NCBI RefSeq assembly: GCF_902652985.1
Contig: NC_047027.1
Location: forward strand, 7,006,001-7,070,000
Origin: Pecten maximus
Lineage: Eukaryota
Length of the DNA: 64,000 nt
Direction: 5' to 3'
Part shown: one piece after another, positions 1 through 64,000 of the stretch
How positions within the stretch are numbered: position 1 is the first letter of the stretch
How the letters are laid out: each line of letters opens with the position of its first letter
Program-made: the position numbers and the translations under genes
The notes under the pieces: generated by a model
The model's input: only the letters and a program-made list of their open reading frames with translations
Told to the model about the DNA's origin: nothing
The model's database searches: none

Positions 1-1735
1 TAAAGTCAGCGGTCGGTAAAACCAGTTGTCGGTAAAGTCAGTGGTCGGTCAAGTCAGTGGTCGGTAAAGTCAGTTGTCGGTAAAGTCAGTGGTCGGTTAT
101 GTCAGTGGTCGGTAAAGTCAGCGGTCGGTAAAGTCAGTTGTCAGTAAAGTCAGCGGTCGGTTATGTCAGTGGTCGGTAAAGTCAGTGGTCGGTAAAGTCA
201 GCGGTCGGTAAAGTCAGTGGTCGGTAAAGTCAGTGGTCGGTAAAGTCAGTTGTCGATAAAGTCAGTGGATGGTAAAGTCAGTGGTCGGTAAAGTCAGCGG
301 TCGGTAAAGTCAGTGGTCGGTAAAGTCAGTGGTCGGTAAAGTCAGTTGTCGATAAAGTCAGTGGATGGTAAAGTCAGTGGTCGGCAAAGTCAGTTGTCGA
401 TAAAGTCAGTTATCGGTAAAGTCAGTGGATGGTAAAGTCAGCGGTCGGTAAAGTCAGTTGTCAGTAAAGTCAGCGGTCGGTAAAGTCAGTTGTTGGTTAA
501 GTCAGCGGTCGGTTATGTCAGCGGTCGGTAAAGTCAGTGGTCGATAAAGTCAGTGGTCGGTAAAGTCAGTGGTCGGTCAAGTCAGCGGTCGGTAAAGTAA
601 GTGGTCGGTTAAGTCAGCGGTCGGTTAAGTCAGTGGTCGGTAAAGTCAGTTGTCGGTGATGTCAGTGGTCGGTAAAGTCAGGGGTCGGTAAAATCAGTGG
701 TCGGTGAAGTCAGTGGTCGGTAAAGTCAGTGGTCGGTTATGTCAGTGATCGGTAAAGTAAGCGGTCGGTCAAGTCAGCGGTCGGTCAAGTCAGTGGTCGG
801 TTAAGTTAGTGGTCGGTCAAGTCAGCGGTCGGTCAAGTCAGTGGTCGGTAAAGTTAGTGGTCGGTCAAGACAGCGGTCGGTCAAGTCAGTGGTCGGTAAA
901 GTTAGTGGTCGGTAAAGTCAGCGGTCGGTAAAGTCAGTGGTCGGTAAAGTCAGTTGTCGATAAAGTCAGTGGATGGTAAAGTCAGTGGTCGGTAAAGTCA
1001 GCGGTCGGTAATGTCAGTGGTCGGTAAAGTCAGTTGTCGATAAAGTCAGTTATCGATAAAGTCAGTGGATGGTAAAGTCAGCGGTCGGTAAAGTCAGTTG
1101 TCAGTAAAGTCAGCGGTCGGTAAGGTCAGTTGTTGGTAAAGTCAGCGGTCGGTTATGTCAGCGGTCGGTAGAGTCAGTGGTCGATAAAGTCAGTGGTCGG
1201 TATAGTCAGTGGTCGGTAAAGTCAGCGGTCGGTAAAGTCAGTGGTTGGTAAAGTCAGCGGTCGGTTAATTGAGTGGTCGGTAAAGTCAGTTGTCGGTTAT
1301 GTCAGTGGTCGGTAAAGTCAGGGGTCGGTAAAGTCAGTGTTCGGTAAAGTCAGTTGTCGGTTATGTCAGTGGTCGGCCAAGTCAGTGGTCGGTCAAGTCA
1401 GCGGTCGGTCAAGTTAGTGGTCGGTCAAGTCAGCGGTCGGTAAAGTCAGTTGTCGGTTATGTCAGTTGTCGGTAAAGTCAGTTATCGGTAAAGTCAGTGG
1501 TCGCACAAGTCAGCGGTCGGTCAAGTCAGTTGTCGGTAAAGTCAGTGGTCGGTAAAGTCAGTTGTCGGTTATGTCAGTAGTCGGTAAAGTCAGTTATCGG
1601 TAAAGTCAGTGGTCGGTGAAGTCAGCGGTCGGTAAAGTCAGGGGTCGGTAAAGTCAGTTGTCGGTAAAGTCAGTAGTCGGTAAAGTCAGAGGTCAGCAAA
1701 GTCAGAGGTCAGTAAAGTCAGAGGTCAGCAAAGAG
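1..1735. repeat. 16-bp minisatellite (TAAAGTCAGTGGTCGG), about 108 copies, runs off the window start
   Basis: Direct tandem periodicity of 16 nt with point variants. Confidence 0.97.
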
Positions 1736-2911
1736 AGGTTTCGCTGTATATTGTTAGGATGCTGGTGATTAAGGTACATTGTTTACCGTATAGTATACTA
1801 TAAACAAGTGTTATCATACGACGTTATATTTAGGATTGACTAGTTTCAGTATGTTCGATGAAAAAAAGGATTACATTTAATTAAGGATTGTACTTCATTT
1901 TGAATGCGTTTACGGTAGTATGGCTGCAGTTGGCAACGAACATTTTTTATGGTTAGCGCATTAGTTTAAATCTATAGTAATCACAAGTTCATGTTTATAT
2001 TTATCACTATTTCATGTCTATCCTTAAATTTGCATAAAAAATATCGTTTAAATACAGTACGAAGAAAATGCAATTCAATGTGTGTTGCGACGTTGGTAAC
2101 TACGACAGAAGATAATATAGTTCCAGTGAATCTATACGTAAAGATATAAGTATTGGTAACAAAATTTAAAGAAACAACTCAACATTTTTGTTTAATACTT
2201 ATTCACAATCCACAATTTCCGTCTCGGATTAACTATGGTTGTCAAGCACAGCGTGTATTGACACAGATTTAGTTGTGACGTGGTCAAATGTTCTGTAGAA
2301 ACTGTACGCTTCAGCCATTTTTGTTAGCTTACTTCGTGGAGAAGTTAGATATGGATCCATTTCCGCAATATTCAGTTTAGTTTTTGACAAAATACTCGCT
2401 TCACGTTAGCTTTTTGTGCATAGATCATCGGGCAATAGAAAACGCTAAAATTGAGTTTATCAGTCCTTTCAAAATGGCGTCGTCTAGTTTACCTTCCGGT
2501 AACGTAATAAATAGACGTCATAATTATGTTACCGATTCCCGCGCTTATTACTCCGCTGATCCTTTTTTCACTGCGTATACGCCAATTTATTCGCAATCAG
2601 AGTTTACAAAGCAGAAGAAGCGAGAGATGTAAATATTAATTGATATCCACAGTCCCACTTTATAAGACGAATCCTACAGTCACATAGGCGTAAACTTAGA
2701 CTGTCCAACCAAAATGTAAATGTATCATACATTTCAGTCTCAATAAAAACATGTATATTGTAAAAGTATTTGGTAAAATGACAAATGTAGACTTAAGTAT
2801 TTTTGGAGTGTCGTTCCTCTACATAATCATGTCAGAACGTCATGACGTTACTGATAACCTTTTGACCCGATGGTCCAACAATGGCAAAGAGCACGATTTC
2901 TTATACCTGTA

Positions 2912-2918
2912 TATATAA
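2912..2918 (+). promoter_or_regulatory. TATA box of upstream temptin exon-1 copy
   Basis: TATATAA about 54 nt upstream of ATG 2966; conserved in the second copy (5995-6001). Confidence 0.6.
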
Positions 2919-2965
2919 GTACAGAGATAACTACCACTGGTCTTAGTCTGTCTACACCAGTAAGG

Positions 2966-3145
2966 ATGTTGCTCCAGATTATTGTGGTAGTTTTGGGTCT
3001 GAGTACGTGTTTAGGGAAGATGCCGTACACGAACCAAATCCCAAACGGTCATTCTGTCCCAAACCCGTGTATACCTGGTACTTTGTGGGCGGGCGTCGGG
3101 CACACGTCACCGTCAGGAGGAGGCAACAAAAACTTGTTTGGATGG
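2966..3145 (+). CDS. Duplicated temptin-like exon 1 (signal peptide + N-terminus, 60 aa); alternative first exon or orphan duplicate
   Basis: MLLQIIVVVLGLSTCLG-KMPYTNQIPNGHSVPNPC...GVGH...NLFGW followed by GTAACT donor; differs from 6049-6228 only by S50/A50; no own exon 2 seen before 5900. Confidence 0.7.
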
Positions 3146-3829
3146 GTAACTAATTGTTTGATTTTTGTTGTGTTTTGATTGAGATAGGATTTTGTATCGT
3201 GTTTGTTTGTTTGTTTGTTTTGCTCTAAAAACCTTCGGCTAGCTAGTTTTACCGCATCCTGGTCATGAGAGAGTTCTTTATAAAATTTGAGTCTTCCGAC
3301 TCATCAGTATCATACACAATATGCTAATTAACATAACACTGACAACATCAAAACATAATAACTACGTGCCAGAGACAATATACTCGGAGAGCATAACTAT
3401 GATAATGAAATTCTTTTGACGTTTGCCGCTTTGATATATTTGGCAATTTTTTTCTAATTATTTGGTATTTTGTCCGTATAACTATCAATTTTAACCTACT
3501 TTTTTTTTTTAATAGTAACTTATCAAATCTTTCTCACGTATATCAGAATAACATGGGCATTTTATGTTGACATTTTAACCCCTCCCGCTCTAAAATTGGT
3601 AAACTAGCAAACGTATGTGATATTTATAAACTTGAAACAGCTTTTGTTTAGTACGATATTCTATAACGAATTTAAGGAAATCAAGATATCGTTATACTGT
3701 AGTTTTATTTTAGCTAATGAATATAAACCTATTTATGTAGCTTCTGCTTTTTGGGCCTCTGAAGTTGATCTGGTTGTTAATGCATTCGACTTGCACTTGA
3801 GAGGCCAGGGGTCATTTTGTACTCCATTT

Positions 3830-4918
3830 TTTTTTAGCTCACTTGGAACGAAGGTCCGGTGAGCTTATGTCATGGCGCAGCGTCCGTCGTCCGTCCATCC
3901 GTCGTCCGCCAACATTTGCGTCAAATCGCTACTAGTCAAAAAGTTTCTTATTGGATTTTGACCAAATTTGGCCAAAAACATCCTTGGCAGAAGGGAAACA
4001 GATTTTGCATAAATGGTGACTATGACCCCTACGGGGCCGGAGGGGCGTGGCCCAATAGGGGAAATTGAGGCAATTCCTTTAAATCGCTACTAGTAATAAA
4101 GTTATGAATGGATTTGGACCCAATTTTGTCAGGAACATCCTTGGGCAAAGGGGAACAGATTTTGCGTAAATGGTGACTCTGACCCCGAGGGGCCAAAGGG
4201 TGGGGCCCAATAGAGGAAATAGAGGTAATGCTTTTAAATCGCTACTTGTCATAAAGTTATGAATGGATTTGAACCCAATTTAGTCAGGAACATTCTTGGG
4301 GGAAGGGGAACAGATTTTGCATAAATGGTGACTCTAACCCCCAAGGGGCCGGAGAGGCAGGGCCAAATAGGGGAAATTGAGGCAATTCCTTTAAATCGCT
4401 ACTAGTCATAAAGTTATGAATGGATTTGAACCCAATTTAGTCAGGAACATCCTTTGGGGAAGGGGAACAGATATTGCATAAATGGTGACTCTGACCCCAG
4501 AGGGGCTGGAGGGGTGTGGCCCAATAGGGGAAAATGAGGCAATTCCTTTAAATTGCTACTAGTCATAAAGTTATGAATGGATTTGAACCCAATTTGGTCA
4601 GAAACATCCTTGAGGGAAGGGGAACAGATTTTGCATAAAAGGTGACTCTGACCCCCAAGGGGCCAAAGGGGCGGGGCCCAATAGGGGAAATAATGGTAAT
4701 TCCTTTAAATCGCTACTAGTCATAAAGTTATGAATGCATGTTGTAAACTGAGCGAGTCTGAACTTCTGAATTTCTTTAAAGCAGTTGGGATTCCCACACT
4801 ATAACCATATATAGCATTGTTTGAGGTTGACAAAGAAAACGAATTGAACATGGACATTATTTTGACATTTGGTCAAATCCAACCAGGTGAGCGATACAGG
4901 CCCCATGGGCCTCTTGTT
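3830..4918 (+). mobile_element. Non-autonomous Helentron-associated (HINE-like) element with internal ~157-bp tandem array
   Basis: T-run then GCTCACTTGG, inverted subterminal CCAGGTGAGC (4883), GTCC microsatellite (about 3880-3910), 3' near-palindrome AGGCCCCATGGGCCT; internal units recur at about 3923, 4081, 4237, 4393, 4550, 4707. Architecture matches bivalve HINEs. Confidence 0.8.
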
Positions 4919-5994
4919 GTATTTACGTGACTATTGTTAAATTTAACGTTTGGTTTGTGAATGTTGCTTTCGTCGACTGTCTACTCAATATGATCAGTAA
5001 ATGTATGTACAGAAAATCTATGCCAGGACATGTTTATCTACAATTTACGATCTGACTTCGGAATTACGTAGTCCTGTGCGAAATGTGTGTTATATGGGAG
5101 CGAACACTCTGGAAAAGCTATACAAATAATTCTGCCGAGGAGTTAGAGCTCGTGCATAGATATGAGTGGTGGCGATGTATTGGATTACAGAAAACGTCTT
5201 CAACTTCAGTAACCACTCGATGTTTAGATTTCAATATCTGGAGCAAGGTAGAAATATATATAAAAAAACGTTAGATTAGAACAAGTTGTGTCTAGGAAGA
5301 AGAATTACTTAGATAGTCCACAGTACATTGTCATCAGGGAGTCAATGTCATACTGGAGTCGAGTACAAAACAGGGGTCAAGTGTGGATGTTTTCAACTGA
5401 AGAATATGCTTACAAAAATTTTAATGTAGACGTTCTAAAAGTTTGGTGTCACAAAACCCCCGAACTTCACAGCCATATATGATATAATAGGCTTATTAGA
5501 TTTATAAAAAAAATATCTAATATAAGGAAGAATCATGTAGTCGGTAAACCAGTACCTGTGCTGCTCACATGCAAATAAAAAGTAATTATTCTATAAACTA
5601 TAGTTTTAAAATTAAGTATTTCGTAAAATGACTTTCGTCTTAAAGGGACTAAATGGCTAGATTTCCACTTAAATAATATATAAAAAAAGGGTATACGATT
5701 TAAAATGATGTAAAAAGTTATGTACTTTATGTTAATTGTACATTTCGAAGTTGATAAACATTGCCAATATTTCATAAAAAGTGTCATAATTCTGTAAACA
5801 ATCTAATTTCAAGTATCACAACGCTTTCCGGAAATCAAATGCATGTAGAAATTATTGAAATCTAACCATTTAGTCCCTTTAAATATCCTAAAGTAGTTTT
5901 TGAGTGACAGTCCTAATCATGTCGGAATGTCATGAGGTAACTGATAACTTTTGACCCAATGGCCGACCAGAGAGCACGATTTCTCATACCTGTA

Positions 5995-6001
5995 TATATA
6001 A
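5995..6001 (+). promoter_or_regulatory. TATA box of temptin-like gene
   Basis: TATATAA about 54 nt upstream of ATG 6049. Confidence 0.6.
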
Positions 6002-6048
6002 GTACAGAGATAACTAACACTGGTCTTGTTCTGTCTACACCAGTAAGG

Positions 6049-8084
6049 ATGTTGCTCCAGATTATTGTGGTAGTTTTGGGTCTGAGTACGTGTTTAGGGA
6101 AGATGCCGTACACGAACCAAATCCCAAACGGTCATTCTGTCCCAAACCCGTGTATACCTGGTACTTTGTGGGCGGGCGTCGGGCACACGTCACCGGCAGG
6201 AGGAGGCAACAAAAACTTGTTTGGATGGGTAACTAATTGTTTGATTTTTGATGTATTTTTTCTGCTCTTAAGGTCACGCAATAGTTTCATACAGAATACA
6301 TAATAGTAAAATGGTTTCAGTTTCAACAATAATTGGTTATATTGTGTTTAATATTTTGGCCCATTATCACTGACTTATAGCTAGTTGTTCTGTCGAAATC
6401 TCTCGGAAACTGATAGTAATGGAAACATTGTATTTTTACTGGTTCTATCAAAATCATTCCTTTTAAGCATACATATGTATTGTTTTTTTCCGTGAGTTTG
6501 TGGTCAAAATTGATAATAAACATTGATAATGTAAACCATGCTGGTGAAATATGAATGTCGTCATTAAATATGATTGGTTGTTCCAATAATATAGATTTTT
6601 TTTACCTCCGATTTAAAGTCGGTTACTATCAGCTGATCTTTCAACACATTTTCATCTCTATCTATAACTATTTGCTCTTTAATAATCATAATTTCGGCTC
6701 CGTCTATACTTATTGGCTGTTCCATTAAAATAGTGTCGTCTCTGTCTATAATTATTTGCTGTTCTGTTTATATAGCTTCGCCTCCATTTATAACTTTTGG
6801 CCGTTCTATTTACATAGTTTCGCGTCTATCTATAACTATTGGCTGTTCTATTTACTTAGTTTCGCGTCTGTCTATAACTATCGGTGTTCTATTTACTTAG
6901 TTTCGGGTCCATCTATAACAATTGGCTGTTCTGTTTACTTAGTTTCGCGTCCATCTATAACAATTGGCTGTTCTGTTAACTTAGTTTCGCGTCCATCTAT
7001 AACTATTGGCTGTTCTGTTTACTTAGTTTCGGGTCCATCTATAACAATTGACTGTTCTATTTATACAGGTTTTGCCTCTCAGTCTGTTATTCTTAGTTGG
7101 TACCTGGTTCTACAGTTATTGGTGTCATACATTTTTGTTGGAGTTGGATGTGAAAACCATCAACTATTGTATCTTGCAGGCTTTCGCTGATCATGGCCAT
7201 ACTTGGACTGCGGCTCTCTGTGGAGAGGATACTGATGGTGATGGTATGACTAATGGTGAGGAGCTTGGGGACCCCGGATGTGTGTGGACTGTTGGTGATA
7301 CTCCTACACACGCAGCTACCCATCACCCAGGTATGTTACAGGACACTTAACACCTTTAATACACAGGGGGGTCCTACCTAAACGATCATAGCTGGGTTTT
7401 TTTATTTGATTTCAACATATTTTATTGTATCTTATTATATACAAGGGAATTGGGCACACGTTATCAAACTTATATTAAGCCCATAGCTGTTGATAAGACA
7501 TTAAACAATACACAGGGGGGGGGGGGGGGGGGGGGGGGGGTCCTACCTGAATGACCTTAGCTGTTAATAGGACGCTAAATATTACACAGGAGAGGCCATC
7601 CTACCTGATTGACCTTAGCTGTTAATAGGGCGTTAAACAATACACAGGAGAGGCCATCCTACCTAAATGACCTTAGCTGGTAATAGGACGTTAAACATTA
7701 CACAGGGGAGGCCATCCTTCCTAAATGACCTTAGCTGGTAATAGGACGTTAAACATTACACAGGGGATGCCGTCCTACCTGAATGACCTTAGCTGTTAAT
7801 AGGACAATAAACATTACACAGGAGAGGCTGTCCTACCTGATTGACATTAGCTGTTGATAGGACGTTAAACAATTCATAGGGGCGGGCTCCTACCTGAAGG
7901 TAAATTATGGCTTGAAATGGACGCGACTTTCATTTATCCAGTCCTGCACGCACCTTGTCACTTAAATTCACTGATATCCTGATATTTTTGTTTTGTTTTA
8001 GGAATTTGTGACCCGGTGACATTGACTGAATGTATGCATAAAAACAGCGATTGGGAGATCGATTGTTATTTAGCCATGTACTAG
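6049..8084 (+). CDS. Temptin-like secreted protein, 137 aa; exons 6049-6228, 7180-7330, 8002-8084
   Basis: GT-AG introns, phases 0 and 1, join in frame. Motifs IPNG-x-SVPNPC, GVGH, NxFG, WT-x-x-LC-x-x-DTDGDGMTNGEELGDP-x-CVW and HPG match the Aplysia temptin family. Exon 3 (ICDPVTLTECMHKNSDWEIDCYLAMY*) is not in the ORF track. Confidence 0.9.
6655..7065. repeat. 42-bp minisatellite in temptin intron 1
   Basis: ATCTATAAC(A/T)ATTGGCTGTTCT...GTCC recurs at 42-nt spacing (6911, 6953). Confidence 0.9.
7355..7900 (+). repeat. 58-bp tandem repeat in temptin intron 2, derived from a SINE 3' tail; includes poly-G 7516-7540
   Basis: Unit ACACAGGAGAGGCCATCCTACCTAAATGACCTTAGCTGTTAATAGGACGTTAAACATT (7584, 7642...); resembles the reverse complement of about 9455-9505. 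Confidence 0.85.
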
Positions 8085-8277
8085 AGTGTTTTGCCGACTT
8101 CGTTTTCATCGGAGTACCTGGGCATGACAAGGAATCGACAGTTTGTAATATATCCGTGTTATACACACTGATTTTTATACTTCCGGTCATAGAGTATACT
8201 GTTACATCTTACTTTTCAATAAAAAATATAACGTACAAGTGTTGTTTTGTCAACTCCAAAATATACCTAAATATATT

Positions 8278-9259
8278 GATTATTCCAGTTATCGGGAGGT
8301 AATCATCGAATCGGGAAATGTTCGGGGTCCTCATTGTCTGATTATTCCAGTTATCGGGAGGTAATCATCCGATCGGGAAATGTTCGGGGTCCTCATTGTC
8401 TGATTATTCCAGTTATCGGGAGGTAATCATCGAATCGGGAAATGTTCGGGGTCCTCATTGTCTGATTATTCCAGTTATCGGGAGAAAATAAACCCATCGG
8501 GAAATGTTCGGGGTCCTCATTGTCTGATTATTCCAGTTATCGGGAGGTAATCATCGAATCGGGAAATGTTCGGGGTCCTCATTGTCTGATTATTCCAGTT
8601 ATCGGGAGAAAATAAACCCATCGGGAAATGTTCGGGGTCCTCCTTGTCTGATTATTCCAGTTATCGGGAGTTAATCATCCGATCGGGAAGTGTTCGGGGT
8701 CCTCATTGTCTGATTATTCCAGTTATCGGGAGGTAATCATCCGATCGGGAAGTGTTCGGGGTCCTCATTGTCTGATTATTCCAGTTATCGGGAGGTAATC
8801 ATCCGATCGGGAAGTGTTCGGGGTCCTCATTGTCTGATTATTCCAGTTATCGGGAGTTAATCATCCGATCGGGAAGTGTTCGGGGTCCTCATTGTCTGAT
8901 TATTCCAGTTATCGGGAGAAAATAAACCCATCGGGAAATGTTCGGGGTCCTCCTTGTCTGATTATTCCAGTTATCGGGAGTTAATCATCCGATCGGGAAG
9001 TGTTCGGGGTCCTCATTGTCTGATTATTCCAGTTATCGGGAGGTAATCATCCGATCGGGAAGTGTTCGGGGTCCTCATTCTCTGATTATTCCAGTTATCG
9101 GGAGGTAATCATCCGATCGGGAAGTGTTCGGGGTCCTCATTGTCTGATTATTCCAGTTATCGGGAGGTAATCATCCGATCGGGAAGTGTTCGGGGTCCTC
9201 ATTGTCTGATTATTCCAGTTATCGGGAGGTAATCATCCGATCGGGAAGTGTTCGGGGTC
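8278..9259. repeat. 62-bp minisatellite, about 16 copies, just downstream of temptin
   Basis: GATTATTCCAGTTATCGGGAGG...GGGGTCCTCATTGTCT repeated head-to-tail without unique spacers. Confidence 0.96.
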
Positions 9260-9434
9260 TCCATGTCTCTGGTGGAGGTCCGAGGTAAGTGTTCGATCCC
9301 TACCTGCGGGGATCATATAAAAGTGAGATACGGGTCTTTCTTTGTTGTTGTGATTGTCTTTTGAATATACCCTTGTTTCCAGTTGCTCTGAATAACATGT
9401 TACTGGTTTATCGTATGTTTTTCAATGAAGTAGG

Positions 9435-10130
9435 GTTGGTTTCGTTTTCCATTGTTAAGCGTTCTATCAACAGCTAAGATCATTTTAGACGGGTCCTCCT
9501 GTGTGTGAGATTCACGTCTGTGGTGAGTGAGTGTTGTTAGAAGATGTGATATACTCATGATTGTCTCCTTGTGATGGAGCGGAACTGATGGCGACTTTAT
9601 AGTACTAATTAACTGAAGTATATTGCTGAATACACCCAGCAGGACACCCCACCCGGTCATTGGCGGTTGATGGAACGTTAAACAATAAAAAACCCAGAGC
9701 AAACCTGACAACCAACGAACCAGTCGCCCCACTCATAAAATGCTGAGCGTTAAGCAGGAATAGCAACTACCATCTTATAGACTCTGGAATGTCTCGGCCA
9801 TTTGACAAAACCCAACGCCTTTCTCACAGGACGCAAAGTGAGGCAGTGTCAAGGGAGACATTGGGACGAAAAATGTTTGTTAATCCAAATGTGAGGCAAT
9901 GTCAAGGGAGACATTGGGACGAAAAATGTTTGTTAATCCAAATGTGAGGCAATGTCAAGGGAGACATTGGGACGAAAAATGTTTGTAAGTCCAAAAGTGA
10001 GGCAGTGTCAAGGGAGACATTGGGACGAAAAATGTTTGCAAGAAAGAATGCGATATCCCAAATTTAGTCGCCTCTTATGACTCGTGCAATGTGAGCAGCA
10101 GGTACGATGATTACGCCCTACCTGTAGGGC
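9435..10130 (-). mobile_element. Decayed molluscan SINE (Meta/Deu-domain-like) with internal 53-bp x4 duplication (9838-10040)
   Basis: Reverse complement contains GAGGCGACTAAATTTGGGAT, ATGGTAGTTGCT..CCTGCTTAACGCTCAGCAT and CTTCAGT..TAGTACTATAAA, shared with 14847-15140; family assignment from recalled consensus. Confidence 0.7.
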
Positions 10131-11669
10131 ATCAGCCACCATATACATTGTACTACAAGAAGATCCGTCCCAAAATGACTGACGTCACTGGGTGTTAAAC
10201 AACCAAGAAGTCACTGCAAATATGGGCCGGGAACATGGCCAAGATTATATTTGAGTCAAGTACTAATCCTCCAACAAAAGCTGAGCTCATAAAACTTGGT
10301 ACAGTGGAAAGATCATTGAAAATTGAACCAATTTATCAACTTAATACTGTGGGATTTAATGACATGACGTAGTGGTCACGTGACTTCAGACTTGAAAATA
10401 TAAAAATATGAAACATCCCTACAAAAATCCTTTGGTGAGTGCGGACTGCATTGCATCCCACTCAGTTTACATGTCACGAATTTCTTACAGCTTTATTGTA
10501 ATCAAGATGTCTTATCAAGTGACTAACATCCTTCTCCTAGCCTCGTTTTCATTGGTCGTCATGGCCTATAATTAAGTCCGGAAATCTTCCTCTCGTAAGA
10601 CAGGATACGAATATTTGGTTTCACCAACACTGACGTTCTGAGTGAAGTATCTCGTGTTGTCCGTCATCACGGTAAGGTACTTCTGGCCTAATTAAACTGC
10701 CTTACGCAAAAATGGGAAACAAAAACAAAACAAAAACAAAAACAAAAAAACCCCGTAAATGTCATATTATTTGTCATTTGTTCTTTCCATGAGAAAACAC
10801 CCATGCATATTGGCCCGTTTCGACCTAACCGTGACCGTTTTCAAAATCAAACAATGTATGTTAAAAACTAAGTTTTTGAATAAAAACCTTAAATATATAA
10901 CAAAGCGATGGAATTCCATGATAGTGTGCGGCTTTTATTCTTGTTATCTATTTCGACCTTTACCGGAAAGTCTTAGGCCTTGGTCTACCGGATTCTTTAA
11001 GATTACTGTGTCAGCCAAGAAATACTTAAATCCCGAAAACAAAAATAGGCATATCGTGGAAATAAACCTGTCCTCAAAATAAAATAGAATATATAATGCA
11101 CCTCTTGATCCCAGTTGGCAACAATGTTTGAATTATGATATATTATAAAAACCTTTTTACCGTTTTTTACTCTTGAACAATATTTCCAAAACCTTTGTTA
11201 TAGCTGGCAGAGAGGGTCTTTCTAAATAAATTTTATGCATTCTTAGAAAATTGTGAGCGCATTTACTAGTCCATGATACGGTAGAAAGTTGGCGTTCACA
11301 TGAAAAGTATTTATACATTCTTCAAATCATCTCAGTTTTTAATTAGGTCACTCAATGTAATCATACTTTTTTCTTCAATCTAAGAATAAAAGCAGGTTTA
11401 TTATTTATTTTGATATCCTCCTTATTGTACCACACAGCAGTTTTCTTAATTGTTTCTTGTCTACTAATCGTCAGGACTTCCGAATTATTTAATGTATCCC
11501 ATGCTTCAAAAACATCTTTCCAAAATAATTTTGAACAATTGGATCTACAGAATATTCATTTTCACAATTACACAGACAACATACTACATTATATTGTTTC
11601 TAACAGTGACAGGCCATCTCACTATGACCAAAGACAACATGCTAAATTGTTTATAACATTAATACATTT

Positions 11670-12252
11670 CTCACTTTAATATACAGGTTTCCTATCAAAT
11701 TATACTTTTCTCACTTAATATACAGACTTCCTATGAAATAATGCATTTCTCGCTTTAATATACAGACTTCCTATCAAATTATACATTTCTCATTTAATAT
11801 ACACATATCCTATCAAATTATACATTTCTAAAATTAATAGACAGACTTCATATCAAATTATACATTTCTCAAATTAATATACAGACTTCATATCAAATTA
11901 TACATTTCTCAAATTAATATACAGACTTCATATCAAATTATACATTTCTCAAATTAATATACAGACTTCCTATCAAATTATACATTTCTCAAACTAATAT
12001 ACAGACTTCCTATCAAATGATACATTTCTCAAATTAATATACAGACTTCATATCAAATTATACATTTCTCAAATTAATATACAGACTTCATATGAAATAA
12101 TGCATTTCTCAAATTAATATACAGACTTCATATGAAATAATGCATTTCTCGCTTTAATATACAGACTTCCTATCAAATGAAGACTTCCTATCAAATTATA
12201 CATTTCTCACTTTATATACAGACTTCGTATCAAATGATACATATTTCTCACT
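11670..12252. repeat. 40-bp AT-rich minisatellite
   Basis: AAATTAATATACAGACTTCATATCAAATTATACATTTCTC repeated about 14 times. Confidence 0.93.
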
Positions 12253-12612
12253 TAAAATGAATTTTATTGTCCCATCAATAATCAGCACTCATCAAAACTT
12301 CCACCACATATAACATTTTTATTTCCCAACATACTTATTTTTGTTAACCAGGACAAGAAATGTAAAGCGTTGATAGGTCCCAATTCCCACGCTTCTTTTG
12401 CCTTCTGGAAATGTCTGGACATGTCTTGCGTCAGCAAATCATCACTAATTTTATTTTCCACAAGGTTACGAATGTCTATGAATAATTTTTATTTGTAATG
12501 GATTTTTTGTTGTAAAAACAGATGACTGGGGAATTTCACGAAGAGACATTAAGTGTTTTCATACAGATATCAAATACCGGAAAACCGTTACAGAGGCTGA
12601 AAACCACGGTGT

Positions 12613-12640
12613 CTATATATAGATATACGAACGTATAAAT
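12613..12640 (+). promoter_or_regulatory. MEF2-consensus site (CTATATATAG) plus TATAAAT, paralogue A (same arrangement in B and C)
   Basis: Matches YTAWWWWTAR; TATA 55 nt upstream of ATG. Confidence 0.55.
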
Positions 12641-12688
12641 AGGGAAGAGTACAGGGATGCTATATCACAAACACCACTGATACCAGAC

Positions 12689-13906
12689 ATGAATACTATT
12701 AGTACCGTAACCAGTAAAGTCGTGAGACCCGTCGTCAAATACACACAGGAGACGTTAACACGGGGTCTACAGTCAATGTAAGTAGTAGCTTTAATTCATT
12801 GACACATATTTATTTTATTTGTATTCAAATCCTCAGCTTTTCATCACTTCAGTAAATTATTTTAATATTATATATAGGGAAATCCCTCCATGTGCTGTAT
12901 ATTTGATATTTATCTATTTCTAATATTTAAATAATTACATATATGTTACCGTCTGTATACTTTAATACTGTTATATATATGATAGCTAGAAATATTTCTA
13001 CATTAAGGAAAACGTGTTAAAAAGAATCGTCATCCTTCTAAGTGTCTGCCTCCTTGAGAACTAGCTGGGTAGAATTTCCCCCTCGGCCTATTACCTCGTC
13101 AGACTAAATATTAAATCAGGGGTCACGTATTCGATCTTTAGTGGAGATGCTGAATAAAATAATGACCCCCTGGTATACTTGAAAGAGAGAACAGCCATTT
13201 TTATTTACGTATCGATTGTATAACAATATATTTTGAAATAAAGTTGAAATATTTTTTTTCTGTAGGACTCAAAACAATGGGCAGATAACATCCGCCACAG
13301 GGACCCCGCCCCCCTCTGCTGGCATGTTGAGGGCGTGGCAAACGCTACAGGAGGATAGCTGGGTCACCACCCAACGTCATTTGAGACCCCAACCCACGGA
13401 AACATTCAATACGATGTCGGCCGAGAGAAGTATACTAGGTAAGATAACATTTCAACTTTACTTGATGACATATCACACAGCTGAGGACGCTTACACTTCA
13501 GAAACGCGTGATCGGATTATCCATATTTCGTTATTGTATCGTCATACTCTGTTGATTTTGATACAAGTCAAATGTTTTTCTGCTGTTGTATTGCCAAAAT
13601 TAAAACGACATCGATAGTTATTTCACCTTAAATGGATTTTAAAACGTAGTTTACATTTCAGTATGAATATTGAAATAGAGAATCGGGAGATCGCAAGATT
13701 TATCAAAATAATATCTTTATGTTCATATTACGTCTGATCTAACCCTTTGTTAAGACTCCATGCTCACCACAAATATTTCAGTTAATAGAGTCTGTATAAT
13801 GTCTATTTTAGGATCAAGGAATCTCGGTCTTTTTGAGAAAAATTCGAATTCCGAGGATGTGCAATCCAGCATTCGAGCACTGTTGAAAGGATTTAAATTT
13901 GACTAG
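12689..13906 (+). CDS. Uncharacterised small protein family, paralogue A, 118 aa; exons 12689-12777, 13266-13438, 13812-13906
   Basis: GT-AG introns phases 2 and 1 give MNTISTVTSKVVRPVVKYTQETLTRGLQSMTQNNGQITSATGTPPPSAGMLRAWQTLQEDSWVTTQRHLRPQPTETFNTMSAERSILGSRNLGLFEKNSNSEDVQSSIRALLKGFKFD*; structure conserved in 8 other copies. Confidence 0.85.
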
Positions 13907-13929
13907 AGGACAGTGTGGTATCTACTCAG

Positions 13930-14205
13930 GCTTCCACATGGATCTTCCAAGGATTCCACATTGATATCCCCGTGGTTCCACATTGGTATCCCCGGGGTTC
14001 CGCGTTGATCTTCCTAGTATTCCACATTGATATCCCCGGGGTTCCACATGGATCTTCCAAGGATTCCACATTGGAATCCCCGGGGTTCCGCGTTGATCTT
14101 TCCGGCAAAGGACATTGATCTTCACAATATTCCATATTGATCTTCTCAGGAATTACACATGAATATTCCCAGGATTCCACAGCGATTCTCCCAGGATTCC
14201 CCAGT
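13930..14205 (+). repeat. Degenerate ~22-bp GGATTCCACATTG repeat in 3' UTR of A (homologues about 22965-23260 and 28145-28372)
   Basis: Recurrent GG(A/T)TTCCACATTG(G/A)TATCCCC / GATCTTCC units right after the stop codon. Confidence 0.8.
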
Positions 14206-14846
14206 GCAGGCTCCTAGACTCTGAAGTAATATGAATATTGACAGTATCATTGGTGAAGATTGTGGCTGAAATACTGATTTGAATTAAATGAATTCTTGTT
14301 TAGGTTGTAAGGTATGGAATCGAAAAAATGTTTGTTATGTATGAAAATGTCTGTGTTGTATTGAGAGTAAATTATTTTAAGTTGTGAATGGAATGATTGT
14401 TATTGACATTTGTCGTTATTTATTTGCATAGACTGATAACACTTTAAATGTAGAACTCCCCGATGTTATAATATAATAATTAAGTTGGAAGGAATGATTT
14501 TGATGAAAGGAGTCCTATGTGTCAATAGGTTGTGATGGAGTAAACAAAATGGCCGATTATGTTGTGTTTGTTATTGTTCATAAAACGATTGTAAGAAAAT
14601 GTAAATAAATTGTAATGAAATATAATCGATATTCTATGTTTTCATTATAATGAATCTGTATAGATGCTGGGTATTCAGCCTCGTCAACAGCCAAAAAAAA
14701 TTTCATTTGAGGTGGAATGTCAATGTAGCATTTGGTGGCAGCCTCACGGAAAACCGCCCATAACAATCGGAGTTAAATGTCTTGCTCCAGGTCAAATTCA
14801 CAATCGAACTGGATGGTCAATGGTCCCAGCTTCCCCTATAAATATT

Positions 14847-15140
14847 GCGTAAGAATTGTACCTGCTGCCCCAATTGATTTAATAATGAGAGGCGACTAAA
14901 TTTGGGATCTTATCATTTCTCTTCTTTCTCCTCCCTAATGTCTCCCTTGACAATACCTTCCTTTTTGTCCGGTAGTTGAGCGTTCACTCTACAGGAAAAG
15001 TTTGGATTCTGTCCTCTGATCGAGTCATACTGTCAGAGTCTTTAAACACGGTAGTTGCTGCCTCTGCTTAATCCTCAGCATTTTGAGGGATGAGACCATT
15101 GTCTTAAGCAGTATCTTCAGTGACCTAGCACTAAAAGAAA
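14847..15140 (+). mobile_element. SINE fragment (same family as 9435-10130); shorter copy at about 23838-24015
   Basis: GCGTAAGAATTGTACCTGCTGCCCC...GAGGCGACTAAATTTGGGATCTT...GGTAGTTGCTGCC. Confidence 0.7.
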
Positions 15141-15529
15141 GTAGACATTTATATCGCGCTATGGCAAGGACATGAACACGAACAGATACTACAGCCACTT
15201 CAAATCCACATACAGGCATCTCGGACACAGCTAGGAAGAATGACCTTTCACAGCCCATAGAGAAGTTTCATTGATTTGCGTGTTTTAAAATTAGACGTAC
15301 TTATCAACACCATTAGCTATACTACAAATATATATAAATGACGTGTAAAATGTCGTTTTCGTTAATGAATAAAGGAAAGTTGTTGTCTGTGTCTGGTACT
15401 ATACTTGAGCAGGCAAAACTAGTCGGTAATTCAAATATTACGACATGAATTAATAAAACAGAAATATAGCCGGGGTTTATGTATAATGCATTCAGGTAAA
15501 GTTAAAACTACCTTTAAATCATTTCTAGG

Positions 15530-18500
15530 TAAAACTATACGTCAATCAGTTATAGATAAAACTACACGTCAATCAGTTATAGATAAAACTACACGTAAAT
15601 CAGGTATAGATAAAACTACAAGTCAATCAGTTATAGATAAAACTACACGTCAATCAGTTATAGATAAAACTACACGTAAATCAGGTATAGATAAACTACA
15701 AGTCAATCAGTTATAGATAAAACTACACGTCAATCAGTTATGAAAAATACACGTCAAAAAAATAAAAAATGTAAAAACGTTATAGTTTAAATAAAAATCA
15801 GTTAAGATCAAGTTAGTTTTTAAAACAAAATCAGTTAAGATAAAAACTCACATAAATATTATGATAAAAACCGTCCGAAATAAAAAACCCCGTAAAACGT
15901 TAAATAAAAACACTCAAACATTTAGAAAAAACTACACTAAACGGTAAAAAAAAACAATCAACAGTTTAGATAAACCCAAAAAAAATCAGGGGATAAAACC
16001 CCTAATTATTTAGAAAAAAACCGAAACGTTATAGAAAAACTAAAATAAAAGTTTTTATAAAAAACAACGAAAAAAGAAAAAAAAAACCCCTATAGATAAA
16101 AAAACCCGTCAACAGTTTAAAATAAAAATACAAATCTTAAGATAAAACTCAAATCAGTTTAGAAAAACCCCAAAAGTTATAGAAAAACTACAAACAGTTA
16201 AAAAATAAAAAGGGAAAAAAAAAAATTTTAAATTTAAAAACACATGCAGTTTTAAAAAAAACCCCAATCAGTAAAAAAAACACACGTAAAACGGGAAGGG
16301 AAAAAACAAAACCCTTAAGTAAAACCAAATCATTTTTAATAAAAAATACACTCAAGTTAAGAAAAAACCCAAAAAAAAAAAAAAAATTAAAAAATTATAG
16401 ATAAAAACTACAAAAATCAAAATAAAAAACCAGTAATATTTGTAAAAAATACATTAACTTTAATAAAAAACCTATTCGTTTAAAAAAACAAAACTTAAAT
16501 CGGAAGAAAGACACTCAATTTTTTAAAACCAACGTAATCATTTGATAAAAAAATTTTTCATTATCATAAAAACCCAAAAGGGAAATAAAAACCACCAAGT
16601 TAAAAAAACTCCTTTAAACAGTTAAATAAAACAACCTAAACGTTAAGTTTAAAAAAAGAAAACGTTAAAAAAAAACACACGGAAATCAGGGGTAATAAAA
16701 CACACGTAAACATAAAAACACCAAAATCAGTTTTTAGATAAAACAACGTAAAACAGTTATAAAAAATTAAAAAAAATTTTAAAATAAAACCCAAACAGTT
16801 ATTAAAAAACCCCTAATAGTAAGAAAAACAACAAAATTTCCTTATAATAAAAAAAAATTAAACTTAAAAATAAAAATACAGTAAAACATTAAAAAAACAA
16901 GTAATCAGTTATATAAAAAAAACACGTAATCATAAAAAAACCTACAAGAAAAAGTTATAGATAAAATACAGTAATCTTTTGATAAACTAACGAAAACAGT
17001 TTAAATAAAAAAAAATTTATAGAAAAAAACTAAAAAATTTAAAAAAACCCTAATCATTAAAAAAACCAAAGTTAAAAAAAAAAACCCTAAAAAATAAAAA
17101 TTAAAAAATTTTGATAAAATTCACGTAATATTATAGATTTTAAAATAAAAATTAAAAAAAAACCCTGTAAATCAGTTATAGATAAAAAATACAAAACGTT
17201 TAAAATTTTAAAATAAAATTTTTAAAGTAAATGGTAAAAATAAAATAAAAAAACACATAAATTAAAAAAAACAGTAAATAAAAAAATCAAATTTTAAAAA
17301 AAAAAAGAATCTTTAGAAAAAAAAAGAAAACGTTTGAAAAAATCAACAGTTTAAAAATAAAAAAACCAAAAACATTATAGTAATACACAATCAGTTATAA
17401 AACTAACGAAAACAGTTGATAAAAAAACAGAAATCATTTTTAAAAAAAATACCGAAATATAAAAAAAAAAAACATGTCAATCTTAGGATAAAACTCACGA
17501 AAAATTAAAAAAACAACCAATTTTTTTAAAAAAAAAAACCCCTAAATTTAAAAAAAACCAAAAATTTTAAATAAAACAATAAATAATTTTAAAAAAAATA
17601 TAGTTAAAAAAACTCCCTTTTTAAACAGTTATAGATAAAACTAATAAAACAGTTATAGATAAAAAAACCTCATTAAAAAAATTAAAAAAGTAAAAAAAAA
17701 ACAAAATTAAAAAAATAATCAATTAAATAATAAAACTTTGTTTAAATAAAAATTTAAAAAATAATAAACATAAAATAAAAAATAAAATAAATAAAATTTT
17801 AAAAAAAATTAAAAAAATATAGTAAAAAACAGTCAAATTTTTAAAAAAAAAACAAAATAAAAAAAAGTAAAAAATTTAGAAAAATACAGTAATCAGTTTG
17901 ATAAAAAAAATTAAAATTTTGTAAAACTGCAAAATTTAAGAAAAAAAAAATAATCGAAGTAAAAAAAGGCAACAGGGAAAAAAACACATAAACAGGGAAA
18001 AAAAAAAGAAATGTTTAAAATAAAAAAACGTTAAAAAAATTTAAAAAAAAAAAAAAAAAATAAAAAAAAACAAGTCAAAATAAGAAAAACACAGAAAACA
18101 GTTTTGATAAAAAAAAGCAATCAGTTATAGAAAAACTACAGTCAACAGTTTAGATAAACTAACGTAAAAGTTTAGATAAAAACCCAAAACAAAAAAAAAA
18201 AAATTTTAAAAAAATTAAATTTAAATAAACCCTAAACGTTATAGAAAAAAATTCACGCAATAAATTTAAGAAAAACACCAACAGTTTGATAAAAAAAAAT
18301 TAAATCCAAATAAAAAAAACTAACGTAAAACATTAGATAAAAAAATAAAAGAAAATAAAAATTTTTAAATAAATAAAATAAAAAAAAAACCAAAAGTTTA
18401 AAAAAAACACAGAAAAACTTTTTAAAAAATACAAGTCAAACAGTTATAGAAAAAAAAAAAGGGAAAATAATCAATTTAAAAAAAAACCAATCAGGGTTAT

Positions 18501-20400
18501 AAAAAAACTACACGTAAAAAAAGTTAATAAAAAAACCCAAAAAAGGTTTTAAAATAAAAACAGTCAATCAGTTATAGATAAAAACAAAATTTTAAAAAAA
18601 ACTACATTTAAATTTTTAAAAAAAATTAAACATTTAAAATAAAAAAAAAAAAAAAAAAATTTTTAAAAAAATTTTAATAAAAAAACTAATCATTATAGAA
18701 AAAAAAATTTTAAAAAAAACCCAAATAAATTTAAAAGATAAAAACAAATTTTTGTAAAATGGGATAACGGAAAAAAAAAAAATAAAAAAAAATTTAAAAA
18801 ACATTTTAAAAAAAAAAACTACCCTAAATAGTTTTAAGATAAATACAGTCAACAGTTTTATAAAACTAACCTAAATGTTTTAAATAAAAACAGTAATAGT
18901 TTTTAAAAAAAAAACAGTAAAATTAAATAAAACGAAACAATCATTTATAAAAAATACCCCCTTTTTTTAAAAAATGTAAATCGTTTTGTAAAATCACTTT
19001 AAAATTTAAAAAAAAACCCCTAGTTAGGAAAAAAAAAAGGGAAATTTAAAATTTTTTAAAAAAAATTTGAAAAAAAAAAAATTTTTAATAAAAAAATCCC
19101 CCCTTTTAGATAAAATACACAATCGTTTAATAAAACTACACGAAATCAGTTAAAAAAAACTACACGTAAAAGTTAAAAATAAAACTTTCTCGGGAAAAAA
19201 ACCCCAAAAAAGTTAAAAAAACTACCCTTCAATCAGTTAAGGGAAAAAAACCGTAAACAGTTTAGATAAAAAATACATAAAGTTATGATAAAAATACACG
19301 TAATCAGTTATAAAAAATAAAAAAGTTATGATAAAACTACAATAATCATTATAGATAAAAAAATTTTATTAAGATAAATAAGCAATCAGTTTAATTAAAA
19401 TCAAAATTAGTTTAAAAAAAATACATCTATTTAAAAAAACTACCGAAAAAAGTTTGATAAAAATACGTAATGTTATTAAAAAAAAATTTAAAATTTAGTA
19501 AAATTCATTAAAAATTTAAAATTGTTAAAAAGTTTGATAAAAATCCGTTAAAGAAGTAAAAAAAATTAAAAAATTTTAAAAAAAAATATAAAAAAAAAAA
19601 AATCAGAAAAATTATAATAAAACAAGTTATTAAGTAAAACCCAAAAAAAAAACTAAACAGTTTGAAAAAAAAAGTTCGTTAAGAAAAAAACACCAAATTT
19701 TTTTTAAAACTCATAAAGTTTAAAAAAACAAAAGTCAACGAAGTTTAAAAAAAATTTAAACGATTTAAAAAAACAGAAAAATTTTAAATAAAATACCGTA
19801 AATTTTTAAAAAAAACAAAATGTCAATAGTTTAAAAAAAACAAAATTTCGTTTGAAAAAAATTTTTATTGAAATAAAAACCAAAAATTTTAAAATTTTAA
19901 AAAAAGTTTCTTTTTAAAAAAAATTTCCGATGAAAAAATAAAAACTTTGATAAAAACCAAAAAACAGTTTAAAAAAACACCCAAAAATTTATAATTTAAA
20001 AAAAAATAAAAAAAGTTTTTTAAAATTAAAAATTTTAAAAAACTACTACCCCTTTGATAAAAAAAAAAGGAAAGGTTTAGAAACATTTCATCCCCTTTTA
20101 AAAAAAAAAAATTATTAAAAAATCCGTCAACAGGGGGAAAAAATTTTAAACATTTAAAAAACGAATTTAGTTATGATAAAAAATGCGTTTTTAAAAACTT
20201 TGTTAAAAAATTAAAAGTTTTTTTTAAAAAAATTTATAACAAAATAGATAGTTTTTTTTTTAAAAAAGATAAATTTTAAAAAAGGCCCCTTTAAATAATC
20301 ATTATTTTCCCCTTAAATTTTTTTTTTTTTGGGTTTTTTGAATTTCCCACAGTTAAAAAAGTTATAGCAAAACTACACAAAATTTTTTTTAAAAACAAAT
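15530..20400. repeat. 27-bp satellite (CGTCAATCAGTTATAGATAAAACTACA), clean to about 15745, then highly degenerate and A-rich
   Basis: Fragments such as ATCAGTTATAGATAAAA persist throughout the A-rich tract; clean counterpart at 24030-24965. Confidence 0.85.
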
Positions 20401-20754
20401 TTTTATTAAGACAAAAACATATAACCATAGTTTCGATATAATGAATTAAATGTTACGCAACACGTAAACTTCATTATTGATTTATTTATTTACCTGCGAT
20501 ATGTTAGAAAAGTGCATCCCATCCCAACAGTAACACCGGAACAAGCGGATTTTATCTAAATTTAGAACGGGGATTTCTGTACGCACAGAAATAAACTACG
20601 TATATACGCATAAAATCTCTTCGTATGCATTCAAATGAATCTGAATTATGACATTTTAAACAGAAAAATACATATATTCCTCGGGGTTCATATAAATAAT
20701 AAATTCATCTTGACTTGCGACTTTATACACCCAATATTTCAAGTTTGGTACAAT

Positions 20755-20948
20755 ATTAGTTTCTTATAGATAGTACCCTGTCTTTTGATACTTCCGATGA
20801 GTATGTACCCAGACTTGTGACTTCACACCTTATATTCTGAGTTTGTTACAATATTACTTCCCACGAGTTAGTATCCACACTTGTGACTTCACACCTTATA
20901 TTCTGAGTTTGGTACAATGTTACTTCCCACGAGTTAGTACCCAGACTA
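20755..20948. repeat. ~66-bp tandem repeat upstream of B (homologue about 25730-26012 upstream of C, with one more unit)
   Basis: CTTGTGACTTCACACCTTATATTCTGAGTTTG... at 20814 and 20880. Confidence 0.8.
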
Positions 20949-21303
20949 CATACTCATCATTGTTCTATTTACCTGGTATGTTTGTGTAGATAATCTATGT
21001 TCATAACTGTTACACAAGGAAACTTATCCGACAAAAACAACTTCGGCGTCATGGACCGGTTACTGTTCTTCTATTTCTATATCATATCAAAACTTGAAAT
21101 ATCTGTAGGCATTAGTGATCACGAATGCGTCCAAATTTCTGGGATTTTTTAGAAAAAAAAGTTTGATTTTTGTTGTTGTTGTTTTTAAAAAATTTACTTA
21201 GATCTTATCAAGTGTAAACGGTAAATGAAAAAGAATAAATAAAAAAAACTGATTGGAATCTGATTGTAATAAAGTTACATTTAAAACTAATCATTAATGT
21301 TTC

Positions 21304-21351
21304 GGGATTTTCCCATGATATTTTTTATCTAAATATAGAACGGGGATTCCT
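21304..21351 (+). promoter_or_regulatory. kappaB-like + MEF2-like + kappaB-like module upstream of B (homologues 26376 for C, 36531 for D)
   Basis: GGGATTTTCC (21304), CTAAATATAG (21329), GGGGATTCCT (21342). Confidence 0.55.
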
Positions 21352-21697
21352 TTTCAGAAATAGCCTACTAACGCTTTCCACGGTAAAGATGACACAACAC
21401 TGCCGTATTTAAACGAGCCTGTTTATGTTAAACAAGTATTTATCTAAAGTTCTATGACTTATTTCATAGTAAAATAGTTTACAATCCAAAATATGTATAT
21501 TAAACCTTGGTATCCAAATGTCAACAAGTAAGAATCACTCGTTCTGTAAAGTTTCACTAAGGTCATCTCATTTTTCAATGCGTCATATGCGAAAAGGAAA
21601 ACCCACTGAAAACCGCGGTGTCTATATATAGATATACGAACGTATAAATAGGGAAGAGTACAGGGATGCTATATCACAAACACCACTGATACCAGAC

Positions 21698-22941
21698 ATG
21701 AATACTATTAGTAGTGTAACCAGTAAAGTCGTGAGACCCGTCGTCAAATACACACAGGAGACATTAACACGGGGTCTACAGTCAATGTAAATAGTAACTT
21801 TAATTCATTGACACATATTTATTTTATTTGTATTCAAATCCTCAGCTTTTCATCACTTCAGTAAATTATTTTAATATTATATTTAGGGAAATCCCTCCAT
21901 GTGCTGTATATTTGATATTTATCTATTTCTAATGTTTAAATAATTACATATATTACCGTCTGTATACTTTAATACTGTTATATATATGATAGCTAGAAAT
22001 ATTTCTACATTAAGGACAACGTGTTAAAAAAGAATCGTCATCCTTGTAAGTGTCTGCCTCCTTGAGAACTAGCTAGGTAGAATTTCCCCCTCGGTCTATT
22101 ACCTCGTCAGACTAAATATTAAATCAGGGGTCACGTATTCGATCTTTAGTGGAGATACTGAATAAAATAATGACCCCCTGATACACCAAGTATACTTGAA
22201 AGAGAGAACAGCCATTTTTATTTACGTATCGATTGTATAACAATACATTTTGAAATAAAGTTGAAATATTTTTTTTACTGTAGGACGCAAAACAATGGGC
22301 ACATACCATCCGCCACAGGAACCCCGCCCCCCTCTGCTGGCATGTTGAGGGCGTGGCAAACGCTACAGGAGGATAGCTGGGTCACCACCCAACGTCATTT
22401 GAGACCCCAACCCACGGAAACATTCAATACGATGTCGGCGGAGAGAAGTATACTAGGTAAGATAACATTTCAACTTTACTTGGTGACATATCACACAGCT
22501 GAGGACGCTTATACTTCAGAAACGCGTGATCGGATTATCCATATTTCGTTATTGTATCCTCATACTCTGTTGATTTTGATACAAGTCAAATATTTTTCTG
22601 CTGTTGTATTGCCAAAATTAAAACGAAATCGATAGTTATTTCACCTTAAATGGATTTTAAAACGTAGTTTACGAAACATTTTAAGTTACATTTCAGTATG
22701 AATATTGAAATAGAGAATCGGGAGATCGCAAGATTTATCAAAATAATATCTTTATGTTCATATTACGTCTGATCTAACCCTTTGTTAAGACTCCATCCTC
22801 ACCACAAATATTTCAGTTAATAGAGTCTGTATTGTGTCTATTTTAGGATCAAGGAATCTCGGCCTTTTTGAGAAAAATTCGAATTCCGAGGATGTGCAAT
22901 CCAGCGTTCGAGCATTGTTGAAAGGCTTTAAATTTGACTAG
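21698..22941 (+). CDS. Family paralogue B, 118 aa; exons 21698-21786, 22284-22456, 22847-22941
   Basis: Near-identical to A with open frame; exon-1 donor is GTAAAT. Confidence 0.82.
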
Positions 22942-24029
22942 AGGACAGTGTGGTATCTTCTCAGGCTTCCACATGGATCTTCAAAGGATTCCACATTGGT
23001 ATTCCCGGGGTTCTGCGTTGATCTTCCTAGTATTCCGCATTGGTTTCCCCGGGGTTCCATATTGATCTTCTCAGGATTCCACATTGGTATCCCCGGGGTT
23101 CCGCGTTGATTTTCCAAGGATTCCACATTGGTATCCCCGGGGTTCCGCGTTGATCTCTCCGGCAAAGGACATTGATCTTCACAGTATTCCATATTGATCT
23201 TCCCGGAATTACACATGAATATTCCCAGGATTCCACAGCGATTCTCCCAGGATTCCCCAGTGCAGGCTCCTAGACTCTGAAGTAATATGAATAACTGCTT
23301 TGTATTCAATGAATTCTTGTTTAGGTTGTAAGGTATGGAATAGAAAAAATGTTTGTTTTGTATGGAAATGTCTCTGTAGTATTGAGAGTAAATTATTTTA
23401 AGTTGTGAATGGGATGATTGTTATTGACGATTGTCGTTATTTATTGTCGTAGACTGATAACACTTTAAATGTAGAACTCTCCGATGTTATCAAAGGAGTC
23501 CTATGTGTCAATAGGTTGTGATGGAGTAAACAACATGGCCGAGTATGTTGTGTTTGTTATTGTTCATAAAACGATTGTAAGAAAATGTAAATAAATTGTA
23601 ATGAAATATAATCGATATTCTATGTTTTCATTATAATGAATCTGTATGGATGCTGAGTATTTAGCCTCGTCAACAGCCAAAAACATTTTGTTTTAGGTGG
23701 AATGTCCTTGTAACAAATAACAAATGGTGGAAGCCTCACGGAATACCGTCCATAGCAATCGGAGTTAAATGTCTTGCTCAAGGTCAAATTCACAATCGAA
23801 CAGGATAGTTAAAGGTCTCAGCCCACTATAAATATTGCGTAAGAATTGTACTAGCTGCCCCAATTGCTTAAATAGTGAGAGGCGACTAAATTTGAGATAT
23901 TTTCTCTTCTTTCGTAACGACTTTCTTCTTCCTAATGTCTCCCTTGAAAATACCTCACTTCTGGCCTTTAGTTGAGCGTTTACTCTTACTCGAAACGTTT
24001 TGGTTCTGTCCCCTGATAAAGTTACAGTT

Positions 24030-24965
24030 ACAGATAAAAACTACACGTCAATCAGTTATAGATAAAACTACACGTAAATCAGTTATAGATAAAACTACAC
24101 GTAAATCAGTTATAGATAAAACTACACGTCAATCAGTTATAGATAAAACTACATATAAATCATTTATAGATAAAACTACACGTCAATCAGTTATAGATAA
24201 AACTACACGTAAATCAGTTATAGATAAAACTACACGTAAATCAGTTATAGATAAAACTACACGTCAATCAGTTATAGATAAAACTACACGTAAATCAGTT
24301 ATAGATAAAACTACACGTAAATCAGTTATAGATAAAACAACATGTAAATCAGTTATAGATAAAACTACACGTCAATCAGTTATAGATAAAACTACACGTC
24401 AATCAGTTATAGATAAAACAACATGTAAATCAGTTATAGATAAAACTACACGTAAATCAGTTATAGATAAAACTACACGTCAATCAGTTATAGATAAAAC
24501 TACACGTCAATCAGTTATAGATAAAACTACACGTAAATCAGTTATAGATAAAACTACACGTCAATCAGTTATAGATAAAACTACACGTAAATCAGTTATA
24601 GATAAAACTACACGTAAATCAGTTATAGATAAAACAACATGTAAATCAGTTATAGATAAAACTACACGTAAATCAGTTATAGATAAAACTACACGTCAAT
24701 CAGTTATAGATAAAACAACATGTAAATCAGTTATAGATAAAACTACACGTAAATCAGTTATAGATAAAACTACACGTAAATCAGTTATAGATAAAACTAC
24801 ACGTAAATCAGTTATAGATAAAACTACACGTCAATCAGTTATAGATAAAACTACACGTCAATCAGTTATAGATAAAACTACACGTCAATCAGTTATAGAT
24901 AAAACTACACGTAAATCAGTTATAGATAAAACTACATGTAAATCAGTTATAGATAAAACTACACG
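24030..24965. repeat. 27-bp satellite, about 35 clean copies, followed by a short 21-bp repeat (to about 25065)
   Basis: Exact 27-nt periodicity; source of the 395-aa RQSVIDKTT ORF. Confidence 0.97.
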
Positions 24966-26767
24966 TTATATTAACAATATCACTAGTTATATTAACAATA
25001 TCACTAGTTTTATAAACAATACCACGCGTTATATTAACAATATCACTAGTTTTATTAACAATATTCCGTTTTGTAATTTTGCTATTTACGATAATTGTAA
25101 TAAAGGCCAGTCTTATAAGTAATGCGAGTTAATTCTTCAAGCCCGACATTCAATTGAACTGTACGAGGTATTTTTGTTGGTAATGTCTGGACCTAAACTT
25201 CTCCAGTATATGAATCTTAAGACGCAAGTTCACTAATATTGTTTCTCAAAGCAATGAATTAGATATGATATATTTTCATGTTACATTAATAAAATAAAAC
25301 ATGGTCTTTATAGTGGTAACGACGGTTAATAAATAAGACAAAAAACATATAACAATGGTTTCGATATAATGAATTAAAGGTAAAACAACACGTAAACTTC
25401 ATTATTGATTTATTTATTTACCTACGATATGTTAGAAAAGTGCACCCCATCCCAACAGTAACACCGGAACAAGCGGATTTTTATCTAAATTTAGAACGGG
25501 GATTTCTGTACGCACAGAAATAGACTACGTTTTAACAATAAGGATGATGCAAGTCTTTCTATTGATAACAACGGAAATATGTTGATATTTGAGACCAGTT
25601 TTGTACCAAAGTATCTTCTAGTATGAAAATATCTTCGTATGCATTCAAATGAATCTGAATTATGACATTTTAAACAGAAAAATACATATATTCCTCGGGG
25701 TTCATATAAATAATAAATTCATCTTGACTTGCGACTTTATACACCCAATATTTCAAGTGTGGTACAATATTAGTTCCTTATAGATAGTACCCTGACTTTT
25801 GATATTTCCGATGAGTATGTACCCAGACTTGTGACTTCACACCTTATATTTCAAGTTTGTTACAATATTACTTCCCACGAGTTAGTATCCACACTTGTGA
25901 CTTCACACCTTATATTCTGAGTTTGGTACAATGTTACTTCCCACGAGTTAGTACCCAGACTTGTGACTTCACACCTTATATTCTGAGTTTGGTACAATGT
26001 TACTACCCAGACTACATACTCATCATCGTTTTATTTACCTGGTATGTTTGTGTAGATAATCTATGTTCATAACTTTTACACAAGGAAACTTATCCGACAA
26101 AAACAACTTCGGCGTCATGGACCGGTTACTGTTCTTCTATTTCTATATCATATCAAAGCTTGAAATATCTGTAGGCATTAGTGATCACGAATGCGTCCAA
26201 ATTTCTGGGATTTTTTAGAAAAAAAAGTTTTGATTTTTGTTTTTGTTGTTTTTAAAAATTTTACTTAGATCTTATCAAGTGTAAACGGTAAATGAAAAAG
26301 AATAAATAAAAAAAAAAAAACTGATTGGAATCTGATTATAATAAAGTTACATTTAAAACTAATCATTAATCTTTCGGGATTTTCCCATGATATTTTTTTC
26401 CAAATATAGAACGGGGATTCCTTTTCAGAAATAGCCTACTAACGCTTTCCACGGTAAATATGACACAACACTGCCGTATTTAAACGAGCCTGTTTATGTT
26501 AAACAAGTATTTATCTAAAGTTCTATGACTTATTTCATAGTAACATAGTTTACAATCCGAAATATGTATATTAAACCTTGGTATCCAAATGTCAACAAGT
26601 AAAAATCACTCGTTCTGTAAAGTTTCACTAAGGTCATCTCATTTTTCAATGCGTCATAAGGAAAGGAAAACCCACTGAAAAACCGCGGTGTCTATATATA
26701 GATATACGAACGTATAAATAGGGAAGAGTACAGGGATGCTATATCACAAACACCACTGATACCAGAC

Positions 26768-26984
26768 ATGAATACTATTAGTACCGTAACCAGTAAAGTC
26801 GTGAGACCCGTCGTCAAATACACACAGGAGACATTAACACGGGGTCTACAGTCAATGTAAGTAGTAACTTCTCTTTATTTCACTCACATGTTTTTGTTTG
26901 TTTTTGTTTTACTTTAAAGCTGTTTTAATTATTCCAGATCATAAGCTTACCATCACTCCCGTTATTTATTTAGATAATATATAT

Positions 26985-27016
<32 letters not shown>

Positions 27017-28129
27017 TGTACATGTTGAAAAATCCTTCCATGTGCTAATATATAATATGTATTTATATATTTTGATTTCTTGAGAATCCGTAGATCCGTA
27101 GCTTATCATCGATTCCGTTATTATTTAGTTCAAATATTTTAATGATTATAGTTTCAATATATTGTGGTCTATGTATTAAAGATATGATAGAAATATTTCT
27201 AGATAAGAAATGTTAAATAATAAACGTCACCCATGTAGGTATCTGATTTTACAGAACAAGCTAGGGAGAGCTTATCCTCTCGCCATCCGACTATAATTTA
27301 TTCCAGAGGCCCCGTATCTCTAGTGGAAACGATGAGATAAAGTATACTTTCGTGAGAGAACACTCGAACATACATTTTATTTCAATGCGTCTTTCTGTGA
27401 GTTTTATTTCTCTTTGTCTTGTTAATTTAGAAGTATAAATTGTACGCCACGACAATATTAAATAAATCAAAATTATATTTTTTCAACTGTAGGGCGCATC
27501 ACAATGGCCATATACCGTCCGCCACAGGGACCCCACCACCCTCTGCTGGCATGTTGAGGGCGTGGCAAACGTTACAGGAGGATAGCTGGGTCACCACCCA
27601 ACGTCATTTGAGACCCCAACCCACGGAAACATTCAATACGATGTCGGCGGAGAGAAGTATACTAGGTATGATTACATTTCAACTTTACTTGGTGACATAT
27701 CACACAGCTGAGGACGCTTATACTTTAGAAACCTCTGGTCGGATTCTCCTAGTTTCGTTATTGTATCAGTATTTTCTGTTGAGTTTGTTTTGTATAGATA
27801 AATATTTTTCTGGAGTTATAATAAATGTTACATTTCAGTATGAATATAGAAATAGGGAATCGGGAAATCTAATTAATAAAAATAATAATATTCATGTTCC
27901 TGATACTTCTGAATTAACCCTATGCTAAGGCTCCATCATCACCGCAATCATTTAAGTAATTAGAGTCAGTAGCATGTACAACCAACCACATTTTACAATG
28001 TATCCATCTTATTTACTGTGATTATCTATTTTAGGATCACGGAATCTCGGCCTTTTCGAGAAAAGTTCTAATTCTGAGGATTTGCAATCCAGTGTTCGAA
28101 CATTGCTGAAAGGATTCAAATTTGATTGA
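26768..28129 (+). CDS. Family paralogue C, 118 aa; exons 26768-26856, 27493-27665, 28035-28129
   Basis: Same exon lengths as A/B despite diverged introns; exon 3 vs B has 9 synonymous and 3 non-synonymous codon changes and a TAG to TGA stop swap. Confidence 0.88.
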
Positions 28130-28753
28130 AGGTGCTGTGGTATCCTCCCCAGAATTCCTCAGTAATCTTCCTAGGATTCCATAATGATCTTCCGGAGATT
28201 TCGGAATAATCTTTCCAGGATTCCACATTGGTTTCCCAGGGATGTCGCGATGATTTTTACAGGATTCCTCATTGATATTAAAGGGATTCCAAAATGACCT
28301 TCCTAGGATTCCACAATTGTGGGATCAAACTGGAATCCCTCATTGATCTTCCGTGAATTTCCCAGGATTCCCTAGTGCAAGCACTTGGACTCTGAAATAA
28401 TACAATATATGAGGATTGACAGTGTTATTGTTAAGATATCAATGATTCTTTGAATTCAATGAGTTCTTGTTTAGGATGTATAAACTTGATTTATATTTGG
28501 TATGAATGAAAAGAATTCTTTAGTGTTGAGAGTAATTTATTTCAAGCTGTGTATTGCATGATTGATGTTGATATGTGTGGTTATTTTTGTATCCGTAGTG
28601 GATAGATTGTATTTATATATGATAATTGCTATTATTACATTATACCCAACCGATAACTTTATAATGTAGATGTATAGAAAGTTGTATTAACAGGAAATAA
28701 CTTGAAATGGAATCGGAAACTTTAATTTCATATACGGATCAGTAGATTCCCAA

Positions 28754-28915
28754 GGTTGTGATGGTTACGTCAGGTCGTTATGGAGATAGGAGTTAACAAC
28801 ATGGCGGTTGTGATGGTTACGCCAGGTCGTTATGGAGATAGGAGTTAACAACATGGCGGTTGTGATGGTTACGCCAGGTCGTTATGGAGATAGGAGTTAA
28901 CAACATTGCGGTTGT
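28754..28915. repeat. 52-bp x3 tandem repeat
   Basis: GGTTGTGATGGTTACG...AACAACATGGC at 28754, 28806, 28858. Confidence 0.9.
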
Positions 28916-29959
28916 GGCATTGTGTTATGTTTGGTTTGTTAATAGAAACGAAAGTGACTTCAAATAAAATTGTAAATGAAATGTGATAAATACAATCAAG
29001 TTCTTTGTTTTTACTATGATGAATCTGTTTTTATATTGGGTTTGTAGCCCCGTAAACAACAAAGGTGGTTTTGAGGAAGATTTTCCTTAAAGCAAATGAT
29101 GGCAGTCTCACCGACCAGTTCCCGTCAAAGTTATCAGCTGTTCAAATGATATTATAAAAATAAGTACAAATAATAGATTTCGATACTGTATCTGAACCAA
29201 ACCTGGTCTCGTCAGTGATGCAAAATGTTCAATCCTAAGTGGTAATTGAGTAAATTGAAATAGATCGAATGTAAATGGGGAGTTGTTATAACCCACATGT
29301 TCGGATAATGTCTTAACATTCAATTTTGGATTTCAATAGAACGTGTGAATATTCCAAACCGTGTCGCTATTATAATGAATTAAATTTGTGATACCAGGTT
29401 ATGGAAAACCTTGGGGATTAAAGCCTACCAGCAGTGGCTATCACCTGTAATATCTTAGGATTGTACTAAAGACACACACACATTGTGGTTTCTTTTATCT
29501 CCCTTATTTAACCGGTCAGTTTAAAAGAGTTTATTCGGGATTAATTGACCTCTCGTTCAAGAATTAAAAACAATCATTGTTTCTAGACAATGAAAAAAAT
29601 AAATAAATAAGAAAACGGATGGTTATCCTAAAATTATTCTCAAGATATGGGATTGTATGATATTAAGCAAGTTATGTTTCAATACGACACTTTTAAAGTG
29701 CTGACTAAAACCCTATAGAGTTAAGTGTTGCACGACAGCACGAGCATGAAAACCGAACAATATACACAATTTAACGGAAACGAGCATTTCCTTTCATTGA
29801 GAAAAACGAGCAGGTCACTTGTGGATGTTACAACACAAACAATACCCATCGCTATATCGTACGATACAAAATTAAAATAACACTTTACACATCAAATGAC
29901 GTCAGTGAGATGGTAATACCACACATATATCTTTGATGGTATATATGGCGATCAACGAC

Positions 29960-30100
29960 ACACCACGTGGGTTTCCCCCGGACATTCCCAGTTACTTCTA
30001 ACAGTGATACCCCTTCGACCTTCCATCCGGTTAATACACACGAGCAATATCATGTTTTACCTCGTTTTATAAATGTTGTCAAACAAATAATAATCATTAA
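29960..30100 (+). mobile_element. Decayed V-domain-like SINE fragment
   Basis: CCACGTGGGTTTCCCCCGG...CTTCCATCCGG resembles the SINE at 57145-57350. Confidence 0.55.
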
Positions 30101-30188
30101 ATTTTATTCTATAAAGACATTTTAACTGGCCTTGACAATGGTTTTTTAAACTTGTCATGTCGATATTTCAGATCACGGTTCATTAATT

Positions 30189-30300
30189 CAATACCACTCG
30201 TTATACCAACAATACCACTCGTTATACCAACAATACCACTCGTTATACCAACAATACCACTCGTTATACCAACAATACCACTCGTTATACCAACAATACA
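30189..30300. repeat. 21-bp x5 tandem repeat
   Basis: CAATACCACTCGTTATACCAA. Confidence 0.95.
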
Positions 30301-30329
30301 ATTCGTTTTATCTTTTTGGGGGATATTGC

Positions 30330-31512
30330 GACACAAACACTTTTATATTCCAAATGCCCTTTATTCCAAAGGTCTAATAGTTCGAAGGCCCGATATTCAG
30401 AAAAAGCTGGTTATTAATACATGTTGATTGATAATTTCATGTCAGCATTACTCGAAATTGTTATTTAAATAATTATTTTAATCTTATTTTTTAAAAATCA
30501 GTTATTAGTGTATTACATATTCAATGTCAATTTCTTCAAAAGAAACGTTCACAAAAGGTACCAAAACATAAAAAGAAATGGCGAAAAAAAAAAAAAAAAA
30601 GTAAAAATCATGCATGGCCTGCGTAAGAAGAGTTCCCGACATGAGCATCGCTCCGTAATTCAACGCATCGCAACACAAATTGGCCCCATAACAACCACCG
30701 TCATCAAGATGGGAGTGGATGGAGCGACAACTCTGTGTAGAGACTGTATATTTCAAATCTTAGCGATGGTCGAACATGTGGTTATGTTGCTTTAGATCAA
30801 TATTCCTTTTTTATGAAATGCTCACGACGTCAACTATTATACTACTGATCCTCACGACGTCAAATATTATACTACTGATCCTCACGACGTCAAATAGTAT
30901 ACTACTGATCCTCACGACGTCAAATATTATACTACTGATCCTCACGACGTCAAATATTATACTACTGATCCTCACGACGTCAAATATTATACTACTGATC
31001 CTCACGACGTCAAATATTATACTACTGATCCGCGCGCTTTAAGGCACATAGCCTTTTTCTTTCGGGGTTAAATTTCATTTTTTCGTATATAATTATCATA
31101 ATGGTGATAAACATGTTATACTCAATGGGAAGCCATTTATATATGTATATAATGGATAACTATTCATCCTTGTTACAATGTTAACTATTTTCGGACTATC
31201 GGGCCTTAGACTATCGGGCCTTTAGACTATCGGGCCCTTAGACTATCGGGCCTTTAGACTATCGGGCCTTTAGACTAACGGGCCTTTAGACTAACGGGCC
31301 TTTAGACTATCGGGCCTTTAGACTATCGGGTCTTTAGACTATCGGTCCCTTAGACTATCGGGCCTTTAGACTATCGGGCCTTTAGACTATCGGGCCCTTA
31401 GACTATCGGGCCTTTAGACTATCGGGCCTTTAGATTATCGGGCATTTGGACTATTGGGCCTTTAGACTATCGGGCATTTAAACTATCGGGCCTTCGTTAT
31501 ATAAGGCGGTCA
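30330..31512. mobile_element. Foldback-like non-autonomous DNA element with 16-bp subterminal repeats
   Basis: Right array GACTATCGGGCCTTTA (about 19 copies, 31195-31495) is the reverse complement of left AAGGTCTAATAGTTCGAAGGCCCGATATTC (about 30368-30400); boundaries approximate. Confidence 0.55.
30821..31030. repeat. 30-bp x7 tandem repeat
   Basis: CTCACGACGTCAAATATTATACTACTGATC. Confidence 0.96.
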
Positions 31513-32100
31513 CTGACATTCGTTATGTAAACAAGACATTACTTTATATCAGTGATACAGATTGTTTAAGTTGTTGTTGACGTCGAGTCCCTTATGCTCC
31601 ACTTCATCTCCAGGGTTGAAGTGTTGCGTGACAGCGTAAATATTGAAAACACAGCAATATACAATTTAACGGAAACGATCGCATCCTCTACAGGGAAAAA
31701 GGAGACGGTCGCTTGTTGATAAATACCGTTCCACAAAGGGAATAGAATACTTATTACACCGTACGATACAGAACGACTATACACTTGGTACACTTCAAAT
31801 GATGTCACGGAAATGTCTTTTCAGCTTCAGCACATTTTCCTCCATAAGGATGACTTTCCTGTTGATGTCATTAAATTTGTGAAAAGGTTTATGACCAGCA
31901 TGGATTCATGGTATATAATAATCTTTAAATAAATCGTTATTGAAAAAAACGTTGTTTCACTGAACTTTATTGAAATTTCTTCCATATCGCTGGGATACCG
32001 TGATACTTATGTAATGCGTTCATTGATACTATGAACTACACTAAAGGTTCAGTTATACTTTCTGTCTTGTTTGTCACAACATTACACATATCACCAGAGA

Positions 32101-32210
32101 TTTGGTTTGTTTGGTTTGTTTTTGTTTAACATCCTTTTAACAGCAAGGGTCATTTAAGGACGTGCCAGGTTTTAAAGATTGAGGAAAGCCGGAGTACCCG
32201 GAGAAAAACA
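32101..32210 (-). mobile_element. SINE 3' fragment with V-domain-like motif and (AAAC)n-like tail
   Basis: Reverse complement TTTTTCTCCGGGTACTCCGGCTTTCCTC...CCTTAAATGACCCTTGCTGTTAAAAGGATGTTAAACAAAAACAAACC. Confidence 0.65.
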
Positions 32211-33736
32211 TACAACCAGGAAAACATTTCATGACTCATGTGTGCTGCAATATCACGTAAGACTAACCCAGGTCCCTAGAATGTTAACATTTCAAATCAA
32301 AAAATCAGTTTTATAATTGTGGTCTCTAAGATATGACTTAAACTAAGTTTTAAACTATGGGGAGATAATCTAGTATTATAATTCAGTTAAAAAATCCTTT
32401 ATAGAAATCACAACAGTATCCTTTACCTCGGTTGATGTTTGTGTGAGAGACAATTCCCTTCAAACTCTGTAACATTTTCTGATAACCAAGCTTACAAGCT
32501 TACATTGTTATACGATTGCTTCCTAAGATAAAGGATCATATACAAACTTGCTTGCATACAAGTTAATCAATGTTTTCATAATATTCATTTACAACATAAG
32601 GTTATCTTACTCCCATATATGTAAATCATGATCAATACATTAATAGTGTAGTCAATGTGGTTCTGTAAGTTATAATTTGATATAGCCATTTATACTCTGT
32701 TTGCGTATTATATCAAGAATATATATATATTGAAAAGTTCTTCTGATTCTAAATAATTTATGACAAAGGCACAAAGTGAACCAATAATGATATATTTCAA
32801 TGCACTCATAAATAAATAAAATTGAAATGAAATGGCTTGGACACGATGTACAACCATCGGAAAATCCAGCCGTGATCTGTCGCACTCCAATTAGGCCGAA
32901 ACTATATGGTAAAACAAGTTCCTAGAGTCCCAGTTAGTGTAATGGTAGTTCGGACATGGAAGTGTTATATTCTTTTCCACGGTGATTTTACTACACCAAG
33001 TATTCCAGTTGACAGGTGGCGAGTTGTTATACCGGGTGAGTACAGTAGGTTATATAAATAATAGTGCGTGTATTATCATATCATTGTCTCCGACTCTGAC
33101 ATAATATGGAAACAGTTCATATTACAAAATAATACCTGGTGTTGGAATCACATTAGGCTGTAGTTGTTGATAGAGATGAAGACGTCTCTTCGGTATACAG
33201 TATATGAACATAACAATGGATGTAGTATATGGAATAATGTGTCTTCTGTTGAAGATAATATCAATGAAATAAAACGTCTCTTCTCAGATGTTAAAGATGA
33301 TATGACGTTTTTTCTGTTGTAAATATTGGAACTTCTGTTAATGATACTCCAGTATATGGGAAAACACAGCACATAAACTATTAAATTAAAGTCGACAAAA
33401 TGTTACAATAAGGATGGGTGTATTACGAATCCTCTTCGAAAACCGGAGGTGGCTTTATGGATTGTAACCGTGGATATATTGGTGTTTGTTGGTACGATGG
33501 TGGTATGTCAGTGGGACTGCCGCTGGTGAAGGAACTGGTGATAAACTGGTGACCTGAGAAGAACTTCTTTCATATTTTTCTTGTTTAAAATCTCAAATAC
33601 TACTATATATAGGCTCTGCTGTTGAGAGTTCTTTAATCGAGGATTCCATAGATATTTGTCCATTTTTTTTGTAATTTACTTGGAATATTTACTCTGGAAT
33701 AATTTGGATTTTTTTGTTGAAAATTGTGCTCAAATG

Positions 33737-33978
33737 AGTAACAAGTGATATTTATCCAGATTAAAAATCACTATTCTGTTGCAATTAAACAGAAGTAACT
33801 TGACCAAACGTGCAATTTACGCTTGTTTTGCCGAAATTAGCAGGTAGCTTTACAAATTAAATGTCAAAATCAAGACCCAAGGATAGCCATGATATATATT
33901 AACAATTGGCCAATTTACTTCTGTTTAACTGCAACAGAATAGTGATTTTGAATCTGGATAAATATCACTTGACTTACT
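33737..33978. mobile_element. MITE-like inverted repeat (about 70-bp arms, about 100-bp spacer)
   Basis: CAAGTGATATTTATCCAGATTAAAAATCACTATTCTGTTGCAATTAAACAGAAGTAA pairs with TTACTTCTGTTTAACTGCAACAGAATAGTGATTTTGAATCTGGATAAATATCACTTG. Confidence 0.7.
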
Positions 33979-35832
33979 ATTTACATAAACCTTTAAAAAG
34001 TGCTTTGAATCCATTTTTCGCTCGTCTTTTAACTTGCTCACGAATCGAAATACCGATGGTGCAATGAGGTGTGACGAGTCAAACAGATCTAGAGGTACAC
34101 ACTCGTACGATGACAAACCTTAATTTGTTTGCCCCGATTTAAAACGTTTATTTTACAATTATAAAATCGCTTTTAATATTTTTAGAAAATGTAAATATAC
34201 AGATATTCACAAAAATCATTATTGATAAAAGAGGTTGTATCAATCGGAAGAAATTGCTAAGAAAAGAAACTATATTAGATTTGAAGGGGACACGTTGGAA
34301 TACATGAGAAAGTTCGGAATTGTGACAAAGTGTCATCACCTAAAGCTGGTCCCGAAATTAGTAAAAAAAAAAAAATACATAATCATTTTAAAGGATTGGC
34401 CGCTGAGGCTAGCGAGGTAACTGGTGTTTGTGAATGATAATTTTGCGCCATTGTTTGAATAATTAGACTGTCCTATCGTAAAAAAAATAAAATAAAGAAT
34501 CGCCTGATTAAAAATACTGGCAAAAATTAATACAGTTATGCAGTGTAAACAATATCGTTTAGGCATTAACCAAAAAATCCGATCTGTATATCTCTAACCC
34601 GTACTCCACGTTGTATCTTAATTGCTGTTTTATATCAATATGATGTATTGTGTTGTTTATAGTATGTACTTATGGCCCGTATGGTCCACCGTCAATACAG
34701 AAATTGAAAGAAAACTGAAAATTGTTAAGAATGATACACGGACACAGCCGAATGACGCCACGCGGGTACGAGTGACGTGTCCGCCAAGCGTTCTGCTTAC
34801 GAAACGGCACTGTACTGTTTATTGGAATAAACAATTGTCATTGTCAATCGAAACATATTCATTGTTGTAGGACCTAATGAATTGTAATGTTATTGATTTG
34901 CACTAATTTAGGCATTAAATAAAGAATATTTGTATATGCCATCATGTGACTATGTTATTGTTTATTATTTTGTTATTATTATGGGAGAAGTTGTTTACAA
35001 TTTGGTAAAACTTGCTAACTAATCCCTTTGTCATGTTTGTATGTCAATAAAATATGTTTAAACTAAAACAATTAAAAATTAAATAAACAGAGATGCGGAT
35101 AGATTTTCGTCCTAGTCCTAGTTTTATGATATATTAAAGAATGGTATCTATTGATTAATATGTTATAACCTGAAATAGGTATTGCTCGAATAAAGAAATG
35201 TAGTCGAATTTGAAATGTATCTCGTGAATCAGAAATGGTGTGAAACCGTGAAACGAATTGATTATGTATGAATAGTGTGTATTTTTAGTTAAATAACAGA
35301 TGGGTATACAACGACATGTAACTATAGGGACGGGTAAATCACACATGCTGTATCACGCGGAGTCACGGATAGTACTCTGTGAAATCTTTGAGACAGCTGT
35401 CTTGCTGTGATCTAACGGTCTATAAAGCTCCCTAATCATTGTTTATTAGTAGCATTACAGAGATACACTTAAAACCTAAACATAAGATGCATGATAAAGT
35501 CATAATTTCAATGAACTACACTCAAGTGTAAAGTAATAATCAACAATATTCAACAAACTCCATTGAAAATTTGATTTAATTTGTCTAATTCATTTATCAC
35601 ACTCTCAAGTTATATCAATCACCAGTCATCAGTTAATTCGTCATTTACCAAAGTTATGACACGTTAATTACAAAAAACATACATTTTCACGTACACAATT
35701 TAATATAATAATGCTGCTTCTCTGGACCTGGCTTCAAGTATGAAATATTTTCATGTTTATATTGTCGACTTAATAGAGATCCAAACAGTACCGTTACTAG
35801 TTACGATAATAACCCTAATTAAGATATAATAC

Positions 35833-36437
35833 TACGATGGCCGACAAAACACATTTTCTGAAATTGGTTTTTGTCATGACAAATGATTAAGTACAAATAA
35901 TTATGTACAAAGCGCTTTTTCTGAAAAAAAGTTTTTGTCTTGACAAATAAATATGTACAAAACTGACCATGTTGTTCCCCAACCCTCTGTTTTAAAAGAA
36001 ACCTCCAGATCTGAGGTGTGCAATTTATCCTCATGACCAGGAATTCAAGAATGTTAGAATGAGGCCGCATGGTATTTACACGCATGTGTTTCCTCTGTAT
36101 CCGTGTGTGTTAATGTTACAATAAATGAATATCGTACGTGTAATTGCGTCTCGCTATATCGATACTTTGTTTCATAACATTACTTATTAGGTCTACATCT
36201 GGTCATGATGATAAATTGCACAGCTCATATTTGGAGGGTTCCATTAAAACTAAGGTTTGGGGAACAACCCTGACAGTTTTGAAAATGTTTTCTGTACATA
36301 ATCATTTGTACATAATTATTTGTCATGACAAAATATGTATTTAGAAAACGTGTTTTGTACACAATTATATAGAATATTTAGGTACAAAAAACCAGTTTGT
36401 AGCAGTATGTTTTTGCCGGCCGCTGCCGGCAATCGTA
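35833..36437. mobile_element. Degenerate TIR/foldback element
   Basis: TACGATGGCCGACAAAAC...TTTTGCCGGC...AATCGTA termini; inverted TTTGTCATGACAAA and GTACAAAT blocks on both sides. Confidence 0.55.
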
Positions 36438-36530
36438 TAATACAGTCATTTAAAGACAAATATATGTAAAATGCTTCATTAATTTATTTGTCTATGACGT
36501 GTTAAGAAGTATAACCTCACACCATATGTT

Positions 36531-36850
36531 GGGATTTCCCCGCCATTTCTCTGATCTAAATTTAGAATGAGAATTTCTTTTTAAAGCTGTTTCCCCTTTT
36601 CCCCATGCAAGGATAACACAAATTTATATTTCGTATCTCTAAATATTTCAGAAAATTTGAGTTCATATATCTTGTAATAATATGAAATATAGAGATGAGT
36701 TTTAATCATTTAACACATGGTGTTGATTTCAATATTAAACTGACTGAATCGATTTAACAGAAACCCACTCGTGATTCACTCGAGTGTAAACTTTCAGTGC
36801 CTCAAGTCTATTTATAGCCGAGGAAACACGTCTTGTGTGTGTATATATAA
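36531..36850 (+). promoter_or_regulatory. Promoter of D: GGGATTTCCC (36531), CTAAATTTAG (36556), CTATTTATAG (36808), TATATAA (36844)
   Basis: Consensus kappaB and MEF2 matches at positions homologous to B/C. Confidence 0.55.
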
Positions 36851-36911
36851 GGTCGCACATGTACATCGTCCTATACTATTGTACAGTAACTCTGGTACAC
36901 ACATCCTCACC

Positions 36912-38296
36912 ATGAACACACAGCGTGCTGTCAGACTGGTTATGAAGATGCCACTACATACACAACAACACAACTCGATACGGAGTCTACAGACGATGTA
37001 AGTAGTCTATTTAACGGATCATTTTCGGGGGTTATGTTTTTCTAAGTTTTGTCGTTTTAAGATATTTTGTCCCATGTGTATTGACGTTAGTGTGTGTTTT
37101 TTTTGTCCCCACGTTGGTATGTTGTCACCGTATGCAGCTATTTGCTTACGGTTTGGCAAGCCAAGTTGTCATTTATTACGGAGCATCGTTGATCCAGGAA
37201 TTTTCCAAATTATATCAGATATCTTATAATTTAAGCTTTATAAGATATCTCAAATAATAAATAAGATATCTTATCATTATTTTTTTCTTCTTATAAAGTT
37301 TAAATAAGATACCTTATAAACATATACGATATCTCATATATTATATGGGATATCTTATTTAATTTGGTAAGATACTGGATCATCATTGCTCCACGAATAA
37401 ATGACAACTTGGCTTGCCTTGTTATGCAGTAGTATATTCTCCTTGTGACATTTGATTAAGTATGTGTGGGTAGACCTAATGTTATGAACACAACAACGAT
37501 TTTTAATTCCTTATGATAAAGACACCGTCCTATTGGTCCTTTAATTCTGAGCTTTGTTGAATTAGATGTTGAAAGGAAATACGAAAACTAACGTAAATTC
37601 TATGATATTATATATAATTATGATTTATAATTACATTAATTTCTACGATATTTACAGGGTCACTGTAAACCCTGCCGTGGAGGCCACGCCCCCTACAATG
37701 CCCACTATTATGATTTATAATTACATTAATTTCTATGATATTTACAGGGTCACTGTAAACCCTGCTGTGGAGGCCACGCCCCCTACAATGCCCACTATTA
37801 TGACGACTTGGCGGACGTTACAGGAAAAGAACTGGTATACAACTCAGGGTCACCAACAGTCACAAACCTTTGATACGTTCGGCTCAGCCGGGAAAAAGAT
37901 TCTAGGTATGTTTAACATGTTATCACTTTATATTTTACACGTCCAATGTTCAGATTGTTGTTGGAGAAGCAGATAATTTTTGTCTTACTTATCAATTATG
38001 TCCGTGTAAATCTAAACTTTTATTATGAAAAATGTACATTAACTAAAATAAATTGGCATTAAAACCAAGTCTACATAAAAAGAGACTGACAGATGGAGTA
38101 TTTACAATGTGACTCCTACTTTTTTTTTATACAGTTAACTAACATTTGTTATTTGCAATTGACTAGTTTTTTTTTAAATTTGTTTTCAGGAACACGGTAC
38201 CTTGGCGTTTCTGAAGAAATCCCGAGATCTGAAAGTGAACAATTAAGTATGCTACAAAACTTTGGAAGTTTTACATTGAAGTCACAACGGCTGTGA
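36912..38296 (+). CDS. Divergent family paralogue D, 116 aa (146 aa with upstream acceptor); exons 36912-36997, 37748(or 37658)-37905, 38190-38296
   Basis: MNTQRAVRLVMKMPLHTQQHNSIRSLQTMVTVNPAVEATPPTMPTIMTTWRTLQEKNWYTTQGHQQSQTFDTFGSAGKKILGTRYLGVSEEIPRSESEQLSMLQNFGSFTLKSQRL*; shares RxLQ, TPP, WxTLQExxWxTTQxH, ILG(S/T)RxLG and intron phases with A; AATAAA at about 38658. Confidence 0.85.
37148..37425. mobile_element. MITE in intron 1 of D
   Basis: TIRs GGCAAGCCAAGTTGTCATTTATT / AATAAATGACAACTTGGCTTGCC with internal AAGATATCTT palindromic repeats. Confidence 0.8.
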
Positions 38297-38834
38297 TGTG
38301 TATTTAGATAAATGTTGTTCTCTGGTTTGGAGTCGCACCAACTGTGAAATGTTTGACCGTTTGGTCCTGCCAATCACTTGGACAAACGGGACTGGCTGTT
38401 CAAGACTACCTTGAATTTAAAGTTAAAGCCATTGACAGCCATTGATCTTCAAACCTGACGAAATAATGCGATAAACGGTTGTGAGTGTTTAATGTATTCT
38501 GTGATAAAATGGTAAGTATTATTGGAAGTAATGTGACTCGTGAAAATCATCTATTTACATAGTAATTAAATATTGTCTGGTGAAGCTGCGGTTCATTGAC
38601 ATGCATAGACGATGTGTTTTGTAACACAGATTTGTTATATGTAATTGTGTACCATGAATAAAATACACACGTAAACATGTCTTTGTTTGTATTTCATTAA
38701 AACTGATATTGTATTATATATCGCCTCTGTATACAAGGATCTTACCTGTATCTGGTTATATGATCAATCAATTAATGCAGTTTACTAAAAAAAAGTTACG
38801 TCGGCTAGGAGATGGATCCGAATTGTTCACCTGG

Positions 38835-40480
38835 AAGGTAGCCATGGTAACTGTTACATCACAGACGGTATAATTAGTTAGTTATAAGGCAGTCATGATC
38901 AACGTTACATCACAGACGGTATAATTAGTTAGTTATAAGGCAGTCATGATCAACGTTACATCACAGACGGTATAATTAGTTATAAGGTAGCCATGATAAC
39001 CGTTACATCACAGACGGTATAATTGGTTATAAGGTAGTCATGATAACAGTTACATCACAGACGGTATAATTAGTTATAAGGTAGTCATGATAACCGTTAC
39101 ATCACAGACGGTATAATTAGTTATAAGGTAGCCATGATAACCGTTACATCACAGACGGTATAATTAGTTAGTTATAAGGTAGTCATGATAACCGTTACAT
39201 CACAGACGGTATAATTAGTTAGTTATAAGGTAGTCATGATAACCGTTACATCACAGACGGTATAATTAGTTATAAGGTAGCCATGGTAACCGTTACATCA
39301 CAGACGGTATAATTAGTTAGTTATAAGGTAGTCATGATACCGTTACATCACAGACGGTATAATTAGTTAGTTATAAGGTAGTCATGATAACCGTTACATC
39401 ACAGACGGTATAATTAGTTATAAGGTAGTCATGATAACCGTTACATCACAGACGGTATAATTAGTTATAAGGTAGACATGATAACCGTTACATCACAGAC
39501 GGTATGATTAGTTATAAGGTAGCCATGATAACTGTTACATCACAGACGGTATAATTAGTTATAAGGTAGTCATGATAACCGTTACATCACAGACGGTATA
39601 ATTAGTTATAAGGTAGTCATGATAACCGTTACATCACAGACGGTATAATTAGTTATAAGGTAGTCATGATAACCGTTACATCACAGACGGTATAATTAGT
39701 TATAAGGTAGCCATGATAACCGTTACATCACAGACGGTATAATTAGTTATAAGGTAGTCATGATAACCGTTACATCACAGACGGTATAATTAGTTATAAG
39801 GTAGCCATGGTAACCTTTACATCACAGACGGTATAATTAGTTATAAGGTAGTCATGATAACCGTTACATCACAGACGGTATAATTAGTTATAAGGTAGTC
39901 ATGATAACCGTTACATCACAGACGGTATAATTAGTTATAATGTAGTCATGATAACCGTTACATCACAGACGGTATAATTAGTTAGTTATAAGGTAATCAT
40001 GATAACCGTTACATCACAGACGGTATAATTAGTTATAAGGTAGTCATGATAACCGTTACATCACAGACGGTATAATTAGTTATAAGGTAGTCATGATAAC
40101 CGTTACATCACAGACGGTATAATTAGTTATAAGGTAGTCATGATAACCGTTACATCACAGACGGTATAATTAGTTATAAGGTAGTCATGATAACCGTTAC
40201 ATCACAGACGGTATAACTAGTTATAAGGTAGCCATGATAACCGTTACATCACAGACGGTATAATTAGTTATAAGGTAGTCATGATAACCGTTACATCACA
40301 GACGGTATAATTAGTTACAAGGTAGCCATGATAACTGTTACATCACAGACGGTATAATTAGTTATAAGGTAGCCATGATAACTGTTACATCACAGACGGT
40401 ATAATTAGTTATAAGGTAGCCATGATAACTGTTACATCACAGACGGTATAATTAGTTATAAGGTAGCCATGATAACATTA
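38835..40480. repeat. 47-bp satellite, about 34 copies (some +4 nt AGTT variants)
   Basis: CGTTACATCACAGACGGTATAATTAGTTATAAGGTAGTCATGATAAC. Confidence 0.97.
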
Positions 40481-42754
40481 ACCGTTGCAAATTGCCTCGT
40501 TTTTTATGATTTCGTCAAAAATCTGTATCACTATAATGAATGATATTATTAGATTAAACGTGAAAAATGCAGTTGGTGTTACGACAATAAATCTTATTTA
40601 TTTTTCCAGATCAAACTACCTAAGTGGCAGTTCTACTTCCTAAAATATATAATATAAATTATGTTCTTTACAGAGCATTTTCATAGTGTCACTTGTTTCG
40701 CACTTGTTGTAAATTAAACAAAAAATTACATTTAAAAAAAAGAGCAAACTTTAAGGAAATTACGGATTTCTATCTGGTAAAAAAGGAAAAATTAAATGAA
40801 TAAATTAACAATCATCGAATAAAAAGCGCGCATAATTATGTTTAAATGATGTGAAATAAAACATATGTATCTATCACCGACGAATTTCTGTTGATAGAAA
40901 TGAAACTGACTAGTCTTCATATTTAACATTTTGACGCCACAAGTTACAATATGAGGTAATAAAAATATAGAGGATAAATAAAAAAGAAGAAAAAGGAAAG
41001 TAGAAAAACGGGAAAGATATAATGATGCTGACCATTAAAATGACAAATCAGTGAAGGAGCTAAGGGCTAAGTCATTATATGTTTCATACAGTAAATAAAC
41101 TGTTTTAAGGTTCGTGTCAGAATCCGAAAATAAAATCTACACTAGAATTTGATAAAGCAAAGTGAATTGTGCTGGGCTTCGATAATAATGATAGTTATTT
41201 GGCTTGATATTATAATTTTGTCTCGTGACTACGTCGAGACGGCCAAAACAAAGATTTTCTATTCTGATCACGCGGAATTTTTTGGAAACCAAGATAGTAA
41301 TTGTATACTAAATTGTGAGGATTTATGTCAACTTTACCATGGAAATAGTGTAAGTGAAGGTGTTAGTAATTTGCGGTAAAAATATCGTGGGGGTTACCTT
41401 TTGCAAAATCGCTTCTATTTTTCAGTTTAACATTTATATATGGAAACCATGGTTTTCAGAAATTTTAGGTGTGGGAAAACTCATTTTACATATTACAAAA
41501 GTGATATTTTTCACTAGAAAAAACGATCACTTTTTCTGATATTTTTCAATAGTGTAAAAATATCACTTTTTCCGATTTTACCAATCAAAACATTGCTTAT
41601 GGGAGAAGTTTAAAGCTACCCCGGTAGATTTTGCTATACAATGTAATTAACAGAATTTCAAACAGTATCTTCAGTGATATCAAATAAATTTCACATCTCG
41701 ATAAATACATTTGGTATTACTGAAAACACGGTTAGATATCCTCTATATATTTCCTGTAAACTACACTAACAATGGTACAGACGGTAACATAGCGATCAAT
41801 TCTATCTAGGAGTAATATAGTTTTAAACGATTTAAAACAATCTCCTCAAAATATTCTGAAATCGGCTTAATTTCCACCATATACATGATACAGAAATAAC
41901 AAAACAGGAAAATAACAATTGAGACATTTATTAATAACCCGTATACAATCCCTATAGACAACACTCGACGGTGACTCATTACACCGTAATACAACCTCAA
42001 AAAAAAAATAACGGTATAACATAATCACACGAAATCAATCGTTTTACAATCAAGATATTATACAACATTGACACCAAAACACCAAAACACAAATACTTCA
42101 CAAACATCAATTTCAAACAAATAATCTAAAAGTATAAATATAGATATATATAATCCCCTAAAAAACACACACGCAATTATCTCCACTCTTCAATCCATCG
42201 AATACCACCGGTTAATTACAGTGAACATCGCCATAAGTACACAGTACACTCACTAAGTGTATCCGACGATGTCTTCTATTGAATATAAAATCAAATCATG
42301 GTTATCTCCCTTTACACCTCACAACCAATAATACTATTTACAGAAAAGTATGTTTACAATATACCCTGACAAGAATAATGTTTGTAAACAATCAGAGAAC
42401 CCCCTAGATTTGTTTAACCTCAGTACGGATGTACAGTCTCCGGTATGGTCCCCCGTTAACACACACTAGAAGTGTGGAGAGCAGGCGTATAGATTTATAA
42501 TATAACTTCCCCGTCATTAAATGCTTCCTTATCATACTTAATAAAACAAACATGGGCATGTAAATATATAAATATATTGGCTATATGTATCTGATATGAT
42601 CGTTTTAACGGTGTCTTGTAAAGAAGATTTAACATAGACGTACATAACTGTTCAACCTCACCCTTGGTTGTATCCCATTATTGTACTGTTTTAAAACACT
42701 ACATCAAAACTATTTGTAAAAGTTCCTTGTAAGATAGAATTGCACACTTATGGT

Positions 42755-42960
42755 TACCTAGGCGGTCAGGCTTCGGTTCCCCGATCAGACTGAATAAGTA
42801 TGTGGTCACCTGCCCGATCACGTCGGGTTTCTCCGTATTCCCTGGTTTCATTCCCCAGTAAGATCCCTCGCGCGCTTCAATCCGGGCCGACAAGGGTGAT
42901 TAATACCAGTTGATACATTTCATTTTGAAATTGTTGTAAAATAAATAATTTACATTTTAG
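42755..42960 (+). mobile_element. tRNA-derived V-domain-like SINE, one per macro-repeat unit (also about 47400, 52258, 57145, 61467)
   Basis: B-box-like GGTTCGGTTCCCC and CACGTGGGTTTTCTCC...GGTTTCCTTCCCCAG (best preserved at 57145-57350), tail TTGTTGTAAAATAAATAATTTACATTTT. Confidence 0.7.
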
Positions 42961-43043
42961 AATGAAACTTACATCATCCTAAAAGTTCATGTTACTGTTA
43001 ACGGTACACAACATCTCTAACCTATTACAGCCTACTTTCTACC

Positions 43044-43888
43044 CTACACTGTAAATGTTAATTGGTTTATACTGTCTTCTTTTGTTTGTAAACGTTTTGT
43101 CTTTAATCTTCGCATCATCTTTTTTGTCGCTGTTATCGGTAAATTTGTTGGTGCTGGTTTCAAAATCGACGGCACCTGGGCAACCATAAAATCTCCGAAA
43201 ATTGGTTGTCTGTCCAATAACACTGGTTCATGTTTTAATAGTTTCCTGAATATTTCCAACTGCTTCGATCCTGAGAGAAAAGGTGAAAATGTGTTATAAC
43301 AGTGTTTAATTATGTTGTCTCTTTCTGCTTCAGATTTAATATCAACTGTATCTAGAACTAGATATATATTATTTAGATATTTAAAAAAACAAACCTTTAA
43401 TTGTCTTCCCCACTGTGTTGAAGGTGTCCATTTCACCTGGTCTGACCTGACCGTCCTGACGAAGTGCGCCACACACCCTCAACATATCTTCCGAGGGGGC
43501 GTGGTCGCCCTTGTGGATTTTACTTGGTACTTGAGCGGGGAACTGTATGAGTAAAATATTCAGAGTTAATTTACTAATAACAGATATACATAGCAATGTT
43601 TTGTCGGGAAATGGTACATAGAATAGCTTCTGTTTTGTTTGGTAGATAATTGTTTAACGTCCTATCAACATCTAAGGCTATTTTATATTGTCCTTTCAAT
43701 TCAAGATAATTAAAATATTGATATCATGGGGAAATGATCTGATGTAAAATAACATAATCTGAATTGATATAACCACAATAAGAACACTTTAATAGTTGAC
43801 ATACTTACAATGTTTGAAAACGTCTACTGATGTCTTTCCGTGTCGATACGATCATGTGCCTCAATAGATTACTACATGTAGCGTTCAT
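43044..43888 (-). pseudogene. Family paralogue E1; exons 43888-43809, 43542-43395, 43270-43044; exon 2 is 1 nt short (frameshift in G-run, possibly a sequencing error)
   Basis: G5 at 43495-43499 versus G6 in E2/E4/E5; exon 2 is 148 rather than 149 nt; otherwise intact. Confidence 0.6.
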
Positions 43889-45344
43889 GGTTTACAATTA
43901 TATCTGAGCTCTCTCGTATATCGTGGTTACAGACAGAAGTGTTCAGTCAAAATAAGCCTAATGGTTTAGTACACAACAGTCTGAATATAAACAATGAATG
44001 AACAACAGAAATGATCGTACGATATCGCGTGTCAAGTTAAGCAGCCTCTAAATATGTTGGGGTTTTACCTTCCCTGCCTTGAAGGGATGGACACGTGCGA
44101 ATATTAAGCTAAAACTCGGAATATCAATATATAAACATGTTCTATGTATAGAATTCTGGCAATTTTTCCAGTTTTCAGCAGAAAAACTATATATAGAGTT
44201 TAGAAATACCATGTTTATTTTGATATATCTGTACATAATGATGGTAACATAGAAACATATTAATATGAAACTAGAAATACTGGGATTTTAAATCTAACAA
44301 TATGTACTTATATTGGTGTTAGATTAAATATATATACATTTGTATGTTGTTAATTCGTGATTGATATTAATATTACTATTCTCGATCCAAGTTTACATAA
44401 AATATCACGAATTTACAATCGAACTTCCTTTACATTTCACAACCAATACATGCGACATTGCATATTAAATATTATCTTAATCATTCAGCCTATATAAACA
44501 TGTATAAGCGTGGGTTTTATGTTAGATTGACAATCATGTGCGTTTGTTCGGAAGATTGATAATCATGTGTGTGTTTGTTTGAGTTAAATAGGACAATCAT
44601 GAATAGTAAACTGTATAAAACGTCTTTGTTACTGTCATCCGTTTGATGACAAAGCCTTTTCTATACATAAGTTTTGTTAAACGTGTTTTAAATGAATGCG
44701 GGATGAGTTACTTATGGGATATATAATAGTCTTCTGAATGTAATCCACTATGGCTAAAAACATTTTATTAAGTTAAGACTTTATGACCAGTACTTACAGA
44801 AATGGCAGAGTGATGGACACAATTCATCAAAGGCTATATGTTATAGAGTTTTTAAGGATAACTGTCATTTTAAAAGTTATTTACATACTTTGATAAAGAT
44901 TGAGTCATTTTTTCGTTAATTTCGTACAACTAACCATCAATTTATCAGATTGAGTGTAAGGAAAGAACATGTTCACATTGTAATCGTCAACAAATTTGTG
45001 ATGAATTTCATGATTTACTTGAATGTACAATATCATCTGCTCATAGAATTTTATATATAGACAAATACTGTTGGTCAAGACCAAATATCATTAATTTTAA
45101 CGAACTCATGAATATAACTAAAGTTAAAACACCAATCAAAATGTTACTTTTATCAGAATACTTAATAACATTATATGTCCTGCTTACTAAAAATGAAAAT
45201 GTTTTATTTTGAAACAGTGCCATGTATCAACTACGAGCACTACTTTAATTGTATATGTTTTATTGTCAATATGTTTTTCTCTATACCTCATGTCAGTACA
45301 TTTGCCTGTGAAAAGAGAAGAAAACAAATTTGTATTTGATTTGA

Positions 45345-46220
45345 TGTGTTTGTTTGTTTGGGTTACGGATAATCTAGATAGTGTGTGTTTGTTTGGGTAA
45401 TGTATAATCTAGATAGTGTGTGTTTGTTTGGGTTACGGATAATCAAGATAGTGTGTGTTTGTTTGGGTTACGGATAATCAAGATAGTGTGTGCTTGTTTG
45501 GGTAATGTATAATCTAGATAGTGTGTGTTTGTTTGGGTTACGGATAATCTAGATAGTGTGTTTGTTTGGGTTACGGATAATCTTGATAGTGTGTGTTTGT
45601 TTGGGTTACGGATAATCAAGATAGTGTGTGTTTGTTTGGGTTATGAGTAATCTAGATAACGTGTGTTTGCTTGGGTTATGTATAATCTAGATGGTGTGTG
45701 TTTGTTTGGGTTATGAGTAATCTAGATAGTGTGTGTTTGTTTGGGTTATGGGTAATCTAGATAGTGTGTGTGTTTGTTTTGGTTATGTATAATCTAGATA
45801 GTGTGTGTTTGTTTGGGTTACAGACAATCTAAATAGTTTGTGTTTGTTTGGGTTACGGATAATCTAGATAGTGTGTGTTTGTTTGGGTTATGAGTAATCT
45901 AGATAACGTGTGTTTGCTTGGGTTATGTATAATCTAGATGGTGTGTGTTTGTTTGGGTTATGAGTAATCTAGATAGTGTGTGTTTGTTTGGGTTATGGGT
46001 AATCTAGATAGTGAGTGTGTTTGTTTTGGTTATGTATAATCTAGATAGTGTGTGTTTGTTTGGGTTACAGACAATCTAGATAGTGTGTGTTTGTTTGGGT
46101 TATGGGTAATCTAGATAGTGTGTGTTTGTTTGGGTTATGGGTAATCTAGATAGTGTGTGTTTGTTTGGGTTATGGGTAATCTAGATAGTGTGTGCTTGTT
46201 TGGGTTATGGGTAATCTAGT
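45345..46220. repeat. 35-bp minisatellite ending each macro-repeat unit (also about 49983-51068, 55402-55955, 59537-60272, 63857-64000)
   Basis: GTGTGTGTTTGTTTGGGTTACGGATAATCTAGATA, variable copy number. Confidence 0.96.
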
Positions 46221-47689
46221 GTGTGTACGTGTGTAAACTATCACTGATTTTACCAATCAAAACATTGCTTATGGGAGAACTTTTAAGCTACCACGGTAGA
46301 CTTTGCTATACAATGAAATTAACAGAATTTCAACCAGTATCTTCAGTGATACCAAATAAATTTCACAACTCGAGAAATACATTTGGTATTACTGAAAACA
46401 TGGTTAGATATCCTCTATATATATCTCCTATAAACTACACTAACAATAGACAGTAACATAGCGATCAATTCTATCTAGGAGTAATATAGTTTTAAACGAT
46501 TTAAAGCAATCTCCTCAAAATATTCTGAAATCGGCTTAATTTCGATCATATACATGATACAGAAATAACAAAACAGGAAAATAACAAGTGAGACATTTAT
46601 TGATCACCCGTATACAATCCCTAAATACAACACTCGACAGTGACTCATTACACCGTAATACAACCTCAAAAAAAATAACGGTATAACATAATCACACGAA
46701 ATCAATCGTTTTACAATCAAGTTATTATACAACATTGACACCAAAACACAAAATCACAAATACTTCACAAACATCAATTTCAAACAAATAATCTAAAAGT
46801 ATAAATATAGATATATATAATCCCCTAAAAAAACACACGCAATTATTTCCACTATTCAATCCACCGGATACCACCGGTGGATTACAGTGAACATCGCCAT
46901 AAACACTAATGACGATGTCTTCTATTGAAGATAAAATCAAATCATGGTTATCTCCCTTTACACCTCACAACCAATAATACTATTTACAGAAAAGCATGTT
47001 TACAAAATACCCTGACAAGAATAATGTTTGTAAACAATCAAGGAACCCCCTAGATTTGTTTAACCTCTTCACTACGGATGTACAGTTTCCGATATGGTCC
47101 CCCGTTAACACACTAGAAGTGTGGTGAGGAGGCGTATAGATATATAATACAACTTCCCCGTCATTAAATGCTTCCTTATCATACTTAATAAAACAAACAT
47201 GGGCATGTAAATATATAAATATATTGGCTATATGTATCTGATATGATCGCTTTAACGGTGTCTTGAAAAGAAGATTTAACATAGACGTACATAACTGTTC
47301 AACCTCACCTTTGGTTGTATCCCATTATTGTACTGTTTTAAAACACTACATCAAAACTATTTGTGAAAGTTCCTTGTAAGATAGAATTGCACACTTATGG
47401 TTACCTAGGCGGTCAGGCTTCGGTTCCCCGATCAGACTGAATAAGTATGTGGTCACCTGCCCGATCACGTCGGATTTCTCCGTATTCCCTGGTTTCATTC
47501 CCCAGTAAGATCCCTCGCGCGCTTCAATCCGGGCCGACAAGAGTGATTAATACCAGTTGATATATTTCATTTTGAAATTGTTGTAAAATAAATAATTTAC
47601 ATTTTAGAATGAAACTTACATCATCCTAAAAGTTCATGTTACTGTTAACGGTACACAACATCTCTAACCTATTACAGCCTACTTCGATC

Positions 47690-48535
47690 CTACACTGTAA
47701 ATGTTAATTGGTTTAAACTGTCTTCTTTTGTTTGTAAACGTTTTGTCTTTAATCTTCGCATCATCTTTTTTGTCGCTGTTATCGGTAAATTTGTTGGTGC
47801 TGGTTTCAAAATCGACGGCACCTGGGCAACCATAAAATCTCCGAAAATTGGTTGTCTGTCCAATAACACTGGTTCATGTTTTAATAGTTTCCTGAATATT
47901 TCCAACTGCTTCGATCCTGAGAGAAAAGGTGAAAATGTGTTATAACAGTGTTTGATTATGTTGTTTCTTTCTGCTTTAGATTTAATATCAACTGTATCTA
48001 GAACTAGATATATATTATTTAGATATTTTAAAATACAAACCTTTAATTGTCTTCCCCACTGTGCTGAAGGTATCCTTGTCACGTGGTCTGAATTGACCGT
48101 CCTGACGAAGTGCGCCACACACCCTCAACATATCTTCCGAGGGGGGCGTGGTCGCCCTTATGGATTTTACTTGGTACTTGAGCGGTGAACTGTATGAGTA
48201 AAATATTCAGAGTTAATTTACTAATAACAAATATACATAGCTATGTTTTGTCGGGAAATGGTACATAGAATAGCGATTGTCTGGTTTGGTTTATTATTGT
48301 TTAACGTCCTATCAACATATAAGGCTATTTTAAATTGTCCTTTCAATTCAAGATAATTAAAATATTGATATCATGGGGAAATTATCTGATGTAAATTAAC
48401 ATAATCTGAAATAATATAACCACAATAAGAACACTTTAATAGTTGACATACTTACAATGTTTGAAAACGTCTACTGATGTCTTTCCGTGTCGATAAGATC
48501 ACGTGCCTCAATAGATTACTACATGTAGCGTTCAT
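47690..48535 (-). CDS. Family paralogue E2, 151 aa; exons 48535-48456, 48189-48041, 47916-47690
   Basis: MNATCSNLLRHVILSTRKDISRRFQTFSPLKYQVKSIRATTPPSEDMLRVCGALRQDGQFRPRDKDTFSTVGKTIKGSKQLEIFRKLLKHEPVLLDRQPIFGDFMV...QLTFTV*; GT-AG introns, phases 2 and 1. Confidence 0.82.
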
Positions 48536-51500
48536 GGTTTAATATTATATCTGAGCTCTCTCGTGTATCGTGGTTACAGACAGAAGTGTTCAGTCAAAAT
48601 GAGCCTAATGGCTTAGCACACAACAGTCTGAATATAAACAATGAATGAACAACAGAAATGATCGTACGATATCGCGTGTCAAGTTAAGCAGCCTCTAAAT
48701 ATGTTGGGGTTTTCCTTCCGTGTCGTGAAGGATGGACACGTGCGGATATTAACAGAAACTCGGGATATCATTTTATAAACATGTTCTATGTATAGAATTC
48801 TGGCAATTTTTCCAGTTTACAGCAGAAAAGCTATATATAGAGTTTAGAAATACCATGTTTATTTTTATATATCTGTACATAATGATGGTAACATAGAAAC
48901 ATATTAATATGAAACTAGAAATACTTGGATTTTAAATCTTACAATATGTACTTATATTGGTGTTTGATTACGATATATATATATTTGTATGTTGTTAATT
49001 CGTGATTGATATTAATATCACATTCTCGATCCAAGTTTACATAAAAGATCACGAATTTTCAATCGCGCTTCCTTTACATTTCACAACCAATATATGCGAC
49101 ATTGCATATTAAATATTATCTTAATCATTCAGCCTATATAAACATGTATAACGTGGGTTTTATGTTAGATTGACAATCATGTGCGTTTGTTCGGGAGATT
49201 GATAATCATGTGCGTGTTTGTTTGAGTTAAATAGACAATCATGAATAGTAAACTGTAGAAACGTCTTTGTTACTGTCATCCGTTTGATGACAAACCTTTT
49301 CTATACATAAGTTTTGTTAAACGTGTTTTAAATGAATGCGGGATGAGTTACTTATGGGATATATAATATTCTTCTGAATGTAATCCATTATGGCTAAAGC
49401 ATTTTATTAAGTTAAGACTTTATGACCAGTACTTACAGAAATGGCAGAGTGATGGACACAATTCATCAAAGGCTATATGTTATAGAGTTTTTAAGGATAA
49501 CTGTCATTTTAAAAGTTATTTACATACTTTAATAAAGATAGTCATTTTTTCGTTAATTTCGTACAACTAACCATCAATTTATCAGATTGAGTGTAAGGAA
49601 AGAACATGTTCACATTGTAATCGTCAACAAATTGGTGATGAATTTCATGATTTACTTGAATGTACAATATCGTCTGCTCATAGAATTTTATATATAGACA
49701 AATACTGTTGGTCAAGACCAAATATCATTAATTTTAACGAACTCATGAATATAACTAAAGTTAAAACACTAATCAAACTGTTACTTTTATCAGAATACTT
49801 AATAACATTATATATCCTCCTTGATAAAAATGAAAATGTTTTATTTTGAAACAGTGCCATGTATCAACTACGAGCACTACTTTAATTGTATATGTTTTAT
49901 TGTCAATATGTTTTTCTCTATACCTCATGTCAGTACATTTGCATGTGAAAAGAGAAGAAAACGAATTTGTATTTGATTTGATGTGTTTGTTTGTTTGGGT
50001 TACGGATAATCTAGATAGTGTGAGTTTGTTTGGGTTACGGATAATCTAGATAGTGTGTGTTTGTTTGGGTTACGGATAATCTAGATAGTGTGTGTTTGTT
50101 TGGGTTACGGATAATCTAGATAGTGTGTGTTTGTTTGTTTGGGTTATGTATAATCTAGACAGTGTGTGTTTGTTTGGGTTACGGATAATCTAGATAGTGT
50201 GTGTTTGCTTGGGTTACGGATAATCTAGATAGTGTGTGTTTGTTTGGGTAATGTATAATCTAGATAGTCTGTGTTTGGGTTACGGATAATCTAGATAGTG
50301 TGTGTTTGTTTGGGTTACGGATAATCTAGATAGTGTGTGTTTGTTTGGGTAATGTATAATCTAGATAGTGTGTGTTTGTTTTGGTTATGATAATCTAGAT
50401 AGTGTGTGTTTGTTTGGGTTACGGATAATCAAGATAGTGTGTGTTTGTTTGGGTTATGAGTAATCTAAATAACGTGTGTTTGCTTGGGTTATGTATAATC
50501 TAGATAGTGTGTGTTTGTTTGGGTTATGAGTAATCTAGATAGTGTGTGTTTGTTTGGGTTATGGGTAATCTAGATAGTGTGTGTGTTTGTTTTGGTTATG
50601 TATAATCTAGATAGTGTGTGTTTGTTTGGGTTACAGACAATCTAGATAGTTTGTGTTTGTTTGGGTTACGGATAATCTAGATAGTGTGTGTTTGTTTGGG
50701 TTACGGATAATCAAGATAGTGTGTGTTTGTTTGGGTTATGAGTAATCTAAATAACGTGTGTTTGCTTGGGTTATGTTTAATCTAGATAGTGTGTGTTTGG
50801 TTGGGTTATGAGTAATCTAGATAGTGTGTGTTTGTTTGGGTTATGGGTAATCTAGATAGTGTGTGTGTTTGTTTTGGTTATGTATAATCTAGATAGTGTG
50901 TGTTTGTTTGGGTTACAGACAATCTAGATAGTTTGTGTTTGTTTGGGTTACGGATAATCTAGATAGTGTGTGTTTGTTTGGGTTATGGGTAATATAGATA
51001 GTGTGTGTTTGTTTGGGTTATGGGTAATCTAGATAGTGTGTGTTTGTTTGGGTTATGGGTAATCTAGTATGTGTACGTGTGTAAACTATCACTGATTTTC
51101 CAATCAAAACATTGCTTATGGGAGAACTTTTAAGCTACCACGGTAGACTTTGCTATACAATGAAATTAACAGAATTTCAACCAGTATCTTCAGTGATACC
51201 AAATAAATTCCACAACTCGAGAAATACATTTGGTATTACTGAAAACATGGTAAGATATCCTCTATATATATCTCCTATAAACTACACTGACAATAGATAA
51301 TAGCATAGCGATCAATTCTATCTAGGAGTAATGTAGTTTTAAACGATTTAAAACAATCTCCTCAAAATATTCTGAAATCGGCTTAATTTCGATCATATAC
51401 ATGATACAGAAATAACAAAACAGGAAAATAACAATTGAGACATTTATTGATCACCCGTATACAATCCCTAAGTACAACACTCGACAGTGACTCATTACAC

Positions 51501-52546
51501 CGTAATACAACCTCAAAAAAAAATAACGGTATGACATAATCACACGAAATCAATCGTTTTACAACCAAGTTACTATAATATATTCAGACAAAAAAAATAC
51601 GAAAACATGAATACTTTACAAACAACTATTTCAAACAAATAATCTAGAAGTTTATATATATGAAATCCCAAAAGACACACCCAATATTTCCACTCTTCAA
51701 TCCACCGAATACCACCGGCTGATTACAGTGAACATCGCCATAAGTACATAGTACAATCACTAACGGCGATGTTTTCTATTGAAGATAAAATCAAATCATG
51801 GTTATCTCCCTTTACACCTCACAACCAATAATACTATTTACAGAAAAGTATGTTTACAATATACCCTGACAAGAATAATGTTTTTAAACAATCAAGGAAC
51901 ACCCTAGATTTGTTTAACCTCCTCAGTACGGATGTACAGTCTCCGGTATGGTCCCCCGTTAACACACACTAGAAGTGTGGAGAGCAGGCGTATAGATTGA
52001 TAATATAACTTCCCCGTCATTAAATGCTTCCTTATCATACTTAATAAAACAAACATGGGCATGTAAATATATAAATATATTGGCTATATGTATCTGATAT
52101 GATCGCTTTAACGGTGTCTTGTAAAGAAGATTTAACATAGACGTACACAACTGTTCAACCTCACCCTTGGTTGTATCCCATTATTGTACTGTTTTAAAAC
52201 ACTACATCAAAACTATTTGTAAAAGTTCCTTGTAAGATAGAATTGCACACTTATGGTTACCTAGGCGGTCAGGCTTCGGTTCCCCGATCAGACGTGAATG
52301 AGTATGTGGTCACCTGCCCGACCACGTGAGTTTTCTCCGTATTCCCTGGTTTCCTTCCACATTAAGATTCCTCGCGCGCTTCAATCCGGACCAACAAGAA
52401 TAATAATACCAGTTGATATTACTCATTTTGCAATTGTTGTAAAATAAATAATTTACATTTTAGAATGAAACTTACATCATCCTAAAAGTTCATGTTACTG
52501 TTAACGGTACACAATATATCTAACCTATTTCAGCCTACTTTCGATC

Positions 52547-53955
52547 CTACACTGTAAATGTTATTTGGTTTAGTCTGTCTTCTTTCGTTTGTAAACGTTT
52601 TGTCTTTAATCTTCGCATCATCTTTTTTGTCGTCGTTGTCGGTAAATTTGTTGGTGCTGGTTTCAAAATCGACGGTACCTGGGCAACCATAAAATCTCCG
52701 AAAATCGGTTGTCTGTCCATCAACACTGGTTCATGTTTCAATAGTTTCCTGAATATTTCCAACTGCTTCGATCCTGAGAGAAAAGGTGAAAATGTGTTAT
52801 AACAGTGTTTGATTATATTGTCTCTTTCTGCTTTAGGTTTAATATCAACTGTATCTAGAACTGGATATATATTATTTAGATAATTTTTATTACAAACCTT
52901 TAATTGTCTTCCCCACTGTGTTGAAGGTGTCCATTTCACCTGGTCTGACTTGACCGTCCTGACGAAGTGCGTCCCACACCCTCAACGTATCTTCCAAAGG
53001 GGCCTTGGTCGCCCTTGTGGATTTTACTTGGTACTTGAGCGGTGAACTGTATGAGTAAAATACAGAAAAATAAGTTAATTTACTATTCTACCATGTTTGC
53101 TATGTAACGCCAGTTTTGATTGGTTTAAAACCATGTATTATTTCGTCGAGTCACGGCTGTTACAATTTTATATATCTAAATTTCTCCCGTTTTATGAAAG
53201 GTTACTATAGCCGAGTGGGCTAATGGGTTAGTCTTTCAATACATTTTTATCAAGACGCGAGTTCGAATCCTACGGAGGCCCCCTTTTTTAACTTTTTTTT
53301 TATCCCTTTTTTAAATTTTCAAAATCAATGCCATATGATAGATGCTCTTGATCGTAGTACTGTATTGCCTGTACATTTCATCAACAAATAATGCAATACT
53401 CAGGAAATAAATTACAAGGTTTTCTCGGGGTTTCTTTGCTGTTTTTCTATTAAAAGAGGTCGATCTCAGAACTAAACAGTACATGGTAGAATAGAAATAA
53501 TCAACTTTGACTCGTGTATTGTTGCAGGATATACAACTCGGACTCGGATATTTTGCAATTTTAATTAATAACAATTGCAAAATATCCTCGTTCTCGTTCT
53601 ATATTCTGCAACAATACACGAATCATCGTTAATTATTTCTTAAACAACAAATATACATAGCTATGTTTTGTCGGGAAATGGTACATAGAATAGCGATTGT
53701 CTGGTTTGGTTGATCATTGTTTAACGTCCTATCAACATCTAAGGCTATTTTAAATTGTCCTTTCAATTCAAGATAATTAAAATATTGATATCATGGGGAA
53801 ATGATCTGATGTAAATTAACATAATCTGAAATAATATAACCACAATAAGAACACTTTAATAGTTGACATACTTACAATGTTTGAAAACGTCTACTGATGT
53901 TTTTCCGTGTCGATACGATCACGTGCCTCAATAGATTACTACAAGTAGCGTTCAT
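52547..53955 (-). CDS. Family paralogue E3, 151 aa; exons 53955-53876, 53046-52898, 52773-52547
   Basis: Open frame; retains the family Trp (TLRVWDALRQD vs MLRAWQTLQED in A). Confidence 0.82.
53086..53643. mobile_element. Unit-specific ~560-bp insertion in E3 intron 1 (non-autonomous element, class uncertain)
   Basis: Absent from the other 4 units; TATTCTACCATG / CATGGTAGAATA inverted pair, long 3' hairpin (about 53492-53640), internal pol III A/B-box-like motifs. Confidence 0.8.
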
Positions 53956-56900
53956 GGTTTACAATTAGATCTGAGCTCTCTCGTGTATCGTGGTTACAGA
54001 CAGAAGTGTTCAGTCAAAATGAGCCTAATGGCTTAGTACACAACAGCCTGAATATAAACAATGAATGAACAACAGAAATGATCGTACGATATCGCGTGTC
54101 AAGTTAAGCAGCCTCTAAATATGTTGGGGTTTACCTTCCGTGTCGTGAAGGGATGGACACGTGCGAATGTTAACTAAAACTCGGAATATCAATATATAAA
54201 CATGTTCTATGTATAGAATTCTGGCAATTTTTCCAGTTTTCAGCAGAAAAACTATATATAGAGTTTAGAAATACCATGTTTATTTTTATATATCTGTACA
54301 TAATGATGGTAACATAGAAACATATTAATATGAAACTAGAAATACTGGGATTTAAATCTAACAATATGTACTTATATTTGTGTTTGATTAAAATATATAT
54401 ACATTTGTATGTTGTTAATTCGTGATTGATATTAATATTATATTCTCGATCCAAGTTTACATAAAAGATCACGACTTTACAATCGAACTTCCTTTACATT
54501 TCACAACCAATACATGCGACATTGCATATTAAATATTATCTTAATCATTCAGCCTATATAAACATGTATAGCGTGGGTTTTCTGTTAGATTGACAATCAT
54601 GTGCGTTTGTTCGGGAGATTGACAATCATGTGTGTGTTTGTTTGGGTTAAATGGACAATCATGAATAGTAAACTGTATAAACGTCTTTGTTACTGTCATC
54701 CTTTTGATGACAAAGCTGTTCTATACATAAGTTTTGTTAAACGTGTTTTAAATGAATGCGGGATGAGTTACTTATGGGATATATAATATTCTTCTGAATG
54801 TAATCCATTATGGCAAAAACATTTTATTAAGTTAAGACTTTATGACCAGTACTTACAGAAATGGCAGAGTGATGGACACAATTCATCAAAGGCTATATGT
54901 TATAGAGTTTTTAAGGATAACTGTCATTTTAAAAGTTATTTACATACTTTAATAAAGATAGTCATTTTTTCGTTAATTTCGTACAACTAACCATCAATTT
55001 ATCAGATTGAGTATAAGGAAAGAACATGTTCACATTGTAATCGTCAACAAATTGGTGATGAATTTCATGATTTACTTGAATGTACAATATCGTCTGCTCA
55101 TAGAATTTTATATATAGACAAATACGGTTGGTCAAGACCAAATATCATTAATTTTAACGAACTCATGAATATAACTAAAGTTAAAACACTAATCAAACTG
55201 TTACTTTTATCAGAATACTTAATAACATTATATGTCCTGCTTGCTAAAAATGAAAATGTTTTATTTTGAAACAGTGCCATGTATCAACTACGAGCACTAC
55301 TTTAATTGTATATGTTTTATTGTCAATATGTTTTTCTCTATACCTCATGTCAGTACATTTGCCTGTGAAAAAAGAAGAAAACAAATTTGTATTTGATTTT
55401 ATGTGTTTGTTTGTTTGGGTTACGGATAATCTAGATAGTGTGTGTTTGTTTGGGTAATGTATAATCTAGATAGTGTGTGTTTGTTTGGGTTACGGATAAT
55501 CAAGATAGTGTGTGTTTGTTTGGGTTACGGATAATCTAGATAGTGTGTGCTTGTTTGGGTAATGTATAATCTAGATAGTGTGTGTTTGTTTGGGTTACGG
55601 ATAATCTAGATAGTGTGTTTGTTTGGGTTACGGGTAATCTAGATAGTGTGTGTTTGTTTGGGTTATGGGTAATCTAGATAGTGTGTGCTTGTTTGGGTTA
55701 CGGATAATCTAGATAGTGTGTGTTTGTTTGGTTACGGGTAATCTAGATAGTGTGTGTTTGTTTGGTTACGGGTAATCTAGATAGTGTGTGTTTGTTTGGG
55801 TTACGGGTAATCTAGATAGTGTGTGTTTGTTTGGGTTATGGATAATCTAGATAGTGTGTGTTTGTTTGGGTTATGGGTAATCTAGATAGTGTGTGTTTGT
55901 TTGGGTTATGGGTAATCTAGATAGTGTGTGTTTGTTAGGGTTATGGGTAATCTAGTGTGTGTACGTGTGTAAACTATCACTGATTTTACCAATAAAAACA
56001 TTGCTTATGGGAGAACTTTTAAGCTACAACGGTAGACTTTGCTATACAATGTAATTAACAGAATTTCAACCAGTATCTTCAGTGATACCAAATAAATTTC
56101 ACAACTCGAGAAATACATTTGGTATTACTGAAAACCCGGTTAGATATCCTCTATATATATCTCCTATCAACTACACTAACAATGGTACAGACAGTAACAT
56201 AGCGATCAATTCTATCTAGGAGTAATATAGTTTTAAACGATTTAAAACAATCTCCTCAAAATATTCTGAAATCGGCTTAATTTCCACCATATACATGATA
56301 CAGAAATAACAAAACAGAAAAATAACAATTGAGACATTTATTGATAAGCCGTATACAATCCCTAAATACAACACTCGACAGTGACTCATTACACCGTAAT
56401 ACAACCTCAAAACAATAACGGTATAGCGGAATCACACGAATATCAATCGTTTTACAAACAAGTTATTATACAACATTTACACCAAAACACAAAAACACAA
56501 ATACTTCACAAACATCAATTTCAAACAAATAATCTAAAAGTATAAATATAGATATATATAATCCCCTAAAAAACACACACGCAATTATTTCCACTATTCA
56601 ATCCACCGGATACCAACGGTGGATTACAGTGAACATCGCCATAAGCACTAATGACGATGTTTTCTATTGAAGATAAAATCAAATCATGGTTATCTCCCTT
56701 TACACCTCACAACCAATAATACTATTTACAGAAAAGCATGTTTACAAAATACCCTGACAAGAATAATGTTTGTAAGCAATCAAGGAACCCCCTAGATTTG
56801 TTTAACCTCTTCACTACGGATGTACAGTTTCCGATATGGTCCCCCGTTAACACACTAGAAGTGTGGTGAGGAGGCGTATAGATATATAATACAACTTCCC

Positions 56901-57436
56901 CGTCATTAAATGCTTCCTTATCATACTAAATCAAACAAACATGGGCATGTAAATATATAAATATATTGGCTATATGTATCTGATATGATCGTTTTAACGG
57001 TGTCTTGTAAAGAAGATTTAACATAGACGTACACAACTTTTAAACCTGGCCCTTGGGTGTATCCCATTATTGTACTGTTTTTAAACACTACATAAAACAA
57101 ATATTTGTAAAAGTTCCTTGTAAGATAGAATTGCACACTTAAGTTTCACCTAGGCGGCCGGGGTTCGGTTCCCCGATCAGACGTGAATGAGTATGTGGTC
57201 ACCTGGCCGACCACGTGGGTTTTCTCCGTATTCCCTGGTTTCCTTCCCCAGTAAGATCCCTCGCGCGCTTCCATCCGGGCCAACAAGAGTGATTAATACC
57301 AGTTGATATATTTCATTTTGCAATTGTTGTAAAATAAATAATTTACATTTTAGAATGAAACTTACATCATCCTAAAAGTTCATGTTACTGTTAACGGTAC
57401 ACAACATCTCTAACCTATTTCAGCCTACTTTCGACC

Positions 57437-58284
57437 CTACACTGTAAATGTTAATTGGTTTATACTGTCTTCTTTCGTTTGTAAACGTTTTGTCTTTAAT
57501 CTTCGCATCATCTTTTTTGTCGCTGTTATCGGTAAATTTGTTGGTGCTGGTTTCAAAATCGACGGCACCTGGGCAACCATAAAATCTCCGAAAATTGGTT
57601 GTCTGTCCAATAACACTGGTTCATGTTTTAATAGTTTCTTGAATATTTCCAACTGCTTCGATCCTGAGAGAAAAGGTGAAAATGTGTTATAACAGTGTTT
57701 GATTATGTTGTTTCTTTCTGCTTTAGATTTAATATCAACTGTATCTAGAACTGGATATATATATTATTTAGATATTTAAAAAAACAAACCTTTAATTGTC
57801 TTCCCCACTGTGTTGAAGGTGTCCATTTCACCTGGTCTGACCTGACCGTCCTGACGAAGTGCGCCACACACCCTCAACATATCTTCCGAGGGGGGCGTGG
57901 TCGCCCTTGTTGATTTTACTTGGTACTTGAGCGGGGAACTGTATGAGTAAAATATTCAGAGTTAATTTACTAATAACAAATATACATAGCAATGTTTTGT
58001 CGGGAAATGGTACATAAAATAGCTTTTGTTTTGTTTGGTTGATAATTGTTTAACGTCCTATCAACATCTAGGGCTATTTTAAATTGTCCTTTCAATTCAA
58101 GATAATTAAAATATTGATATCATGGGGGAATTATCTGATGTAAATTAACATAATCTGAAATAATATAATCACAATAAGAACACTTTATTAGTTGACATAC
58201 TTACAATGTTTGAAAACGTCTACTGATGTCTTTCCGTGTCGATACGATCACGTGCCTCAATAGATTACTACATGAAGCGTTCAT
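57437..58284 (-). CDS. Family paralogue E4, 151 aa; exons 58284-58205, 57938-57790, 57663-57437
   Basis: Open frame after splicing; a 2-nt intron indel breaks the naive read-through ORF but not the spliced model. Confidence 0.82.
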
Positions 58285-61200
58285 GGTTTACAATTAGATC
58301 TGAGCTCTCTCGTATATCGTGGTTACAGACAGAAGTGTTCAGTCAAAATAAGCCTAATGGCTTAGTACACAACAGCTTGAATAAGCAATGAATGAAAAAC
58401 AGAAATGATCGCACGATATCGCGTGTCAAGTTAAGCAGCCTCTAAATATGTTGGGGTTTTCCTTCCGTGCCGTGAAGGGTGGACACGTGCGGATATTAAC
58501 AGAAACTCGGAATATCATTTGATAAACATGTTGTTTGTATAGAATTCTGGCAATTTTTCCAGTTTTAGGCAGAAAAACTATATATAGAGTTTAGAAATAC
58601 CATGTTTATTTTTATATATCTGTACATAATGATGGTAACATAGAAACCTTTTAAAATGAAAATAGAAATACTTGGATTTTAAATCTTACAATATATACTT
58701 ATATTGGTGTTAGATTACGATATATATACATTTGTATGTTGTTAATTCGTGATTGATATTAATATCACATTCTCGATCCAAGTTTACATAAAATATCACG
58801 AATTTCCAATCGCGCTTCCTTTACATTTCACAACCAATACATGCGACATTGCATATTAAATATTATCTTAATCATTCAGCCTATATAAACATGTATAACG
58901 TGGGTTTTATGTAAGATTGACAATCATGTGCGTTTGTTCGGAAGATTGATAATCATGTGTGTGTTTGTTTGAGTTAAATAGACAATCATGAATAGTAAAC
59001 TGTAGAAACGTCTTTGTTACTGTCATCCGTTTGATGACAAACCTTTTCTATACATAAGTTTTGTTAAACGTGTTTTAAATGAATGCGGGATGAGTTACTT
59101 ATGGGATATATAATATTCTTCTGAATGTAATCCATTATGGCTAAAACATTTTATTAAGTTAAGACTTTATGACCAGTACTTACAGAAATGGCAGAGTGAT
59201 GGACACAATTCATCAAAGGCTATATGTTATAGAGTTTTTAAGGATAACTGTCATTTTAAAAGTTATTTACATACTTTGATAAAGATAGAGTCATTTTTTC
59301 GTTAATTTCGTACAACTAACCATCAATTTATCAGATTGAGTGTAAGGAAAGAACATGTTCACATTGTAATCGTCAACAAATTGGTGATGAATTTCATGAT
59401 TTACTTGAATGTACAATATCGTCTGCTTATAGACAAATACTGTTGGTCAAGACCAAATATCATTAATTTTAACGAACTCATGAATATAACTAAAGTTAAA
59501 ACACTAATCAAACTGTTACTTTTGTATTTGATTTTATGTGTTTGTTTGTTTGGGTTACGGATAATCTAGATAGTGTGTGTTTGTTTGGGTTACGGATACT
59601 CTAGATAGTGTGTGTTTGTTTGGGTAAAGTATAATCTAGATAGTGTGTGTTTGTTTGGGTTACGGATAATCTTGATAGTGTGTGTTTGTTTGGGTTACGG
59701 ATAATCAAGATAGTGTGTGTTTGTTTGGTTTATGTATAATCTAGATAGTGTGTATTTGTTTGGGTTACGGATAATCTAGATAGTGTGTGTTTGTTTGGGG
59801 TACGGATAATCTTGATAGTGTGTGTTTGTTTGGGTTACGGATAATCAAGATAGTGTGTGTTTGTTTGGGTTACAGATAATCTAGATAGTGTGTGTTTGTT
59901 TGGGTTATGAGTAATCTAGATAACGTGTGTTTGCTTGGGTTATGTATAATCTAGATAGTGTGTGTTTGTTTGGGTTATGAGTAATCTAGATAGTGTTTGT
60001 TTGTTTGGGTTATGGGTAATCTAGATAGTGTGTGTGTTTGTTTTGGTTATGTATAATCTAGATAGTGTGTGTTTGTTTGGGTTACAGACAATCTAGATAG
60101 TTTGTGTTTGTTTGGGTTACGGATAATCTAGATAGTGTGTGTTTGTTTGGGTTATGGGTAATCTAGATAGTGTGTGTTTGTTTGGGTTATGGGTAATCTA
60201 GATAGTGTGTGTTTGTTTGGGTTATGGGTAATCTAGATAGTGTGTGCTTGTTTGGGTTATGGGTAATCTAGTGTGTGTACGTGTGTAAACTATCACTGAT
60301 TTTACCAATCAAAACATTGCTTATGGGAGAACTTTTAAGCTACCACGGTAGACTTTGCTATACAATGAAATTAACAGAATTTCAACCAGTATCTTCAGTG
60401 ATACCAAATAAATTTCACAACTCGAGAAATACATTTGGTATTACTGAAAACATGGTTAGATATCCTCTATATATATCTCCTATAAACTACACTGACAATA
60501 GATAGTAACATAGCGATCAATTCTATCTAGGAGTAATATAGTTTTAAACGATTTAAAACAATCTCCTCAAAATATTCTGAAATCGGCTTAATTTCGATCA
60601 TATACATGATACAGAAATAACAAAACAGGAAAATAACAAGTGAGACATTTATTGATCACCCGTATACAATCCCTAAATACAACACTCGACAGTGACTCAT
60701 TACACCGTAATACAACCTCAAAAAAAAAAAACGGTATAACATAATCACACGAAATCAATCGTTTTACAACCAAGTTACTATAATATATTCAGACAAAAAA
60801 AAAAAAAAACGAAAACATGAATACTTTACAAACAACTATTTCAAACAAATAATCTAGAAGTTTATATATATGAAATCCCAAAAGACACACGCAATTATTT
60901 CCACTCTTCAATCCACCGGATACCACCGGCTGATTACACTGAACATCGCCATAAGTACATAGTACAATCACTAACGGCGATGTTTTCTATTGAAGATAAA
61001 ATCAAATCATGGTTATCTCCCTTTACACCTCACAACCAATAATACTATTTACAGAAAAGTATGTTTACACTATACCCTGACAAGAATAATGTTTGTAAAC
61101 AATCAGAGAACCCCCTAGATTTGTTTAACCTCCTCAGTACGGATGTACAGTCTCCGGTATGGTCCCCCGTTAACACACACTAGAAGTGTGGAGAGCAGGC

Positions 61201-61757
61201 GTATAGATTGATAATATAACTTCCCCGTCATTAAATGCTTCCTTATCATACTTAATAAAACAAACATGGGCATGTAAATATATAAATATATTGGCTATAT
61301 GTATCTGATATGATCGCTTTAACGGTGTCTTGTAAAGAAGATTTAACATAGACGTACATAACTGTTCAACCTCACCCTTGGTTGTATCCCATTATTGTAC
61401 TGTTTTAAAACACTACATCAAAACTATTTGTGAAAGTTCCTTGTAAGATAGAATTGCACACTTATGGTTACCTAGGCGGTCAGGCTTCGGTTCCCCGATC
61501 AGACTGAATAAGTATGTGGTCACCTGCCCGATCACGTCGGGTTTCTCCGTATTCCCTGGTTTCATTCCTCAGTAAGATCCCTCGCGCGCTTCAATCCGGG
61601 CCGACAAGAGTGATTAATACCAGTTGATACATTTCATTTTGAAATTGTTGTAAAATAAATAATTTACATTTTAGAATGAAACTTACATCATCCTAAAAGT
61701 TCATGTTACTGTTAACGGTACACAACATCTCTAACCTATTACAGCCTACTTTCTACC

Positions 61758-62603
61758 CTACACTGTAAATGTTAATTGGTTTATACTGTCTTCTTTTGTT
61801 TGTAAACGTTTTGTCTTTAATCTTCGCATCATCTTTTTTGTCGCTGTTATCGGTAAATTTGTTGGTGCTGGTTTCAAAATCGACGGCACCTGGGCAACCA
61901 TAAAATCTCCGAAAATTGGTTGTCTGTCCAATAACACTGGTTCATGTTTTAATAGTTTCCTGAATATTTCCAACTGCTTCGATCCTGAGAGAAAAGGTGA
62001 AAATGTGTTATAACAGTGTTTGATTATGTTGTTTCTTTCTGCTTTAGATTTAATATCAACTGTATCTAGAACTGGATATATATTATTTAGATATTTGAAA
62101 ATACAAACCTTTAATTGTCTTCCCCACTGTGTTGAAGGTATCCTTGTCACGTGGTCTGAATTGACCGTCCTGACGAAGTGCGCCCAACACCCTCAACATA
62201 TCTTCCGAGGGGGGCGTGGTCGCCCTTATGGATTTTACTTGGTACTTGAGCGGTGAACTGTATGAGTAAAATATTCAGAGTTAATTTACTAATAACAAAT
62301 ATACATAGCAATGTTTTGTCGGGAAATGGTACATAGAATAGCGATTGTCTGGTTTGGTTTATTATTGTTTAACGTCCTATCAACATATAAGGCTATTTTA
62401 AATTGTCCTTTCAATTCAAGATAATTAAAATATTGATATCATGGGGAAATTATCTGATGTAAAATAACATTATCTGAATTGATATAACCACAATAAGAAC
62501 ACTTTAATAGTTGACATACTTACAATGTTTGAAAACGTCTACTGATGTCTTTTCGTGTCGATAAGATCACGTGCCTCAATAGATTACTACATGTAGCGTT
62601 CAT
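61758..62603 (-). CDS. Family paralogue E5, 151 aa; exons 62603-62524, 62257-62109, 61984-61758
   Basis: Open frame; exon 2 reads ...TTPPSEDMLRVLGALRQDGQFRPRDKDTFNTVGKTIKG. Confidence 0.82.
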
Positions 62604-64000
62604 GGTTTAATATTATATCTGAGCTCTCTCGTATATCGTGGTTACAGACAGAAGTGTTCAGTCAAAATGAGCCTAATGGCTTAGTACACAACAGCCTGAA
62701 TATAAACAATGAATGAAAAACGGAAATGATCGTACGATATCGCGTGTCAAGTTAAGCAGCCTCTAAATATGTTGGGGTTTTCCTTCCGTGTCGTGAAGGA
62801 TGGACACGTGCGAATGTTAAGTAAAAATCTGAATATCAATTTATAAACATGTTGTTTGTATAGAATTCTGGCAATTTTTCCAGTTTACAGCAGAAAAACT
62901 ATATATAGAGTTTAGAAATACCATGTTTATTTTTATATATCTGTACATAATGATGGTAACATAGAAACATATTAATATGAAACTAGAAATACTTGGATTT
63001 TAAATCTTACAATATATACTTATATTGGTGTTAGATTACGATATATATAAATTTGTATGTTGTTAATTCGTGATTGATATTAATATCACATTCTCGATCC
63101 AAGTTTACATAAAATATCACGAATTTTCAATCGCGCTTCCTTACATTTCACAACCAATACATGCGACATTGCATATTAAATATTATCTTAATCATTCAGC
63201 CTATATAAACATGTATAACGCGGGTTTTATGTAAGATTGACAATCATGTGCGTTTGTTCGGAAGATTGATAATCATGTGTGTGTTTGTTTGAGTTAAATA
63301 GACAATCATGAATAGTAAACTGTAAAAACGTCTTTGTTACTGTCATCCGTTTGATGACAAACCTTTTCTATACATAAGTTTTGTTAAACGTGTTTTAAAT
63401 GAATGCGGGATGAGTTACTTATGGGATATATAATATTCTTCTGAATGTAATCCACTATGGCTAAAACATTTTATTAAGTTAAGACTTTATGACCAGTACT
63501 TACAGAAATGGCAGAGTGATGGACACAATTCATCAAAGGCTATATGTTATAGAGTTTTTAAGGATAACTGTCATTTTAAAAGTTATTTACATACTTTGAT
63601 AAAGATAGAGTCATTTTTTCGTTAATTTCGTACAACTAACCATCAATTTATCAGATTGAGTGTAAGGAAAGAACATGTTCACATTGTAATCGTCAACAAA
63701 TTGGTGATGAATTTCATGATTTACTTGAATGTACAATATCGTCTGCTTATAGACAAATACTGTTGGTCAAGACCAAATATCATTAATTTTAACGAACTCA
63801 TGAATATAACTAAAGTTAAAACACTAATCAAACTGTTACTTTTGTATTTGATTTTATGTGTGTGTTTGTTTGGGTTACGGATAATCTAGATAGTGTGTGT
63901 TTGTTTGGGTTACGGATAATCTAGATAGTGTGTGTTTGTTTGGGTAAAGTATAATCTAGATGGTGTGTGTTTGTTTGGGTTACGGATAATCTAGATAGTG

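Follow-up and report, generated by a model that had tools for sequence, protein, structure and literature searches.

Gene cluster and gene models

The window analyzed here, a stretch of 64,000 nt of Pecten maximus contig NC_047027.1 (positions 7,006,001 to 7,070,000, forward strand), contains nine three-exon loci, located exactly where a previous sequence-only reading had placed them. In window coordinates they are organized as follows:

Gene A, + strand, exons 12689-12777, 13266-13438, 13812-13906; 118 aa, identical to XP_033758421.1 (P0005)
Gene B, + strand, exons 21698-21786, 22284-22456, 22847-22941; 118 aa, identical to XP_033758422.1 (P0001)
Gene C, + strand, exons 26768-26856, 27493-27665, 28035-28129; 118 aa, identical to XP_033758424.1 (P0003)
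Gene D, + strand, exons 36912-36997, 37748-37905, 38190-38296; 116 aa, identical to XP_033758425.1 (P0013)
Locus E1, - strand, exons 43888-43809, 43542-43395 (148 nt), 43270-43044; frameshifted in the assembly
Gene E2, - strand, exons 48535-48456, 48189-48041, 47916-47690; 151 aa, identical to XP_033758894.1 (P0008)
Gene E3, - strand, exons 53955-53876, 53046-52898, 52773-52547; 151 aa, identical to XP_033758895.1 (P0010)
Gene E4, - strand, exons 58284-58205, 57938-57790, 57663-57437; 151 aa, identical to XP_033758896.1 (P0006)
Gene E5, - strand, exons 62603-62524, 62257-62109, 61984-61758; 151 aa, identical to XP_033758892.1 / XP_033758893.1 (P0009)

Every intron of the nine loci has GT-AG borders, with phase 2 followed by phase 1, as that reading had described. 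The motifs it quoted are present as well: an MN start, R-x-L/F-Q-S/T, TPP (absent from E3), a W-containing helix, ILGSRxL or IKGSKQL spanning the exon 2/3 junction, and FGxF in D and E. For all eight intact models in the window, the spliced translation equals the RefSeq protein letter for letter (LOC117340768 X1 and X2, LOC117340770, LOC117340771, LOC117341156, LOC117341157, LOC117341159 and LOC117341160), and each matching record carries the name "uncharacterized protein". A further RefSeq isoform, X3 (P0004), joins an A-type exon 1 to exons 2-3 from B. The cluster is a genuine protein-coding gene family that is already annotated as uncharacterized; the genes, which had been called hidden, are so only with respect to a prokaryote-style ORF list, whereas RefSeq holds identical spliced models. 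The count of nine members is correct for the window, but the cluster is larger: just past the window end follow a sixth full E copy (E6, the tenth full copy) and E exon 1 three more times on its own. Across the whole genome the family is confined to this locus, except for a fragment resembling A exon 1 that lies on a small unplaced contig.

Individual copies show local peculiarities. Gene A is preceded by a TATA box at approximately 12636-12645, a 90-bp tandem duplication at 37617-37803 has given gene D a second exon 2 acceptor further upstream, and intron 1 of E3 has grown to 829 nt. Locus E1 has an exon 2 of 148 instead of 149 nt. The reading frame is broken in the assembly because a run at approximately 43494-43499 counts five C instead of six, a one-base frameshift that had been missed. 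The extra base occurs in every contig covering this run, but these contigs bear diagnostic letters of E4. Other open reading frames were discarded as genes: the 395-aa ORF that separates B from C (23935-25122) arises from in-frame reading of a 27-bp minisatellite, and flanking ORFs are low-complexity or satellite artefacts.

Transcription and splicing

RNA contigs, the type of their run being guessed, join 43809 to 43542 and 43394 to 43269, and the joint between exons 2 and 3 of E2 is found in record 29 of RNA contig set X9. The spliced RNA contig X6 record 9 bears E4-specific letters. The joints of the RNA contigs are missing from DNA run X1. The 3' UTR of E2 ends near 46586, where the loose poly-T end of an RNA contig marks the poly(A) site. 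The junctions predicted for the E type are thereby borne out by RNA; the RNA contigs cover this type, and splicing of A, B, C and D rests on identity with the RefSeq models. The family produces polyadenylated transcripts whose introns are removed at the predicted GT-AG junctions, the RNA coming from E copies.

Distribution and duplication history

A HMMER profile search against 1.84 billion representative proteins returned nine true matches, from four scallop species only (P. maximus, M. yessoensis, Y. balloti and A. irradians), and a word-indexed profile search revealed no further family members. Three bacterial matches (P0012, P0020 and P0021) were rejected as homologues; they are long repeat proteins, and artefacts because many weak repeat matches sum up. 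The family records are:

P. maximus: LOC117340768, LOC117340770, LOC117340771, LOC117341156, LOC117341157, LOC117341159, LOC117341160, LOC117341237
M. yessoensis: LOC110454623, LOC110454621
Y. balloti: LOC132565032, LOC132565034, LOC132565052
A. irradians: XP_069115156, XP_069115158, XP_069115159

By these searches, detectable homologues are confined to Pectinidae, which makes this a lineage-restricted orphan family. Its coherence is illustrated by pairwise BLASTP of A with a Mizuhopecten E protein (E = 5e-16). In the tree, A, D and E each form a clade of several scallop genera. An A-like and an E-like protein are present in all four genera and a D-like protein in three of them. The three subfamilies are therefore old and, judged by this distribution, older than the split of Pecten, Mizuhopecten, Ylistrum and Argopecten, while the expansions of A and E are specific to P. 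maximus. The additional copies in this species are young (dS 0.01-0.25): tandem duplication, in units of 4-9 kb that include minisatellites, has raised A to 3 copies and E to 6 copies and some fragments, in P. maximus alone. The earlier proposal of an old, lineage-restricted family that is still expanding agrees with the Pectinidae-only homologues, the multi-genus clades and the young P. maximus copies. The scallop RefSeq records contain the same genes and orthologues, but give no family name, domain or function. Full-text literature searches by family accession, locus name and topic returned nothing relevant, and none of the sources searched records that these genes form one family with three old subfamilies.

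Selection and coding capacity

Comparison of the A, B and C paralogues yields dN/dS values of 0.11-0.14 (binomial p about 1e-6), with 0.11-0.13 for C versus A and B, indicative of strong purifying selection on these genes. Among the E paralogues dN/dS is about 0.5 and not significantly below 1 (p = 0.09), reaching values above 1 in the youngest pairs; by these ratios, the E copies are under weaker constraint than A/B/C. The 9 synonymous and 3 non-synonymous changes previously reported for exon 3 of B versus C become 11 and 3, respectively, when the differences are recounted by codon. Conservation of exons but not introns, another earlier claim, holds only for pairs of greater age, namely C compared with A/B, E6 compared with the remaining E copies, and pairs drawn from two subfamilies. 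Between E6 and the remaining E copies, approximately 5-6% of coding positions differ (26 of ~453 sites for E2), compared with 13-25% of intron positions. The claim does not apply to A versus B, whose introns are 98% identical.

Could these loci be non-functional, that is, transcribed non-coding loci, pseudogenes or repeat-derived ORFs annotated by prediction? The frameshift of E1 in the assembly, the three solo exon-1 fragments, the E ratios not significantly under neutrality and the minisatellite-rich surroundings are in line with such an explanation. Yet, the frames of 93-152 aa have stayed open across four genera at 68-74% (A) and 41-48% (E) identity, intron positions and phases are conserved, the A/B/C ratios are low and a transposon or viral domain is absent, making this explanation hardly credible. 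An origin from a transposon or virus was rejected as well: transposase, integrase, reverse transcriptase and capsid domains are absent from the family proteins, the family occupies a single genomic locus plus one exon-1 fragment, and orthologues exist in four genera.

Features of the family proteins

The products, 93-152 aa long, contain no known domain in the resources searched. None of the nine exon translations of A, D and E2 matched a Pfam-A family at E <= 10, and precomputed Pfam annotation of the full-length database proteins has no entry. A sequence profile search of the PDB gave a chance match only (E = 0.34) and no solved mitochondrial complex subunit, while the ESM Atlas offered neither a usable match nor a stored model for A and E2. 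A match to a characterised family or transposon protein, which would have spoken against a novel family, is thus absent from Pfam, PDB and ESM Atlas alike. Inspection of the alignment by eye found no signal peptide, hydrophobic N-terminal core or conserved cysteine column, and the N-termini carry a charge every 3-5 residues; together with the empty Pfam result, this upholds the description of proteins without recognised domain, signal peptide or membrane segment.

Two AlphaFold2 models have low confidence (pLDDT 52 and 54, pTM 0.20 and 0.16) and contain no structure beyond isolated helices, of which the central one scores best and the N-terminal one is drawn at low confidence. The prediction for the products is thus disorder, interrupted by a few separate helices. 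The best-conserved element is the central amphipathic helix M-L-R-x-W-x-x-L-Q, in which E1, E2, E4 and E5 have Cys or Leu in place of the Trp. The C-terminal helix of the E proteins is strongly basic (KKMMRRLKTKRLQTK).

A presequence-like exon 1

Mitochondrial presequences comprise the N-terminal 20-60 residues, are rich in Arg/Lys and Ser/Thr and are almost devoid of Asp/Glu. The N-terminal 21-27 residues of 15 family proteins have this composition. They are rich in Ser/Thr, with 66 K+R (17.6%) and 7 D+E (1.9%) among 374 residues, compared to 197 (12.7%) and 133 (8.6%) among the 1555 residues of the remainder; an acidic residue occurs within the segment in a few copies. Each of the six A-type proteins has a helical hydrophobic moment above that of shuffled sequences (p 0.00-0.04), while D (0.13-0.18) and most E proteins (0.24-0.41) do not reach significance. 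The motif of the processing peptidase has Arg at -2 or -3, as R-x-F/Y/L followed by S/A. In the family, a nearly invariant Arg25 is followed by x-L/F/I, with Gln or His, not Ser/Ala, as the next residue.

We propose that exon 1 may encode a cleavable mitochondrial presequence, basic, Ser/Thr-rich, acid-poor, amphipathic and ending at Arg-x-Leu/Phe. After import, the mature chain of approximately 90 residues would bind a partner via its amphipathic helix. A suitable analogue is the ATPase inhibitor IF1, a small nuclear-encoded mitochondrial protein with a cleavable presequence. Proteins of the IF1 type are similarly ~100-150 aa long, start with a basic, acid-poor, amphipathic N-terminus ending in Arg-x-hydrophobic, and have a mostly disordered mature part with a helix, as predicted here. 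Unlike them, the scallop family lacks sequence similarity to any solved chain and its import is putative; to our knowledge, multi-copy tandem clusters are also unusual for small presequence-bearing mitochondrial proteins.

The same family may alternatively consist of cytosolic or nuclear disordered regulators, whose basic N-terminus serves as a binding or nuclear/nucleolar element and which act via short linear motifs: Thr-Pro-Pro, the M-L-R-x-W-x-x-L helix and the C-terminal FGxF or basic helix. Predicted disorder with isolated helices suits such regulators, as do the resemblance of the basic E helix to a nuclear localisation signal, the non-significant N-terminal moment of D and most E proteins, and the lack of similarity to solved mitochondrial subunits in the PDB profile search. 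Nevertheless, 15 of 15 proteins from four genera keep the basic, acid-poor segment of ~25 residues ending in Arg-x-hydrophobic. A segment kept in this way while its sequence drifts is typical of targeting peptides and not of binding motifs, and we regard the regulator explanation as rather unlikely.

Promoter sites

The upstream regions of the family genes share two types of candidate sites:

36531..36565, + strand, upstream of D: kappaB-like decamer GGGATTTCCC, with MEF2-like CTAAATTTAG 25 nt later
48706..48715, - strand, ~171 nt upstream of the E2 ATG: kappaB-like site GGAAAACCCC (gene strand)

The arrangement at D recurs upstream of B (21304-21338). The kappaB-like site is also perfect at E4 (58453) and E5 (62774); an additional base in E1 and a single substitution in E3 take it off the consensus used in the search. 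There are 11 kappaB decamers where 2.3 are expected, each adjoining a family gene, and 14 MEF2-like sites versus 2.5 expected, counts that are inflated because paralogues inherit their promoters by descent. The E promoters are 94% identical, E6 included despite its diverged introns. Perfect kappaB decamers adjoin members of the A, D and E subfamilies. As both site types are common to the three subfamilies, stress, immune or muscle-dependent transcription is suggested as part of the proposed mechanism.

Such sites also evoke an immune-effector cluster, in which kappaB-driven small peptides are released or antimicrobial. Bomanin and other loci of Drosophila are kappaB-driven tandem clusters of short immune-induced genes, and share with the scallop family the tandem array, the short lineage-restricted genes and the nearby kappaB-type sites. 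The fast evolution of these short genes, the perfect decamers by all three subfamilies and the diversification of the E copies point in the same direction. However, and unlike Bomanin-type clusters, the family has no signal peptide, hydrophobic N-terminal core or conserved cysteine pattern, Pfam, which includes antimicrobial peptide families, gives no match, and A/B/C are strongly conserved in contrast to typical arms-race effectors. We therefore consider an effector role very improbable.

Interpretation and significance

Taken as a whole, a scallop-only paralogue family with a presequence-like exon 1, conserved helix and shared promoter sites as outlined above is, in our judgment, fairly probable. 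The specific combination of presequence, partner binding by the mature chain and kappaB/MEF2 regulation, drawn jointly from sequence features, is more tentative, a proposal that we consider somewhat less likely than not. A still bolder scenario, which we put forward as a long shot, is that of scallop-specific mitochondrial microproteins under NF-kappaB/MEF2 control, docking with their W-helix on a conserved partner while the E copies diversify at the Trp. The pattern hydrophobic-x-x-x-W-x-x-L is that of the p53 transactivation helix that binds MDM2. Under this microprotein scenario, the variation of the helix Trp (W, C or L) in E would mark an evolving interaction, for example one that serves to control how mitochondria of the swimming muscle function under stress or immune challenge.

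Bivalve genomes contain thousands of uncharacterized lineage-restricted genes, few of which have been grouped into families with a testable hypothesis. Here, 10 P. maximus genes were united with orthologues from three further scallop genera in a single family, and testable leads emerged: an exon 1 that resembles a presequence, an amphipathic helix that has been conserved, and kappaB/MEF2-like sites that the promoters have in common. At present it is a well-documented but ordinary orphan family; if its members prove to be mitochondrial microproteins regulated by stress or immunity, it would illustrate clade-specific innovation clearly.

Gene models and existing annotation

The nine loci are members of a genuine orphan family of small disordered proteins that is confined to scallops, is already annotated and has multiplied in tandem in P. 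maximus. Searching the window by local tblastn and blastn with the exons of locus A recovered all nine at the positions proposed in the sequence-only reading, each with three exons and GT..AG introns of phase 2 then 1; every motif quoted in that reading is present.

Family loci in the window (position, strand, product, identical RefSeq record)
A: ~12.7 kb, + strand, 118 aa, XP_033758421 (LOC117340768 isoform X1)
B: ~21.7 kb, + strand, 118 aa, XP_033758422 (LOC117340768 isoform X2)
C: ~26.8 kb, + strand, 118 aa, XP_033758424 (LOC117340770)
D: ~36.9 kb, + strand, 116 aa, XP_033758425 (LOC117340771)
E1: ~43.9 kb, - strand, frame broken
E2: ~48.5 kb, - strand, 151 aa, XP_033758894 (LOC117341157)
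E3: ~54.0 kb, - strand, 151 aa, XP_033758895 (LOC117341159)
E4: ~58.3 kb, - strand, 151 aa, XP_033758896 (LOC117341160)
E5: ~62.6 kb, - strand, 151 aa, XP_033758892 / XP_033758893 (LOC117341156)

Cluster look-ups and exact comparison show that the eight intact spliced models are RefSeq records letter for letter, all named 'uncharacterized protein'. An exon-wise search with the reading frame that contains B exon 2, scored on the exon alone, matched a 118-aa P. maximus RefSeq protein at 100% identity and, second, a 115-aa Mizuhopecten yessoensis protein; E2 exon 3 matched 151-aa P. maximus proteins. The cluster, which had been called hidden, is thus missing only from an ORF list made in the prokaryote style, and the gap in the existing records is the family name and function rather than the gene models. 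RefSeq isoform X3 of LOC117340768 (protein P0004) joins an A-type exon 1 to B exons 2 and 3 (window:12689-22941), implying either that transcription starts at the A promoter and crosses 9 kb to reach B, or that a read was mis-assigned between near-identical paralogues.

Exon 2 of E1 measures 148 nt instead of the expected 149, and its frame is broken in this assembly because a C run counts five bases where six is usual, a frameshift that escaped the sequence-only reading. In D, a 90-bp tandem duplication (window:37617-37803) copies the exon 2 acceptor along with 56 nt from the start of that exon; use of the upstream acceptor (37657/37658) would retain the open frame and add 30 residues, while the RefSeq model chooses the downstream one.

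Distribution, age and amplification

A HMMER profile built from the family alignment (A2) and run against 1.84 billion representative proteins gave twelve matches, nine of them scallop proteins from P. maximus, M. yessoensis, Ylistrum balloti and Argopecten irradians. The other three, bacterial, were rejected as homologues, being long repeat proteins in which many weak per-repeat scores are summed. A word-indexed profile search found no further relatives beyond the HMMER set. Mizuhopecten, Ylistrum and Argopecten each have one A-like and one E-like protein. Annotated D-like proteins with neighbouring accession numbers occur in Ylistrum and Argopecten, and none was found among the database proteins of Mizuhopecten. 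Homology of A and E is demonstrated by the BLASTP alignment of P. maximus A with Mizuhopecten E (56.6 bits, E = 5e-16, 34% identity over 95 residues), and a genome search with D exon 2 picks up A, B and C with E values near 1e-4. In a maximum-likelihood tree A, D and E form separate multi-species clades (support 90/95, 97/95 and 100/100), so that the subfamilies are older than the divergence of these genera. The E copies of P. maximus group in a clade of their own, and on this evidence A and E have expanded recently and in P. maximus alone. The description of the family as old, lineage-restricted and still expanding is borne out by this combination of scallop-only matches, multi-species clades and recent expansions.

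Six-frame searches of the whole 918-Mb P. maximus assembly, in which the window occupies G000:C13:7006001-7070000, confine the family to this locus, except for an A exon-1-like fragment on the small unplaced contig C3147. A sixth intact E gene (E6) lies past the window end in opposite orientation, in a flanking stretch of the same contig (L003:1323-2113), with a product identical to database protein P0007 (LOC117341237), which raises the number of full-length loci from the nine first counted to ten. Just beyond the window, ahead of E6, exon 1 of E stands alone with its promoter in three copies (L001:953-1032, 3448-3527 and 5763-5842; G000:C13:7070953-7075842) ~2.4 kb apart; they are 100% identical to the query E5 exon 1, lack exons 2 and 3, and are truncated duplication units.

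Every E duplication unit also carries a 35-bp minisatellite (GTGTGTGTTTGTTTGGGTTATGGATAATCTAGATA) in 16-31 copies, which accounts for the regularly spaced peaks of GC skew across the window.

Arrays of the 35-bp minisatellite GTGTGTGTTTGTTTGGGTTATGGATAATCTAGATA
window:45346-46226
window:49983-51074
window:55403-55962
window:59538-60278
window:63858-64000

On the A/B/C side, a 4-kb stretch (window:16000-20000) has a GC content of 0.16-0.18 and an AT skew above 0.4, and accounts for much of the longer spacing from A to B (9.0 kb, against 5.1 kb from B to C). It reads like a degraded, A-inflated form of the adjacent 27-bp minisatellite (15492-15757, 24025-24966), and the assembly may here contain long-read noise that was left uncorrected. 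The upstream flank (window:1-1726 and the adjoining stretch L004, G000:C13:6996001-7006000) consists mostly of satellites, among them a 16-bp unit in 108 copies; its long ORFs on both strands give Pfam matches that are low-complexity noise only, and no recognisable neighbouring gene was found within 10 kb.

Selection

Selective constraint was estimated by Nei-Gojobori dN/dS between paralogue pairs within P. maximus.

dN/dS of A/B/C pairs (synonymous : non-synonymous changes)
A-B: 0.14 (8 : 4)
A-C: 0.13 (18 : 9)
B-C: 0.11 (17 : 7)

With ~23% of sites synonymous, the synonymous excess in A-C and B-C has a binomial p of about 1e-6. Divergence of A and B from C is 20-39% in the introns, where indels are numerous, against ~7% in the coding sequence. 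Pairs of E copies give dN/dS of 0.4-0.6, not significantly under neutrality (p = 0.09), with values >1 in E2-E5 and E3-E6, both of which have very few synonymous changes; E6 differs from the other E copies by 13-25% in its introns and by ~5-6% in its coding sequence. Among orthologues, the E frames stay open over 143-152 aa, with 41-48% identity, and A is 68-74% identical. Set against each other, these figures indicate that A is tightly constrained and E faster-evolving.

Transcription and promoters

Reads from three probable RNA runs of three studies, plus one DNA run, were placed on the E1 and E2 stretch (window:43000-48700), where RNA contigs join the predicted E-type junctions. Record 9 of run X6 covers 43948-43809, 43542-43394 and 43269-43063, skipping exactly both predicted introns, which read CT..AC on the + strand. 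Record 29 of run X9 joins E2 exon 2 (48189-48040) to exon 3 and the 3' UTR (47915-47537), and X9 contigs tile this UTR as far as a poly-T loose end at 46586, a poly(A) site ~1.1 kb past the E2 stop codon. Neither E1 joint (43269/43394, 43542/43809) occurs in the DNA run, which indicates splicing rather than a processed DNA copy. Diagnostic E4 letters at 43855, 43879 and 43901 mark the X6 contig as an E4 transcript placed on its near-twin E1. Every contig over E1 has an extra base at 43494; as the contigs bear E4 letters, the E1 frameshift is either real or a homopolymer assembly error. For A, B, C and D, splicing is predicted from identity with the RefSeq models. Intron 1 contains a short high-copy interspersed repeat, probably of MITE or SINE type (window:48282-48317 in E2, 43650-43678 in E1): contig depth there rises to ~24,000 in both DNA and RNA runs, and numerous loose ends continue into unrelated sequence.

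The kappaB decamer consensus GGGRNWYYCC has 11 matches in the window against 2.3 expected, all 11 adjoining a family gene, and there are 14 matches to the MEF2-like CTAWWWWTAG where 2.5 would be expected.

Sites near family genes
kappaB decamer, -381 to -394 from the ATG: B, C, D
kappaB decamer, intron 1: A, B
kappaB decamer, ~170 nt upstream of the ATG: E2, E4, E5
MEF2-like, -76: A, B, C
MEF2-like, -104 and -356: D
MEF2-like, ~-295: E1-E5 (5/5)

The kappaB-to-MEF2 spacing is 25 nt in both B and D, and the E promoters are 94% identical over seven copies, including that of E6 with its diverged introns. Since paralogues inherit sites by descent, the raw counts overstate independence; more properly, each of the three anciently diverged subfamilies retains candidate kappaB/MEF2-like sites within 400 nt. 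In all seven aligned E promoters, an invariant CGCACGTGTCC stands ~20 nt upstream of the kappaB-like site (window:48730-48745 and equivalent positions); it is a palindromic E-box, also with a hypoxia-response-like ACGTG core.

Protein character and proposed localisation

No exon matches a Pfam family, no solved structure matches the family profile (best E = 0.34), and the ESM Atlas gave no neighbour. AlphaFold2 with a 17-sequence alignment predicts isolated helices only, both in A (4-31, 48-62, 89-92, 104-112; pLDDT 52, pTM 0.20) and in E (4-17, 45-56, 78-87, 125-141; pLDDT 54, pTM 0.16). The best-scored segment of both models is a central helix (M-L-R-A-W-Q-T-L-Q-E-D in A, M-L-R-V-x-G-A-L-R-Q-D in E), and no other stretch of the alignment is as well conserved. 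In E the Trp of this helix is ancestral, since E3, E6 and the E proteins of all three further genera have it; it is replaced by Cys in E1, E2 and E4 and by Leu in E5.

The 21-27 residues encoded by exon 1 drift in sequence and keep a constant character in 15/15 proteins analysed from four genera. The segment is basic and poor in acids (K+R 17.6%, D+E 1.9%, against 12.7% and 8.6% in the remaining chain), Ser and Thr are plentiful, and it ends at a near-invariant Arg followed by x-Leu/Phe/Ile and then Gln. This gives it the look of an import signal, as in mitochondrial presequences with their Arg -2/-3 processing motif, and the possession of an exon of its own would fit such a role. Mitochondrial import of the family proteins is put forward tentatively, as less likely than not. 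In its favour, the helical hydrophobic moment exceeds that of shuffles in 6/6 A-type proteins; that it is not significant in D or most E proteins counts against import, as does the Gln after the motif. A role as cytosolic or nuclear disordered regulators is nearly as likely. Whichever localisation holds, the conserved amphipathic helix is a probable partner-binding element. With exon 1 as a putative import signal and this helix as the probable binding element, the family now has a testable functional hypothesis.

Follow-up and report, generated by a model that had tools for sequence, protein, structure and literature searches.

A contiguous block of 53 nt upstream of the divergent paralogues B and D is likely to be an enhancer under selection that is read by Rel together with MEF2. 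It lies in a window of 64,000 nt of the Pecten maximus genome (contig NC_047027.1, positions 7,006,001 to 7,070,000), and the case for a selected module of Rel-type and MEF2-type sites is drawn from a footprint shared by the paralogues, from further strict sites near the same genes and from the genome-wide adjacency of MEF2 and kB motifs. The features of the locus are collected in Table 1.

Table 1. Genes, conserved blocks and further kB and MEF2 motifs of the locus (window coordinates).
Feature	Positions	Strand	Details
Gene A	12689..13906	+	3 exons, 118 aa; identical to XP_033758421
Gene B	21698..22941	+	Exons 21698-21786, 22284-22456, 22847-22941; 118 aa; identical to XP_033758422
Gene C	26768..28129	+	3 exons, 118 aa; identical to XP_033758424
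Gene D	36912..38296	+	Exons 36912-36997, 37748-37905, 38190-38296; 116 aa; identical to XP_033758425
Five E-clade paralogues	43044..62603	-	ATG 43888, 48535, 53955, 58284, 62603
Conserved block, gene B	21304..21356	+	kB1 GGGATTTTCC 21304-21313; MEF2 CTAAATATAG 21329-21338; kB-like GGGGATTCCT 21342-21351; 39/53 vs D
Conserved block, gene C	26376..26422	+	MEF2 site altered to CCAAATATAG (26400-26409); spacer 1 nt shorter
Conserved block, gene D	36531..36583	+	kB1 GGGATTTCCC 36531-36540; MEF2 CTAAATTTAG 36556-36565; degenerate kB GAGAATTTCT 36569-36578
Distal MEF2 + kB-like copy upstream of B	20556..20578	+	MEF2 matches YTAWWWWTAR
Distal MEF2 + kB-like copy upstream of C	25485..25507	+	MEF2 site intact
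Proximal motifs, gene B	21622..21650	+	Perfect MEF2 motif CTATATATAG 21622-21631; probable TATA box 21643-21650
Proximal motifs, gene D	36808..36850	+	Perfect MEF2 motif 36808-36817; probable TATA box 36842-36850
Intron-1 motifs, gene B	21877..21895	+	MEF2-type motif abutting palindromic strict kB; same in A 12868-12886; lost in C
kB-like site in unrelated upstream region of A	12528..12537	+	One mismatch

The initial annotation had described a kappaB-MEF2-kappaB module, and its motif coordinates in B and D all held, with the MEF2 site at +25 and the third element at +38 in both genes. The block starts 394 nt before the ATG of B and 381 nt before that of D, within the claimed distance of about 380-395 nt. 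The kB1 sites of B, C and D match strict GGGRNNYYCC and the middle sites of B and D are both strict CTA(A/T)4TAG; YTAWWWWTAR is matched in the B and D blocks and in both distal copies, and not in the proximal module of C. The consensus claim was therefore sound for kB1 and MEF2 but not for the third element, since kB2 fails strict GGGRNNYYCC in B and C (one mismatch each) and in D (two mismatches), where the MEF2-kB2 pair was missed even by a one-mismatch scan. An identity of the kB2 sequence of B with the diptericin kB site was considered, and the literature search gave no confirmation of it. The description as three motifs likewise needed revision: the module is conserved, but as one uninterrupted stretch of 53 nt, beyond which a weaker similarity reaches about 100 nt, and not as isolated motifs. 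In B this weaker similarity to D runs on to about 21395. The partial second copies and the altered MEF2 site of C were both recovered, and C-type indels also turned up in one contig of run X1. Gene A is without the module.

Between B and D the block is 74% identical, as compared with 53.5% for codon-aligned coding DNA (third positions 42/111). Local alignment of the upstream regions of B and D gave a score of 40, against shuffle maxima of 31 (200 shuffles, 500 nt) and 33 (60 shuffles, 1500 nt), while intron 1, intron 2 and the 3' flank were at chance, with 72, 198 and 25 of 200 shuffles reaching the observed score. The block is the only alignable non-coding stretch shared by the two genes. Identity was higher at motif positions (25/30) than in spacers (10/18; Fisher p=0.049, for motifs defined after the fact). 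Gene B itself is a mosaic, its upstream region being 97.8% identical to that of C and its introns 97.9% identical to those of A, so that the old comparison is in effect one of the B/C promoter with that of D. Recent sequence exchange between the copies was also apparent at the locus. The D clade, which comprises sequences of Pecten, Argopecten and Ylistrum, has branch support of 95/94, and this support across those scallops indicates that the split of B and D is older than these species.

Further kB and MEF2 motifs surround the members of the family. The proximal MEF2 motif of B recurs at 12613 (A) and 26692 (C). One spliced RNA contig starts at 21675, although contigs cannot fix a transcription start, and CTATATATAG at 21622 could itself be the TATA box of B. 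The block type found in B and D was not found upstream of the five E-clade paralogues, where perfect MEF2 motifs lie at about -305 in 5/5 and strict kB sites at about -180 in E2, E4 and E5. A strict kB site and a perfect MEF2 motif both occur within 500 nt of the ATG in 6 of 10 copies, with all three clades represented, and in 1 of 580 random 500-nt windows. In five promoter-plus-intron regions, among which A, B and C are mutually non-independent, strict sites reached densities of 67 (kB) and 100 (MEF2) per 100 kb as compared with 3.4 and 4.8 in random DNA, that is, about 20 times background in promoters and first introns. Clustered kB enhancers are known in insect and vertebrate immune genes. 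The scallop genes resemble these in having strict and near-strict kB 10-mers both upstream and within intron 1, and differ from them by a MEF2 site placed at fixed spacing between the kB sites. No description of a fixed-spacing kB-MEF2 composite was found in the literature searched, including the available passages of PMC11077085.

The module had initially been likened to MEF2-driven antimicrobial-peptide promoters of Drosophila. In the passages of Clark 2013 (PMC3807682) on which we draw, these genes are infection-induced and NF-kB-family dependent, the required MEF2 site lies on the TATA box, and distal MEF2 sites matter for one reporter, Drosocin. The likeness extends to the presence of MEF2 sites upstream; the scallop MEF2 site, however, has kB-type sites on both sides and sits about 360 nt upstream of the ATG, and its genes encode what look like mitochondrial and not secreted proteins. 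Neither in B nor in D did the probable TATA box fit CTATAWAAGM or CTATATAAAGC, the Drosophila compound MEF2-TATA as given in those passages (PMC3807682).

On the sequences compared, the family of A to E is restricted to scallops and consists of clades B, D and E. Its proteins likely carry mitochondrial presequences, with exon 1 of B as the predicted presequence. The features scored were those described in passages of PMC7723863, and they were present in 10/10 proteins (4-6 K/R and 0-1 D/E in the first 30 aa), as scored without a background control or trained predictor; the R-2/R-3 motif R-x-[LFI]-[QH]-[ST] was present in 9/10. Unlike the antimicrobial peptides of Drosophila, the scallop proteins showed no hydrophobic signal peptide (top 9-residue hydropathy of 0.5-1.3 in the first 30 aa), and no transmembrane segment was predicted in the family. 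Cys is absent from B and D, whose mature forms are close to neutral in charge; together with the low N-terminal hydropathy and the absence of a Pfam match, this led us to drop an antimicrobial-peptide identity. Searches of Pfam and of PDB sequences each gave 0 matches, and the Atlas gave no usable feature or meaningful structural match. No fold was assigned, as the confidence of two AlphaFold2 models (pLDDT 49 and 53) was too low for a structure search. We regarded a match to a 5165-aa bacterial protein (36 profile positions) and two weak 33-aa metagenome matches as probably fortuitous and did not use them. A reading of WxxL as an LIR motif was dropped because the segment is predicted to be helical and the protein looks imported.

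Both introns of B are removed in RNA contigs of the A/B/C type. Transcripts of the A type and of the C type exist, though A lacks the module and C lacks the MEF2 site of the proximal module; for D, expression is represented by the RefSeq model alone, since the RNA reads cover the A/B/C type. Contig depth on the exons varied by orders of magnitude between runs, a spread which hints at condition- or tissue-dependent expression. The locus identifiers were absent from the published paper text and from the five supplement sets searched, where no record of induction, binding or localisation turned up, and the main-text passages of PMC8150855 that were available do not name the loci.

Throughout the genome, MEF2-kB pairs 1-6 nt apart gave 86 matches (about 38 independent families), as compared with 8 matches (7 distinct) for pairs 9-14 nt apart. 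Controls with scrambled MEF2 and scrambled kB motifs gave 4 and 4 distinct near loci, and the Markov expectation was 3.2. The near/far ratio of the true pairs against the pooled scrambled controls was not significant alone (p=0.12). The commonest spacer genome-wide was 5 nt, whereas that of the module is 2-3 nt; many of the close pairs sit in repeats. A near search in the opposite order gave 71 matches, a count that is not independent because palindromic kB sites largely re-find the set of 86. A first enrichment figure of 884 vs 11 was discarded, since 81 of the 100 matches listed belonged to one repeat, and the 15-nt spacer was dropped as a general rule because most of the 92 pairs at 10-15 nt in kB-to-MEF2 order came from one repeat and from tandem arrays. 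Close pairs showed no clear enrichment upstream of IL-17 genes (2/24 vs 3/58 random regions, p=0.63; 1/20 homeobox loci), where strict kB sites showed a mild rise (9/24 vs 9/58 random, p=0.04; vs 5/20 homeobox, p=0.52). Around 46 close-pair sites and 20 control loci, scanning for Pfam domains gave mostly blank results.

The abundance of pairs in repeats bears on whether the block could be a neutral relic, that is, an old transposon fragment or gene-conversion patch common to B/C and D that carried the motifs along. A close MEF2-kB pair occurs in several repeat families, among them an LTR retroelement that carries it in its terminal repeats; the commonest pair-carrying repeat agrees with the distal copy except in its spacer and at the end of its kB site, and recent exchange between copies would fit such a patch. 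The initial annotation had itself raised a dispersed repeat as the finding that would count against the module, which passed this check: the exact pattern has 4 matches in 918 Mb, all at this locus, and no homology to five repeat families was found beyond the motif core. A dispersed-repeat origin was rejected beyond that core. With block identity exceeding that of coding DNA and mismatches leaning to the spacers, we regard a neutral relic as very improbable; an ancient repeat origin followed by selection would still be compatible with the sequences. In mammals, MER41 is a transposon-borne immune enhancer. The scallop genome is similar in that its repeats hold ready-made MEF2-kB pairs, and differs in that the B/D module could not be traced to any of the five repeat families tested.

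A functional block might alternatively serve a tissue, with MEF2 setting high constitutive expression in one tissue (muscle or blood cells), the kB sites doing no more than adjusting it and the products acting as tissue-specific mitochondrial accessory proteins. MEF2 is a muscle regulator, perfect MEF2 motifs lie within 500 nt of the ATG in 9/10 copies as compared with 7/10 for strict kB, and the differences between runs fit tissue as well as treatment. This reading seems doubtful to us, since kB1 is conserved between B and D as much as MEF2 is (9/10 positions each) and strict kB sites occur again in intron 1 of A and B and upstream of E. The sites might also be read by other factors, NFAT5 or RBPJ on the kB-like sites and SRF or another AT-rich binder on the middle one, in response to osmotic or developmental signals. 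In favour of this, D has a degenerate kB2, C has a change that shifts the middle site towards a CArG box, and the conserved stretch reaches past the three motifs. The strictness of kB1 and of the middle sites, together with the loss of the genome-wide excess when either motif is scrambled, nevertheless makes such factors highly unlikely readers of the block.

The balance tips modestly towards block-driven immune or stress induction of the B/C/D family. A Rel/NF-kB dimer and a MEF2 dimer would bind the 53-100 base block upstream of B/C and D, Rel on the strict kB1 and probably also on kB2, a weaker site that follows the MEF2 site after three bases, and MEF2 on the middle site and on a second site near the TATA box. 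Joint action of the two is suggested by the genome-wide excess of close MEF2-kB pairs. Immune or stress signals would in this way switch on small predicted mitochondrial proteins. On import the part encoded by exon 1 would be cut off; what remains, about 90 aa, would be mostly disordered with a single conserved amphipathic helix (residues 48-67), which may dock on a mitochondrial partner and tune the activity of mitochondria in activated cells. To this scheme as a whole, a Rel plus MEF2 enhancer inducing a mitochondrial family, we give a slight preference. A bolder proposal, which we consider improbable, is that a MEF2-Rel composite with preferred short spacing forms in scallops a regulatory code spread by unrelated mobile elements, here driving scallop-specific mitochondrial microproteins that retune mitochondria in immune activation, which would be an invertebrate invention parallel to the inflammation-induced mitochondrial microproteins of mammals.

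Mammalian MOCCI/C15orf48 is an inflammation-induced mitochondrial microprotein. The scallop proteins are like it in being small, predicted mitochondrial and under predicted NF-kB control; this is an analogy only, as the scallop family has no transmembrane segment and no sequence, Pfam, PDB or Atlas similarity was found for it. To our knowledge, almost no cis-regulatory elements have been mapped in bivalves. The block offers a candidate compact enhancer with a natural footprint. The locus supplies its own variants, as the module is intact in B, lacks the proximal MEF2 site in C, is weak at the second kB site in D and is missing from A, which makes it directly testable by reporter assay, and the MEF2-Rel pairing it exemplifies is over-represented genome-wide and carried by repeats. 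A further outcome is a transcribed family of likely mitochondrial proteins, confined to scallops and so far unstudied, which in a farmed animal would connect immune signalling with the control of mitochondria.

Three elements, kB1, MEF2 and kB2, were found upstream of the plus-strand paralogous genes B and D where the initial annotation had placed them, with the same offsets in both genes. Also present are the partial copies farther upstream and the changed MEF2 site of paralogue C that it described. Its motif reading was largely right overall, except that the third element, kB2, fails the strict kB consensus (GGGRNNYYCC), with one mismatch in B and C and two in D. Over an ungapped block of 53 nt, B and D agree at 39 positions (74%), against 53.5% identity in codon-aligned coding DNA (third positions 42/111). 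The block scored 40 in local alignment; the highest scores among shuffles were 31 (200 shuffles, 500 nt) and 33 (60 shuffles, 1500 nt). The same comparison put both introns and the 3' flank at chance. Identity was 25/30 at motif positions and 10/18 in spacers (p = 0.049, the motifs having been picked post hoc). The family tree supported a D clade (95/94) and a clade of the minus-strand E copies (100/99), each with three species; the base of the B-type rows did not resolve. Since the supported D clade spans three species, the B/D split predates the Pecten-Argopecten-Ylistrum split. Judged from these alignments, the block is a real footprint between old paralogues.

Coordinates of the module, neighbouring features and related loci (window positions; L-numbers are other genomic loci)
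Feature	Position	Observation
Module of B	21304	Elements at 0, +25, +38; 394 nt from start to ATG
Module of D	36531	Elements at 0, +25, +38; 381 nt from start to ATG
Distal partial module copies	about 20556-20580; about 25484-25508	
kB-like site of A	12528	
22-nt tandem repeat, degenerate	13920-14200; 22958-23256; 28148-28317	Transcribed 3' UTRs of A, B, C
A-rich segment	15800-20400	16-18% GC; traces of 27-nt satellite; resembles a badly called part of the assembly
27-nt satellite, clean	24025-24966	
kB1 of D with 5' flank	36523-36540	About 16/18 bases like the E-clade kB site, by eye; opposite orientation relative to gene; not significant by alignment
E-clade kB site	48698-48715	
90-nt duplication of D's exon-2 acceptor	37617-37803	In frame, open; upstream acceptor would, from the sequence, yield a 146-aa form
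E1 exon 2	43394-43541, minus	Frameshift in C run relative to E2-E5; pseudogene or homopolymer error
Three exon-1-only E fragments and an inverted complete E copy	L118 950-5850; L119 1323-2110	Array beyond window
IgGFc-binding-domain frame	L123 3953-5245	About 54 kb right of window end
Young repeat	L012 about 580-1890; L025, L034, L038	Main group 85-96% identical
LTR retroelement	L117; L052, L053, L056, L057	Zinc-knuckle, RT, RNase H and integrase frames; third frame of 403 aa without Pfam match
Dispersed block, ten loci	L073, L074, L078, L080, L095, L097, L101, L102, L109, L116; centre about 5000	150-250 nt; 68-83% identity (L101 vs L102 90%); MEF2, 5-nt spacer, kB, usually CCAAT downstream; old repeat or promoter family
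Close MEF2-kB pair	L115 about 5000	Between exons of a TBK1/IKK-epsilon-type kinase gene

The copies appear to have exchanged sequence. The upstream region of B was 97.8% identical to that of C and its introns 97.9% identical to those of A (A vs C introns, 78-82%), so B either recombined recently, taking its promoter from C and its body from A, or is a mosaic of the assembly. Between A and B the sequence is A-rich and degraded, and the single promoter contig in RNA reads carried C-type indels. The footprint is independent of B, because C has both kB-type sites in common with D, and the MEF2 site of its distal copy is intact. On the minus strand there are five E copies, and the array extends rightward past the window.

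The module pattern gave four matches in 918 Mb, all at this locus. DNA similarity search with the module recovered B and C only, and since D was missed the search is insensitive at the B-D divergence. As to whether the module belongs to a dispersed repeat, the B/D block matched five MEF2-kB repeat families in the motif core only. A looser MEF2-kB pattern gave 884 matches, vs 11 for a reversed control; 81 of the 100 matches listed came from a single young repeat (about 1.3 kb), which was confirmed at 14 of 16 distinct loci examined. This repeat, with hundreds of genome matches, has an internal perfect MEF2 motif (YTAWWWWTAR) separated by two bases from a strict kB site; a T run and a short palindrome at its left end presumably resemble those of non-autonomous Helentron-type elements. 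Several repeats unrelated to one another carry the pair; in one LTR retroelement it is present in each of the two terminal repeats (about 1.15 kb, 98.6% identical between loci).

With the MEF2 variant of the young repeat excluded, 86 MEF2-kB pairs were counted genome-wide at spacings of 1-6 nt (close pairs) vs 8 (7 distinct) at 9-14 nt, the commonest spacer being 5; the Markov expectation was 3.2 pairs per six spacings. Flanks of 46 near sites, selected for showing no obvious repetition, together with five repeat representatives gave 38 near clusters; for the remaining matches, identical motif strings served to place them in repeat families. Weak homology could merge a few of these clusters, and 33 vs 7 still gave p = 4e-5. 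Scrambling MEF2 left 16 matches at 1-14 nt (4 distinct loci near, 3 far) and scrambling kB left 13 (4 near, 1 at 8 nt, 2 far), both counted manually. In absolute numbers the excess is confined to the two true motifs; taken by itself, the near/far ratio did not differ significantly between true pairs and pooled scrambled controls (p = 0.12). Pfam matches around the 46 near sites included a TBK1/IKK-type kinase, a TRIM and a RING gene, most loci being blank, and those around 20 control loci were unrelated. Close pairs lay upstream of 2/24 IL-17 genes, 3/58 random windows and 1/20 homeobox genes, and strict kB sites upstream of 9/24, 9/58 and 5/20, a test weakened because gene start sites are not known (IL-17, 24 of 25 domain matches, a close tandem pair being counted once; homeobox, best 20 of 72 matches). 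No association of close pairs with immune genes emerged from the Pfam scan or from these upstream counts.

Around the gene family itself, a second perfect MEF2 motif, missed initially, lies within 105 nt of the ATG in each of A-D. E copies have a strict kB site at about -180 (4/6) and a perfect MEF2 motif at about -305 (5/6). Both strict motifs occurred within 500 nt of the ATG in 6/10 copies, from all three clades, and in 1/580 random windows. Gene A is without the module and has a kB-like site and an intron-1 MEF2-kB pair; the intronic pair is gone from C. From these comparisons, kB and MEF2 sites evidently turn over among copies.

Genes A-D have three exons with GT-AG introns, and their products are letter-identical to RefSeq Pecten maximus uncharacterized proteins. 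In four RNA runs aligned on B at 85% likeness, intron 1 was spliced in three and intron 2 in all four, and contigs carried A-, B- and C-type letters. Summed exon contig depth was about 25,000-100,000 in run X3 and below 700 in the other three, which is a hint only because contig depth is a poor measure of expression. The locus ids were absent from the paper texts and supplement sets searched. Of 1.84 billion representatives searched by profile, nine matched: eight belong to four scallop species, and the ninth is a short stretch of a giant bacterial protein. No relative was found in Pfam, PDB or Atlas. In all ten aligned proteins the first 30 residues are basic, acid-poor and amphipathic, and nine carry R-x-[LFI]-[QH]-[ST] near the end of this segment, in line with the presequence features and the R-3 motif that PMC7723863 describes. 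Sequence analysis found no hydrophobic signal peptide or membrane segment. The AlphaFold2 model was mostly disordered (pLDDT 53), with its best helix at 48-67 (73 at residues 51-60).

We consider it somewhat probable that the block is a Rel/MEF2 immune- or stress-driven enhancer of a mitochondria-imported helix protein. An enhancer led by MEF2 and serving a tissue is rather unlikely; the block as a neutral relic and its occupation by other factors are both quite improbable. In Clark 2013 (PMC3807682), MEF2 acts at compound MEF2-TATA boxes of antimicrobial-peptide genes, and distal MEF2 sites matter for one reporter; by comparison, the scallop locus is like a kB enhancer helped by MEF2 and falls outside the MEF2-TATA promoter class. 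A literature search that covered few subscription journals and included PMC11077085 found no described MEF2-NF-kB composite.

In the enhancer reading that we favour, a Rel dimer would bind kB1 and perhaps also kB2, and MEF2 would bind between the kB sites and again near the TATA box. Observation covers the conservation, the motif matches, the transcripts and the range of the family; which factors bind, the induction, the import and the partner are inferred from it. We take MOCCI/C15orf48, a mammalian inflammation-induced mitochondrial microprotein, and MER41, a transposon-borne immune enhancer, to be analogies to this locus. Immune induction of these genes is plausible: Rel and MEF2 would jointly raise transcription upon immune or stress signals, and the product would be imported into mitochondria and may act, with a putative partner, through one amphipathic helix.

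What the first reader, a model, noticed from the sequence alone, without database searches (positions are those of the whole stretch)
41560..64000. The 4.3-4.9 kb macro-repeat is a tandem gene amplification carrying an extended paralogue on the minus strand
Seen: each unit carries a 3-exon gene homologous to A-D with about 40 extra C-terminal residues, Pro/Thr-rich then basic (KPAPTNLPITATKKMMRRLKTKRLQTK). The array converges tail-to-tail with D across a 47-bp satellite and reaches the window end. Inference: dosage amplification; the basic tail may act as an NLS or a nucleic-acid/membrane-binding segment and give the E subfamily a new localisation.
Basis: partly seen in the sequence, partly recalled or inferred. 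Interest (0 to 1): 0.75.

Follow-up and report, generated by a model that had tools for sequence, protein, structure and literature searches.

The report
Scallop orphan gene tandem array
A small, strongly basic protein gene found only in scallops has been copied head-to-tail five times here (plus three promoter-and-first-exon stubs and one inverted copy just outside the window); it is transcribed and correctly spliced, but this is an ordinary lineage-specific gene amplification of unknown function.

Summary
Window 41577-64000 contains five head-to-tail units of 4.3-4.9 kb. Each unit is about 3.54 kb of unique DNA plus a 35-bp satellite block, and each carries a 3-exon minus-strand gene.

- **Identity:** the genome matches Pecten maximus. 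NCBI already models five of the six copies as 151-aa "uncharacterized proteins".
- **Copy state:** four window copies (E2-E5) are intact. E1 has a 1-nt deletion in a C-run of exon 2.
- **Extent:** the array continues 7.2 kb past the window as three stubs that keep only the first exon. A sixth, inverted, intact copy follows.
- **Expression:** spliced transcript contigs confirm intron 2 in 4 of 4 runs and intron 1 in 2 of 4.
- **Homology to A-C:** real (hhalign probability 98.8%), covering E residues 1-95.
- **The tail is old:** the roughly 43-44 extra C-terminal residues also occur in Mizuhopecten, Argopecten and Ylistrum orthologues. Their first half (residues 96-124) is the best-conserved part of the protein.
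- **Nuclear signal:** no classical NLS consensus lies in the tail.
- **Not tested:** dosage and localisation claims, and copy number by reads.

This is an ordinary tandem amplification of a scallop-restricted orphan gene, of modest interest.

The parts
41577..46248 (-). Unit U1 of the macro-repeat, with gene E1. Exon 1 is 43809-43888, exon 2 is 43395-43542 (148 nt, with a 1-nt deletion in a C-run), and the exon 3 coding part is 43044-43270.
   Evidence: One search shows the frameshift, reading ..ATTPPRKIC then a stop. No 151-aa NCBI protein corresponds to E1.
46249..51095 (-). Unit U2 with gene E2, intact. Exons are 48456-48535, 48041-48189 and 47690-47916.
   Evidence: The exon translations match P0007, LOC117341157.
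51096..55984 (-). Unit U3 with gene E3, intact. Exons are 53876-53955, 52898-53046 and 52547-52773. It is the most diverged window copy.
   Evidence: It matches P0009, LOC117341159.
53086..53643 (.). A 558-bp dispersed repeat, probably a non-autonomous transposable element, inserted in intron 1 of E3 only.
   Evidence: It appears as a gap in 5 of 6 rows of alignment A1. The own-genome DNA search found 1753 first-look candidates; 40 were scored, and the full-length matches besides the query's own place are 84-89% identical and lie on many contigs.
55985..60300 (-). Unit U4 with gene E4, intact. The exon 1 coding part is 58205-58284, and a transcript contig reaches 58344. Exon 2 is 57790-57938 and the exon 3 coding part is 57437-57663.
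   Evidence: it matches P0001, LOC117341160. Spliced contigs were found. The joint 57662>57789 appears in 4 of 4 runs and 57938>58205 in 2 of 4. X6 record 19 spans all three exons with 3, 0 and 0 mismatches.
60301..64000 (-). Unit U5 with gene E5, intact. Exons are 62524-62603, 62109-62257 and 61758-61984. Its satellite runs on to 804 nt past the window end.
   Evidence: It matches P0008, LOC117341156 isoforms X1 and X2, which give the same protein.
45346..46226 (.). 35-bp satellite block that closes U1, upstream of E1. The equivalent blocks are at 49983-51074, 55403-55962, 59538-60278 and 63858-64000 and beyond.
   Evidence: TRF gives period 35, 16-31 copies and 88-93% matches. Differences in block length account for most of the variation in unit length.
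38835..40476 (.). 47-bp satellite (34 copies) lying between the 3' end of D and the array.
37748..38296 (+). 3' part of paralogue D. Exon 2 runs from the acceptor at 37748 to 37905; the in-frame codons are 37749-37904, with the last G of the split codon at 37905. My reading of the last exon is 38190-38296. It converges tail-to-tail on E1.
   Evidence: No RNA evidence or database protein was seen for D.

Best explanation
This is a real, transcribed tandem array of a gene restricted to scallops (Pectinidae).

**Family layout.** The whole family sits in this one locus of the Pecten maximus genome. It comprises four short paralogues (A-D, + strand) and six E copies. The E type (151 aa) shares its first 95 or so residues and both intron phases with the A-C type (118 aa). 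It ends in a different, longer C-terminus, which was already present in the common ancestor of Pecten, Mizuhopecten, Argopecten and Ylistrum.

**Amplification (inferred).** In the P. maximus lineage a 4.3-4.9 kb unit (gene + about 1.4 kb upstream + 35-bp satellite + 3' flank) multiplied by unequal crossing-over. The copies have since been reshuffled by gene conversion, which explains their mosaic similarity. One unit lost its 3' two kilobases through a single deletion and was then itself copied three times. That left three intact 'promoter + exon 1' stubs upstream of E5.

**Protein (inferred, not shown).** It is a largely disordered, very basic protein (net charge +12 to +16).
- The conserved E-specific segment RQP[IV][FY]GD[FL]MV..P...K..P...PI is most likely a short docking motif.
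- The basic helix that follows most likely binds something electrostatically: nucleic acid, an acidic membrane or an acidic protein surface.
- The acid-poor, Arg/Ser/Thr-rich N-terminus looks like an organelle (mitochondrial) presequence.
For: **Array structure**
- Five units in the window.
- Substitution distances among U1-U5 are 2.8-5.8%.
- A transposable-element insertion marks U3 alone.
- Nearest neighbours change along the unit. In one stretch U1-U5 differ at 1 of 300 sites; in another, U3-U5 differ at 4 of 250 while U1-U3 differ at 27 of 247.

**Genes**
- Canonical splice sites in 5 of 5 window copies.
- 5 of 6 genomic copies are open exon by exon.
- NCBI proteins exist for those five.

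**Transcription**
- Spliced contigs in 4 of 4 runs from four studies.
- The genome has no intronless copy. Exon 2 and exon 3 each have 6 hits, all at this locus, so the joints come from RNA.

**Constraint**
- E6 against E1-E5: exons differ at 23-26 of 452-453 sites and introns at 59-63 of 321 sites (Fisher p <= 4.3e-8).
- dN/dS is 0.35-0.61 in 11 of the 12 pairs with 20 or more coding changes.
- Exon 3 is the least variable part (13 of 224 columns among E1-E5).

**Age of the tail**
- Orthologues align over query residues 5-149.
- Residues 96-124 are 55-66% identical between genera, against 22-48% for the other segments; the tail as a whole (96-151) is 43-50%.
- The last 30 residues keep a net charge of +6 or +7 in 4 of 4 genera.

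**Homology to A-C:**

**Family confined to the locus:**

**Stubs**
- All three share the same deletion junction.
- Exon 1 is intact, with donor GTAACT instead of GTAAGT.

**Protein features**
- AF2 gives pLDDT 53 with helices at 3-26, 45-57, 78-89 and 122-149.
- The first 40 residues have net charge +4 to +7 and 0-1 acidic residues.
Against: - Copy number rests on one PacBio CLR assembly (wtdbg2, Arrow and freebayes polishing; passages of PMC7191990). I did not check it with reads.
- E1 is broken as assembled. This could be a real pseudogene or a homopolymer error.
- Two closely related pairs give dN/dS above 1: E2-E5 at 1.13 from 5 changes, and E3-E6 at 1.89 from 23 changes.
- Exon 2 varies as much as the introns among E1-E5 (18 of 149 columns against 31 of 266 and 12 of 124). 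Part of the protein may therefore be unconstrained or diversifying.
- Lower exon divergence could partly reflect exon-biased gene conversion rather than selection.
- No function is shown. There is no Pfam hit at E <= 10, no PDB sequence hit at E <= 1, and no ESM Atlas look-alike.
- The AF2 model has low confidence.
- No targeting predictor was available, so the presequence reading rests on composition only. Hydrophobic moments are unremarkable (0.42-0.48).
- Logan contigs can be chimeric between paralogues. X6 record 19 matches E4 in exons 1-2 but carries an E3/E6-type letter at 57566 in exon 3.
Confidence: 0.8

Rival explanations
1. Assembly artefact. The five units would be over-expanded copies, or uncollapsed haplotypes laid in tandem, of one or two real units.
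For: - The assembly comes from noisy PacBio Sequel reads with wtdbg2.
- The genome has 1.71% heterozygosity (passages of PMC7191990).
- T6, T7 and the 5' half of U5 differ by only 0.4-0.5%.
- I laid no DNA reads on the array.
Against: - U1-U5 differ by 2.8-5.8% in substitutions.
- They differ in satellite length.
- U3 has a 558-bp transposable element.
- E1 has an indel.
- They encode five different proteins.
- Run X9 holds both letters at 57566, in contigs summing to depth 1085 of 1573. At least two sequence forms are therefore transcribed in that one run.
- The similarity pattern is mosaic, not a pairing of units as two haplotypes would give.
Confidence: 0.07
2. The copies were amplified for dosage, and the basic tail is a nuclear localisation signal that sends the E subfamily to a new compartment, the nucleus.
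For: - The tail has 8 basic residues in 15 (KKMMRRLKTKRLQTK).
- Its charge is conserved across 4 of 4 genera.
- Exon 3 is almost identical among E1, E2, E4 and E5, with 0-3 differences in 224 nt.
- Several copies appear to be expressed.
Against: - There is no K-K/R-x-K/R or bipartite match in the tail of 5 of 5 P. maximus E proteins. Only the M. yessoensis orthologue has one there, KRQR at residue 136 (the consensus is recalled from memory).
- The N-terminus looks like an organelle presequence rather than that of a nuclear protein.
- The copies differ at 6-11% of residues, concentrated in exon 2. This is more than pure dosage would require.
- Neither expression level nor localisation was measurable here.
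Confidence: 0.2
3. A decaying array. The copies would be transcribed but functionless relics of a segmental duplication, on their way to becoming pseudogenes.
For: - E1 is frameshifted.
- Three units have lost exons 2-3.
- Exon 2 varies like intron sequence among E1-E5.
- Some pairwise dN/dS values are near or above 1.
- No known domain was found.
Against: - 5 of 6 copies keep the full frame and all splice sites.
- Exons are 3-4 times less diverged than introns against the old copy E6.
- The E type has been kept in four genera, with a conserved motif.
Confidence: 0.1

Closest known systems
NCBI gene models 'uncharacterized protein' LOC117341156, 157, 159, 160 and 237 (Pecten maximus), and their orthologues LOC110454621 (Mizuhopecten yessoensis), XP_069115159 (Argopecten irradians) and LOC132565052 (Ylistrum balloti)
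   Same: E2-E6 are these models. The exon-wise translations equal P0007, P0009, P0001, P0008 and P0002. The orthologues share the length (143-152 aa), the N-terminus, the EDMLR.WG and TIKG motifs, and the whole tail.
   Different: None of them has a name, a domain or a paper. Searching six LOC ids returned 0 papers. E1 and the three first-exon stubs have no protein model in the clusters I read.
The short paralogues A-C of the same locus (P. maximus LOC117340768 and LOC117340770; M. yessoensis LOC110454623)
   Same: Both have three exons with intron phases 2 and 1. hhalign gives probability 98.8% over E 1-95 against A 4-105. The E-type and A-type locus numbers are also two apart on one contig in M. 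yessoensis.
   Different: - A-C end 13 residues after the aligned part (..SSVRALLKGFKFD), while E has 56 more.
- A-C are much better conserved between Pecten and Mizuhopecten. Whole-protein identity is 73% and exon 2 identity 79%, against 48-52% for E.
- No similarity between the two kinds of C-terminus was detectable.
Tandemly arrayed, lineage-specific gene expansions in bivalve genomes (for example the HSP70 expansions mentioned in Kenny et al. 2020, PMC7191990; passage seen)
   Same: Head-to-tail copies in one orientation, a few per cent diverged, with signs of concerted evolution.
   Different: - This is a small orphan gene with no known domain.
- Each unit carries its own satellite block.
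- The array includes amplified units that keep only the promoter and exon 1.
Mitochondrial presequences and basic C-terminal tails of small mitochondrial-ribosome proteins (recalled from memory, not from any call)
   Same: The N-terminal 40 residues have net charge +4 to +7 with 0-1 acidic residues and are rich in Ser, Thr, Arg and Leu. The C-terminal 30 residues have net charge +6 or +7.
   Different: There is no sequence match to any Pfam family, including those of such proteins. No targeting predictor was run.

Membership tests
Tandem gene array (tandem duplication) | Two or more adjacent copies of a whole gene, head to tail, in the same orientation | tested here: met
   Five full units lie on the minus strand with their boundaries in register. 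Every unit has a complete gene.
Tandem gene array (tandem duplication) | The copies are distinct loci, not assembly duplicates | tested here: inconclusive
   Supporting signs are 2.8-5.8% divergence, a unit-specific transposable element and indel, and mosaic similarity, plus two letters at 57566 in one RNA run. No long-read or depth test was possible.
Pectinid A-E family, E subfamily | Three coding exons with intron phases 2 and 1, and the split-Gly junction ..IKG|S | tested here: met
   The introns are confirmed by transcript joints.
Pectinid A-E family, E subfamily | Significant sequence similarity to A-C type proteins | tested here: met
   hhalign gives probability 98.8% and E 7.2e-17. Smith-Waterman scores of 67-72 compare with 21 +/- 4 in shuffles, reached by 0 of 5000. 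D alone is weak: score 34, reached by 37 of 5000.
Pectinid A-E family, E subfamily | The E-type tail: RQP[IV][FY]GD[FL]MV ... K..P...PI followed by a basic end | tested here: met
   It is present in all 6 P. maximus copies and in 3 of 3 other genera. Invariant columns in A2 are R97 Q98 P99 G102 D103 M105 V106 P110 K114 P117 P121 K126.
Classical nuclear localisation signal (consensus recalled from memory) | Monopartite K-[KR]-x-[KR], or bipartite [KR]2-x10-12 followed by at least 3 basic residues in 5, within the tail | tested here: not met
   0 of 5 P. maximus E proteins have either pattern in residues 96-151. P0002 has KRLK at residue 86, outside the tail. P0003 has KRQR at residue 136. A non-classical signal is not excluded.
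Mitochondrial presequence (features recalled from memory) | An N-terminal 20-40 residues that is net positive, almost free of acidic residues, and able to form an amphipathic helix | tested here: inconclusive
   Charge is +4 to +7 with 0-1 Asp/Glu in 4 of 4 genera. AF2 gives a helix at 3-26 at pLDDT 60-69. The hydrophobic moment is only 0.42-0.48. No predictor and no cleavage-site test were available.
Secreted or membrane protein | A hydrophobic signal peptide or transmembrane segment | tested here: not met
   The maximum Kyte-Doolittle mean over 15 residues is 1.27 at residue 99 in the P. maximus E proteins (0.77-0.95 in the three orthologues) and 0.39-0.55 in A-type proteins. The N-terminus has no hydrophobic core.
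PCNA-interacting PIP box (consensus recalled from memory) | Q-x-x-[ILM]-x-x-[FY]-[FY] | tested here: not met
   0 of 10 proteins match. QPIFGDFM has Phe at position 4 and Met at position 8.
Any Pfam-A family | A match at or near the gathering score | tested here: not met
   There are 0 families at E <= 10 for P0001 and P0002, at E <= 1 for the two long ORFs, and at E <= 0.01 for P0013.

The most novel reading that the evidence does not exclude
The E proteins would be a scallop-specific class of imported (mitochondrial or other organelle) basic adaptor proteins. The E-only motif RQP[IV][FY]GD[FL]MV..P...K..P...PI would dock a conserved partner, and the basic helix would bind nucleic acid or an acidic membrane. 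The three amplified 'promoter + exon 1' stubs would work as extra promoters whose first exons splice onto exon 2 of E5. The array would then tune output both by gene copy number and by promoter copy number.
Probability: 0.12. Interest if true: 0.55.

Novelty: new member of a known kind. Interest (0 to 1): 0.3.

Why it matters
The finding gives a clean, well-delimited example of how a taxonomically restricted gene family grows. All ten members sit in one locus of about 76 kb. Both subfamilies predate the split of Pecten from Mizuhopecten, and the E type occurs in four scallop genera. There is a recent species-level amplification with concerted evolution, and partial units that keep only the promoter and first exon.

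For scallop biology it flags an expressed, conserved but completely uncharacterised small basic protein. The best-conserved part of that protein is exactly the subfamily-specific extension. It does not open a long-standing question, and the genes are already in the public annotation.

Tried and rejected
**Searches that found nothing**
- Pfam on the long ORFs and on the database proteins: nothing.
- ESM Atlas on the whole protein and on residues 90-151: no usable hit.
- PDB sequence search with the E profile: 0 hits at E <= 1.
- Rfam and tRNA scans of 38000-64000: nothing. The tRNA-like stretch I thought I saw in the E3 insertion is therefore not a recognisable tRNA.
- Paper search for six LOC ids: 0 papers.
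- Findings search by words: nothing.

**Searches with limited yield**
- phmmer of P0001 against 1.84 billion representatives gave only four scallop proteins. It also gave one bacterial Ig-repeat protein (P0006; 8 stretches, 34% identity, Thr/Val-rich), which I reject as compositional.
- The profile search with A2 found no further relatives: 5 of 609 candidates, all already known.
- tblastn of the E last exon against the window found no trace of the tail near A-D. The origin of the extension, for example read-through into an old 3' UTR, could not be traced.

**Steps not taken or not useful**
- AF2 with 10 sequences gave pLDDT 53. I ran no fold search on it because such a model gives meaningless matches.
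- The sigma-70 promoter and terminator scan is a bacterial tool and means nothing for this animal gene.
- My first frame for D's last exon was wrong and was redone.

**Ideas rejected**
- Dispersed transposon carrying the gene: rejected because exon 2 and exon 3 occur only at this locus.
- Secreted peptide or prohormone: rejected because there is no hydrophobic N-terminus.

**Papers and supplements**
- Supplementary files of papers were closed. Gene-family tables of Kenny et al. 2020 or of the 2021 reannotation (PMC8437780, seen as a search listing only) might list this family, and I could not see them.
- For PMC7191990 I saw the listing abstract and the passages.

Full report
**What is there.**
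- The window has no N.
- It lies at contig C13:7,006,001-7,070,000 of a 918-Mb, 3,983-contig genome.
- Protein hits name Pecten maximus. The contig count matches the published assembly (abstract passage of PMC7191990).
- From 41577 to the window end there are five head-to-tail units: U1 41577-46248, U2 46249-51095, U3 51096-55984, U4 55985-60300, and U5 from 60301.
- Each unit is about 3.54 kb of non-satellite DNA followed by a 35-bp satellite block of 16-31 copies.
- Unit length (4316-4889 nt) varies mainly with the satellite. In U3 it also reflects a 558-bp insertion, a dispersed repeat with at least 1753 first-look candidates in the genome; 40 were scored, and the full-length matches besides the query's own place are 84-89% identical.

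**The gene.**
- Each unit carries a minus-strand gene of three coding exons (80, 149 and 227 nt). Intron phases are 2 and 1, the donors are GTAAGT and GTTTGT, the acceptors are ..ACAG and ..TCAG, and the stop is TAG in 5 of 5 window copies.
- Exon by exon, E2-E5 and a sixth copy outside the window are open. They equal the NCBI proteins P0007, P0009, P0001, P0008 and P0002, all 151 aa and all 'uncharacterized'.
- E1 has one C fewer in a C-run of exon 2. It reads ..ATTPPRKIC then a stop, and it has no protein in the clusters I read.
- The assembly was built from PacBio CLR reads and polished with short reads (passages). I therefore cannot tell a real pseudogene from a homopolymer error.
Full-length queries were the database proteins returned by the tools.

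**Beyond the window.** Using 30 kb fetched past the window end:
- U5's satellite ends 804 nt past the window.
- Three shorter units (about 2.4 kb) follow. They keep the upstream region, exon 1 and the satellite but lack most of intron 1, exons 2-3 and the 3' flank.
- All three have the same deletion junction. Their exon 1 is intact and encodes the same peptide as E2 and E5. Their donor is GTAACT.
- T6 and T7 are 0.4-0.5% from each other and from U5. T8 is 3.5% away.
- About 4 kb further on lies an inverted, intact sixth copy (E6 = LOC117341237).
- Whole-genome searches find exon 3 six times, E-type exon 2 six times and A-type exon 2 four times, all within this locus.

**Is it real and alive?**
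- U1-U5 differ by 2.8-5.8%.
- The closest pair changes from segment to segment. In one 300-nt stretch U1-U5 differ at 1 of 300 sites. In another, U3-U5 differ at 4 of 250, U2-U4 at 6 of 244 and U1-U3 at 27 of 247. This is the pattern of gene conversion and unequal exchange, not of two haplotypes laid side by side.
- I laid contigs of four runs from four studies on 56000-59530. All were Logan contigs; one is on record as RNA and three are guessed to be RNA.
  - All four showed the intron-2 joint 57662>57789.
  - Two of the four showed the intron-1 joint 57938>58205.
  - One 497-nt contig covers exon 3, exon 2 and exon 1 up to 58344, with 3, 0 and 0 mismatches.
- The genome holds no intronless copy, so these joints come from RNA.
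- In run X9 both letters occur at 57566. The alternative letter is the E3/E6 state, so more than one sequence form is transcribed.
- Contigs give no usable depth, so I rank nothing by expression.
- Against the old copy E6, exons differ at 23-26 of 452-453 sites but introns at 59-63 of 321 sites (Fisher p <= 4.3e-8).
- dN/dS is 0.35-0.61 in 11 of the 12 pairs with 20 or more coding changes. It is 1.13 for E2-E5 (5 changes) and 1.89 for E3-E6 (23 changes).
- Among E1-E5, exon 3 is the least variable part (13 of 224 columns). Exon 2 varies as much as the introns (18 of 149).

**Relation to A-D.**
- Reading C from the sequence gives the same architecture. Its exon 1 starts MN.. and ends in phase 2, its exon 2 ends ..ILG in phase 1, and it has a short last exon.
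- This model equals NCBI LOC117340770 and LOC117340768.
- E4 exon 2 against A, B and C exon 2 scores 67-72, while shuffles give 21 +/- 4 (0 of 5000 reach it). D scores 34, reached by 37 of 5000.
- Profile against profile, E 1-95 aligns with A-type 4-105 at probability 98.8% and E 7.2e-17.
- After that point the A type has 13 residues and E has 56. The last exon gives 75 against 31 residues.
- The 'about 40 extra residues' claim is therefore right. No similarity between the two endings was detectable.

**Age of the tail.**
- phmmer against 1.84 billion representatives found, apart from P. maximus itself, three scallop proteins and one compositional bacterial hit. The scallop proteins are M. yessoensis LOC110454621 (152 aa), A. 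irradians XP_069115159 (143 aa) and Y. balloti LOC132565052 (149 aa).
- All three scallop proteins carry the tail.
- Residues 96-124 (RQPIFGDFMVAQVPSILKPAPTNLPIT) are 55-66% identical between P. maximus and the other genera. The other segments are 22-48% identical, and the tail as a whole (96-151) is 43-50%.
- The basic end keeps its charge (+6 or +7 in the last 30 residues in 4 of 4 genera) but not its sequence (22-37% identity).
- In M. yessoensis an A-type gene (LOC110454623) sits on the same 949,760-bp contig, two locus numbers away from the E type.
- The E subfamily and its tail are therefore old. What is new in P. maximus is the copy number. All six copies are 89-94% identical to each other and at most 52% identical to other genera, whether through recent duplication or concerted evolution.

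**How it may work.**
- Shown: the protein has no Pfam, PDB or Atlas relative and no hydrophobic segment. Its net charge is +12 to +16.
- Shown: the low-confidence AF2 model (pLDDT 53) has four helices, at 3-26, 45-57, 78-89 and 122-149, joined by disordered stretches.
- Inferred: the conserved E-only segment is a short docking motif, and the basic helix is an electrostatic binder.
- Inferred: the acid-poor, Arg/Ser/Thr-rich first 40 residues resemble an organelle presequence. This rests on composition only, with no predictor, and I put it at roughly one in four.
Neither classical consensus, as I recall them, is present in the tail of any of the 5 P. maximus proteins.
- A PIP-box reading of QPIFGDFM fails the consensus.

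**Verdict.**
Tandem amplification of an extended paralogue holds. A newly gained tail does not. NLS, dosage and localisation are untested or weakened.
- The genes are already annotated, though unnamed and undescribed; searching six LOC ids found 0 papers.
- This is a new member of a known kind, a lineage-specific tandem array of an orphan gene, and of modest interest.

Noticed in passing
window 2870-3178, 5959-6303 and 7048-7350 (+): These are exons of one or two temptin-like genes. The Pfam Temptin_C model matches at E 3.9e-9, 5.1e-9 and 1.4e-18. The first two ORFs are near-duplicates covering the same half of the domain.
   Followed up: partly
C13:7070805-7077175 (beyond the window; loci L007 and L008): Three amplified stubs of the E unit keep the upstream region, an intact exon 1 (donor GTAACT) and the satellite. 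They share one deletion junction. They lie upstream of E5 in the same orientation and could serve as extra first exons. NCBI lists two isoforms of E5 that give the same protein.
   Followed up: partly
window 56118-56235 and 57062-57415: Two short stretches of the unit have very high summed contig depth in all four runs, up to 45,038 in X6. Many partly fitting contigs lie there, which suggests dispersed repeats. The second stretch begins about 20 nt downstream of the E4 stop, so the 3' UTR probably runs into a repeat. No AATAAA or ATTAAA lies within 537 nt downstream of the stop.
   Followed up: no
window 37617-37803 (+): A 90-bp tandem duplication (2.1 copies, 97% matches) doubles the acceptor region of D's exon 2. 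I used the second acceptor and did not test the first.
   Followed up: no
window 16001-20000: A 4-kb stretch has only 16-18% G+C and a strong A-over-T skew (0.41-0.46) on the + strand. It lies between paralogues A and B.
   Followed up: no
window 24025-24966 and 15492-15757 (+): A 27-bp satellite (35 and 10 copies) lies downstream of B and of A. In B's copy it keeps a 395-codon frame open with the repeat (SVIDKTTRK)n. This is probably chance, because the period is a multiple of three.
   Followed up: no
proteins P0003, P0010 and P0011 (Mizuhopecten yessoensis LOC110454621): The three 152-aa 'isoforms' combine two versions of the exon-1 residues and two versions of the exon-2 residues with one shared exon 3. 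This looks like a partial tandem duplication of the 5' part of the E gene in that species as well.
   Followed up: no
window 1-1726: A 16-bp satellite (108 copies) has a strong G-over-C skew of 0.41. A related 16-bp array lies at 31194-31494.
   Followed up: no
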